The notes: generated by a model from the letters alone, not told the origin. DNA of 63,966 nt, filler included, from Reclinomonas americana ATCC 50394 (GCA_048213135.1; 13 parts of 13 records of this genome joined end to end with filler, not necessarily neighbours in it); one strand, 5' to 3'; shown: positions 1-63,966, counted from the first letter of the whole stretch. Numbers and translations are program-made.

Positions 1-102
1 ACGACGACGACGACGACGTACGTACGTACGAGTACGTACGTACGTACGTACGTACGTCCGTCCTACTACTACGTACTCTACTACTACTCTCTCTCTACTC
101 TC

Positions 103-161
<59 letters not shown>

Positions 162-462
162 TCTTCTCTCTCTCTTCTCTCTCTTTCTCTCTCTCTTTCA
201 CTCCCTCTCCCTCTCCCTCTCCCTCTCTCATTCTCTTACACACACACATTCTCCTCACTTGTTCTTCTCTCCCCTGCTGTCTGTATTTGCAATCGTGAAA
301 TGCGTGCGCATCAGAAGGAATCGCAGGTGATGCGCATTTGCGGCCGGAGTTGTTGACAGGGGCCAACGAGCACATGCGCTGATGAAAGGATCATGTATCA
401 GATGCGCGCGACTCAAGATAAGAACGAGAATTCAATCGATCGTCTGAGCGCATGGACGTTCG

Positions 463-1277
463 TTGCAAGTTGCATGGGCCGGGGGTTTATCGAGCAGCGT
501 TGCTCAATGTCAGCTCGTCATTGGCGCTCCTCTGACGATTCCTTTGTGCAGCGCGGCAGCTGCGATTCCCGTATGTAATCAATTTTTTCTAACACGCGCG
601 AGAGAGTGGGATGGCCGGCGCCAGCGACTTGTGGTGCTGCAGCTGGCCAGCCGCGGAGCCGACGATGGAGATGCCTGTGCAACCGAGCAAGGTGATGCCA
701 GTGGCGCACGGCACCGTCAACTCATTCTCGAGCGAACGTGCAGAGGAGGCCAAGGAGAGTATCTCGGCGAGTTATGTTTCGACGATGGAGTCGGCGCTTG
801 CTCACGTGCGTCACTCTCGCGTCACTCGCGATTGCCGTGTTCGTCGTAAACGAGTGTGTACCTGCTCACCAGCCTCTCGTGTACACCACATGCGCAGTCA
901 TCCAAGCCAGATACTCGGGCATCATGGGCAGCATCCGAGCGGTTCTACAACTTGAAGGTGAGATCCAGTGACGAATACGATGGCAATGGTCGTTGCAGGC
1001 ATCGTTGTCGACAGTGGCGCAACGCGTGACAGATGTGGGAGTTGTATTTGTCAGTCTCGTGTCGGATGACGAGGTCTCTGAGCACACGAACAACGAGGTT
1101 GGGAAGCGCCCCTGGTTGTGGCGCGCCTACCTCCTACCTATCTATCCAGAGGAGTTGTTTGTTATCAAGAAAGGCGGGGCGACCGTAGCTAAGGTGCTTC
1201 GCGCGTTGGACTCGACAACTTACCAGCACATTGTTCAGGGTAGACGTCGAGACTCTGCAGATGAGGAGGAAGAATGA
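463..1277 (+). CDS. Hypothetical multi-exon protein; C-terminus weakly resembles a SUFU-like domain (5' end uncertain)
   Basis: Two phase-0 GT-AG introns join ...ESALAH|SSKPDTRASWAASERFYNLK|ASLSTVAQRV...WRAYLLPIYPEELFVIKKGGATVAKVLRAL...EEEE*. Family resemblance is from motif recall only. Confidence 0.4.
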
Positions 1278-4177
1278 TAGTCGGGCTTGTATATGCTTGC
1301 GCAAGCACACAGCTCGTAGTAAACAAAGTGATGTGGATTCGGAGAAGACCTGAATAGCACTGACCTGGCTTCTCTCAGCGATCAGCATAGATCTGGCAGA
1401 TCAACTGTCCGCAGACCGAGCACGACCTAGGGCTCGCCGATCACAGATCTTTCGCAGCAAACACGCAGATCGAGAAGAGCAGTGGTTTGTCGTGCTTCCA
1501 GATCGCAAGCTTTGTCGCTGTCGCTCTGCACAGTTCTATTGCAGATGCACAATGGTCTCTCCGAGACCAGTTTTCGGTTGTTGTCAGCGCTGTGCCATAT
1601 CTGAATGATACGAGGCGAGATCGCTATCCAGCGCTGGATGGTGCGAACTGAGATTTGTTGGGGTCTGTACAGAAACTGAGTCGAAAGATCTATCCAGATC
1701 GTCAACAGATTGAACTTTATTTATGTACATTTCGTTCTAGATCAGAAAGATCGTTACAGGCCTGGGTGCCGGCCCATGAACTCTTCAGAGAGGCTTCGTC
1801 TGCGGCAGATCTGGAGAGATCCTTCTCAACAGCGATACGATCTGGCTATATCTGGATAGATTGTGCGAACCTGGGTGTGTAGCTTCCTCTCCCTTCTATA
1901 TCTTTCTCTCTCTCCCACCTTTCTCTGCATCACTCTCCCTCTCTCTGTGTCCCACACACACACACACCGTTGGTTGCCGCATGCGTCTTTGAGTGAGTTT
2001 CGCATGCCGAGCATCTTCTGCACTCTCTCCATCGACTCCGTGCAATTGATCCCACTCGTGCTCTCCTTCTCCTCTTTCTCCGATTCCTATTTCTTGCAGA
2101 ATCCTTTTCCTCCCCCAATTCAGGCCCCCTATGCATGCATAAACAACAGCTCCCGCCATGCAGGAGGGCGGCTGGCATGCAATCGGTTTTGCCTCACTTC
2201 ACCTGTCCGACAGTTCAACCGATTTCTCCTTTCCCACTCATGAGAATGACGGTGGTGGTGGTGATGGTGGTGATCGCTGTGCCTTGTGTGTTTGTGTGAG
2301 CAAGAGTGAATGGAGCAGAGGATGGGAGGAGAGAGAGCGTGTTTTCTTGTTGGTGAGCGAGATGAAGAGAGAAAGAGAGACAGGAGCGGAGGAGGGACGC
2401 ATCGACCGCACTGTTGTAGCTGTGCTGCACATTCCACGGTGAGTGTTTGCGTGTGTGTTGTGTGCGTGTTGTTTTCGTGCAGATGGACGCGCAGCGAGAG
2501 AGACAGACAGAATGAGTCGTGTGTGTGTGCATTCTTTGCGTGCATTGGCTGTCACAATCATTCTCTCTCGTTCTCTTCCTCTTGCTCTCTCTCTCTCTCT
2601 CTCTCTCTCTCCCGTCACGAACACGGCTGTATGTCTGCTGTTTCTCCGCCCACACGCATCTCTTGTTTTCACTCTCTTCCTCTCTCTTTCTCTCAACTCT
2701 CTCTTCCTCTCCTCCTCCTCTCTTGCTGAGAGCACGACTGTCTGTGTCTGCGTGCATTGATTCGCCAGTGCTCCGCATGATTGAGCAGTTTTTCTGCCAA
2801 ACGCGTTGCACTCACTCGCTCACTCTTCACTTCACTTCCGCCTTCCTTTCTCGACATCATCTCTCTATGCCACCTTTTCTTCTCTCTCTCTCTCTCTGTC
2901 CTCCACTCTCTTATCGCCGCTCTTTTCTTCCTCCATCGTTGCGTATTATCTCCACTTCTGCCATCTTTCTCTCTTTCTTCTCTTCCCGCCCCTTCTTTCT
3001 TCCTCTTCCTTTCCTTCTTCATCCCTCCCGCATTGCTCTCCCTATCACGCACATTGCGCATCGTTCGTCGTCCACCTCTTTCTCTTCTCTCTTTCTCTTT
3101 CCCGCTTGAGCTCCTTTCCTTCTTCATCACTTCCTCCCTTTCCCTCAATTCCTTTCCTTCTCCTTCCCTTCTTTATTCACTCTTCCTACCCTGATTCGGC
3201 ACACCCTCTTTCTCTCCTCTCTTCATCTCCAACCACTGCGTTCGCACGACAGTACTCACGACTGTGCAGTCCGCCGCTTGTTCCGTTTTCTATTCTTCCG
3301 AAGCAAAGAGGGAATGCCTCTGTGTGTGGTTGCTGTTGCTGCCACAATGAGCTGTCGGCTTGTAGAATGCAGAAGGAAGATCAGTCTTTGCGTGTACGTG
3401 AGGCAAGAAGTGGTGTGTGTGTGTGTGTGTGTTTGGAGAGAGAGAGAGAGAGAGGCCATCGATGAGATATAGGAAGGAGAAACCTCCACTATGGCACCCC
3501 ATCGTCCTGCTTTTTTGTCTCTCTTCACGCTGCGTACTCACTCATCAGCATGGTTTCCTGCTCTCACAGACGCTCTTGTTGATGATGCAAGAGACACTCA
3601 TGGAGCACGACTCGCTTCACCAGCTCCACCTCCATCTGGACGATAATTGTTTCCTCTTTGCCTCCACCAGACTTGTCAGCGGCCCTCAGTCGTTGCGCCA
3701 TCTCGTCGTCTTCTCCTTGAGTAGGAGGAGGAGGAGGAGGAGAAGGAGAAACGAGGTTGACTTGCTGGATGCGGCAACATCTTTTGGAGGTGTGTGCTCG
3801 TGTGCACAGTACAGCTGCGTCTCCCCACCAAAGGACACAAGCGCGGGAAAAGTGACCACGAAAACACTGTACGGTCTTTGTTGGTTGTCAAGTTGCCGGC
3901 TTTGGAACGGGGCCGAGGTTGTCCAGGAGATTGGCAGTTTTGTCGATCGTTTTGTCGTGACTGGTCTGAAAATGATTCTACATCGCGATCGCACATGCTG
4001 GAGGCCATTCTCTTTGGGTCTGACTTCTTGAATGGCACTGGTGAATACAGAATCCGACAACAGGGCAGTCCGACACTGTACTGCGTTCGTTCTTGTCCGG
4101 TCGCTGTCATTTCGAATTCGCGTGCACGTGTGAGAGCTCGATCGATATCGCGCGCATAGCCAATCTCGTCATTGTCA

Positions 4178-6010
4178 TGGGCAACGACAACGACTGCGCA
4201 GCATGTTGCGCCGTTGTGCTGACTGTGGCTGCAGGCGCAGTCATCGTCGCTGCTGGCACTGCAGCCTACGTGACCTCGGGATGTGCGGGATTCGTTTGTG
4301 CCGACCTCAGTTGTTTGTGCTGCAAACTGCGCTGCTGCCCGGAGCACGTGGTGAGTGTGAGTGTATGTCGTGTTCACGTGTCAGACCTCGGGTATCGCTG
4401 CGACTGTTGTGTATTGTCAGATTGCTGTATATATGTGCATTTTTCTTCTGTGCGCGCGTTCATGTGAATGTTGCATGCACTCGCGCGCGCGCGTGTGTGT
4501 GTATGTGTGTGTGTGTGTGTGTGTGTGTTACGCGAACACGAGTGACAGTTTGTACCTGTCCGTACACACTGTTGTCAGATTCGATTGCTGGAGGGTTTTT
4601 GTTAGACATTTGTGCCTCACTCGCTGTGCGTGCTCAGGAATGGACGGGAGAGCGATGCTGCTGCTTTGGAGCTGGATCATGCCCGCAATGCTGCCTGCTC
4701 AGGAATGTTGGCACTGGCTCTATCACGATTAGTGACTTTGCTCGCGAGCTGCGCTGTTGCGGACCTGCCAGACGAGTTCGCCGTCTGACCATTGGACCGT
4801 ACGAGCCACTGGAGGCACGCGGCACAGTGCAACATCCGTGGCTAAGTTGTGCTTATTTTGACAAATACTGCTGCTACTGCTACAAGTGCAAGTGGTGAGC
4901 AGACTCATTTCAGAACTGTTGCTTGCAGCCTGTGACTGACTCGCGCGTTATCTGCAGCTGTTTCAAAAAGCAACTCAAGAGTGGCCGAATCGACTTTGGG
5001 CCTGATCCTGGCCTAGTGTTGGGTCCGCTTCTTCCCAACCTTCAAGTTCTCGAACTCATCACCGCTGACGGCTCCCGCGTGCTGCAAGGGCAGCAAATCA
5101 TCAGTGCGATGAAAGCACTGCCGAATCTGCAGCGAGTGGTGATGTCATCCCAGGACTTTGTATGGACGGCGTACTCGGGTTGTTTCTACCCGATACCGTG
5201 CATATCGTTTCCTCGAGGTAATTAATTATACGACTGCGAAAAAAACTCGTGTGGCAACGAGTGAGTGATTGAATATATATGTGTGCACAGATTCTTTGAC
5301 CGAAGAGCTCGGCGAGACGCTGGTCAAATGCTGCCCACTGCTGGTGGATTTGCGCGTGAGGTCCATGGGCAATGCAGCAGCCGCAAGCCCTGCATCTCCC
5401 GCTGTTGTGTCGGCATCGACTGAAATTGTATCTGTTCGGCGGGCGAGCGATCAGTCGCTTGAAATCGCGTTGCGTCAGCAGCATGTTGTTGCCGTCGTCT
5501 CTAGCCTTCGAGGGTGGCCTGGTGCGAAATGGGTCATCGCCGGATGCGAGCACTTGTGCGAGACAAACAGTGAGTGAGAAGCTGTTCGCAAGGCATGCAG
5601 TAGATGTGGCCAACGTCTTTCTCGCGCGCAGATGACACCGGTTTCATCGAGTCTTGCCTGTCGACATTGCCCAGCGAATACTCAAGGACTGTGTTCAACC
5701 TCAGCGATGCCCGTCGTGCCATCCAGGAGCGTCTGACTGATGCCATGGTGCGGGAGATTGAAGCGGCGCAGAATCTCACCGCCGAGCGCTGGTCTCGGCT
5801 CACAGAGGTGAGACAGCGCGCATAGAATGGCGCCTGCTGTGACGTAACAATCGCTTGCATGCACGCAGATACCCCTGCATAGTGATCAGGTCAGACGAAT
5901 GAGAGCGTCTGTGCGCCGGCAGGTAACCGCACATGCTGCACTGCATGCTCGTGGGGCAGTGGCGTCCAGTTTTCTATTCAAGATCTCAATCACTGTGCGT
6001 GTGTGTGTGC

Positions 6011-6100
<90 letters not shown>

Positions 6101-9100
6101 AAATAGGAGCACGTGGTACCTGTTGAAGCACCACCTGAGGGGAACGGCGATGCTCGAGTGCCGGCCGTTCCGAATCAATTTGCACCTCTCCCTCCCGGTT
6201 CGCCCCCTCCTGATGGTACCAAAAACGCAAAATCCGCTGCGGTCAGTAATGCGCAGATTGAATCCAGAGAACCCTGCTGTAGCGCGCATTCTGAGGTTGC
6301 GCACTGTGTGTTATCTCAGGCTCCTCCTCCTTTGGATGCCCCGGGCCCTGCTGGTGGCGAAATGGTGTGTGCTGAACACAACTTTACATGCGTTCGACTT
6401 CAATCTGTTGTCATTCAAGGTTCTCCGTCTCCAGGATGTGACACCTTTGTCCGTTGCGCCAGCTGGCCGAGAATCGGTTTGCCCTGAGTGCGACTTATGT
6501 GCTGTCGCTGCTCCCCAACTCACAAAAACGGATCCTGATGTCAGATGACCTGCGCTCGTCTCAAACTCGCTATCCTTGGCGCCGGCGAAGTCGGCAAGAC
6601 ATCAATGGTGGAGCGGCTGACCAAAAACACTTTCACCAGAGAGCAGCATGTAGAAACCGAGGGCATGCTTGTGACACGATACTCTTTAGATGGTTGCACG
6701 CTGCATGGAAGTTCTCGCGAGACGGTAAGGGTTTCAGTCTTCGATTGTCGATTCTTGTGCAATTGCTTCCGATGCTCACTGCTCACTGCCAACACAGACG
6801 ACAAATGTTCGGCTGTGCATTTTCGACATGGGCGGACAGCACGATTACGGTGTGATTCATCGCCGCTTCTTGTCTCAGCGAACGGTGTACGTGGTGGTGC
6901 GGTATTCTCTTCGCTTCGTTGCCTCGATAGATACATCGGCACTCAGAGCTGATATTTGCACCAGGCAACCGAGTATCGAGCCCGAAATGTGCAACTTCTC
7001 ACACCGTGGCTTGATCTGCTGCGAATGCGCTCGCCCAACAGTCATGTGCTTGTGGTTTTCACTAAGGTTTGTGTGGGTGCCTGGGTGATACTGCAGCGGC
7101 TCAGGTCATTGAATCGGTAGTTGCCACGTGCGCATACACGCTCTTCCTCTCTCATTCGCGCAGGACGATGAGGGACGCGGTGAGCTGACGGCTGGCTTGC
7201 GAAATGAGCTTGATGCAATCGCTCGTCGCTATGCCGACTCGCTGCAGATTCACGTTGACCTCGCTTGCATTGTTTCGGCTGCCAACAACACTGGCTTTGA
7301 TCTGCTGAAAGATGCTCTCCGCCATGTGATTGCCCAGGTGAACATCGTTGAATATGCCGCAGTTTCCAAAGGATTCTAATTGTTGGTTTCATTTTCTTCA
7401 GCTGCCATTCCTGGCTGACGAGTTTCCGCGCACGTGGGTCACATTGGCACAAATGCTGGAGTCGCAGGCGCAAAGTGGATCGCGATTCATCACCACTGCG
7501 CAAATCGATCAGATGGCACTCCGCATTGGTTTCCGGCCGGCTGACGTGAGAGAGGGCTATGTCAGTCGAGTGGTCCTCGGGGCCTTGTGGCAGGTGTGTT
7601 AGTGAGTGTGTTGCACGATGTTCTTCGCAAGTCTTTGTTCACAACGTGTGGCGTAGTGGGGAGTATGTGCGACGTTCCAACCCCACAGCTTGATGTCGAC
7701 AATTGTGCTCCTGGACATGGCATTTTTGACGGCGCTTCTGGGCCGCATTCTGCAATGCCCGCTGGCGCTCCTTTCGCAACATGACGCGCTTGTGACTCTG
7801 GACTTGGCACAGCAACTATGGATCCCGTCGCAGTTCGGCCAACATGTTGTGCGTATCGATCGATATTCTCGATGCCAGCTGCTAAATTGCTGATGATATT
7901 GTGTGGGAAGAATATGATCGATTTGCTTCCGGCAGGGACTGATTGTGCGCCATTCTTCGATTTGATTGTTGCCATGGAGGTCGGCTCGCTGGTGGCACCG
8001 GGAACGATCCTCATTCCGTTCCTGCTGCCACTGCAACCGACAGATGAGGGCGATCAAGCCATGTTGCTTGAGACGAGCGAGTCACCACACTGGTCAATCC
8101 GTGCAAGCGCTAGCTCAAGTGCAGTGGCAACTAGAGGTGGCTTCGTCAGCAGTCCTACCAGCCGTAACATATTGGGCGCACTGGGATCGTTGGAGCAGTT
8201 GACGGGCCAACTGATGAGTGTTCTGAATCGCGTGGCGTCGGTGCAGCCGATTTGTTCAAGCGCCATGAAGTGCAAGTTTACTGACCTCCGGGCAGTGGCG
8301 TTGGTGCAGGTCGTGGACGGAGGCACTCAACTGTGTGTCCGCGTGATGCCATCTGATCGCGGTGGCCATGGGCAGTTGAAGGTGTCAGTGCGAAACTTGT
8401 CGCTGATGGTCGGTCACCTTCTTCTCCGCCTGCTGGCAGACGAACTCCCAGGATTTGTGGAAGAGCGCAGCATCATGTGTCCAGAGTGCGAGGATCTTGG
8501 TTTCGGCGAGAGAGCGAAGTTGTTCTGGGAGGTTTGCTGGCCATGGCGCTGCTGCTGTTCGCTCAGGCGTGAACTGATGTGGTTTGTGATGACGCTGCAA
8601 TTCTGTGTTGCGATGCGTGTGTGTCTGCTGTGCAGGAAGAGCTGCGTTCGCTGAGCAGGCATGTTGATCGCATCGAATGCGACGTGTGCGGAGCCTCGTT
8701 GCAAGTGGTCGACTTGTTACTGGAGGCACGCGACTCACGAATGATGCCCATTGCCGAGAGGCTGATGGCACCGACATCCGTGCGTGCAGTGTCAGCGTCT
8801 GCCGAGACTGTCGAATCGAGTGCTTCGCCAGGTCAGCGATGTGCATCAGTCGAGTCCCTCGATTGCTCTCACCCCGACGCGTCTGCACAGCGGCCTTCGC
8901 CGCTCTGCAATTGAGCCAAGTGCGGATGCAGCAACAGCTTGTGTGTCAGCTCGCTGATTTGGATCGTGCTGGCGCGCATCGCGATCGGACCCATGAACAT
9001 TTGCAGCATGTTGCGTCCTGCTGATTTCTCATCTCAAGTCGTGTGTTTCGCCTTGTATGCCTATGCGCGCCCACTAGGTTGACATTCAACAACTGCAACA

Positions 9101-10359
9101 CATGCACGATGCATTCACGCGTGCAGTCGAGCGCAACACGCATCTTCTCTGCCCGTCGGCTGTTGTGATGCTGCCTCAAAGACGGGCCGGAGAGGTCAGT
9201 GTTGTGCAGTCTGTACCAATGTGCATATGAACGTCAGCTCAAGCACAGCAATGTTCGCAATCAGGAGCAATGCTGGCTGGCCCATCTTCGCACTGCGCAA
9301 TCGAGCCTCGCCCCGACGTTCAAGATCCATGTTCTCTGTGAGTTCTCGCTGGCACTGAGTCCGGCGCTCGTTGATCGGTGTGAGCGTGACGCGGGTTTGG
9401 AGCCCAGTCGGTATGCTGTTGGTGACAGCGTGGGCAAGGTCAGCGATACAACGTTTTTCGCGGAAGGAAACAGCCCGTCTCGTCAGCTGAGAAAATGCTG
9501 TTCGCTTCCATGCAGGTTGTCGTTCCTCTGTGGCATATTAGTGAGGAACACGCGGGATTCGAAACCAAGGACATGCGAAAGTGGTCCAACAAGGGCGTGT
9601 TGGAATGGATGCGAGAGGGACTGATGGCTTTCCGGTACGAACATGTGACGGTGGCGGTGGTGAAAAACGCAGCGTGTCACTCATGTGATAATATCTATGC
9701 AGCATGTCTCGTGGCGGTCAGCTGGCGGGTTTCAGTGCTCAAGACATATTTGGCATGTCTGCTGAAGGAGCACCGCCAATTGGTGCTCGGCAAGTTCACG
9801 AGTTCATTGACGCTGTCTTACCGCTGCTGGAAAAGGCTGCTGTGGCGCGTATTTCTCTCGAGGACGACAGCGCGTCAGCGTCCACCGATTCCCTGCCGAT
9901 GCAAGAGGTGTGTGTCGCTGTAAAGAATCGGCTGAGCGCCGTGCTGACGATCTTGTCGCGCGCAGATCGAAATGCCTGTCAGCGTCGAACACAGCACGAC
10001 TGTTTTCTCGCAGGGAGCACCTCGGCGACGGGATGAGTTGCGGGCGAAGTTTGTTACAAGAAGCGCGTTGAGATGTTTCTGACCACCCACAACACGCCGC
10101 ATGCAGATCCGCGGCCCGCGCAGTCATGGAATTCCTAAAGATCCCATCAAAGAATCGAACGCAGATTGGAGGGTTGCATGCGACACTGGTGACTCGCGAT
10201 GCTCCGTGTGGCCGTGCAGGCACTTTCTTGTGGTGCTGTGCCGGGCATCATGACCTCATTCGGCGATGGAATGACACGACAATCGAGGACGAGATGGTAT
10301 TTGTTCGCGAGTCGTTGGAAGTGTGTCGGTGTGGCACACATGTGCTCAGTCGCATGTGA
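4178..10359 (+). CDS. Roco-family protein: Cys-rich N-terminus, LRR-like segments, Roc GTPase, COR domain, C-terminal extension, no kinase seen
   Basis: Spliced motifs: P-loop KLAILGAGEVGKTS (~6560), G3 IFDMGGQHDYGVIHRRFLSQRTVYVVV, G4 VVFTKDD, G5 VSAANNTGFDLL; COR-like PRTWVTL...ILIPFLLP and CPEC/CDVCG; later KIHVLCEF and FLWCCAGHH; LRR-like LPNLQVLEL, LPNLQRVVM, CCPLLVDLRV upstream. Start MGNDNDCAACC is inferred. Confidence 0.75.
5995..6099. repeat. (GT)n microsatellite inside a Roco intron
   Basis: Near-perfect GT dinucleotide run of about 100 nt. Similar (GT)n/(CT)n tracts at 87-230, 4495-4528, 22860-22909, 27858-27941, 57032-57083, 58110-58163 and 62938-63013. Confidence 0.95.
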
Positions 10360-11205
10360 CGCGCGAGGCTTAAACGCTGCGGTTCTTCTCACTCTCGTCT
10401 CTTTGTGAACGTATATGTGTGTTTTTTGTGTTTTTTCCAGTGACTCATGCGTCCACAATCGCTCTGGGCGCGCTCATTGGTGGATCCATTGGTGGTTCTC
10501 TGAGGTGCACTGCGAGAGTAACCTCTACTTTCTCCATCTCTCTCTCTCTCTTTGTTGTGTCTTTTTCACTCACTGGGTGTGTTTCTTTATTTTTTTGCGA
10601 TTCATATGCACTATTTCTTTTCATTGCGATCCGCTGCGTGCGCTGTGCACATGTGCTTCTTTGTCGGCAATGTATCTATATGTATACAGCATCAGCAACA
10701 ACAACTTTACTAATCCAAACAGCAACAGCTGCATGATGATCGCGGTCTTGAGTGAGAAACTCAGACATCACGGAAAAACGAGAAAAAGTCGAGTCGACGA
10801 ATGCTGCCGTTTCTGCAAGGGAAACCACGGCTCATGACAAGCATGGATTTGACGCCGAATTCCACAAAGGTAACGAGAAAGATAGCAAGAGGTGTTGGTG
10901 TCAGAACACACAGGAAAAACCAACAAAGCCAGGCAACGTGCAAGGAAGTCCGGGAAGGAGCGGTGTAAAGTTGTTGCATGTAAATCCAACAACTCATCCA
11001 ACCAATCAAAATCGACTTATCCAAGCGCGCGCGAAACACACTCAGTGGTCTCCCTGCTGTCTTTCTGTCTCTCCTCGCTCTCCTCCATCACCATCAACAC
11101 ACACTCAGAGTACGCGGTGAACGGCGAGCACTCGCACCGTCAATCTCTTCCACTCTTCCCCTCCCTCTCCCTCCCTCACTCACTCTCCACCTCTCACTCC
11201 CCAGT

Positions 11206-11305
11206 NNNNNNNNNNNNNNNNNNNNNNNNNNNNNNNNNNNNNNNNNNNNTTAATTAATTAANNNNNNNNNNNNNNNNNNNNNNNNNNNNNNNNNNNNNNN
11301 NNNNN
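11206..11305. other. Artificial scaffold-gap linker N44-TTAATTAATTAA-N44 (first of 12)
   Basis: Same 100-nt linker, with stops in all six frames, at 22910, 27975, 34756, 36826, 42259, 49470, 52447, 54546, 57084, 60231 and 62838. Confidence 0.98.
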
Positions 11306-11323
11306 CCCCCCCGCCCACCTCCC

Positions 11324-14274
11324 ATGGAACGCCGCTACCGCAACCACGACTTCGACGACGACGACGAAGACGACTATGACAGCGCGCGTGACAGTCCCAG
11401 TCGCCTGCTGAGCACCGCCGGCTCGGCGGCCTTCAAGGTCGCTCTGCTCGGGCCCAGCAAGGCCGGCAAGTCGTCGCTCATTGAGCGCCTTGTCAATCAC
11501 AACTTTGACGCCAAGTACACCAGCACCGATGCCTCCCGGCCTTACATTTGCAATCTCGAGTTGCGTCGCTCTCTCTCTCTCTCTTTCTGAGTCTCTCTGT
11601 GTGTCTGACTGTCGTCACCTGGTCAGCATCGACGGTGAGAAGTGCCAGCTGTGGGTCGAGGACACACGGCCGTCGAACCGTGCCGATCCGCAGGAGCTCT
11701 TCAAGTTGGGCACGCAGTACACGTACTCGGCACCCGGGTCCGACACAATTGTCAGTCACGCGGGAAGCTACAAAGGTCTCCCGTCGAAAAGAGAGAGAGT
11801 GTGTGTTAGTAGCGATCGCTTACTTGTGCACCAACAAAAGACTACGTGCGAGCCGATGATCCCACCGCCATCTCGGCCATGTCGGTCGACAGATACTGGC
11901 AAGGTGTGTTGAACAGCTCATGCTTGCTGCGCGGCATGCTCATTGTCAATGTTGCCGCAGCTGTCATTGTGGTGTACGATGCGTTGGACGATGGCAGCAT
12001 GGATGCGGCGGAGAAAGTCACCGAGGAACTGTATCGGCACATCAAGTTTCGTTTCCTGTGCGTCCTATGTTTGACGGCGCTGCGTCACTGATCGCGCTGC
12101 GGTGCTGGGCGACAGTTATGATCCGCACGTGCAGCGGACACTCGAGTCGCCGATTCCCGTGTTCTTTGTGGCCAACAAGTGTGGTTCGTGCTGCTGATCG
12201 TCGGTGTGTACTCTTGTGTGGACGATGCATCTCACTCGCGCCACAGACATGCTGCATGCGGGTCGCGAGTCGCAACTGGCAGGTGTGTGTCACGCACACT
12301 GTGTGCTTGATGTCACCAAGACTCACGTATAAAATAACAGGCCGCCAAGCGACTGCGCGTCGCCGGCTGAGAATTCCAGAAGACCAGATGATGGTGAGCC
12401 TTCATGCCGCTGCTGCCGCTGGTGCCCATCTTCACGTCGTGCTCACGTGCTGTCGCAGAGCGTGTCGGCGAAGAAGAATGTCGATGTGGACCTCCTCTTC
12501 AAGTGTGTTGTCCGCAAGGTTTGCGTTTCTCTCACTCATTCTCAGTGTTCTGGCGGGCTCGTTTTTTTGTCAGCTCTGTCTCTTCTTTCTGGCTCTCAAT
12601 TCTCACCATCTCCCAGCCGATTCACTTGCCAGTCGCACTCTTTGTTTCCCTTTCCCCCCTTCCTTCTCTCCTCAGTCTTCTCTCTTCCTTGTTCGCGTTA
12701 GTTATTTTTGTAGTCTCTCTCTCTCCCTCTCTCTCTCTTTCCTCTCCTTTCTGTCTCTCTCCAAGCTTGATTCGCTTCTCAGCTTCTCTCTCACGCTCTG
12801 TTTCCATTTCCCCTCCCTTCTCTCTACCTCTCTCCTCAATCTTCTGTCTTTCTCTCTGAGCTGCCTTCTGTCGGTCTCAATTCTCAGTCGTCTCTTTCTC
12901 GCTCACTCCTTCTCAGACTCCCTCATGCTCTGTTTCCCTTTTCCCTCCCTTTCCTCCCTCCCTTTCCACCATCTTTTCTCGTCCTTCCTCACCTTCGTCT
13001 ATTCTCAGTCATCTCTCCTTCCTCTCCCTCCTTAATTTCTCTCAGTCTCGCTTCCTTCTGTCTCTCTCAATTCTTTTTCTCAAGCTCTGTTTCTCTCCCT
13101 TCTCCCCTTCTCTTTCCACAGTCTTCTCTCTTCCCTTCTCTTCTAAGTCATTTTCTGTCAGTCCTTCTGCTCTCAGTCGTCTCTTTCTCGCTCACTCCTT
13201 CGCAGACTGCTCCCTCATTCTCTGTTTCCCTTTTCCCTCTCCCTTTCCTCCATCTTTTCTCTTCTTTCCTTACCTTCGTCTATTCTCAGTCGTCTCTCGT
13301 TCCTCTCCCTCCTTAATTTCTCTCAGTCTCGCGTCCTTCTGTCTCTCTTAAATCTCGGTCGCCTGTCTCTCTCTTGCACTTCTTCTCTCTCCCTTCTACC
13401 CTTTTCTTTCCTCAGTCTCCTCTCTTCCCTTCTTTTCTGAGTCATTTTCTGTCAGTCCTTCTGTTCTCAGTCGTCTCTCTCTCGCTCACTCCTTCTCAGA
13501 CTGCTCCCTCATGCTCTGTTTCCCTTTTCCCTCCCTTTCCTCCCTCTATTTCCTCCATCTTTTCTCTTCCTTCCTCACCTTCGTCTATTCTCAGTCGTCT
13601 CTCGTTCCTCTCCCTCTTTAATTTCTCTCAGTCTCGCGTCCTTCTGTCTCTCTCAATTCTCGGTCGCCTCTCTCTCTCTTGCACTCTTTCTCAAGCTCTG
13701 TCCCCTCCCTTCTTCCCTTCTCTTTCCTCAGTCTTCTCCCGTAGTCTCTCTCTCTCTCTCTCTTGTCTCTCTCCTTCTTCTTCTTTCTGTCTCCTCTCTC
13801 TCGCTCACTCCTTCTCAGACTGCTCCCTCATGCTCTGTTTCCCTTTTCTCTCCCTTTCTTCCCTCCCTTTCCTCCATCTTTTCTCTTCCTTCCTCACCTT
13901 CGTCTATTCTCAGTCGTCTCTCGTTCTTCCCCCTCCTTAATTTCTCTCAATCTCGCTTTTGTCTCCAATTCTCAGTCGCCTCTCTCTCTTGCACTCCTTC
14001 TCAAGCTCTGTTTCTCTCCCTTCTCCCCTTCTCTTTCCTCAGTCTCCTTCCCCTCAACAAACATGCACCACCACAGATCCGCGACCACGTGCTCCAAATC
14101 GACGGCGAGCGCGGCCTGCGACCAAGACCACTGGCGTACGATCACTCGGAGCGATCCGTGGGCTGGTTCCGCAAGTGCTGTTACTACGTATTCTGCTGCT
14201 GCTGGTGCCGGCCAGATCGGCGCGCCGATCGCGATTTCGAACCATTAACCCGCGGGCAGCCTTATGACGACTGA
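11324..14274 (+). CDS. Atypical Ras-superfamily small GTPase
   Basis: Spliced: FKVALLGPSKAGKSSLIERLVNHNFDAKYTST...IDGEKCQLWVEDTRP...AVIVVYD...PIPVFFVANKCD...SVSAKKNVDVDLLF; last exon IRDHVLQ...RKCCYYVFCCCWCRP...YDD* follows a ~1.55 kb intron. Confidence 0.85.
12870..14050 (+). repeat. CT-rich tandem repeat, about 4 units of ~300 bp, in the last intron of the GTPase gene
   Basis: The block ctcgctcactccttctcagactgctccctcatgctctgtttcccttttc...caccttcgtctattctcagtcgtctctcgttcctctccctccttaatttctctcagtctcgc recurs near 12900, 13190, 13480 and 13800. Confidence 0.9.
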
Positions 14275-14418
14275 GGGGAGGGAGGGAGAGGAAGGAGAGA
14301 AAACATGAACGAATTGGTTGTTGATTTTGTAAGGTTTTGGGTGGGTGTTTTGTACAAATTTCCGTTGTGACTCACTCATTGCGGCGTGCCACGCTAATCA
14401 ACCGCGCCCTCGCGCGTC

Positions 14419-17400
14419 ATGAACAAAGGTGCACATTAGCTGCTATCTCTCTCTCCCTCTCTGTCTGAGTGTCTGTCTGCGTGTCTGTGTGTGTGTGTGT
14501 GTGCGTGTGAGTGCAAGAACACTGATCCGGACACTTTGACACACACACGCACACAGCCCTAAAATCAAACAAGGAACGCCTGGCGTTTGTGCGCCAAGTG
14601 TTTGAGCAGTCGCAGGATGGCGAGAGAGCGTGTACATCTCTCTCTCCTCTCCCCTCTCCCTTTCACACACTCATCTCTCTCTCTCTCTCAGTGGACAAGC
14701 GTTATCAGTTGATCAAGAGCCTGCCGCAATTGCTCAAGATCGCCTCCTGTGAGAGCGACAAGGTGTTGCGTGAGGTCGCTCGCGTCTTTTATGAGCTCTC
14801 GCGCATGGCCGGTGTGCTCGACAGCTCCGACTATCACATTGAGGTGTCGGGTGAGTGAGTCAGTAGGCTGCGATCACGCTCACAGAGTCTTGCATCTCAC
14901 TCGCCTGAGTGCACGCACAGCCAAGGCACTGGTCGAGCTGTGTCGCTCGTATGATCCAGAGACGCAGATCCTAACGGCGCAGGCACTCAGCAACCTCGTT
15001 GTTGATGGTTTGCTCACGTGCCGCCCCTTGCTGTGATCGATTCTCTCTCGCGCGCTCATGTCTCCCTCTCGCTCGCAGAGAACTTTGTGGCGGAGCTGTT
15101 GGAGGCCGGTGGCTTTGTGCCTCTGATTGCACTCTTGCGCTCGGAGCACGACATTGTGCTGCAGGAGGCGTGTCGTGTGTTTATGAATATCAGCCTGAAG
15201 AGTTGCGCGCGAGACTCCCTCCTCCTCTCGCGACCTCCACTGTCGCTGCTTACGCTTATTATTTGCGGGTGCAGACGAGTCGGTGTTGCGTCTGACTATC
15301 ATTTGGTGCGCCAGCCCGCTCACCAATCTGCTCGTGTCCGAGAATATGGATGTGGCGGTGGAGGCTGCGTATGCCATTGGCACGATGGCCGCGAACGAGA
15401 AGATGGCCGAGGAGTTTTACGATTTCGGCATCTTTGACAAGCTGAAGCCGCTGTTGCGCAGCTGGGATGTCAACTTGAGGCGCGCGTGCATGACGATTGT
15501 CGTCAGCCTGGTGAACCACACGTATGTGCGGGCGTACTTTTTCAAGGAGATCTTTGTCGACAAGCTCTTCCCGCTGTGTCGCGACGAGGAGTTGGAGATT
15601 CGCTTGGCGTTGGAACGCGTGTTGGAGAAGCTGGCCACCGAAGACAAGTTCCAGGATGTGCTGTCAACGCGAGGTGACACCGACATTTTTACTTTTATCT
15701 TGACGAGTGGCATGTCGAACAACTTGAAACGGCAGTGTGTGGTGGCCGCCTTGCAGCAGAATGCTCTTCGTGGTGCGTACGTGTGTGTGTGCGCGCGCAA
15801 GTGCATGGCCACTTTTTGCGGCATTGCCGTCGCGTGCTCATGTTGCGAGTCGCACAGTTGGGCAAGAGTGGGTTGCCGCCGATCAAGCCATTCTCACGAG
15901 CATCACCACGCTGCTGCTCTCACGGGACCCCGAGATGCAAGCTCCTGCTTTGCGAGCAACGCATGCATGTTCATTCCACGGTGTGTGCTTGTGCGACGAT
16001 GCGCACTCGATCTTTTCAATCCCTTCTCACATGTTATCTTGTGGTCGGTAGAGGATCTGCGGCAGCGCGTTGTACAGAAGCGAGTGACGCCGGTGCTGCT
16101 GGAGTATGTGGTGAGCAAGGACGCCGAGCTGCGTCTCGTGGCGCTAGAGACAGTATGTAGTCTCTGTCAGGATCGTTGCGTGCACCCCAATTTGCAACCT
16201 CCTTCGCCCCGTCGAGAGCTGACGTTCGCCGGCTGCGTAGCTGTCAACGTGCCGAGTGTGTTTGACGACATTGGTGTGGATCCACTCTTTGATGCCATGC
16301 TGCTCTCCGATCCACGCTTGGTGCGCCTGGCCAGCAAGACGCTGCGCATTTTTACAGAAAATGGTGCGCCATCCTGTTGGCGACATGGAGACTCGTAACA
16401 TTACCCATCTGACACTTCGTGTGTGTGTGTGTGCGTGCAGCGGATCTGCGTGCCCGTTTTGTCACTCGCGGTGGTATGCGTCATCTCATGGTGGGCATGA
16501 ACGCCAAGGACGTTGTGGTCCACCGTCATGCCGCAGAGGCACTTTACAATCTGTCGCGCTTGAGTTGCGTGCAATCGCCTCAGTCGAGCACAGCATTACG
16601 TTGTCCCTCACGTGGCTTACGATTGACGATGCAGATGACTCGTTGGTAGCAATCTTGCGCGACGAGTACCTGACGGAACTGTTGAGCTACGATGCACAAA
16701 AGTTGGCGGGTGTGGCAGAGGAGGAGATTTTGGTGTCGGAAGACTTTAGGCGGCCGCCTCTTGTGATTCGGCTCTCCGCTCCCGGTCCCAAAGACCTCAA
16801 GCTGCGCACTCGTCAAGCCGGTATGCAGCTGACGTCACGCACGGGCCAGCCGATCTTTTTGGACGCTGCAGCCGAAGTTCGACTGCCCGTGGCCCCAGTT
16901 GCGATGGGGATTTCACAGGCACGGCTTGGTTTGCCAGTGTCTCATTCATTCATTGCAGGATCATGCCTGGTCCGAGTGGTCTGCCGACGAGCGGCTCCAG
17001 ATCGGACTGGTGGCTCTCAACACACTGCGTAATATGATTCGCTGCGGTTCGTTGTTTGTCTACAATCGTCTCGTGTCTCACCGGCGCGCGCACTCATTTT
17101 TTCCCCGTGCCCCAACGACAGAGGCTCCCGGCATTCAACCGGCCAAGTGGACACGGCTTCGTGCGCGCCTGGTTACAGCTGTCTTTAATGTGCTGCACTT
17201 TACCGAGGTTCCGTTGCTGCGACTGCGCTGCCTGTCCATTATCGACAAGCTGTTGGAGACCAGTTGAGTGTCATCCCACGTGCTGTGGCCGATGTGGTAT
17301 CTGACTTTAGCCGGTGAATGCGCAGTATCGGACGTGCTCCGCTCTGTTCTCATTGAGCAGCCGCGGTATCCGCAGCGACTGATCGAACTATTCATCATTC

Positions 17401-19723
17401 CACTGCACCTCTACATGGTCCGCGGGGAGCTGCAGCCGGTGGATCGACAGGTTGGAATCGTACGCCGCCGATGCAGTCACAAGCATAAATGCACATACAT
17501 GCGTGTGATGCAGGACCCGGATTTCCGAGTCGACACTTCGATTGCTGACGTGCTGCAAAGACTACTGAAGCACTTGACCGGGCAGGGTATGTTGGCGATC
17601 GTGCGCGCGGGAGCTGCGCATGCGGTGCACTCACTGCCATCAATTTTGTGTGCACAGGACCGGCTTGGAACGCCATTGTCGATGGATTTGTGGCCAGCCA
17701 GCGTGGTCTTACACTGACTGCCGAAGGTACTCCATCTGTTGTGTTATTTAGCGAGTCTAATATCCCTTCCACTCACGCCGCCGCGTACGCAGATGTTGTG
17801 CGCTTTGTCATGAGCGACACCACGCCGCAACTGTCCTGTTGCGTCATGCTTTCATTCTTGTGCTGACAGCCACTCGTCCTCACAACCCCGCACGCACACA
17901 GTGTCAAACATGAGCGACGAATACGTGTTGGTGTACAGTCGACTGGTCTCCGCAGGTGTTGCCGCCTGGCTTACAGCCAACGCTGCCGCCACTCACGCAG
18001 CGCAAGATGCAAAGCGTGCACGCTCTGCGACCTCAACAGCCGCTGGCGGATCTTCTGTGCTCTCCTCTTCAACAACACGTGGTCATTTGACTCATGCGCT
18101 GGGACGGGGAAGTGTCGGGGCAGCGGGAGCGGCGGCGGCAGCGGCTGCGCATGGTGCGGGCGGTGTAGGGGCGTCGTTTGAACTGGAGGATCGACCGGAG
18201 GATCCGTATGAGAAGCGTGCGAGCTACTTGGCAAACGTGATTGATGAGCGTCGTGACCGAGCGCTGGCGTACCGGAAGCGTCTGCGGTGGTTGTTTGAGG
18301 CGCCGACAGAGGCGGATTTGGAGCGCGTGCGACCGACTCGTGTGGAGAAACCGGAGCGCATCTTCCCGGATGAGAGACCGGTGTTGGACCAGCTGTTCCA
18401 GCGGACGGCCGAGTGGACAGGTGCGTTGCTGCAAGTGGCAGGTGTGCTGGAATCGTGGGTCTCATTCCGAGACGTGCAGTGGCCACCGAGGCTCAGTTGA
18501 AAGCTGGCTCCAAGGGCAGTGTGCCCTCCTCGAAGATTGGTTTCGAGCATCTGTTTGCGTTGCGTGCGGTGACGCAGTGGGTTGAGGTCGCGAGCTTCTC
18601 ACCGTAGAATTCAATGCACAGGAAGAAAGTCATTTCCACCCTCAGCATGTACACGAGAGCGTTGCGTTGTTGCCTGCATGAACCATGCGCACTGGTCACC
18701 CTGCTCACATACCATGTGCGATGCAGAACGTCACCCGCGGATGGAACGCAGAAGAGGCCAGCAAGTGCCACCGTACGACAGAACTCGTCTTCGAGTCTCT
18801 CGCAACGGTACACCAGTCCACCAGCGCTGTCACAATGTCGACCTTGTCAATGACACACCTCTTCGCAGTGTTCGTCCGGCGTCGGCCCGAGTGATGGGTT
18901 CGTCGGGGGTGAATTCTTCTGTCGACACGTCTGCGGCCGGCAGTGGTCGTCCACCGAGTGCCATGTCTGAACGAGGAGGATCGGCGCGCCGTGAGGTGCC
19001 TGCGCCGATTCGCAAGCGGCCTGTGTCAGCCACAGCAGCGAATGGCATTCAGCGTGTCGTACGAGCGGCTTCCACCACCAAGTGCGTTCACCTGTGTGCC
19101 TATTTGCTTGCTCTGTGTCGTTTTCCACTTACATGTGACTTGTTCGTAGATTGCGACCGAGCTCCGCACCGTGCGTACCACGCTTTCGCAGCTGCAACCT
19201 GCTTGACGTACTAACCTCACTGTCTCCTTTTCCTTCACAGGAGTGGCGCCAAGCGACCGCAGTCTGCTCCACGGTTCGTTTTTTTGCTGGTCGTGTGTTT
19301 GCTGATGAGTTCCGTGTTGACTTGCTTGTCGTACAGCAATGCTGGAGCACCACGAAACAGCAGCCGCGACGCGTCGCACCAAATGTCGGCGTCGCCACGC
19401 GACTCGGTGCAGGAACTCCGTCGCCTGGCCGCCAGTGTGGCAGGCTCGACAACTGCTGACGGCGATACGTTGCGTCGGCTGCTGTTGTTCTTGTCTCATC
19501 AGTGTTCGTGGCTGTGTCGCTCACATCCACGGTGCGATTCCTCCATGTCAGTGTACTACTGATGTCGTCGGCCCGCACACTCTCGTTGCGCATTGTCGTG
19601 CTGGGCGCATTCCACCTTTTCATGCATCTCTTCTCACTCGTTTCTTTGTGTTGTAGTCGCTCGGATTCACCGCAGTCTGGCAGGGCACCGGCCAAGCGAC
19701 CCATGTCGGCCACTGTTCGATGA
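14419..19723 (+). CDS. Armadillo/HEAT-repeat protein with a low-complexity C-terminal tail
   Basis: Many spliced ARM-like helices: ALVELCRSYDPETQILTAQALSNL, GGFVPLIALLRSEHDIVLQEACRVFMNIS, NLLVSENMDVAVEAAYAIGTMA, GGMRHLMVGMNAKDVVVHRHAAEALYNLS. Confidence 0.8.
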
Positions 19724-19862
19724 TAGTTAATGTATACTTGCATAGTGTTGGCGAGCTTGCATCAAAGGAGGAAAAGTGTGAAGTCGCGTCCTGCATCATA
19801 TCACACGCCTTTCGATATTAGAGACAGAGACGGAGCGAGAGAAAGAGAGAGAGCGAGAGAGC

Positions 19863-22030
19863 ATGCTTGACATATACAAGCTGCTCCTCTTCGTGTGGTG
19901 CGTGTGAATCTCTCATGTTTCCTTCAGCGGGGATCTCCCTCACAGTGTGAGCATGCACAGCGTGTTCATTGCTGCCACGTGGATCATCTCTGTTGCGCGA
20001 CGACTCTTCTCCCTTTCTCTCTCCCCTCTCCCTCTCTCACACGTGCATTTCACAGGTGATCACACGTGTTAGTACGAATGTTCGATCAGTGTTGTCTCGC
20101 GCCAGTGTCGAGATCTCCGCCGGCAAGATCATTGTCTCCACCACGCGATTCAATCACTACTTTCACTCATGTGGTGCGACACACACACGCTTTCCCTCTC
20201 ATGTTGCCAGTGCTCACCATGCACGTGCAGGCTCCACGTGGACGCGGTTCTGGAGCCGATGGTTCTCTGTGGGCGCTCTGATTGGCTTTGCCTGTGCCAT
20301 TGCCGGCTTTCTGTTCTTCTCACTCAATCTGCTGCGGTTACTGCTGGCGCTGTTCGTCCGCACCGATCACGTGTCGGCGGCGGCAGCGGCGGCAGCGGTG
20401 GTGGCTGTCGATGGTGTCAGCGGTGCACCAGTGGCGGCGGAAGCAGCGAGTGTACTGATGGATGTCATGTCGGAGCCGCCGATTGTTGTGCAGCCGCTGG
20501 TGTGCATGCTGCTTGATGCATGCGGCCGCGAGTGGGGATTCTGACGCTTCGATGGTGATATGGGCAGGTGCCTGGGATCAGCATTCCGCTCTCACACGCC
20601 GTGTACCTGTTGGCGGCCATGTTTTGTGGTGCCGTGGTGCACGAATTCGGTCATGCGGTGGCGGCTGCCAGGTGAGCGCACGCCGCTTGTTGCGATGCTT
20701 GCGATGCTCACTTACATGTGTGTTCAGTCACGGCGTGCCTGTGCGCAACTGTGGATTCTTCTCGTTCTTTGCGCTGCCGGGTGCCTTTGTTACCATGGAC
20801 GATGCGTGGGTGCGCTTGCAGCCTTCGCAAAGGTGCGTCGGCTGTTGTGCTGTGCATGCAGGCGTCCACGCTGACTGCCAGCAATCGAGTAGATTCAGCA
20901 TCCTGTTCGCTGGCGCCTGGCACAACCTGCTGTTGAGTGCGGCCGCCCTCGGCATTGTGCTCATTCTCCCCAGTCTGCTGTCGGTGGCCTACGCAAGTGA
21001 TCAGGGCCTTACCGTGCTCTCTGTCGATGCTGTTGCGTTGCTCGTTTACCTCCCTCGTCGTCTCGTGCTAATTTCGGAGCAGGACCACCTAGGTGCGCAC
21101 GTGCATCCGGGCGACTTGATTACCGCCATCGGTCCCGACAATTGTCAAGTACGAAACCGAGCCGACTTGGCACACTGTCTGACAAAACTCGCCACAACCA
21201 AGGACCGCACCGGCTACTGTGTCGGCAGCCTCCTCGAGATGCCTGGCCAGACAGAGCGCAACACAGAGTGCTGCTACGACGGAGCAGCATCGTCGCAACT
21301 GTGCGTGTTGGATCCACTCGGCGAAGACGGCTGCGTGCCAGGCCGATCGATTCGCGATGCCACCGAGTGCTCGTACGGAGTCGACGAAGACGATTGCGCG
21401 GAGCACGGGCCGTGTGTGCGGCCAAAGTTGGCGAGCAGCGAGTACCTGTACAGATTTGAGGTCACGGATGCCGTGGGGGTGCCGCGAAAACTGGCGGCCA
21501 TTGGCGCTCTCGCCGATCTCGCCGACCACGGTTTGTCTTTTCTCCTCAGTCGTTTAGCGCGCAGCGATATGATGTTCAACAGGGGCGATGTTGCTGCTGT
21601 GCAGTGTTGACAAGCGAGTACGTCTTCCGCCTGTCGGATTTCGGCCGATCGTCGGCCTTGTTACGCGAGTTTCCGCTGCTGCTGGAGCGCTTCCTCAGGT
21701 GCGGCGATGGTTGGTGGTCGAAGCCCCGCGGTACCTCGATTTCCTCACTGCTGTCGGCAGATACCTCTTTGTTGTGAACATTGCTCTGTTCCTCTTCAAT
21801 TGCCTGCCGGTGGTATCACTGGATGGAGAGAAAGGTGATGCCGTGCGGAGCACCCTGGTCTTACATCTTGACTGCGATCTCACCGGGTTGGGGAAACGAA
21901 CACAGTACTCGGCATCATCACGAGCAGACTATTCCCGCGACATCCGTCCGTACACCGGTGGATCGTGTTGCTGTGCACCAGCGTCCTCGTCCTCAACGTT
22001 GCGCTCGGTATCTGGGTGTCGAGCGTGTAA
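19863..22030 (+). CDS. MBTPS2: Site-2 protease (peptidase M50, MBTPS2-like)
   Basis: Spliced motifs QPLVPG, VVHEFGHAVAA (HExxH), LPGAFV, AGAWHN, PDZ-like PGDLITAI with a Cys-rich insert, and FNCLPVVSLDG (NxxPxxxLDG); hydrophobic C-terminal helix. Confidence 0.93.
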
Positions 22031-22278
22031 ACTACCACAAATGCGAAATGTTAATGTAAAGCGAGAGAGAGAGAGAGAAAAATAGCCAGCACCGTCACCC
22101 GCAGCTTTATTCACATACAACACACACATACACACAAAACGTGCACGCAGTCGCACTCTGTTTGGCGACCACGAGCAGTGCCAGTGGCGATGGCGAAGAG
22201 GACAAGAAGGGAGAGAAAGAGAGCGAAGAGAGAAAGAAAAGTACACAGAGGAGAGTCTACTGCGAGCGACTGGCTGGT

Positions 22279-22835
22279 TCACGAGTGCGCCGACACCGTC
22301 GTCGGCACGGGAGTAGCACCAGCAGAGGCTGCCGCGGCAACCGAACTCGGCGGCTCTGCCGGATGCGGATCGCTTCCGGAAGCCGTGCCGTCGTGCACCC
22401 CAGAACCCGAGGCACCGCCAGCGGCAGCGGTTGCAGCCATGAATTCGGTGGGTGTGCACGTCACGTCGGTACCCACAGCCTGTATTGTGGAGCGTCCGGC
22501 GCGCGCCTCGGCCAGCAACTTGGTCTTGATCACGTCGTCCTGTGGTGGGGCGTGAGGAGGAGGAGGAGAAGGAAGGGAACAGACGTGTGACGCGCACCTG
22601 CACTTTGCGCACATGCGCCATCCACGTCTCAATGTTGCGATCGAGCGCCTTATTTTGGTAGTCGTACATGTACCACGTCCGCGTCGGAGTCACCAGGCGC
22701 ATACAGTTTGGATTGCCGACCTCCATGTCGGCGCGATCGACCTCGCAGTTGAAAATGTCGACGACGCCCAGCGGGCACGTCGCCTTTTCGTTCTTGAAGT
22801 AGTACAAGTGTGTGCCCAGCAGCGCAAACCACCTG
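22279..22835 (-). CDS. PH-domain protein, 3' part (5' exons in the gap)
   Basis: RWFALLGTHLYYFKNEKATCPLGVVDIFNCEV...NCMRLVTPTRTWYMY...IETWMAHVRKVQ is a typical PH pattern; one GT-AG intron precedes the last exon. Confidence 0.85.
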
Positions 22836-22858
22836 GCAGCAGGGTGAGCACACAGCGA

Positions 22859-22909
<51 letters not shown>

Positions 22910-23009
22910 NNNNNNNNNNNNNNNNNNNNNNNNNNNNNNNNNNNNNNNNNNNNTTAATTAATTAANNNNNNNNNNNNNNNNNNNNNNNNNNNNNNNNNNN
23001 NNNNNNNNN

Positions 23010-26000
23010 TGGCGTGGCCAATCATCAAGATGCACCGCACCGCATTCCCGAGAATATCTTGCACAAGCTGCGTTTGTGCTGTGAACAGCTGGAGGCGGTC
23101 GGCTGCCGCGACTGGACCTCCCAGGAACAGTTTCGTCGCCTTGATCATTATCTGCGGATGATTTCTGCTGCTCAACATCATGATACCTCGCAGTCTGCTG
23201 CGCGCCCTCCTGCTGGTTCCAGACAACGTGTTTGACGACGATCAAGGTAATGCCAGTGAGCTGTGTTCTTGCCTTTCATTTGTTGTTGCTTACCTGGTGC
23301 GCAGAGTGTGAGGGCCCTCTCACCACGCTGCTTGCTGCCTTTGCTCCGGCCGTCCTGGTGCATCAGCGCGCGGTTTCGGTGGACACGTGCATCGCTGAAG
23401 GGTGCGTGCGCGTGTGTGCAGCAGCCTCTTGTCAACAGTAGCGTCTCTTATACCTGCCTCACAGATCGCTGTATCATCGTCTTCTGGTCGAGTGCGTCCG
23501 GTGGCTCCAACAGCAGGGCGCCGTCGGCAGCCGCAAAGGCGCCAAGCTGCTGCAAGCCTTTGACATTGCGCGTGTTGGTACAGCGTTGTTGGCAGTGGCC
23601 GCGCGCGAAGTTGCGTGCCGCCTGTACTCTTGTACGACGCGTGACATCCTCCTCACCTTTCTCGGACCTCCACCAGTCGGCGGTTCCACAAGTCGAACGC
23701 GTCGTGTTGCCGCTGGCCGAATTGGCGCTGTCCGATGTGCACTTGTCGGCCGCGTCTCACGGCCTGTTCAAGGCCCTGCAGCAGGTATGCACGCACGCAT
23801 TCTCCGTTTGGCATTTGCCTCGTAGTGCTGACTTTGTGCAATTGCAGCACGTGCCGCACCGACTGATGAACCTCTTCCAGTCGTCTCTCGAGAGCCACTT
23901 GGCGGCGTTGACGGCTGCCGCCGCTGCCGAGGGTCAGCAGCACCGAGCGTGGCCTCAGTTTGCTCCGCTGTTTGCCAGCCTCGACAACACACAGGTATGG
24001 CGACGTGACAGATCCCATTGTGTCACCACCACCTTGACCGCTGATTTCCTGTGCGTCGTCACAGCTGCAAATTTGCATCCGCCTGGTCCGGCCACAGGCG
24101 GCCACCTTGTCGTCACGCCCGCAGTCGTGCTGCCTGCTGGTGCTCCAGGTGCTGGTCGATTTGTTGTCAGGTGTGTTTGTGGATACGGCTGTGTACACAT
24201 TCGTGGTGGTGTGTGTTCATGCGTGTGCGCGTGTAGTGATCGATGACTCGTCTGTCGGCGGCATGTACGCCGAAGTGGAATCGATGCTGCGAGATGTGTT
24301 CAGAGCCGCTGCCGACCACGCGGTGGTGAGAGCGTACTGCTTGTCGTTGCAGGAGAGTGGGCTTTGACGATTGACTGAAATCGTGTGTTGTACTGACAGG
24401 CTGAGTTCATGCAACATGTTGCTCCTGCGCGCTTCTGGGTTCGCCTTCTTCACGGTCTCCGCTCCATTGTGCAGCGGCTGGTCGACCACCACCCACAGCT
24501 CGTCAATCTGTTGCTGGTTGCCGTCTTCACTTCGCTGCTGCCGGCCATGGCGTCGATGGACAGCTACGGTTTGTTTTCTTGGGGTGCGAACACGACGAGT
24601 CATGGTTGCTGACGCACGGAGATGTGTGCGTGTTGGTGCAGAACATCTGGAGCAAATGCGCCTTTTCGTGCTCTCACTGCCCATGGCATCCCGCGACATT
24701 CTGCTCCATGTGACACACGCTCCGCTCTTGCTCGGCTTCCTGAGACACTCCACCTCGCGCATGTCCAAGTTGAATGCACTGCTGCTGCAGACAGCAGCAA
24801 TGGCCGACAGGTTCGTCACCTCTCTTTATATTACCGCCTTATACACCCTCAATCTTATCATATCATGCAACCCCGCGCAGTGCGTCGGCGGCGGCACCAC
24901 CACCAGCAGCAGCAGCAGCAGCACCGGCACCGGCACAACCGAGTGTAGCCCCGTACCCGCAGCTGACATATGTTCAATCGAACGCAAATTCGTCGGCTGC
25001 GCCAGCACAATCGCAAGCACCACCGCCACCGCCGCCGCCACCACCACCCCCAGCGCCACCAGCGCCCTCTGCAGCATCCTCGCTGGCTCTTCTGCGGCAA
25101 TTGGCCGAAGCGTGGCAGGAGTTGACGCTGGCCTGGGTGAATGTGTTCTCGTGGCGCCTGCTGTGCCAGAACTCCGACATGATGACACTGGCATTCGAGT
25201 ACCTCAGCTGGGCGTTGCAGTGGGGTTTCCTCACTGGCTGCCCGGTGCCCGAGGCACTGCGCACGTTCTTTACACATGGTGCGTCGTGCTGGCTACCAAT
25301 TCAACGCACTGAGACCTCACACCAACCGACTGTTCGTGTCACGCAGAAATCTCGTGGACAACTGCGTCGCCTGCACTCATTCAGTCGCGTCTGCCGAACA
25401 CGATTCTCGCCCGCCTAATTCTCCGTTTCGTGTCGGACACCGGTGCTCTTCCTTCTTGGGTCCTTGCTGTGCGAGCTAATGGTTGCTGCAGTGCACGGAC
25501 CGTCGATCGGACATGAGGATCTCGGTGCGCGAGTCATTGGCTTCCTTCGGTTGCTGTACGACATGGCAAATGCACCCGATGCGGTGCCACTGGCAGCTCT
25601 TGATGAAGTCGGGGTCGCGCTTGGCTCGTATCCGTCTCTGAGTGTGCCGTCGCCCCCGGCGTCCGCCGCTTCTGGGTCGGCACCGTCACCATCGGCAGCA
25701 CTGCTGATGTCGCCTGATCGAGCACGCCTTGTTGGCGACGCTGATCGCCTGGAGTTTGTGGAAGAGAGTGGCACATCAGCTCTCGACTTCCGGCCCTCGG
25801 CGACCGAACGCCCCAATCCCTTGGCGCTGGTGTGCGCGCGAGAAGCACGATCTGTGCTGTTCTTCTTTGTCAGTGTCTCGGACAGCGCTCCTCGTTGCGT
25901 TTGTATGCGTGCGCGCTGAGAACGCTGCTTGTTTGTCTCGATTGGTGCTCACGGAGCGGTCTGTTTGATCAGAGTGCTGGTCGCTCACCGCCAAGGACCA

Positions 26001-27800
26001 TGTAACTATTGTAAATGATATCATTATCCCGCTGGCCGTGCACTTTGGCCATACCACGCCGGGAGTGTTGACGGCACTGACGACATGCTTGTCGGTGTGC
26101 AAGTCACTTCAGCACATTGGTGAGTCCCGCTTTCTCTTTCTCCCCTCCCTTTCTCCTCTCGCTTTCTCATTTCTCGTGGTCGCAGGAGGGGCCGGTGCAA
26201 TGCTCGACCCGTCCGTCGGCAACGCATGGCTTCGGCGTGCCGGCGACTTTAGCCTGGTCTCGGAGGCCCTGGCGGCGTTCGAGGCTCCGGCTGTAGACTC
26301 GCAAGACAGCCGCAACATCAAGGAAGTTGTCGAGTGCCTCAACTCTTTGTCGACGTCGCACCGGCCGGTGGTCTTGCGGTTCACCGAGTTCCCGGGAATC
26401 ACCACCCTTCTCAACATGCGTGTGTTGCGTTCCGCTTCATGCTATTCATTTCTCCTTGGCCGATTGCTCACCGACACGCACAACAGATATCCGTCGTTCT
26501 CGCATCCCTCCTGCATCGACATGCACAGCGGGTACGAGCCCGAATGGGTGCGTCTGTGGGACCGCGTGGCGCATCTGGTTCTCTTTGCCTGCTCGCAGTG
26601 TCATCCTCCAGTCGCACTCGAGCTCGTGCGTGTGGCGCCGACGAGTTGCGTTCAGTTGTCCGTGCCCGTTACGTGCGATTGCTCACGATTTCGTGTTGCA
26701 CAGCCATGATGCCCACACCAGCAATGGCCCGTCTCCTGGAAGAGTCGTACTTTGCTTTCTACTCGCAAACTGGCGCAGCCACTGCACACACACACGCGTC
26801 TGCCGCACTGACACTCCCGCCGGTGCCACTCGGCAAATTCCAGCAGGTTTGTGTTTTGCATGCATGCACGAGTGTGTGTGTCGCATGCGCAGCTTATTTC
26901 TCACACTTGCGACACAGTTGTGCGTGGAGGCCTTTTGCCCACTGACGCTGTACACGCTGTGTCGCAAGTGCCTCGGTAGTGTGTGGATCGAGGCCGAGTC
27001 ATCTGCGTCGCTGGCAGGCGGCCCCATGCAGCACGTGTCGTTCCGCCACGCAAACTCCATCAACGGTGTCCCCGTCGGCGACGTCAGCTCGCGGCTGCGG
27101 TCGTCCGAGCCGGCACTCACCTCCGAGATCGTGGAAGTGTGCAGTGCGGTCAACCGATTCCAGCCGTCTCTGGTTCAGTCGCGACCGTTTGACGTGCTGC
27201 CTCTGTGGTTCCTGTTCCTGGAGCTGTGCGAGAGTGTAGCATTCGAGGGCGACGAGACAGCCCTGGCGGCACAGGTCTGCGTGTGCGTGCACGGTTGGCA
27301 AGAGTCTGCGCATGTATGCTCACCTGTTGTTCTCCGTTGTTCCACAGTTGTCGGCCTTCCTGGAGCATCTCGATGCGGTTCGTCGCTCGCTGAAGGGCGA
27401 GTCGGAGAACACGGGAGTGTTGTCTCGCATGCGTCAGTGGCTGAGCAATACGCTACATGGCCTGTCTCGGTCGGCCTCCTCGTCTGCGGCCGCGGGAGCA
27501 ATCGCCTCTGCCCCGCTCCCGGCGGGTGAGTCGTCGCTGCAACCGCTGGCACCGGCCGCTGGTCAGGCTGCCTCTCCGGCTCCTGCTCACGGCACGCCGG
27601 AGACGCCAGCCACGTACCACCGTCAGCACGTGTTGGCGATGGACTTGGCCATTCGGTTGGTGCAGATGTACACACAGCGGTCGTTGTACCGCAGTCGCAT
27701 GGCGCAGGCGCCGGCGCAAGCCACCAAGGATCTCGAGCGACTCGACGCTGACGTGCAGAAACTGCTGGCTCTCAGCACGAATCCAGACTACTCGCTTTGT
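23010..27800 (+). CDS. EPG5-like large helical autophagy tether, partial (bounded by gaps)
   Basis: Multi-exon helical protein. FQQLCVEAFCPLTLYTLCRKCL, VLPLWFLFLELC and LAIRLVQMYTQ...VQKLLALSTNPDY resemble, in order, recalled C-terminal motifs of EPG5. Not database-verified. Confidence 0.55.
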
Positions 27801-27855
27801 GCGTCTTGCACCCACTCTGCACGTGTGCCTCGTGCGCTTCGAACACTCACACAGC

Positions 27856-27942
<87 letters not shown>

Positions 27943-28074
27943 GTACGTACGACGTACGTACGTACGTACGTTCGNNNNNNNNNNNNNNNNNNNNNNNNNN
28001 NNNNNNNNNNNNNNNNNNTTAATTAATTAANNNNNNNNNNNNNNNNNNNNNNNNNNNNNNNNNNNNNNNNNNNN

Positions 28075-31000
28075 TGTGGTTGTCGTGATGGAAGTGTTGG
28101 TCGGCGCAGTTGCGGGCCGTGCAGTCGCGGCCGTTGGTTTGGGAGCTGGGTATGCAGTAGTGAGAAGGCACGAGTAAGTATAAGTAAGTCACACTTGCTC
28201 TACGGCGCTGCGTACCGACATGCAGGCGAATCGGCGCGACACCCTGCCGTATCAATGCTTGCCGTGGCTGTGGCGGCAATGGAGGGAACTCGGCCAGAAA
28301 TGAGGCCTCTGCCGCAGCACGCGCCGCAAGTCGACTGGACGGGAACATGGCGGGAATTGGCGCACCGGCGACACGCGAGGCCGAGTTGGGTGCGGAGCGG
28401 GTCGAGCTGGCGCGTCCACCGGCCGACGACCGTGTGGACGACGCAGGAGAAGGGTCAGCCGACAACACAGCCTCCAGTTCGGGCAGGGAGCACGCGGAGA
28501 GTGACTCTCTCGCGGCTGTAGTAGCACACACTGTTGGCCACGCACGCACTCACAAAAACAACGGCAAGAGAGATCTGAAACGAACCAGCGGCGGCTGCAG
28601 ATCCAGAAGCTCCCTCCGAAGGCGGATGGGGTTCCGTGGTGTTTGCTGGTGTCACGAGCGTGTTGTTCTGTGGTGCAGTCAGCTTGAATGCCCCCATCCC
28701 TGCTGCGGCAGACCGTGGAAGTGAAAGTTGCAGGGGTGGTGGCGGAGGCAACAATTGTGCCACCAATGGTGGTCGATCCACGGCCATGCTTGTAACATGT
28801 GCGTTGTCACTGTCGACACGCGCGGCCCTTACATGTGACGCACCAACGTCGCTCTCACTCCCGTCGTGTTCCATGGCCACGGGCTCCATCACCCTGTGCT
28901 GTGCGTCATTGTGGATTTGATTGATCAGTCACCGGCACCAGTGTGTTTTTTAACTTGTGCGCGAGTGCTCACCGTGGACAGAGGCACCGCTGTGTGAGGG
29001 CGTGTGTGTTGAAAAACACAGTCACGCGGCAGTCACGCGCGCCAGACCCACTCACTCAAGGAGCTCTTCTCTCGCGCGGGCGCGAAATCTCGCTGTAAAT
29101 GTTTTCTTGTCTGACTGCAACGGTCAAGAAAGCGTTTCTTCGATATTTACTGTTTCATGACGGATCGTCGTCATCGTCATCGCCATTGACAACTAGTGAC
29201 GGACCGGGTGCGTACCGATCGCCTGCGGCACTCACTTCGGTCGCCGCAGCGCCGCCCGTGATGTGTAAGTGTGAACTCGAGCCCGAGATGCCCAGTGCTC
29301 GGTCCACGAAACTGCTGCTGGTGGAGCGCAGCGGGTTCGGCAACCTGTACAGATCGCACAACGCATCGGCCAGATCGTAGCCGAGTCGCTTGTCTGCACG
29401 GCGAAGAGTGAGGTGGGAAAAATGCAGCGAAAGAGTACACACAAAGGCTCCGGACGAAACAGGACGCCGGTGTAAATTGTATGGGCTTGCGGCGTCCGTC
29501 CAGGGCGCAGTAGAATGACACCTCGAATGTGTAGCAGTGTGGACCGAGGAGCAGGAACTCACCGAGTGCACTGTGCAGGCGAAATGGGTGCGCGACACAA
29601 ACACAATCGCGAATCGACAGTGCACTCACCGACGACCCGATGCCAGCTTGCCCGGGTCTTTGCAGTACTTGGACGACGACAGGGAGAACATGGACGACCG
29701 AACGGCCATGAGTTTCGGCAGCAACATGGCCTGCGGGAGCGAGGAGAGCACGTCATGATGCAGCAGCAGCAGCAGCAGCGACAGGAGAGGCAGCGACGTG
29801 TGTGGGCACCTGGTTCGCATAGGGTTGATGGTCGGACCAGTTGACGTACATGAAGCCGGAGGTGGCGTTGGAGTGTGCATGAATGTCGACGAACAAGTCG
29901 ACACCCTCCGGCTGCTTCATGTACTCGATAATATGTCGTCGCGTGGCATCAATCGTGGGATGGAACACGGACGGACTGCGGCACGACGAATGAGTTGGCA
30001 TGGATCTGGGGCACGCAAGCAAGGCACACGAAACTTGAGCCAGGTACGATTGAGATCGTAGCCTAGCGCGTTGCAGCGATAGTTCCCCAGGAAGACGCCG
30101 TCGGGATTCAGCATCGGCACCACCACAAAGACCACGTGGTCACGCAGCACCTGCGCCGCCGGGTGCGAGCTGAGGATAAAGTCGATGAACCCTTCGCAGA
30201 TGAACGATGCCGGTGTCTCGCCGGGGTGGACGCGTGCCGTGATGAACACCACGCGCTGCAGTTGTTGTCGGTGAGATGGATCGATGACAGTGGACGATAC
30301 GGGATGGAATACAGGGGAAAGCAGACCTTGGAGCGACGTGAGTCGGGATTGGTGACTGTGAGGACGTCGAGCCGTCGCTCGTGCAGCGTACGGGTGAGCA
30401 AGTCGCGCCGTAGGAACGGAAGACGCAGGCTCTCCAAGTTATGCAGGTACTTTTGGAGACGAGTGTACCTGGGAGGGTGGTGAGTGACAACACTGGCACC
30501 TGAGTGCGCTCACGGTACGCACGTGTAGGGGAAGCAGTAGGCGAACTGGTACACGTCGTCGGGGTCGTCAAAGGCAAAGAGGAAGGAGATGACGTAGGCC
30601 TTGCCGTACTTCTTCGGGTGCTTGTACACCAGCATGTCACGTTCGGGAATGCGATGCCAGTGCGAGCTTCGTGGCCCCGACGATGTGCGCACCAGCGGCG
30701 TCATTCCCAGTCGGTGGAGACCCTTGCCCTTCTGCTCATCCACCCACATACGCACACAGTCACCATCCAGAGAGCGAGAAGAGAGAGAGAGAGCGAGAAA
30801 TCAGAGAGAGGGGAAGCGCAACTGACGAGTTGACAATGTGAAAGAGAACCACTTGATCGCGCATGGCATTGCGCACAGAAAAGTAGAACCAAAGGCGGTA
30901 CTTGGAGTTGTTGGTGTCGGGCTGGATGCTGAGCTCGTACTCGAACTCGTTGAGTCGCTCAGCGCGCGCCAAGTTACCCGACTCGTGATTCGCATCGAAA

Positions 31001-31243
31001 ATGAGCTGTGCGAGATAGAGAGAGAGAGAGAGAGAGTTGAGAAAAGAGGAGAGCACACACGACAGAGAGTTGGGAGGGAAGAGGGTGCGAAAGAGAAGAG
31101 AGAGAGAGAGTGAGGGTGAAGAAAAATCGACAGATATCGATGTGACGCACCTCTCCCCGTGGTGGTACCGCTGGAGTGAGAAGCAATGTGAGCAATGTAC
31201 AAGTGAGGAGAGAGACGTGTCGCAAGACAACGCAACAATCCAT
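28075..31243 (-). CDS. Cytosolic carboxypeptidase (M14D, CCP6/AGBL4-like tubulin deglutamylase) with long low-complexity tail; 3' end uncertain
   Basis: Spliced: MDSVPPRGELIFDANHESGNL, WFYFSV, YQFAYCFPYTYTRL, VFITARVHPGETPASF, PMLNPDGVFLGNYRC..GYDLNRTW, VDIHAHS, CYTFEVSFY. Zinc ligands and catalytic Glu are present. Confidence 0.92.
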
Positions 31244-31423
31244 TGTGCAGTTGTCTTCTCTCGCGTCAGACACAATTTGAACGGACACAGTCGACGTTGG
31301 CCGCGCACAGAAGATCATTCCTCGCGGGCGGGCGCGGTCGGCCAAGTGCGATGAAGGAATAGAAGAGGTCAACAACTGCTGCTCTGATGCACGTCACAGC
31401 AAAGATGCATCCGATGGTCGATA

Positions 31424-32818
31424 TCACGGACTCACGACGTTGGCGCAGGAGCTGCAAAACAACAACAACAGCATCCCTTCACTCACATGACAGAGAGCAC
31501 CAGTGCCATCACAGCAGACGAATCGCTGGCGTTGCTCACGGGTACATCACGGGAGCTGTCGAATGGCTGGTCCCAGGCCGCGCCAAACACCGCATGCCCG
31601 GCGACGTGGCCACGAGCGACGTTCCAGATGGCACTCGCGCTGTTGGTGAGTACGCGGGCGTACTCGGCTCGCGGTGAAACCTGGTGCAGCAGCTGCAGGT
31701 AGCGGTAGCCAATGCCCTTGAACTGCGGTGCGTCGGTGCCGGTCGGAGTGCCGTCGGTGAGCACGCCATCGGCCGTCACCTCCTTGCTGACCATGAACGA
31801 GGCCATGTCGTGTGCTTGGTCGAGGTACGTCGCGTCGCCAGTGGCGCGGTACAGCTCCACGGCGGCACCAATGCCGACACCCTCTGTTGGCGATAAATAC
31901 CGACTGTCAGCAACCCTGTTCACCTCGCACCCCTCCGTTCTGTTCTCTCCTCCTCGCACACACCATTGTAGGTAAACTGCCATTCCACGGGCTCGCACTG
32001 CGGAATGGCCAAGGGATCGGCCACATGGTGGGTGGTGGGGTCGACCATGCGCTGATGCCAGAACGCATACACCTGCTTCGCAAAGGCCAGTCGCTGCGGA
32101 TCCACTGGCTTCTTCAGCATGGCCAAGCGCGCCGCCGTGATCACCACCGCAAAGTTGCTGGCGGTGGCCTTTTGCGTGTGCTTCGTATCCCACCACACAC
32201 CACCGCCGCACACATGCGTGTCCCAGTTCGGCACAATGTGCTGCTCGTAGATGGACTCGGCGGTGGCCAGCAGTTCAGCGCGTGCCGACAGGCCGTACGC
32301 ACGAAGGAGCGCCAGCACCATCCAGTTCATGTCGTCAATGTAGTCGCGGCCGAAGCCTGCATGCACACAAGTGAGCAAGGAAGGCATGCTCGGGCTTTTT
32401 CTCCAAAGACAAACCTCGCGCCGACTGGCCCGCGTAGATGCTCATAAACACGGGCTCGTACACGGTGGTGTTGCCGGTGAGCGTCCACACGTCGACGATC
32501 GCTGAGTGCCCGCAGCGGGGTCAGTCATTTTTAATTATCGATCAGTTCCTTTTCTGCGTCGCTCTCACCATCCAAGCACTGCGCCAGATTCCAGTACTCA
32601 GACGCATCTCTGCCGCGCCCCGACGCCTCCACGTACTTGAAGAACGTGCGGCCGTGGGCATCATAAAACGCCGTCAGCATGTCATTCGCCGCACTGACGG
32701 CGTTGTCTGTGTTGTTGCTCCAGCGCACAGACAATGATTCTGCAGTAGCATGACCACTGCAGACAAGCACATACACGGAGAGGACGAAGCCGAAGACGGC
32801 GACAAAGGCAACGCGCAT
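31424..32818 (-). CDS. Secreted glycoside hydrolase family 76 (alpha-1,6-mannanase-like)
   Basis: Signal-like MRVAFVAVFGFVLSVYVLV; YWNLAQ; DYIDDMNWMVLALLRAY (catalytic DD); CGGGVWWD; FTYN; DAPQFKGIGYRYL. Confidence 0.9.
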
Positions 32819-32880
32819 TCTTGCAATACAAACTAAACACGACAAACGTGACAGGACGCACTCACTTTTTTCTCGTCATC

Positions 32881-34263
32881 ATGGCCGCTCGCACTGCTCT
32901 CGTCACTGGTTTGTCTCTCTTGCTCACACACACTTTTCACGCGTACACTGAGCTCTGCACATGACACAGGCGCCAACAAGGGAATCGGGTACGAAATCGT
33001 GCGCGGACTTCTCGCGCAAGACCCGCACTTGCGCGTGGTGCGTGCTGTGTCTTGCTCTCGCTCTCTCATACACTCTCTGAGTATCTGAATATGTGTGCGT
33101 GCGTGTGTGGCAATGAGTGCAGTACTTGGGTGCGCGTGACCGTGCGCTGGGAGAGGCGGCGGTGCGTGAGATTGTCGGAGCTGACGCGGAGGTCGTCGGA
33201 GACCGCCTTTCGTACTTGCATGTTGACCTCAATGACGAGGCCAGCATTGTGGAGGCGGCGCGACACATTGAGAGCACTGGTAAGTAGTGTCATGTTTCTC
33301 TCACGCTGGCTGCATGTGTGTGTCTTACTCTCTTGTGCATTGCAGGGCACGGACTCGACATTCTCGTGAACAACGCTGGCATGGCCTTCAAGGGCGATTC
33401 ATTCGACGAGAACGTGTTCCGCACGACTCTTGGTGGGTGTTCCCACCTGTTGTGTTACTTGCGTAAGTATGTGTGCAAGCTCCTCACACCGCGTGACGGG
33501 CAGCGGTGAACTATTTCGGGACCAAGGCGGTGACTCTTGCCATGCTTCCGCTGATGAACGACCACGGGCGCATCATCAATGTCACCTCGCAGGCGGTTCG
33601 TGCCTCGTGCATGCAGCTTCCCAAAGAATCCGACACTCACAAAGAACCGGTGCATGCAGGGTCTACTTAAGAATGTCCCCGGTCCCGAGCTCCGAGAGCG
33701 TTTCGTCCGCGCCACCGAGGACGTCACGTTTGCGGAGGTGGAGACTCTGTGCGAAGAGTTTGCAGTGGCCATTCGCGACGGAACCTTCTTGGACAAGGGT
33801 TGGCCAAAGTTTAGCTATAGTGGAAATGGTCTTCCTGCCCAGCTGCACTGCACAGCGTACTGACCAGTGTCTATGTGTCTGGCAGGTCGGCGTACTCGAT
33901 CAGCAAGGTGGCCGAGAACGTGTTGGTTTGTGGCATATCAATCTTGCACCACGTTGCTTTCTATAGACTCTGACTGCCCCCGCAGACGCGCATTTTCGCA
34001 CACCACCCCTCCGTCGAGCAGAAGCATCTGATGGTTGCCGCGGTGTGCCCCGGTGAGCGACAGACTGCAGTGCAATGCGTTACGCGAAAACTTCGGCTCC
34101 TTCGCTGACACCACTCATAGGTTACTGCGCCACCGACATGAGCTCTCACCGTGGACCCCGATCGGCGGCCAAGGGCGCAGAGACGCCCGTGTGGCTTGCT
34201 CAGGCGGCCCCGGAGGAGGTGCACGGACGCTTCTTCTTTGATCAGAGTGAGATTTCCTATTGA
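32881..34263 (+). CDS. Short-chain dehydrogenase/reductase, carbonyl reductase (CBR1)-like
   Basis: Spliced: ALVTGANKGIGYEIV, GLDILVNNAGMAFK, VNYFGT, GRIINVTS, GWPKSAYSISK (YxxxK), CPGYCATDM, GAETPVWLA. Confidence 0.93.
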
Positions 34264-34432
34264 GCGGGAAGAATGCATGGGGCAGGAAGCGAGAACGGAG
34301 AATGAACCCGCTTGCTGTGCCCAGTTCGACAGAGTGAGGCAGATGGCAAAACGTTGATGCATGCATGCATGATCAATGTGTCCTCGTCCGCCCCAACACT
34401 TCCATCATATCACTCAACACCAAACAGTGAAG

Positions 34433-36527
34433 ATGGACGCGCAGCGACTTGCACGGCTCCAAGCTCTCCAGAACATCATAGCCCAGATGCTGCAGGCAGA
34501 CAACATGCGTGTGCGCGAGGCGGAGCAGGTGCGAGGCATCACGTCACTTGTGTTCGTTCGGTTCTGTGGACCCCTCACATTGTGTGCATGCATGTTGTGT
34601 GTGTGTGTAGCAACTTGCCGATCTCGGCATCGGGGTAGTGCCGGATGCAGTGCACATCTGCTGCTTGGCAGTCGACGTGCCTGCTGCCTCGCGCCAGGTG
34701 CTCTCGCAAGTGTGTCCCCTCCCTCCTGCCTACTGTGATGACTGACTGACAGAGTNNNNNNNNNNNNNNNNNNNNNNNNNNNNNNNNNNNNNNNNNNNNT
34801 TAATTAATTAANNNNNNNNNNNNNNNNNNNNNNNNNNNNNNNNNNNNNNNNNNNNGGCAGCCATTATTCTCTGCTTGCGAGACGTGAAACCGCGCGTTGC
34901 GTTCTGATTCGAGTTTGCACAACGCGAGAACGCGAAAACAACTGAAAATGCGTTGTGCAGGTGGTCCAAGCTGCGGCTACTGCAATTGCCATGTATGCCG
35001 AGGAGGCGGAGCTTGATCTGGATGCATTCATGCAGCAGATTGTGGACGAGACCTTGGACGCTTATGAGAGGATTGGCGCGGGGGATGTGCGACTTACTTT
35101 GATCGACTGTATCGGCACACTCGGCACCGACAGACCAGCGTCGTTGGCGGAAGTGGCGGGCGACCGACTGGCTGGCGCATTCCTTCAGTGGGTCTGTTGG
35201 ATGCTCGATGTCACCATTGCTTGTCGATGTTTTGGTGTGTCTCACCATTGTATTTGCATGAATCTACAGTGGAGTGCTGCAGCTGACGACGATGAATCTT
35301 TTGTTCCACTTGTGGAGACCATCGCAAGTTTGGCCTCACCACTCAGCGAGTCATTTGTGGCACACATTGCAGAGATCTGCACTCGCTGCTTGCGGGTTGC
35401 CGCCGATGCTGTCGAGCGAGAGGTTGCGCCGTCGCCTGTGCATGCTCTCACCGTGTTGGAACTTGCCGTGTAACAAATTTTTTGTCCTTGCACAGGGAAA
35501 ACGTGAGAGAGCCACTGTGGTGGCGTGCATTGATCTCGTCTCTGCTGCAGTCGACAATGCTCTGCTGGCGGCCGCGATGCGTCCGGTGTTGCAGCGACCG
35601 ACAACTCTTGCGCTGATAGAGCGATGCATGCAGGTGAGAGAGTGCTCGGATGCGCGATACGACTGGACTTGTCGCCCTGCTCACTCACATTTCCATTCTG
35701 TGTTCGTCCTCTAGTCTGAAGAAGCTGCCATTCGACAGTCCTGCCACGCACTCGTCGGCAGCGTAGTGATGTCGGACCCACAAGTCCTGTTGCCGATTGT
35801 GCCGTCGTTGCTGCCACACATCTTGCGTGATGCTCAGCAAGTCATTTTCATTAATGTTTGCAATAACGCGATCTGGGCATTCGGCAAGCTGTTTCTCCGC
35901 CTTCGTTGCGTTTCTCGTCTCCGTAGTGTGCATCTGCGTTTGCTCATTTGTCTCCCGTTGACGTGCTTGCGTTTTTTTCTGCAGCTGCGGGAGACTTCGG
36001 CGCCGTTGTTCCCGCCATCCTGACCACCTGTTCCAATACGTTGCTTTCGGACATTAATATTGTCGGGCGCGGCGTCAGAGAGACGTGTGCTGTGACCGCT
36101 GGTGAAATTGCCAGTCGATTCCCGGCTGTGGCGGCACAGATGATGGCACTCGCCACGAGCGCGTGGCTTCAATGTTTGAGAATATGTAAGTGGGAAGCCG
36201 ACAAGGTGCAGGCGATATGCGGAGTGAGTGCGATGCTTGGCACCAGTTTGCCGCTTCTGGAGCAGCATCTGGTGCTCTTTGCACACTTGCTGCATTCTGT
36301 GGCGGATGAGTATGAGCCGGGAGCAGATGGTACTCTGCATCCACAAGTCCGATCGGTTCTGTCTCGTTGCGTGCGAGGAGTGTGTTGCCTGTCTCATGAT
36401 CACAGCAACTTTGTATACCGACGCACATACACACGCAGGCGTCGATGGTCTGGAAGAACGCTTGCTGCAAGGTGGGATCGAGAGGGAGCAGTGGCAGTGG
36501 ATACGGGAGACGTTTGACCTGGAGTGA
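34433..36527 (+). CDS. Divergent transportin-1/karyopherin-beta2-like protein, copy 1 (middle lost in the gap)
   Basis: Starts MDAQRLARLQALQNIIAQMLQADNMRVREAEQ; HEAT motifs LIDCIGTL, CMQSEEAAIRQSCHALVG, INVCNNAIWAFG, RETCAVTAGEI match transportin C-terminal repeats; ends ETFDLE*. Confidence 0.8.
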
Positions 36528-36534
36528 GGACGTC

Positions 36535-36600
36535 GGTAGAGACGCCCGTGTGCACGTGGCTTGCTCAGAGGATGTGCACGGGCGCTTCTTCTTGGAAGAA
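36535..36600 (+). pseudogene. Decayed copy of the SDR last exon, marking the duplication breakpoint
   Basis: agagacgcccgtgtg...tggcttgctcag...gtgcacgggcgcttcttctt aligns with 34179-34240 with deletions, and is followed by a copy of the 34268-34430 intergenic sequence. Confidence 0.85.
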
Positions 36601-36758
36601 TGCACGAGGCAGGAAGCGAGACCGGAGAATGAACCCGCTTGGTGTGCTCAGTACGGCAGAGTGAGGCGGATGGCAAACGTTGATGCATGCATGCATGATC
36701 AATGTGTCCTCGTCCGCCCCAACACTTCGACATCATATCACTCAACACCAAAACAGTG

Positions 36759-39700
36759 ATGGACGCGCAGCGACTTGCACGGCTCCAAGCTCTCCAGGAC
36801 ATCATGGCTCAGATGCTGGAGGCAGNNNNNNNNNNNNNNNNNNNNNNNNNNNNNNNNNNNNNNNNNNNNTTAATTAATTAANNNNNNNNNNNNNNNNNNN
36901 NNNNNNNNNNNNNNNNNNNNNNNNNTTGTCTCTTCAATCACGGTCCACTGCCACATGTGGTGTTGAACGACATCTCGGCCTTCGCGAGACAACTGCTGCA
37001 GGCCGGCAACGCCTTCCAAGATGCCAGCACCATTCGCGCAGTGCGTCATGCGATTCACGTTTCTGTCCATGTGTATCACGCTCTCTTCAAATCTCAAAAG
37101 AGTGGGTGAGTAGGTGTGCCAGTGCTTTGGGGCCCTTGTCTCGCAGCGTGATGCTGCAGACCATCTTCAGCCGATTGTTGGCGATGTCATTGTCTTCATC
37201 TGCGACATTCTGCGAGATCAAGAGGACAACGACGCCGTTCTCGAGGCGTGCGAGGTGCTGGTTAGCATTACGGACTCTGGATTTTATGGCGAAGCTCTGG
37301 TAGAGTCAGGAGATGTGTGAGTGCGAAATGCCGCTGTTCGACACCTTGTGCTTCGATCCACACACACTTACTGCGCATTTGAGCGAATCAGGATTGTGCC
37401 ACTCTTGCTCAGGCGCATGACGTATATTGATGAATTCCTGGCGGCTGGAAACCAGGAGCTGGCTGTCCCGGAAAATATGGCCGAGGCGGACGGCGATGAC
37501 TGTGCGTGTGCTGCGTTCTTGCATGTCCACCAGGTGCATTCGCTGAGAACTGCGGTAACAGTGGACTACACGGAGTGGACAGTGCGCAAGTGCGCCGCTT
37601 CGACGCTCGACCAACTCTCCAGCTTGGATCATTTGGGGTATGTCGCCGAATATTATGTTCACATCCCGCGGCAGTCGTTTACCCGTTGTTTGCGCACACA
37701 GCGCCAACATTCTGCCGATTCTGATGCCCGAAGTGGAGCGACTGTTGGCGCCGGAGGAGTCGTGGGAGACACGGGAGAAGTTGTGTACTTGCCAACTGTG
37801 GTCGCGCACGTGTTGCAGCATGGCGGGATTAGTATCTCATGTTGCGTGCACTCGTAAAGGGCCATCTTGGCGATTGGCTGTGTTGCGGAGAACTTGAATG
37901 ACGAGCTTGGACCACATCTGGATGCGATTCTCCCCGTTCTGTTGCAGAGCACTCGTGATGCAGTGGTTTGTCAGTGAGGATCCATTGTGGAGATTGTGCA
38001 AAACACACACGCCCGCATTCTGACGCCTCGATGCTGTCAGTCGTTCGTGCGATCGATTTCTTGTTGGACACTGAGTCGAGTGGCGCCTTGGCTTGCACAA
38101 TCGCCGCGCGCGGCGGACGCGGTCGCAGCCATTATTCTCTGCTTGCGAGACGTGAAACCGCGCGTTGCGTTCTGATTCGAGTTTGCACAACGCGAGAAAG
38201 CGAAAACAACTCAAAATGCATATGTGTTGAGCAGGTGGTCAAAGCCGCGGCTGTTGCACTTGCGATTTGTGTCGAGGAGGCGGAGCTTGATCTGGATGCA
38301 TTCATGCGGCAGATTGTGGACGAGACCTTGGACGCTTACGAGAGGATTGGCGCGGGGGATGTGCGACTTACTTTGATCGACTGTATCGGCACACTCGGCA
38401 CCGACAGACCAGCGTCGTTGGCAGAAGTGGCGGGTGACCGACTCGCTGGCGCATTCCTTCAGTGGGTCTGTTGGATGCTCGATGTCACCATTGCTTGTCG
38501 ATGTTTTTGGTGTGTCTCACCGGTACCATTGTATTTGCATGAATCTACAGTGGAGTGCTGCAGCTGACGACGATGAATCTTTTGTTCCACTTGTGGAGAC
38601 CATCTCGTGTTTGGTCTCTCCGCTCAGCGAGTCGTTTGTGGCACACATTGCAGAGATCTGCACTCGCTGCTTGCGGGTTGCCGCCGATGCTGTCGAGCGA
38701 GAGGTTGCGCCGTCGCCTGTGCATGCTCTCACCGTGTTGGAACTTGCCGTGTAACGATTTCTGTTTGTCCTTGCACAGGGAAAACGTGAGAGAGCCACTG
38801 TGGTGGCGTGCATTGATCTCGTCTCTGCTGCAGTCGACAATGCTCTGCTGGCGGCCGCGATGCGTCCGGTGTTGCAGCGACCGACAACTCTTGCGCTGAT
38901 AGAGCGATGCATGCAGGTGAGAGAGTGCTCGGATGCACGATGCGAGTGGACTTGTCGCCCTGCTCACTCACGTTTCCATTCTGCGTTCGTCTTCTAGTCT
39001 GAAGAAGCTGCCATTCGACAGTCCTGCCACGCACTCGTCGGCAGCGTAGTGAACACTGACCCACAAGTCCTGTTGCCGATTGTGCCGTCGTTGCTGCCAC
39101 ACATCTTGCGTGATGCTCAGCAAGTCATTTTCATTAATGTTTGCAATAACGCGATCTGGGCATTCGGCAAGCTGTTTCTCCGCCTTCGTTGCGTTTCTCG
39201 TCTCCGTAGTGTGCATCTGCGTTTGCTCATTTGTCTCCCGTTGACGTGCTTGCGTTTTTTTCTGCAGCTGCGGGAGACTTCGGCGCCGTTGTTCCCGCCA
39301 TCCTGACCACCTGTTCCAATACGTTGCTTTCGGACATTGTCGGGCGCGGCGTCAGAGAGACGTGTGCTGTGACCGCTGGTGAAATTGCCAGTCGATTCCC
39401 GGCTGTGGCGGCACAGATGATGGCACTCGCCACGAGCACGTGGCTCCACTGTTTGAGAGGATGTAAGTGGGGAGCCGACAAGGTGCAGGCGATATGCGGA
39501 GTGAGTGCGATGCTTGGCACCAGTTTGCCGCTTCTGGAGCAGCATCTGGTGCTCTTTGCACACTTGCTGCATTCTGTGGCGGATGAGTATGAGCCGGGAG
39601 CAGATGGTACTCTGCATCCACAAGTCCGATCGGTTCTGTCTCGTTGCGTGCGAGGAGTGTGTTGCCTGTCTCATGATCACAGCAACTTTGTATACCGACG

Positions 39701-39801
39701 CACATACACACGCAGGCGTCGATGGTCTGGAAGAACGCTTGCTGCAAGGTGGGATCGAGAGGGAGCAGTGGCAGTGGATACGGGAGACGTTTGACCTGTA
39801 G
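36759..39801 (+). CDS. Divergent transportin-1/karyopherin-beta2-like protein, copy 2 (part of N-terminus in the gap)
   Basis: Second MDAQRLARLQALQD start; VLEACE, IVPLLLRRMTY, EWTVRKCAASTLDQLS, WETREKAILAIGCVAE; 38124-39798 is nearly identical to 34856-36521; ends ETFDL*. Confidence 0.85.
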
Positions 39802-39879
39802 TGAGATCTGATGGGAGCTCGAAACTCGAAGTAATGATCATATGAAGTCTTGGTCCCACCGAACACTTACAAGTAACGA

Positions 39880-42258
39880 ATGCACGACGAGGAGAAGCAA
39901 TTGACTCCGCCCAGCGCATCGTATCTCGGCAATGTGCTGTCGCACTGCAACCTGCTGCTGTACAGCGATCATGCCGTGTACCAGCTGCAAGTCGACAGCG
40001 GGCACGCACCAAAAGCCGTCGTGCGCTCACCATCGCGACTGACAGCTCACGCAGTTGGTGCGCGAAGCTTGCTTGCAGTGGCTGACACGCAGCGCACTGT
40101 GCGCCTTCTCTCCCTTGATCGCGGAAGCGATGTGCCCTGCAGTGTGTGGTACACGCGGACACTGAGCGTGGTGTCGTGCATGGACTTGTGGGAGGATGCG
40201 GGCGGGCGAGAGTGGCGACTGGTGACGGGAGGGTTGAATGGCGTCGAGCTGTTTGCTGCTCGTGTGAGAGCAGAGGATGAGGAGGAGGAGGACGAGGAGA
40301 AGAAGAAGAAGGGAGAAGAGGTGTTCGAGCCTGCGCAGGTGGTGGTCGGTCATCGGCAGTACCAGATTGCATGCGTGCGCTGGTCACACGATGCGCGACA
40401 GCTGGCGGTGGTACATGTCTCTATGTGACCGCGGCAACGTCAACTCCGTGGACTCATCGGTTGTGATGGCGCAGGCGTCCGTGGATGGTCGACTTGCTGT
40501 GTGGAGGGCCGCCGACGCGGATGGCGTCATGGACTTGTATGGTGCTTTGCTTGTCGTGGTGTCGGGGTGCTTATTCGTGTATGCGTGTGTGCTTCGCTGA
40601 CGTCGACTACTCACACGTGTCTGGCTTGCGCGCGGCCAGAGTCGTGGTTGTGCGATGTTGATGGCGAGTGTGTGACCGCGATGGAGTTTGGGCGCGCTGG
40701 CTCGCTGCTGAGTGTCGCCACGTGGAACGGACAGCTTATCGTGTACGGCAGGCGCGATGAGGTTAGATCGACAGCGCATCGATTCGTCCACCAGTGGTGC
40801 AGTGCGTCTGAATTGTGCACGTGCAGGTGGCGGATGGGCCATTCAGCTGGCAAGTCGTGTCGACCACGGGTGGTGGTGCGCTGTCCAGCGGCGGAGACAC
40901 GGCGAGTTGGGGCGCGTCGTCTCCGCCAGCGCTGACCGTGTTCTCACCCACCGGGCGACATGTCATGTTGCGATCTTACGTGAACGCTTGTCGGGTCGAG
41001 TTGTTTTTTTTTTCACTTGATGATGTGCAGGCTCTCGTGTTGGTGGACACGCGGTGTGGCCATTGTCGACACGGACAGTGGTATGGTTGTGCAACGAGTT
41101 CCGTTCGAGTCACCGCTAAAGGGTCTTGCACGGTGCGCGCCACCAGCACCACCCCAACTGTGTACAACTACGATGGCCTGTGTGTGTGATGACACCCGTG
41201 CGTGATTTGTGCAGGTCGATGTACGAAGCAGTGGCTGCTGTGGACAGGCGACGATTGTTGCACACGTTGCAATGGCCTAGTGAGTGTGTGGCCGACGTCG
41301 CGCAGCCACGATGCATCTCCTGTCGCATGGCGGCAGTCCGCTTGCACCCCACACGAACCAGCGCATTGTGCGTGACGTGGCAGCGAGTGACTGTGGTGCG
41401 GCATGCGGATGCGGACGATCGGCTGCTGGAAGTGTGCGAGAGCGATCGTCCACACGTGGTGCCGTTTGTGGGCACCCGCTGGTTGCCACTCGATCATCTG
41501 CCTGCGTGTCACCGTGCGTCAAGAGTATCCGCCGCTGGCGCCAGTGAGTCGCGCCTGTTGGCGCTCGACTCGACGCACTGCTACCTGGCGTGGAATCGTC
41601 TCATCTATGTGGGTTCACGAGCGACCGACTCGTGGACACACTGTCGTCTCGATGCGCCCGTGGTCGCCATGTGTGCCGGTCTGCAGTGTGCCGAGCAGCA
41701 GCATGCCGTGCTTGCAGTGCTCGCCAACTGGCGAGTGGCGGTGGTGACAGGGGCGGAGCATGAAGGGGCATCGCCCGCTGTGAGCCTGCTGCGAGACATT
41801 GGTGTGGACGACAGACACCCAAGAGTGGAAGTAGGCGGCGAGATGCATACGCACTGCGCTGTGGTGTGCTCGTGGATTGTGACGGATGAGCGAGCATGTG
41901 TGGTGCAAATGACGTGGGTCTTTTCGTCGGCGACAGCGGCAGATCAGTGGCATGTGGTGCAAGAAATGTGTCGGTGCCCCGTCGATGACCAACTGCGTTT
42001 GGTCGGTTGCATAAATGGAGTACTGCCGCTCTTTGTCGCAGACGACGACCACGAGACAAGTTCAAGAGAGAAGACAATGTGGTTGTATGTACCCGGTTCG
42101 TCGACAACTGCGTCAATCGACTTCATTTTTCGTGTCGCTGACATACACAATGCCTGCAGGTTTCGATGTATGGAAACCGCTCCACGACTGGCCGCTGCTG
42201 GACGACCAAGAAGGGACCGTGGCCGCCGAAGGCCTCACCAATCCCTTCTCCCTGCTCA
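39880..42258 (+). CDS. WD40/beta-propeller protein, 3' end in the gap
   Basis: LAVADTQRTVRL, RLVTGGLNG, GHRQYQIACVRWSHDARQLAVASVDGRLAVW, VTAMEFGRAGSLLSVATWNGQLIVY. Confidence 0.7.
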
Positions 42259-42683
42259 NNNNNNNNNNNNNNNNNNNNNNNNNNNNNNNNNNNNNNNNNN
42301 NNTTAATTAATTAANNNNNNNNNNNNNNNNNNNNNNNNNNNNNNNNNNNNNNNNNNNNCCAACAAACACACAAACACGCGCACATGCACATTTCTCTCTG
42401 GCGTGTCGTGCACATGCATCGAGTGCACAGACACAAGAGGATGGATGGAGGGAGAGAGGGAGAAAAGAGAGCAGAGCAGGAGCAGAGGCTCACCTGATCT
42501 TTTTTTGTGTCGCATTACACAGTCGTGCATGTTGTAATGCGCTTATCCTGCTTGCGGGCGGGTTGCCCATTTCGCGGTGTTAGTGCATGCTCCACGCACA
42601 AACAAATGAGACAAATGTGGACAACGGTGGACCGCGAGCACCATATTTCCCGCTTCGTTTTACATCTCATCCCCCCCTCCCTG

Positions 42684-45553
42684 TCACCTCGGTGGCTGCC
42701 TCAACTTCTCTCGCATCTCCCGTTCGAGTTCAGCGCGCGTTTGCTTGGTCTTGGTGACTACAACTGTGCGACCGAGACCGCCGTCGTGCTCGATCACGGA
42801 GGTGGCCGAGGGCGACGACGACGACGACGAAGACGAGACGCTGTCGTGTGGCGATCCGCGCAGATGCATCTGCGTGACACCGAGTGGGTGCAAGTCGTCG
42901 TCACCATCATCGTCGTCGACGTCCTTGGCGTTGGAGGAGCCTCGCCGCGCCGTGACCTTTTCCTCAATGATACGCTGCCGCGTTTTGTCGGCCTTCTTGG
43001 TGGCCCGCTCGCGCTTCTTGCGGTCCTTTTCCAGCTGCTTGAATTCCACTGAGGAGAGCACTCGTGTCTCTGGAGGCGGCACCGACACCACATTCTCGGC
43101 CGAGAGCAGGGCGGCCTCCACGCCTGGCACCGCGGGTCCGGCCAGCCGTCCACCATAAGTCTTTTCGTGCGCCATCGCTTCCTCCCACAGGTAGTGCACG
43201 AGACGCTTTTCTGTGGCAGTGGTGACCAGACTGCGAGCAGTGGGGGGTGAGCAGAGAGACAATGCACAAAAGAAAGAAAGAGAAAGGGGGGGGGGGGTAC
43301 GCAACTAGAGACGGCAACATTTGTTGTGCAGCTCGAGCATCTTGCAGGCCACAAAGGAGTGGCCGTACAGCTCCTCCAGGTTCCCCGACTGCGGTATGCG
43401 GTGAGGATGTGAGCAGTAGCACCAGGCAACAAGACAACACTGACAACGTACCTTGGAGAGGATGGACTCGATGAGCTTGTTCTTTTGAATCACTTGCTCC
43501 AAGTATTCCTCCTCGGTCTTCACGATGCGATTCTGCGCACCGAGAACGAAATCAGAAGTGTGCGGGGGAAAAGACACAGGATCGCGCACGGCGAACTCAC
43601 CAGGTCGCTTTCCGACTTCTTGTCGTAGTCGGCGTGAATCTGCTCGAGGCACTCCCACAGCATCTTGATCTCGGTGGCCTCCTGCTGCCATCGGTTCGAC
43701 TGCACCTCCAAGTCCTGCTCAAATAATAAGAGGCCGTGACTACAAGCTGCACTACACGGCTCTGCGCACCGACGAGTGCTCCAGAATCCTGGCCAGTTGG
43801 TTCTCAAAGTGTGTGCGCATCGTCTTGATTTGCTCACTGCGCATCCAGCAGCAAAGGCATGAGTCAGTCGCCGGCCTTCGACCCAAACAAATGCACCCAC
43901 ACTACGCACCTCTCGGTGCCAACCAGTGTTGGTGTGGGCTCCACCAGTGCCGCAAGTCCCGCTGTGTATGCACGTCAAGCATGTCAGCATCGACCTTTCT
44001 TCTTCCCCCTTCATCGAAACAAGAAAATCGCAACTCTTTGGTGGTCCTGAACTCTCGACGGGTCGCATGGGGCTTCTTGAGAATGCCTGCTGTCGCACCG
44101 CTTGCAGTTCGTCGTCTCGTGCACGCAAGTCGTCCTCCAGCGTACGTATCCGAGCTTGTAATGAGCTGCGAAGATAAAAACCGCAAAATTATGAGTACGC
44201 GAGCCGTCGACAACTCTATACACGCACGTGCGTCCTCGACACGACGCAACTCGATCAGTTCAGTGTCCGGATCGAACTTCATGGCCGCCAACTCGTCCAT
44301 GAGCGACGGTGCCTTGCCGAGATCGGTCGACACTGCGTGACGCCGTCTGCGCACAAGAAAACAAAGAGTCAGCTTGCCCGCCACTGTCAGCTGACAGAGT
44401 GTGGCATGGATCGCAACTGTACAGCGCTGTCCATCAGCTGTCGTTCCAACTCGGCCACCTTGAACTTTAGGTCGCGCTCCTGATCCGAAGCCGTGCGCAG
44501 CGAGTCCTGCATGTCTTCCATATCCCGCTCGTATCGATCCTCGAGTTCCTTCCATTGCCGCTCCCGCTACGATGGTGCAGAGCGTGCGCACGCTATCGGT
44601 AAGCGGGGTGCGGTAATGGAAAGCGAGTCAAAACAAACACATGCCTCGCTCAGCTGCTCGTCCGACTCGCGCAATCTCCGCTCCAGCACAGGAATCTTGC
44701 CAATGGTCGCCTGCAACTCTCGGACACGTGACTCGAGCTGCTCAATGTGTGCCTGCTTGTGGTTCTCGTACGTCATGTGCATGACTGGCGGCGTTTGCAG
44801 ATGAGTCGTGGACAGGGTCGAAAGGCAGCTAGCTAGCAGCAATAGAAAAGTCGCAACTTTGCTGGCCCGTGAGCTCCTTCCGCACGTTCGCCAACTCGGC
44901 CTCCAGCTTGTCCTTGTCTTGCGCAACGTGCTGATACTCGTCCAACTCGTCTTCCAGCTGCACGACGGGCGAACATACACGTAAGTCACGCAGCACGCTC
45001 ACCATGCGCGCGAGAACCACTTGCCGTGCGAATGCGTTTCCGCAGACGGGAAGCGGCCTCCTGATCGCTCTGCAGTCGCTCGTCTCGTTCCCTGATGCAG
45101 TCATTCAACTCGCGCATCTCCTCGTCCTTGCGCATCATGTTCAACTCGGCCGTGTGCACCAACGCCGACTTTTTCGTCAGCTCCTACACACCGCACAAGT
45201 GGTCAGCTGGTGACCACCACCACAAGAAACATGACGCGCGCGTGTGTGAGTGTGTGTACGTCCGCACCCCACGCAAGTCCGCCAGCTCCCGCTGCGCCTC
45301 CTCCACGCGCTCTTTCTGCAGGTTCAGATCCCGCGTCAGATCCTCGTTTTGCCGGTTCGCCTCCTCAAACGCCGCAAGAATGTCATTCAGCTGTGGAGCG
45401 CCCGCCCAATGAGCAAGCGCAAAACAACATTAAAAAGAGACAAGCAATCGCCACCTCTCGCAGTCGCCGATCACGCTCCGCCGTCATCGCCATCAACGCC
45501 GCCTGCACCTGGCTCAGCTGATCCACCAGCATCGCACCATGACCTATTATCAT
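42684..45553 (-). CDS. Long coiled-coil protein (both ends approximate)
   Basis: Spliced exons rich in E/R/L/Q heptads (LEDELDEYQHVAQDKDKLEAELANVRKEL; IEQLESRVRELQATIGKIPVLERRLRESDEQL). Confidence 0.65.
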
Positions 45554-46358
45554 GATCAACAACAAACGCAAACAGCGCGAGCGACTCGCTCACTGCTGGA
45601 TCCTCACACACACACACACACACACTTCACACACACACAGCAGGCACTCGTCGTCACTTCCGAAGTGCATCGGCACGCGCACTCTCTCTCTCTCCCTCAC
45701 ATTCTCTCGCGGACTCACTCACCGACAGCCATTTGAAGATCATTCTCCAGCTCGCGGTTCTTGGCTTGCACCGCCTCCAGCGTCGGAAGCGACATGAATG
45801 TGTGTGCTAAAGATGACGATGATGATATAAAAAGCGATTGCTGTGTGGCAGAGTGAAGTGTGAGTCATATCGCTGCACTCGCTGCTCCTTTGTGGAAAAA
45901 GAGAGACGAAGGGAGAGAGGGGGAAGAAGAGAGGGAGGGAGCGAGGGCAGCGCGTGCCAGAGCATGCCGAGAAGTGCAGGTCGGACATTGTGAGAAACCA
46001 CGCCATTCGCCCAGACGCGCACGAGGAGCGGAGGATGGGGGAGAGACAGAGACAGAGAGATGATCCTTTCCCCTGGCACACGTACCTCTTGAGTGCCGCG
46101 CGTGCGATTCGAGCGTGCAATAACAAACAGGACAATTTCAATTCAATGATTACAGCCGGAAAGTTTGCGTGCTCCCCAGCTGCGAGAGCTCCGCGTGCTC
46201 CATCATGCCCACTGGCGTGAATACAACCGACTGCGTTAATGTGAAGAGGTGAAGCGGTGAGCGTCGAAAAAAACCGTGCGCACGGAAAAATTCGAACACG
46301 CAACGTCGGGAGTCCATGGCGCGACGTGATCCGCTTTCTGTGGAGGTGGAGAGGCCGA

Positions 46359-47731
46359 TCAGCAGCGATAACAACAAGAGTCGACTGTTTGCAACACGAG
46401 TCTTACCGCCTGGTCGCAGTGGCCGTGCGCCCACCAGTCCTGCACCGTGGCGAACCAATCGCCGGCATCGTCGTCCTCAAAACTCAACCGCGTTGCGTGC
46501 TCGGCGCCATGTGTATCAGCCACTGTGCGGTCGACGGTGACGACAAAGCACATCCTGGAGATGAGCATTGACGGAAGGAGTGCTGGTTTACCTTGTCGCA
46601 ACAAGACCACACGGCGACGACCAGCAGCTCGCGGAACCAGCGACACAAAAACGACTGGCGAGACTCGCGGTGTGAACACCAAAGCAGCGACAACAAAAGA
46701 TAAAGTCAGTGCACCAAGCGTACCTCCTGTCGGCTGCAAGCTGCTCACAGAGAACGCAAACTGCGAATCGGCCATGCTGCGGTCAGCGAAACACACAGAA
46801 CCCACAATGCCAGAAAAGACACGAAACATGTGCGTCGAGGTGGAACGACAGGCGGTCGGTGCAAACGCGAACAAACACACGTTCCCACCACTCTTCATCG
46901 TCGACTTGCCGCCAGCCCCAGCCTGAGAGGAGGTATGAGATCGAGAAACGCTTGGAAGGAAAAATACCAATCGCTTTGAGTGCACCTTCTCGCACCCGAT
47001 CCCCCCAGTCACCACTGCCGAGCGACAAACAACACAGATGAGCGCACAGGGAGGATACATGTGGCTCGGGTACACGCACCTCACAGCATCCATCAGCACT
47101 TGCACATTCGATCCGTGATCCAACCGCAGCGCCACAAGCCACCCGCGAATGAGCTCACACCACTCATCTCGCTCCTCCGCCGACTCAAACGCAAAGTCGC
47201 GCAGTGCATAGCCGCGTTCCATCGCTACACAGTGTCACAAAAGAAGAGACAGAGAGAGAGAGAACGCGCGTGGCAACACACACCTGATTCCTCCGTAAAC
47301 ACCAGTCGCACAGCATGAGCATGCGGCGTCGCCGAGGACGAGTCAACGGCATCGCGAGCCACCACATGCTGCACCTCGCGCCACTCCACAGAGCCTCTGA
47401 CCTCCGCAGACTGCCACAAACAACAATCAGTCACACACACACACACACACAGACACACTCTCTCCCTGTCTCATACACACACCGAGTCATCCGCAAAGTA
47501 CTGCAACCCGCGCTCCGCATGAATCGTCACCCACTTGCGCTTCCACACACGCCGCAGTGTGCTGTGCGCGGTGAACTTCCACGCCCACGCACTGCGTCCG
47601 TGTTGTTCCTGCTGGTGAGGCGCGGGCTTCTCCCGCACGTGAGTCATCAGTGGCACCACGCACTTGGCCGGACTGCTCATCGACGCAAACACGCGCAACG
47701 CGGCAGTCTGTGACGCCGACGGAGACGACAT
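46359..47731 (-). CDS. Tandem PH-domain protein (3' end approximate)
   Basis: WAWKF...[24 protein letters not shown]...RGSVEW...[20 protein letters not shown], then a second PH-like unit REGALKAIG...WWERVFVRV...[12 protein letters not shown]. Confidence 0.7.
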
Positions 47732-47802
47732 TGTGTGTGTGTCTCTGTGTGAAAGTTGTCGTGATCCGCCGGATTCCACTCGCGTTTGTTGAGTTGTCGC
47801 GA

Positions 47803-48778
47803 ATGAGCGCTCCTCTGCGTCTGCTGTCGCAAGCAGAGGCGGCACTGGTCGATCTGCGCCTCATGAGCGACGAGTTTGGCTTTTCTCTGCCGCAGCTCAT
47901 GGAGCTGGCCGGTGAGTTGTCTCTCTCTGCGCTCTCTCACAACCCTCTCTCACACACTGAGAGTGCAGGGTTGAGCTGTGCGGCGGCCATTCGGCACTGG
48001 CGATCACCAGTGGAGGAGGCCAATCGGCATCCGCTCGTTGTGTGCGGACCCGGCAACAATGGAGGCGATGGACTGGTGGCAGCGCGACACTTGGCGCTGT
48101 TTGGGTATCGGCCCACCGTTGTGTACCCAAAGCCCAACAAGTCGGAGCACTTTGCGGTGTGCATTCGTTGCTGTGTGCGTGTGTGAGGCAGGCACTGATT
48201 GCCTCGCCTACAAGGGATTGATCAAGCAATGCTCGCACTTTGGGATTCCGGTGGTGGCCGAGTGGCCGCGCGAAGGCACCGTCTCCTTCATTGTGGACGC
48301 GGTGTTTGGCTTCAGCTTCAAGGGCGATGTGCGTGCTCCGTTTGACGGCATCCTCCGTGAGATGATCCGATTGCAAGCCAGTGTGCCGGTGCGTGTTTGC
48401 TGTCTCTCTCCCTCTTCTCTCCCTCGTACCGATGGCTTCATTCGCTCGGCAGGTGTTCTCCATCGACATTCCATCGGGGTGGGACGTGGAGCAGGGCGAT
48501 GTGGCGGGCACGGGGTTCCGGCCGCAGGCCGTCATCTCCCTGACCGCGCCCAAACTGTGCATGCGCGGCTACACTGGCACGCACTACCTGGGCGGTCGCT
48601 TTGTGCCATTGTTGCGTGCCGTGCCGTGCTGCTTCTCCGTGCTTGTCTACTATGTGTGTGTGGGAGACTGACACGGGCTGCGCGCAGCTCGCTGGCCGAG
48701 GAGCTCGAACTTGCGCTCCCCGAGTACCCGGATGCCGATCAATTTGTGCTGCTCTCCGACGAGGCGGGGTGCCAGTGA
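47803..48778 (+). CDS. NAXE: NAD(P)H-hydrate epimerase (YjeF_N, APOA1BP/NAXE)
   Basis: [95 protein letters not shown]; four introns. Confidence 0.96.
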
Positions 48779-48808
48779 ATCGCTTGCAAAACAATAGTGA
48801 TATATTCA

Positions 48809-51800
48809 TTATCTTGATGGCGGCTTGGCGACGAGCTGCGACGCGGCCATGGCCTTGTTGAGGCGCATGGTAGCAGTCAGTCGACTCCGCATTCTGCCGA
48901 GGAGAAGTCAGTAACGACGCACCAAGGGCTGACAGACAGTGAACAACGCACTTCTTTTCCAGCATGAGATGCTTGAGGTCCTCGAGTCGTGGCGTGGATT
49001 CTGGCTTGACGCCTTCGACTTTCTCGTACAGTCCCACGCACTGGTCGTGCAGGGAGCGCTCTAGCACCTTGGCCTCGTGGAGAGGGATGGAACGGTCCTC
49101 AATCAGTCGGAACAGGGTCTCGACTGGAACTCGTGACTGCGCCAGTGTCGCTTGCAATCGTTGCACCTCGATCGCTGGCAACTGCAGTGGTGGGGCGGGT
49201 GATTCGTCGCCCCCTCGAGAGGGCGGCGGTTGACTGTGGCTGCGAAGTCCTGCGCGCGACGGCTCTCCTAACCTCCGCGACTCCAACGGTGGCGCCGGAG
49301 ACAGGCGAGTGGGGTCGGGCAAGAACGACGATGACGGCACAGGAGCTGTGCCACGACAAGTTGTGTTGAGGCGAAGCACATCGACACATGCAAACAAACA
49401 ATGTCGTCAACGCAACGAGGCGGGGTGAGCAGGTGCTCCCGTTGCATCTCCACTTCGAGGGCGCGCAGGNNNNNNNNNNNNNNNNNNNNNNNNNNNNNNN
49501 NNNNNNNNNNNNNTTAATTAATTAANNNNNNNNNNNNNNNNNNNNNNNNNNNNNNNNNNNNNNNNNNNNATATGCGAGCAAGCAAGCAAGAGAGTGGAAG
49601 AGGCAGAGGGAGGACGGCAACGCACTCATCCAGGTCAGTTGTCTCGGTCCATGCTGCATTTTTTCGCGTGTGTGCGTGAGCGATATAGGATTAACGGCAG
49701 GCGCGTGCAACCAACAACTACCACGCAACTGTCGACCAGTTCGAAGCTCGTCTCGAAGAACACGTTCCACGGCAATGCCTTGAGCTTGTCGCCCACCGAG
49801 TCACGCACCCACTCGCCGGCCAGCATGCTGGCCACGTCTTTCTTGGTCATACCCGAACACAACTTGCCTAGCACCTTGGTGAAGAAGGTGACGTACTCGT
49901 CGCGCTCGACGGTGCCAGTGGCGTTTGAGTCGCACACTTTCCACCACTGCACGATCAGGAAAATGAGTGGTGCATGAACGTCCAGCCAAAGATGGAAAAA
50001 AGACACGTGCGCGGAGAAGGCAAAAAACCGAACATTCGGTCCGAAAGGATTGTGCGGGGGTGGGGAAGCGTGCCCCCCAGCAGCGACTCACGACAGGGGA
50101 ATGAAGAAGGGAGAGGTGGCGAAAGAGAGGGCACAAAAGGGCAGGTCGCCGCAAAGAGAATCGCACAACGGTCGAAAAGAAGAAAGACTGCGTCATCCAT
50201 TCGCCGCCACGCAACTCTTCTGATGGCCTCCTCCATCTTGCTGTGGTTCTTGACGGCCCGGCGCTTGGCAATGGCCTCGTCGGTATACATGTCGAGATTG
50301 CCTTGCAAGTAGTACGGCACGGGTTGACTGCAATAGGCAGGCAGGCGCCGCAAGGCAGCATAAGTCCGCCGAGGGCAGTAACAAAGTAGGCAGGCAGGAG
50401 ATGTACGCACTCGCCCGACAACTCAAACACAATGTTGGGGTCCTTGACCAGTTGAGCCACGTCGTTGCGCACTGACCGCATGGGAATAAACAGAGGTCAG
50501 CACACGACGCGACCGCAAAAAAAGAAGCTCAACTCGCTTTCCGAAAGGACAGTCATCATGCGTGTCCAAAACACAGTCGGTTTTGCGCACAAGGAAAAAG
50601 GCGTCTTGAATGCCCGCAACCATGCATACGCACGCACACACACACACCCTTTCTCCCCCCGTAGGAATCAATGGAAACCACCATCACGCAAAAGAGAGCG
50701 ATCGACCGAACATGACAGACAAGTGCGGGTCAACCTCCCAGTCTAGCCCACCCCGCACGTGCTCTCCACCCAACGCAACATCGATCGAGCGGCTGCAGTG
50801 CCGGTGGTGCTGGTACTTCACCACTGACGACAGCACGCACGCGTTTCCAGTGGACTTCGCTGGCTTTTGGCTCTGCCGGCAAGTGCATTTTCATCATCAC
50901 GCAAACACGCACACACACACGCACGCACACACACACGTGCAAGCACACGCACCTGCTGACGGCGAGGACGGTAATGGTGGTGATGGTGGTGATGGTGCGG
51001 GACCAACAACAGGAGTCGGACCAATCGTCATTGCAGGAGTCACCGACACGGGCGTCAGCGAGGATCGCCGTTGGTGCGGACTGCCGGCCGACATTGGCGA
51101 CCCCATGCCCGTGACAAACAGCGGCGATGACGGCGACTCGGTCGGCGCACGACTGAACGCAACAGCGGCCGCAGTCGGCGACGAAGGCGGCGACTTGCCG
51201 ACCAGCGACGAGATGGAGCCGACTGACGAGAATCGACGAAACATCTCCTGCATGCGACCCAGCACTTGCCCGCTCGTGGGCAAATCACCAGCCTGCGGAG
51301 GATGTTGCGGCGGTGACAGAGACGAAGACGCGTCGTCTGCGCTCACTGCAGGTTCGCGAACTGAAAATCCCTCCAAAAGCACCTGTATGTTACACACGAA
51401 AAAACCCGAACACTCATGATAACGGCGAAGGTCGATTGGTGTGCACGGCGCAGGCAATCTCACCTTCCAGGCCGGACGCCGTGAGATCATCGATCCACCG
51501 CCGCCCGTAACAGCAGCATTCGGAGGTGACGTAGGCGACGTGGCAGAGACCGTGCTGGTGCGCCTTTGTTGTTGTTGCTGTTGCGATTGTTGCGCTTGTT
51601 GCGCATTTGTAATCAACAATCCACTCATTCGCTTGCCGCCAGTGGCATTCGGTGGTCGACCGAGTCCCGTGACTGAGGTAGGCGTGTCCGTGGCAAAGCT
51701 CGCCACAGAGGACGAGTTGGCAGCCGAGGGCGGGCGCTCCAGTGGACTGAGCAGAACGCGGCCGCCGCCCAACGTCGACAGCGGCTGCGGTGAAGGCAGT

Positions 51801-52024
51801 CGCTGCTGTTGCTGCTGTTGTGACTGACTGCGCGCAGATGAGTTCCCCACAGAGATCGCCGCGGAGTGTGGGCGACTGGAGGGTGGCGGTGTGAGACTCG
51901 GCGACACTCGATCGCCCTCGGCCGCGGCAATCGCAAAGGCGGGATCAACTCCGCCCGCTGCTCCGAGAGCTCCGAGAGTCCGGTCGCCGGAGGATCGGGC
52001 GCTGCCGCCCGCAGCGCGGCGCAT
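48809..52024 (-). CDS. EF-hand-containing protein with long Ser/Pro-rich N-terminus (spans a gap; joining of the two parts is inferred)
   Basis: PYYLQGNLDMYTDEAIAKRR...IRRWWKVCDSNATGTVERDEYVTFF (EF loop)...EWVRD...FFETSFELVDTWTETTD; the 3' part ends AKPPSR*. Confidence 0.65.
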
Positions 52025-52233
52025 TGCGAGAGAGTGAGAGTGTGTTTGTGAGAGTGATTGAAGGCAACCGACCAGCGCGAGCAGGACGAGTTGATTGCAT
52101 TGTCGACTTCGAGTTTTTGAGAGAGAGTGAGGCAGTGATGAGCTCGCTTGCAGCATGTTGCGTCAGCCTCACTCTCTCTGAGTATGTGTGTGTGCGCGCG
52201 AGAGAGGGTTGCTGTTGTCCTCCGAGAGTGGCC

Positions 52234-52546
52234 ATGTCTCGTGCTGTCTCTCGCACTCTGTTGTGCTCCTCTGTGTGCACTCAAGAGAGAGTGCATGTCT
52301 ATGCGCTCCTCTCACTCACTCACTCTCTCGCTCGTCGTGCAGCATTTCGTCAGGCGCAGGAGCAATATCGCGACTTGGAGAACTTGGAGGTGCCGAGTGG
52401 TTCTCCTGAGGTGCGCACACACAGAGAGAGAGAGAGAGAGAGAGACNNNNNNNNNNNNNNNNNNNNNNNNNNNNNNNNNNNNNNNNNNNNTTAATTAATT
52501 AANNNNNNNNNNNNNNNNNNNNNNNNNNNNNNNNNNNNNNNNNNNN

Positions 52547-52592
<46 letters not shown>

Positions 52593-54491
52593 TGAGAGAA
52601 GCTGGATCAGCGCGCGTGCAGGAGAGAGAAGATAGAAGATAGCGCCTTCCGTAACGCCGAGAGAGGTGAGAAAAACAGGAGGCACTATCAGCGCGCGTGC
52701 ATCGCAACACGAAGAGAATGGCGAGCGAGAGAAGCATGCAGGCTCAGTGCACTTGCAGGGGAGAGTGAAGAAGGCGCTCTCTGTAACGCCAAGAGTGGTG
52801 AGAGAAGCATGAAGAAGGATCAGTGCTCGTGCAGGAGAGAAGAAGGCTCGTTCAGTGAGTGGTGAGAGAAACAAGAGGCACGATCAGCACACGCGCAGGA
52901 GCAAGAGAAGCAGGGAGGCGAGGAAAAGGAGTCGTACGAAGCAGAGAGTGGTGTGAGAAAGAGAAGAAGGTTTAATGTAGTGGAGAAGTCGCCCTGTTGG
53001 CAGCGAGATGCATCAGCAGGATTAGAAACGCAGCAAAGGAGGTTGAGAGTGGTGCATGAGACGAGAGGCACGATCAATTGCGAGGAAGCAGAAGAAAGCT
53101 CGTAGGATACCGAGAGTGGCGAGAGAAACAAGAGAGAGAGAGAGAGGGAGAGAGAGAAGGAAAAATCTCGTCATTGGAGATAACGACGATCGAAGCAAGA
53201 ACTAGATTAGCGCTCGAGCGAGGGAGAGAACGCTCGTTTTACGTTGGCGTGCAGTGCTCCCTCCCCTGGCGTGCACATGCTGTTCAGTCGATTGTGGCTC
53301 TTTCTCCCTTTCTCTCTGTGTCTCCCTCATCTGCACGTGCGCTGATCATGCCTCTTGCTCCTCTCTCCCTCTCTCCCTCTCTTGTGCTGATCCTGTTTCA
53401 TGTTTCTTTGTGTCGCAGGCATTCTTCAAAAAGTTCCTGCGACAATGCAAGCAGTACTCACTGATCGACCCGCTGGACATGCGCATGCTCGCACCGTTCT
53501 TCGAGGCCGAGGAGGATGGAGCGTCGTCGAGTGACAGCGGTTTTGAGTTCCGTCGACCGTCGGTGGATGCACAGACGGAGCGTGCGCTGAAGGTGCAGAG
53601 GTACAAGCGCGGGAAGGAACTCGAGGCGCGGATGAAGGAGCTGTCGGAGCGCGTGCGACAGTGGCGGCTACACGAGGGCGAGAGTGTGGAGTCCGACATG
53701 GAGGAGGCGGAGCGGAATTGTGTGATGGAGACGGCCAAGTATTTTGTCAGCAAGTGTGTCGATGAGCTGCCGCTGTTGAGTGACGAAAAGCGGCTATTGC
53801 GGCATCGGCATGAGTCGGTGGAGGTGGGCCGCGATCCGCGAGAACGGTTACCACATGAGCCGCCGGTGAGTGGGAGAGAGGAAAGGGACAAAGGAAAGGG
53901 GGAATGGAGGGAAGGGGACTGTGAGAAAGGGAAAGTGCAGAGTCGGGGACGGGGAGAGATTCACGGCGACGTTCTATCTTGTGAGTGTCTGTCGTTAGAG
54001 GAGAGCGTGAGAATGGCGTGGGGATGAGTACGGTTGCCAGAAACGACATGTGTTTTCGCGTGGGAGGAATGAGTACTTGTTCTGTGCGACTCATCTTCGC
54101 TGCACACAGACACAACCCATCAAGACCTTCACCATCCAGTCTCAGCGCGACGCCATTGTGAAGAGCATGTTTACGCCGAAGAATTTGCCGACCATGACCC
54201 CGGAGGAGTGGGCCGACGAGCAGATTGCCCGCGGTTTGCTGTTGCGTCCCGCTGTAGATGCCGGCGTAGTGCTTCACGATTTTCTTTCTTACATGCCACT
54301 GCAGGTCGTCAGCTGAAGTGGCCGCCAGGGAAGCCGGTGTGCCCTACACGAGAGAAAAGGACGGAGAGGAGGAGGAAGAGGACGAGGAAGGACTGGAGGA
54401 TCCGGATGATGAGACTGAGCTGCGAAAGGCGCGCAAGTGGGACGATTGGAAGGACGAACATCAGCGTGGTGCCGGCAACCGTGGCCGCTAA
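52234..54491 (+). CDS. IGBP1: TAP42/alpha4 (IGBP1) PP2A-associated protein (some exons in the gap; start approximate)
   Basis: FFKKFLRQCKQY, RALKVQRYKRGKEL, PIKTFTI..QRDAIVKSMF..NLPTMTPEEWAD, ELRKARKWDDWKDEHQRGAGNRGR*. Confidence 0.9.
52590..53140 (-). repeat. Degenerate GA-rich minisatellite in a TAP42 intron
   Basis: At least 5 imperfect copies of (g/t)atcagcgcgcgtgcaggagagagaag and of gagagtggtgagagaa. Confidence 0.75.
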
Positions 54492-55576
54492 GGCGCAACA
54501 ATGGCGAGCGTCGTGGTGGTGGTGGTGGTGGTGCATCGAGTGATCNNNNNNNNNNNNNNNNNNNNNNNNNNNNNNNNNNNNNNNNNNNNTTAATTAATTA
54601 ANNNNNNNNNNNNNNNNNNNNNNNNNNNNNNNNNNNNNNNNNNNNGTGAGACAGAGAGGTGCACAATGTGTGTGTGTGTGAGACTCGAAGTCACGTACCT
54701 GCCCTCAAAGCCAAGAGCCAACATCGCTCACGGAATAGAAACAGAGACAGACAGTGTCCTTCCGTCCTGCTTGTGTGTCTGTGTGCCCGCTGAATGACTG
54801 AGCCTTACTGGACAGTGAGTCGAGGTGTGGCGTGTCGATACGGCTGGCAGTGCCGCGAGTGTCGACAGACGATTGCCAAGGTCGGTGGTTGGTTGTCTCA
54901 ATGATCGCAAGTAAACAGTCAAGCTGCTCACATAGTGAATAGGGCGATCCAGTGGTGTCTCGTGATGGTCGCAAGGTGTGGCACATCGCAGTCGGGGAGG
55001 TGTGACCGCGAGTGGTGTTGCTGACTGATGATGATCACACGCAGATCCGATTGTTCTATCACGAAGCGGTTTGTGCACTCTCTCTCTCTCTCTAACTCCC
55101 CCTCTCTCTCACATCCACTCTGTTGCGTTGCTGTCATCGCCGCAGTGCTTCTCGGGCGACGCTGATCCGCGAACACAAGGCAACTCCTCCTTCAACGTGT
55201 GGGAAGGCGTCTCTCGTGAGGCCGCTCCGCCGACCAAGGGCCACGGGAAGTGGTCGACGAGCTACGGGTATCATCCATCGGCGGCGACGATTGTAGGTGC
55301 TTCTTCGCCGTCGTCTTCGTCGTCGACGCGAGTGCGTTCTCGAGCCGGATCAGGGGCGACATCGTCGTCGACCACGACGCCCACGACCACAACGACAACG
55401 AAAGCAACGGCGGTGGCGGCGAGTGGTGGCTCGAGTTCGAGGAGCAGCAGATCTGCGAGTGCGCCGCGATCGCGCAGGTGACGGCGAGGCTCGTGAGTGT
55501 GTTTATATGTACACAACTGGAACAGTGTTTATCGCCGACAAGCAGGCAGTTGTGGCGTACAAGTCAGTGCAAGCGC

Positions 55577-56232
55577 CATCAACAAGCAACAGCTGTCTTG
55601 ATGACCAAGTCCAACCATTTCCAAAACATCAACACAAATACGTTCTTGTGTTTACTAATCTGCGCTGCACAGCGCTGCTGGGCGGACTGCAGTGGTCGGC
55701 AATGTTCTTCTTTTTCTTCATCACATGTGGGGGGTTTGGGGGGTGTTCACCGGGGAGTAACGCAAGCTCGCGCTGCGTATCTCAACCCGGCGAACACCCG
55801 TCGCTCTGGTCGCCTTGCGGCGAAGAATCAAGGTCAAGCTTATGGAAGGTCCTGACTGTGCTAAATCAGCATGGTTGTTGTGTGAGTGTATCGAGTCGAC
55901 ACCGCGGCGGGTCATGCCAGCTCGCCCGGGGAGGAGAGTTGTGGGCTTGCCACTTCTGGACCAATTGCTTCGACCTGTCAAACTGGCGATCGACGACAAT
56001 GGATTTTTGCTGTATCGTCAGACATGGATCTGCATTCCGAGTTGATTCGTGTTTCGTCAGCATGACGGTTGCAACTGGGAGCAGGGTCTTTGTACGCTGC
56101 CGGCCAAAGGTCCGCTGGTTTCGAATTCCAGGACCCGATTCAGTATCAATCAGCTGCAACATTCATCAACAAACAAGTAACAGCTGTCTTGATGACCGAG
56201 TTCAACCATATCCAAAACATCAACACAAACAC
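55577..56232. repeat. Pair of ~65-bp direct repeats (55577-55641 and 56164-56232)
   Basis: aacaagyaacagctgtcttgatgaccragtycaaccatwtccaaaacatcaacacaaa occurs twice, about 590 bp apart. Confidence 0.9.
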
Positions 56233-56636
56233 CGCAGCAGCAGGTTCCTTGGGGGTGTGTGTTCGCATTCGGAGCTCCGATCGCGAACAAGTCGAGAACG
56301 CGATCTGATCGAGAATTCGGAATTCTCGATCAAAGCCGCCCGTGCCCTCTCGTTTGCTGCATTCCACGGCCAGCTCTACTCACCGTCAGCCTGTACTCTG
56401 CGCGCCTCGTGTTCCGCCGACTGGATTTCCAACATTTCCCGCCTGCGAGCATCCCGCCATATTAGGCCATTTGCTCACGCGATCAAAGTGACAACGCGCG
56501 CGCAAGCACCACTGCGTTTGCTCTCGTCTCACGCACGCGCGCGTGCCAGTGTCTCCTCCTCTCGCTCTGTGTCACACACACACACACTCCCTCTCTTTGT
56601 GAGTGAGTGAGAGTGAGTGAGTGCACGTGAGTGGCG

Positions 56637-57009
56637 ATGTCGTCACCACCGCCTCACAACCTGCTGGACAAGCTGGACGATGAGGCGCTGATTGCGGCCT
56701 TTGCTGAGAGCATGCAGCAGCAGTTGTGGGACGAGCGGCGGCGCGCAGCTCGTCGTCGACAAGAGGCCGGTCGCGCCGCCAAGTCACCTCAACAGACGCG
56801 CAAGTCACCCTCGTCGCCCATGACACCATCGCCGACCTCCACTGCCACTGTGACCACTGCGGTTGGCGGTGGTGGTGTTGGTGGCAGTGGAGGAGGAAGC
56901 GCTGCTGTGAAGGCGCGAGTGGGTGAGATGAAAGTGCCAAAGACTCCATCGCCTCCCTCGCCGCCCACCAGTGCCCTGCGCCGTGCTCCGTCACCCGTGG
57001 TTTCGCGTG
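56637..57009 (+). CDS. First exon of a hypothetical protein, possibly the 5' end of the helicase gene
   Basis: MSSPPPHNLLDKLDDEALIAAFAESMQQQLW... ends at a gtgagt donor just before a gap. Confidence 0.55.
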
Positions 57010-57028
57010 GTGAGTGCGCATACACACA

Positions 57029-57083
<55 letters not shown>

Positions 57084-57183
57084 NNNNNNNNNNNNNNNNN
57101 NNNNNNNNNNNNNNNNNNNNNNNNNNNTTAATTAATTAANNNNNNNNNNNNNNNNNNNNNNNNNNNNNNNNNNNNNNNNNNNN

Positions 57184-58108
57184 GGGTCTCACTGTCGCTT
57201 GTGTCTGATCCACTTGATGTGTTGTGCTGCATGCGCAGTGGTGACGGGCCGTCGAGCGGCAATGGCGTCGACAGGTAAGCTCTTGTGCGCATCTCCTTTG
57301 TTTGTCGCACCGTCGCAGCTCACTGTGCGATGTGTCTTGCGTCTCAGTGCATCGAAACCTCTCAAAAAGTATGCTTCTCCCTCATCGTGTTTTTGTTGGG
57401 TTTGCTCACCCCGTTCGCAGTGCGTGGGCGATTCTCGGCAAGCGCCCGCCCACACCCGTCGACAACGGTCGGCTTGCCTCTGGCAAGAAGCGCAGTGTCT
57501 CACCGGCCACAGTCGGAGCATCGCGAAAGAAGGAGGTGCCGATGGACGAGAGTGAAGTGAGCGCGCCGGCGACGAAGCGAGCAAAAAGGTGTGTGTGTGT
57601 GCATGCAAGGTTCTCCTGCTGCCGCATTGCTCCTCTTTGCACTGACTGATGACCATGTCGGGCACTATTGAAGGGCTCCCAAGCAGGCCGACGACGTGGC
57701 CAGCACGTTGCAAAAGTGCGTTCACACCGCTCTTTCATTCGTACATGCTTCGCTCACCCCCCTCCCAGAGACGCAACACCCGCTCGTGGTGCCAAGGCCT
57801 CCAAAAAGTCGGCGAAGCGGTGCGCTGCACACCAATCGCGCTGCTCGTCGCGTTTCGCACTCATCTCCGCCATGCAGAAATACGACGAATTCACCAACCA
57901 CCGCCACCGCAACCACCACCACCCCAGCGAGTGTGAGAAAACGCCGCACTTCCGCCTCGTCGCCGCAGCCACCGCGCTCGACCACGCCCACCGCAAGCGT
58001 AGGACTGGACCTCTCCAAGTTCGGCTTTGCTGCTGGCCGACAAAAAGCACCCGAGCGTCCCATCACCCCACCACCCTCCACCGCCCCTGCGCCGCCACCG
58101 ACGACGGT

Positions 58109-58164
<56 letters not shown>

Positions 58165-60230
58165 TTGCTTCCCCCCTCGCTTCTCTGCTCACTATTCCGG
58201 CGAGAACAGAAACGTCGCAATGCACGTTCGCCGTCGATCGCTGCCGCTGTCAGTCGAAACTCGCCCGTGCGGCCGGTACTGTGACTTGCTCCACCTGGCC
58301 CCACGCCCCACCATTTCACTTTCCCACCCCTGGTGTGTGCACAGACACGACCCCGGCCTCCATCTCCAGCGTCCGACCGTGGACTGTTTGTGGGCATTCA
58401 GAATCGCCGACCTCCCCGCCCACCGGTTGCGCTTGAACGAGTGCTCCTTCCGTTTGCATCCTTTGTTTACGCTCATCCTGCTTCTCCTGCTGCTTTGCAG
58501 TCGCCGGTGCTGCCGATGAAAACAGACGCGATGGGGACGCAGACTGCCGCCGCCTCCGTCACCACCACCACCACTGTGACGACCACCGCCAAGGGTGGTA
58601 CCGCTGCTGCTGCCGCCGCCGCTGCCGCCGCCGCCGCCGCTGCTTCGTCATCGTTGCCAGGCAGCCGTCCAGTCGTTGCTGCGCCCTCGAATCCTGCAGG
58701 TACATGCACCCGTGTTGTTGCTGTGGATGAATATCGTGGACTGAGTACTTGTGTTGCAGAGCCGAGCGGTGTGTGTCCAGCGCTGCCTGCGCTTGACCTC
58801 TGTCTCCCACCTCACTTCTCATCTTTGCTCCTCTGTGCAGTGGATGAATTCGACGATCTTGACGAGTGAGTGCATCATGTTTGTCATCCTCGTCTCTCCC
58901 GTTGCCGTCTCACACGCGCACGTGCGCAGCGACCTCGACTGGCAGCGGGTCGACAGTGTGCTCAGCACACGCGTGCTCTCGCAGGATCGACAGCAAGCAC
59001 CACCACCTCCTCCACCGCCTCCGCCTCCGCCTCCACCACCACCTCCACCTCCACAGCAGCATGCATATTTGGAGCCGTGGGATGTTCGTTCCCCCGTGCA
59101 CGTCTTCCGTGCAACGCACGAGCACTCATCGTGAATGGTGCAATGCGCAGGAGTTGGAAGATGAGGAGTCGCTCACTGCACAAGAGTACGACATGCTGAT
59201 GGCCAGCATTGCGCCACACAACTCGGTCGCCCCGAGCACGCCGTCGCGACACAGTCGCACCTCGGCCAAGGCGAATTCACCTGGACGGCTGTCGGGTGCC
59301 GTCGGTAAGCCGCTGGTGTTTTTCTTGTTTGTGTGTGACACTTTTATCGCTCATCGTGCCTCGCTGCAGTGGAATCACCGTTCTACAAGCGACGCGAGGC
59401 CATGGGTGAGTCGCAGCGTCGATTCTCCGTTTTTTTTGCGAGTCTCCTTTTTCTGAAAAATAGCAACTGGCGTCGACAGGCAACCAGCTCGATGAGCACC
59501 AGTGGCGTGCGGTGCTGGCCCCTCTGGACAAGTCCATGATCATTTTCGCTTGTGCTGGTACGCATATTTCTTCTTTCTTGCAAGATGAGAAGAGATGCTC
59601 ACCACACACTTGATGCTGTGCTGTCAGGCTCTGGCAAAACCAAGACCATGTGTTGGCGCATTGCGCGGATGGTGGACGAGGGCATTGAGCCATCGTCCAT
59701 CCTGGCGGTCACGGTGCGCTCTTTCCATGGCCAGCTTCCTCGTCGGTGCTCACGTTCTCTCACCTATTGCACTTCGCGCATCGCACAGTTCTCCAAAAAG
59801 GCGGCAATGGAGATGCGTGAGCGCATCACTGGCGTGCTGGGCATCAGCAAGACGAACGAGATCAGCATTTACACCTTTCACGCCTTTTGCTTGCGTGTCG
59901 TCATGGCGTACCCAGAGGTTGGTGTGCACAGAACTGCTGCTGACAAGCACGTCTGTGTCTCATGTTGGTGCACAGGAGGCTGGCTTTGATGCAGTCCCCA
60001 CTGTCATCGACCACCAGCGCCAGTTTGACATTGTCAAGGACGTGTTGACGAAGCACGCCATGCTTCGGCAGACCGCCAATCAAAACAGCAGTGCAGACGG
60101 CAAAGCAGATCCGTCGTCGTCGTCGTCGAATGTGGCGACAGGCGTCGGCCACGATCTTCCTCCCCGCTCAGCGGCCGCTCCCGACAGCGAGGGCAAGAAA
60201 ATCGAGATCAAGAATCAGGACGTCGAGAGT
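57184..60230 (+). CDS. UvrD/Rep/PcrA/Srs2-type SF1A DNA helicase, partial, with long disordered N-terminal region
   Basis: From 59464, spliced: QLDEHQWRAV...IIFACAGSGKTKTMCWRIARMV..GIEPSSILAVTFSKKAAMEMRERI...IYTFHAFCLRV (Q, I, Ia, Ib motifs). Upstream exons are Pro/Ser/Ala-rich and their linkage is inferred. Confidence 0.85.
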
Positions 60231-60598
60231 NNNNNNNNNNNNNNNNNNNNNNNNNNNNNNNNNNNNNNNNNNNNTTAATTAATTAANNNNNNNNNNNNNN
60301 NNNNNNNNNNNNNNNNNNNNNNNNNNNNNNCCCTCAGCCGCCAAGCGGCCCGCATCGGCCACTGGTCGGCCAGCGTCGGCGACAGGCGGGCGCGCCCCAC
60401 CGGCGCCTGCCGGTCGCACACCGTCCGCCACCAGGAGATGACACATTTTTGGGAGGTTGTTTTTGACCGTTGAAATCGATTGCTCTCTCGAACATTGTAC
60501 CAATAGACGAGAGAAAGAGAGAAGACACAACCTCGCACACAGACACACACACACTCACGACAACGACAACGACAACGAGTGGGAGATAGAGAGAAAGG

Positions 60599-62781
60599 AT
60601 GGGTTGCACAGTGTCGGATGCGCGTGGTGCTCCGCGTGAGAGACCATATAGGTTGGAGAACGTGCAGCCGGCGTTTCACGGTCGGAACTCGGTGGCCGGC
60701 TCATGTGCAGGCAACGGAGGCCGCGCCTTCTCCCGCTCCACACGGTGTCCAGTGGACGACCTAGCACTCGCGCACCAGTTGGTAGCAGAGGTACGCGAGT
60801 GGGGAAAATGCTCCGCAGCACTCGATATCCACGCGTGCCCCCTAAAATAACATGTTGTTGTTGCACGCACGCAGAGTGGCACCGATTCCATCGGCACTTC
60901 CAACGCCTCGTCACGGCACGTGCGCTTCTACTCCTCTTCAGCAGTGACGGCAGCACATTTGACACAACCGAGCGACGGCGACTATGTGAGTGGCGAGTTT
61001 ACGGCTCACACACCGGAGAGGGCGGCGGCGTTGCGCCAGCAGATGCTGCTGCAAAAGAGCCTCGGTGAGTTACCTGTGTGAAGGGAGGGAGAGGGAGAGA
61101 GAAGGAGTGCGTGTGGGAGGAAATGAGAGGTGAGCAGTTTCGGAGGTCGCCCGTCGCAGAGAGAGTGTGGCTTGGTCCGTTGTTGCCATGTATCCGTTTT
61201 GTTCGGAAATAGGGGACTTGTCGTGCGAGGTGGTTCGTACCTGACCCTCTCTATCTTTCCCCTCCGCTGTCAACAGAGATGGGTGCAGGAACGGCCGACG
61301 ACGAGGCTGTAGCTGGTTTCCGACCAGTATCATCTGCCGGCGCAGCGGCTGTGGCCAAGTTGCGCAGCAGCGCTTACGGATCGTCGGAGGCGTCGTCAAA
61401 CTCGTCGTACGAGCGGCTACGAGTGCGCACAGTGCAGGAGAACTTCCACCCACTGGCCTCACCCGAGGCCATGAAGATCCCTGTCGACGGCTTCCGTCGC
61501 CCCATTGTGCAGCGATCGACCTCGCAGCCGACGTATGTGATGCCGCGGCACACTGAATCGTCGGTGCTGGCCGCCATGCCGCCCATGGGTCAGACGCGCA
61601 TCCGCCCCGGCTTCTGCATTCCCGACTTTGGCGACAGCTGCGACAATGTGGAGAATGTGATGCCCGGCGACAGCAACGCCAGCATCGACCACCACCAGCA
61701 GCAGCAAAAGATGGCGGCTCATGCCTTTGGTCAGACCGAAGATGAGGCCGCCATGGCGGCTGCCGTGGCGGCTGCCACCGCTGCCTCGGTCGCTACGACC
61801 ACCACGGCCACGACAATGACCACGATGATTGTCGACTCGTCCACAACGGCGAACATGTCGGCACCGGTGCAGCTGACGCACATTGAGATGCCGCAGCGCG
61901 TGCCAGTGGTGTTCTCCACCGAGCCACAACACATGCGAGAGCAGCTGGCGGCCATTCGTCGTGCGGAGAGCAAGATCTCGTCACCGGATCGAAGGGCATC
62001 GGGACCATTGCCATTGCATGAGGGTTTGTTGTTTCTCCCTGTGTGTCCATAGGTGCACTGCGGACTCACTCAACGTGGGATGCTCGTAGATGGCACTGCA
62101 CGTGTAGATCCAACGACGGCATTCACTCGTCTGGGCGAGTCACGAATGCTGCCGCTGAGCAACTCGAATGTGAAGATGTGGACGATGCTGACGGCTGGAC
62201 AGAACGCGCATGTTCCACAACATCACCAGAATCATCTGGTGCGTGTGCAGCAAAGACTTTCTCCTCCTCCTGTTCCTTCATCTCATCACAGACACACACA
62301 GGTCCGACACTGGCTGAACGAGACCATGGCGGAGACGTATCAGCTGCAAGTACGACCGGTGCTCGGAGGCACCAACACGACTGGTGACAACGCCGGTGGC
62401 ACGGCGGCAGGGGCGACACCGACCACGGTGAAGAACATGACGCGACCGGGCACTCTGCCACCACTGCAAAAGATGCAGCGCTTTGTGGGACCGGTTGCGG
62501 CCGCCGCACCACCACGGCTCTCGGTTGACGTGCCGCCGACAGCCACGGTGCCGTGTGTCATCAGTCGGCCGAGCTCGCCAAGTAGCATGCCACAGTGTGC
62601 AGTCGACGACGGCGTCGTGGGAGACAACGACGGGTATCACCAGCAGCAGGGGACTGCCGGCATGCTGGGTGTGTCACCCCGCTCGGCCGTGACCTCGCTC
62701 TCTCGCGACGGTGCACTGACCATGGCCAGCGCCTTCCTGGACGCTTCGCCGAATCCATCACCTCGGAGTGACTTGGTATGA
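60599..62781 (+). CDS. Hypothetical low-complexity protein with MGCxxS dual-acylation N-terminus
   Basis: Starts MGCTVSDAR; GT-AG introns link it to long ORFs 61279-62052 and 62053-62781; no recognisable domain. Confidence 0.55.
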
Positions 62782-62937
62782 GCAGCAGCAGCCGCGTGGT
62801 AGGCTGGCTGGCTGCCCGGGCCGCGGAGTTTGTAACTNNNNNNNNNNNNNNNNNNNNNNNNNNNNNNNNNNNNNNNNNNNNTTAATTAATTAANNNNNNN
62901 NNNNNNNNNNNNNNNNNNNNNNNNNNNNNNNNNNNNN

Positions 62938-63016
<79 letters not shown>

Positions 63017-63121
63017 CACTTGTCTCTCTCATATCTTTCATGACCTTGCCAACAGTCCCTTCTCTCTCCTTCTCTCTCTCTCTCTCTCCTCTCCCCCTCT
63101 CTCTCTCCCCTTATCACTCAC

Positions 63122-63443
63122 CCTGCAACGCCACCGGAATCGCCTCCCGCTGAATCTCCGTCGGCGCACTCCACTTGAGCGCACGACACGATCCACACAG
63201 TTGCGAGCACACTCCCAGTGCCTCGAATGTTGTCTCTTCAACCACAGCCGGCGCCGAAGACAAAGACGAGGAAGACGAGGAACCGGCCATGTGCACATTC
63301 ACATCATCCACCGACGACCCATCCTCGTCATCCTCATCCTCTTCGTCGTCGTGATCCTCTTCCTCCTCCTCTGTCTCCATCTCCTCCTCCTCCTCGTCCT
63401 CGGGCTTCTCCTGCTTGCGGTGGTGCTTGCTGCCTGCGCGCAT
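63122..63443 (-). CDS. DDX47: DEAD-box RNA helicase DDX47/RRP3-like, first exon
   Basis: Acidic N-terminus, then TFEALGVCSQLCGSCRALKWSAPTEIQREAIPVALQG (Q motif) and a gtgagt donor. Confidence 0.8.
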
Positions 63444-63611
63444 GATTGATGACGATGTGGTGATGACGTGGCAGCTTCGTTTGTCTACAATTCCTAAAAA
63501 AATGAGAGGAAACACGCTCGGAGTATGACAGTCTCTCTCTGTCTCTTTGCTTTGTGGTATGCAAACGGGTGGAACAAGGGAAAAAAGCAGCAAAAAAAAT
63601 CAAAAAGTAAA

Positions 63612-63683
63612 GGACCCGTGTGGGGATCGAACCCACGGCCTCCAGTACCCAAAACTGGAATGATACCACTACACCAACGGATC
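63612..63683 (-). tRNA. tRNA-Pro(UGG)
   Basis: 72-nt cloverleaf: acceptor GATCCGT/ACGGGTC, anticodon arm CCAGT-TTTGGGT-ACTGG, T arm GTGGG-TTCGATC-CCCAC, discriminator C, downstream T-runs (Pol III terminator). Confidence 0.96.
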
Positions 63684-63788
63684 ACAGCTCATCGATTCAA
63701 GCGAATCGCACGCACGGCATGGTTGCGCTCTGCGGAGACGAATTGTTGGACTGACAACTCAAACTCAACAAAAGCTCGTTTTACACTC

Positions 63789-63966
63789 ATGGAGGCCGCC
63801 GTGGAAGCTGTGCGTGAGGGTGAGCAGCACAAGGTCGCGCAGATGCTGGCCACTGGGCGAGTGGACATCAATCAGAGGGTGAGTGGGCTGTGAGAGGCGA
63901 GAGGGAAGAGCTGTCTCTCACACTGTGTGGCAGGATGCTGATGGGCGAACACTGTTGCACTGGGCT
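63789..63966 (+). CDS. Ankyrin-repeat protein, 5' end
   Basis: MEAAVEAVREGEQHKVAQMLATGRVDINQR|DADGRTLLHWA joined by a gtgagt...cag intron. Confidence 0.85.

Follow-up and report, generated by a model that had tools for sequence, protein, structure and literature searches.

The window analysed here, a stretch of 63,966 nucleotides, carries genes for a cytosolic carboxypeptidase, a small GTPase, an ARM-repeat protein, a short-chain dehydrogenase, a YjeF_N protein, an EF-hand/EH protein and TAP42. It is composed of short contigs strung together. Its introns are short (median about 65 nt), with CAG acceptors and a YTSAY branch motif that was found in 71 of 78 introns; the source organism is a eukaryote rich in short introns.

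Two sets of gene models were employed. The motif-free models used codon usage, an acceptor matrix and length only, and asked of the donor nothing beyond GT, whereas the donor component of the final models was a mixture fitted to the window itself. Cut sites were placed by reading frame and the GT-AG rule, with homology added for three introns. Only 24.5 kb of the window are covered by the models, and 58 of the 93 GTTGCG words fall outside them. A reversed-sequence control yielded 0 introns. In what follows, S denotes a standard donor with G at +5 and X a donor of the form GTT-N-notG-G; in donor words, a slash outside parentheses marks the cut.

The 68 introns of the motif-free models comprised 40 S donors, 14 X donors and 14 others that are probably misplaced, and the commonest donor hexamer was GTTGCG (9/68). 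The statement of the first-pass annotation that most donors read GTNNG was borne out in both the motif-free (40/68) and the final (59/86) models. Of 8318 GT sites, 326 (3.9%) carry an X-type word, and at this background rate the probability of 14 or more among 68 is 3e-7. An unsupervised two-matrix mixture on the same 68 donors returned CAG/GTG(T/C)GT with a weight of 0.56 and CCA/GTTGCGT with a weight of 0.21. In the 86 introns of the final models the X class reached 25 (29%, a share that is partly self-reinforcing because the donor mixture was trained on the same data), spread over 9 of 13 contigs, and its words were GTTGCG in 17 cases, GTTTCG in 5 and three others once each. Counted over both strands, GTTGCG occurred 93 times against 61.63 expected (sd 8.64; 100 shuffles with a maximum of 82, none of which reached 93). 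In a site test that combined ORF rescue, branch motif and YAG, X words passed at 21 of 163 sites and other GT sites at 302 of 5507 (p=3e-4), while words one base off X passed at 0 to 6.6%. X and S introns were equal in composition and length (median 67 vs 65 nt), and the two classes stood together in 13 of the 18 gene models with at least two introns, in agreement with an earlier claim that they share genes. The standard consensus, at about 70% of donors, is (C/A)(A/T)G/GT(G/T/A)(T/C/A)GT, and that of the second class, at about 25-30%, is (C/A)(A/T)/GTT(G/T)(C/A)GT.

In the carboxypeptidase gene, introns were placed with a spliced aligner limited only to GT/GC..AG and 60 homologues:

30732..30822, minus strand: X intron, tca/GTTGCGCT; exact donor and acceptor in 49/60 homologues, junction ungapped
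29976..30034, minus strand: X intron, caa/GTTTCGTG; 60/60 homologues; also picked by the motif-free finder
29394..29460, minus strand: X intron, cct/GTTTCGTC; 52/60 homologues; also in the motif-free models
30469..30522, minus strand: standard intron, cac/GTGCGTAC; 53/60 homologues
30256..30326, minus strand: standard intron, aag/GTCTGCTT; 54/60 homologues, gaps close by in 24 alignments
29571..29629, minus strand: standard intron, tcg/GTGAGTGC; 57/60 homologues

The first residue past the junction of 30732..30822 is K in all 49 homologues that use this junction, and the junction codon T/AC of 29394..29460 is Y in all 52 that use it; this universality excludes a TT..AGN reading. Frames and homology put the cut at A/GTT, with GU retained. 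When the same aligner was applied to 80 metagenome loci of the carboxypeptidase family, X donors were found at 0 of 33 well-pinned introns, compared with 3 of 7 in the gene of the window (p=0.0035).

The other X introns of the window are as follows:

7846..7910, plus strand: cat/GTTGTGCG; final models only
11560..11626, plus strand: cga/GTTGCGTC; small GTPase; motif-free and final models, no in-phase GTNNG alternative
12046..12115, plus strand: caa/GTTTCGTT; small GTPase; final models, the motif-free choice being a GT 16 nt downstream
15202..15274, plus strand: aga/GTTGCGCG; ARM-repeat gene; motif-free and final models
16564..16634, plus strand: tga/GTTGCGTG; ARM-repeat gene; final models, no in-phase alternative
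16898..16958, plus strand: cca/GTTGCGAT; ARM-repeat gene; motif-free and final models
17263..17325, plus strand: cca/GTTGAGTG; ARM-repeat gene; motif-free and final models, stop one codon into the read-through
17838..17901, plus strand: cct/GTTGCGTC; motif-free models only, flanking codon score about zero
23130..23193, plus strand: aca/GTTTCGTC; motif-free and final models
23610..23676, plus strand: gaa/GTTGCGTG; motif-free and final models
25894..25972, plus strand: ctc/GTTGCGTT; final models only
26424..26486, plus strand: tgt/GTTGCGTT; final models
26645..26703, plus strand: cga/GTTGCGTT; motif-free and final models
33809..33885, plus strand: aaa/GTTTAGCT; short-chain dehydrogenase gene; motif-free and final models, adjoining exons match adh_short
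40967..41030, plus strand: cat/GTTGCGAT; final models
43231..43305, minus strand: cta/GTTGCGTA; motif-free and final models, read-through meets a stop immediately
43962..44034, minus strand: aga/GTTGCGAT; final models only
44347..44417, minus strand: aca/GTTGCGAT; motif-free and final models
44785..44857, minus strand: aaa/GTTGCGAC; motif-free and final models
46761..46827, minus strand: cat/GTTTCGTG; final models
48611..48687, plus strand: att/GTTGCGTG; YjeF_N gene; final models, not pinned by homology because the intron sits past the end of the Pfam domain YjeF_N
49654..49729, minus strand: aca/GTTGCGTG; EF-hand/EH gene; final models only
54241..54304, plus strand: gct/GTTGCGTC; TAP42 gene; final models, homologues too distant to separate donor 54241 from 54246
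58426..58500, plus strand: ccg/GTTGCGCT; the sole X donor with G at -1, in a low-scoring model

All 24 shifted donor words that the first-pass annotation had listed lie where it placed them, on the strand it gave. As splice donors, 16 of the 24 gained at least one line of support: the motif-free finder picks 10, the final models include 14, and homology pins three (30822, 30034 and 29460). The remaining eight (16175, 19992, 21032, 35423, 35905, 31236, 50215 and 37780) had support from neither set of models nor homology; the flanks of 31236 and 19992 score negative for coding, and 21032 opens an in-frame stretch of 51 nt that has no stop. The final models add 11 X donors absent from that list. 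Four examples, in the carboxypeptidase, the short-chain dehydrogenase, the GTPase and the EF-hand gene, had been presented as fixed by conserved protein motifs. Of these, alignment upholds only the one in the carboxypeptidase; the GTPase exons align to solved structures at the G1 motif only.

The two classes were then compared position by position. G stands at -1 in 33 of 40 S donors and in 0 of 14 X donors of the motif-free set (A 12, T 2; p=3.6e-8), and in 52 of 59 and 1 of 25, respectively, of the final set. The distribution at -1 of X fits that at -2 of S (chi-square p=0.20) and differs from that at -1 of S (p=5e-13), and shifting the standard matrix by one makes the exon bases of X 26.8 bits more likely than leaving it in place. 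On the intron side, positions +3 to +7 of X show the preferences of standard +2 to +6 (T at +3, G/T at +4, G at +6). T at +7 in X (15/22) is close to T at +6 in S (39/55), in contrast to T at +7 in S (13/55; p=5e-4), and C occupies +5 in 20 of 22 X donors. These counts agree with the earlier proposal of an abundant second class in which +5G/+6T has moved to +6/+7. Its description as the standard words lengthened by a T has to be given up, since the exon side is displaced as well and X never has G at -1 in the motif-free set. Taken together, these results demonstrate that a second donor class exists, is abundant, co-occurs with the standard class in genes, and has a consensus that is displaced in exon and intron alike. 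Because X donors lack G at -1, CA/GTTGCGT is equivalent to CAG/GTGCGT with the first intron G changed to T and the cut one base upstream. We therefore think it likely that the X class is the standard donor signal displaced by one base, similar to the human "shifted" U1 register, and not a simple bulged U+3.

Under such a displacement, CAG-T-TGCGT would replace CAG-G-TGCGT in the register of the signal, whose first intron G would have become T. The GT at the cut would consist of what is normally the last G of the exon and the T that follows it, and the cut would fall one nucleotide upstream of the place set by the register of the signal. The reader of donor positions -3 to +6 is the 5' end of U1 snRNA; here, the reader would pair at an offset of one base and with a U-C mismatch, while the catalytic core (U6/U5) would still cut at the nearest GU, so that U6 would have to accept one extra nucleotide before the +5G/+6U contact. 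The shifted signal may be read by U1, a U1 variant or U6. C at +5 would not be selected by canonical U1 and speaks against this reading. Duplexes were predicted with a human-type U1 5' end, from which the U1 of the host may differ (sequence from PMC4856993). The mean predicted energy was -1.6 kcal/mol for X and -6.8 for S, and among 22 X donors G+1 was unpaired in 16, paired with C9 (the shifted register) in 5 and with C8 in 1. On these predictions, thermodynamics alone with human-type U1 is insufficient to establish a shifted helix. A search of the window for snRNA genes returned none at gathering or E<=1 thresholds.

A further-reaching possibility is that the lineage runs two donor codes in parallel, with at least a quarter of its introns out of register and a dedicated adaptation of the spliceosome. 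One candidate is a second U1 in which position 8 would pair with U (CAGUUGCGU fully matched); another is an altered U6/U5 able to accommodate one more nucleotide ahead of the ACAGAGA contact. X would then be a second code and not a tolerated mismatch. The class has many members and little variation in its words, as the dominance of GTTGCG and GTTTCG indicates, its predicted pairing to human-type U1 is very weak, and its C at +5 is unexplained by canonical U1. Furthermore, humans have variant U1 genes (PMC3561869, PMC10870369), and a co-evolved snRNA is described in Entamoeba (10.1101/2022.06.08.495308). We put forward the parallel codes only tentatively, and a dedicated snRNA likewise seems to us rather doubtful.

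Less probable still is a bulged U+3, in which U1 and U6 would pair normally with the exon and with +1/+2, one U would be looped out, and pairing would resume from +4 to +7. The intron side agrees with such a bulge (G at +6, T at +7), and so does the site test of neighbouring words, where enrichment at +3 was confined to T; a bulge at +3 (or +2) is moreover a proven human register (PMC4856993), and a bulge-like accommodation at the U6 stage is needed under any model. However, a bulge predicts G at -1, paired with C9 of U1, whereas A or T is expected if the entire register is displaced. It is A or T that was seen, and the shifted matrix describes the exon sequence better, which favours the shift; at the U1 stage the bulge model is disfavoured.

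It is very unlikely that the class is an artefact of donors misplaced by gene prediction, or of extra T residues from homopolymer errors in a low-coverage assembly. The window does string short contigs together, 14 of the 68 donors in the motif-free set appear misplaced, and some in-phase GTNNG alternative exists at 13 of 23 X donors. Against this, between 49 and 60 of the 60 homologues agree on each of three donors, G stands at -1 in 0 of 16 in-phase alternatives, and a spurious T in G/GTGCGT would keep the G at -1, which was not observed. The reversed-sequence control, with 0 introns, and the metagenome loci, with no X donor among their well-pinned introns, also speak against an artefact.

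The uniform donor words might suggest one recently spread family of introner-like elements with a donor common by descent, but we give this hardly any credence: when 78 introns were compared with one another by blastn, 22 non-self rows reached E<=1e-3, and the best 20 of them were dinucleotide-repeat or short (14-19 nt) matches, none linking two X introns, and X and S introns are alike in length and composition. Minor-spliceosome introns, whose U12-type donor consensus is RTATCCTT, would also form a second donor class within the same genes, but are highly improbable here, as the words GTTGCG/GTTTCG are unlike that consensus and the X branch motifs and acceptors are those of standard introns. 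The share of 25-30%, too, far exceeds any known for U12-type introns, which is about 0.36% in mammals (PMC4856993).

In the literature searched, no report of shifted donors as a major class was found. If two codes with a dedicated adaptation do exist, nature would have provided a system that separates where the cut falls from the register in which the donor is recognised. The exact choice of the cut after U1 marking is still being worked out on a few unusual human sites and on engineered substrates; an organism with every fourth intron shifted, beside standard donors in the same genes, would offer hundreds to thousands of natural test cases and would show whether a shifted class requires its own snRNA variant. 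As a practical consequence, for about every fourth intron of this genome a gene finder trained on one donor matrix alone would set the boundaries wrongly or overlook the intron.

To our knowledge, a donor mode shifted by one base has so far been known only as a rarity in human genes. Human sites of this kind number a few dozen, whereas the X class makes up about a quarter of introns here. The closest likeness is with atypical human 5' splice sites at which U1 pairs in a shifted (+1) register (Roca and Krainer, 2009; PMC4856993). There, as here, every signal position lies one base off relative to the cut, the intron G+1 stands in for the exon -1 G, the last exon base takes the -2 preference (A), and GU is retained at the cut; the human test oligonucleotide ACA/GUCAAGUAUA has the same A/GU layout. 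Unlike the human sites, X donors keep the +2 U of the register (GTT), and their downstream word is GCGT instead of AAGT (PMC4856993). The likeness suggested for X is one of donor sequence. In the bulge registers of the 5' splice site/U1 helix (Roca et al., 2012; PMC9311317, PMC4856993), U at +2/+3 is looped out and +5G/+6U are similarly read at +6/+7, but the exon stays in register with G at -1, which is not the case for X. The tandem donor of STAT3, with its non-canonical U6 register, likewise indicates that the place of U1 binding does not fix the cut and that an unusual U6 register is possible, although it concerns just one human exon, where two GUs lie three bases from each other, and not a genome-wide class (PMC11162779). 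Finally, Entamoeba and diplonemids are entire lineages that depart from the textbook donor (10.1101/2022.06.08.495308, PMC12621601). A single consensus has changed or GT-AG has been lost there, in contrast to two coexisting registers, and diplonemids combine (G)/GTATG donors with a YTRAY motif in 2-16% of introns (PMC12621601), whereas 71 of 78 introns have a branch motif here.

Introns were placed by a dynamic-programming gene finder whose score combined codon usage with an acceptor matrix and with intron length, every GT being allowed as a donor. This gave a motif-free set of 68 introns, with C at acceptor position -3 in 66 of them. The top donor hexamer was GTTGCG (9 introns), followed by GTGAGT and GTGCGT (5 each). 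By class, the set held 40 standard donors with G at +5 (S donors, as in CAG/GTGCGT, the slash marking the cut), 14 shifted donors reading GTT, any base, a base other than G, and G (X donors, as in CA/GTTGCGT), and 14 others, mostly sites that seem misplaced. X-type words account for 326 of the 8318 GT sites, and to find them at 14 of 68 introns has a binomial probability of 3e-7. A blind mixture of two matrices plus background, fitted to the 68 donors, returned CCA/GTTGCGT (weight 0.21) and CAG/GTG(T/C)GT (weight 0.56). Once the finder also scored this donor mixture and a branch term, it gave 78 and then 86 introns; the final 86 comprised 59 S, 25 X and 2 other donors, with X donors on 9 of the 13 contigs. 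As the 78- and 86-intron sets are partly self-reinforcing, our statistics rest first on the motif-free set. With the same settings, the reversed sequence yielded zero introns. A first, self-trained finder that used codon usage only and long introns gave unreliable introns and was superseded, having drifted onto CT-rich repeats:

12520-14270, plus strand, CT-rich low-complexity tract of repeated units, with open frames of 80-390 codons, which misled that finder

The window has a G+C content of about 55% and consists of 13 contigs, each about 2-11 kb long, with N44-TTAATTAATTAA-N44 linkers between them, so that gene order across linkers is meaningless and several genes are truncated at contig ends:

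11206-11305 and eleven further places, contig linker

Pfam families in the window are ARM repeats, peptidase M50, TAP42, YjeF_N, GH76, cytosolic carboxypeptidase, UvrD helicase and Roc/Ras GTPases. As the first-pass annotation had noted, S and X donors occur within the same genes (both in 13 of 18 multi-intron models). Introns of the two classes are equal in length and composition, and 71 of 78 introns have a branch-like YTSAY at a distance of 8-45 nt from their 3' ends. In raw counts the two classes differ in intron phase, with phases 0/1/2 in the final set at 22/22/11 for S and 4/7/11 for X.

The first-pass annotation had described the X donors as ordinary words with one extra T at +3. On the intron side this description holds, with G moved from +5 to +6 and T to +7: T stands at +7 in 15/22 X donors, like S position +6 (39/55) and unlike S position +7 (13/55; p=5e-4). 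On the exon side it fails, since the G at -1 is all but gone. In the motif-free set G occupied -1 in 33 of 40 S donors vs none of 14 X donors (A 12, T 2; p=3.6e-8), and in the final set in 52/59 vs 1/25. The bases at X position -1 (A 16, T 7, C 1, G 1) resemble those at S position -2 (A 28, T 14, C 13, G 4; p=0.20) and differ from those at S position -1 (p=5e-13), and shifting the S matrix by one base makes the X exon bases 26.8 bits likelier than leaving it in place. A simple insertion, or a bulge that loops out U+3 and keeps the exon register, does not predict this displacement. Passages of PMC4856993 treat a bulge at +3 (or +2) as a register distinct from the shifted one. S (C-A-G/G-T-G-C-G-T) and X (C-A/G-T-T-G-C-G-T) share the same nine letters, except that the first intron G of S is replaced by T, and X would be cut one base earlier, at the only remaining GT. 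S donors also carry a pyrimidine at +4 in 43/55 cases (T 23, C 20, A 10, G 2). Animals favour A at this position, and the pyrimidine may reflect on contacts with U1 position 5 or with U6 in R. americana.

A strict site-level test was applied that used no gene models. To pass, a GT had to stand at the end of 40 or more open codons, with a stop reached within 25 codons on reading through it; a YAG with YTSAY before it had to be reachable over 48-100 nt, and the joined frame had to run on without a stop for another 40 codons or more. X words passed at 21/163 sites vs 302/5507 for other GT sites (p=3e-4), on par with standard words after G (13/106). Words one base from X passed at or below background:

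Control words in the strict site test
GTC.., 7 of 155 pass
GTG.., 8 of 231 pass
GTA.., 2 of 39 pass
word without G at +6, 22 of 331 pass
word with A or C at +4, 0 of 43 pass

Two other tests were dropped for this stricter one, namely a test on the acceptor matrix only, which had no power even on standard donors, and a loose ORF-rescue test with a background of 27%. In-phase GTNNG alternatives are absent for 10 of 23 X donors, and the other 13 have 16 such alternatives, 0/16 with G at -1. GTTGCG occurs 93 times in the window vs 61.63±8.64 expected from 100 dinucleotide-preserving shuffles (0/100 reach 93); 58 of the 93 lie outside the gene models, which span 24.5 kb of the window. All 24 hexamers listed in the first-pass annotation are present at the site and on the strand given, and 8 of the 24 are without backing as donors from gene models or homology. 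An exon of the M50 peptidase gene contains a stretch that may be either intronic or coding:

21032-21082, plus strand, 51 nt starting with GTTGCG and ending in CAG, in frame and stop-free

Residue-level pins come from one gene, a minus-strand cytosolic carboxypeptidase. One of its exons, used as query, retrieved 120 CCP6-type homologues. The best relatives of the carboxypeptidase are about 50% identical. Sixty homologues were used with a protein-to-genome aligner that allowed any GT/GC..AG intron and imposed no further motif:

Donors in the carboxypeptidase gene (minus strand) and homologues that place them
30822, X donor, tca/GTTGCG, 49 of 60
30034, X donor, caa/GTTTCG, 60 of 60
29460, X donor, cct/GTTTCG, 52 of 60
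30522, standard donor, GTGCGT, 53 of 60
30326, standard donor, GTCTGC, 54 of 60
29629, standard donor, GTGAGT, 57 of 60

A seventh intron, near 29809, falls in a gappy region and its placement is ambiguous. Moving both borders by one base would turn the introns at 30822 and 29460 into TT..AGN introns; this reading is ruled out because the junction residues, K and Y respectively, are common to all homologues using these junctions. As a control on the aligner, the window's own carboxypeptidase protein was aligned to 80 metagenome loci of the same family. This gave 278 introns, 33 of them well pinned (19 standard, 10 other GT, 4 non-GT, 0 X), and the X share was 3/7 in the window's gene vs 0/33 in the control (p=0.0035). 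The metagenome scan found no close relative (best 72%, on one exon).

Pfam profile matches span standard donors in two further genes:

31495-32707, minus strand, GH76 gene with three introns, directly upstream of the carboxypeptidase gene
59639-59917, plus strand, two exons of a UvrD-type helicase, matching Pfam profile positions 27-52 and 53-93

Pfam profile positions 85-220 are matched by one GH76 exon and the stretch that follows, 222-338, by another, so that the standard donor at 31963 is pinned; the helicase profile match continues exactly across the standard donor at 59714. The GTPase junction CNLD/IDGE, previously taken as pinned by a conserved motif, is not, because the exons align with solved structures at the G1 motif only and exon 2 has no match. 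A homologue search with the ARM-repeat exon gave no match, nor did one with the TAP42 exon at 'longer' lengths, a choice that may have left out true relatives; TAP42 representatives gave 12 matches at about 30% identity, too distant to separate donors 54241 and 54246.

Sequencing artefact, an introner family and U12-type introns were rejected as readings of the X class. All-against-all comparison of introns gave 22 matches; among the 20 listed, all dinucleotide-repeat or short (14-19 nt) matches, none links two X introns.

Our statements on splicing draw throughout on the DNA sequence, on its reading frames and on homology to proteins. We infer a mechanism in which U1, or another reader of -3 to +6, would pair in a register that is off by one base and leaves one mismatch, the GU would be cut by the catalytic core, and U6 would accept one extra nucleotide ahead of its contact with +5G/+6U. 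Passages of PMC4856993 hold that U1 merely marks the donor and that U6 sets the cut, and an extract of PMC11162779 gives one example of a non-canonical U6 register. Predicted duplexes with a human-type U1 5' end are weak for X (mean -1.6 vs -6.8 kcal/mol for S), with G+1 of X paired to C9 in 5/22, to C8 in 1/22 and unpaired in 16/22. C stands at +5 in 20/22 X donors, which is not a canonical-U1 preference. Given these weak duplexes and this C, a variant U1 or U6, as the first-pass annotation proposed, may lie behind the X class. Rfam detected no snRNA genes in the window at gathering score or at E<=1. The sole RNA family at gathering score was one tRNA, and E<=1 added weak matches to microRNA models (26.8-36.4 bits vs gathering scores of 69-90):

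63612-63683, minus strand, tRNA gene (Rfam 55.1 bits)

Full-text literature searches, mostly outside subscription journals, found no report of an organism or lineage with an abundant shifted-donor class. Diplonemids, as portrayed in extracts of PMC12621601, have (G)/GTATG donors or have lost GT-AG, with few branch motifs, and are unlike the window. In the human shifted register, as set out in passages of PMC4856993, every base pair between the 5' splice site and U1 is displaced by one position, and the layout of the X donors is the same.
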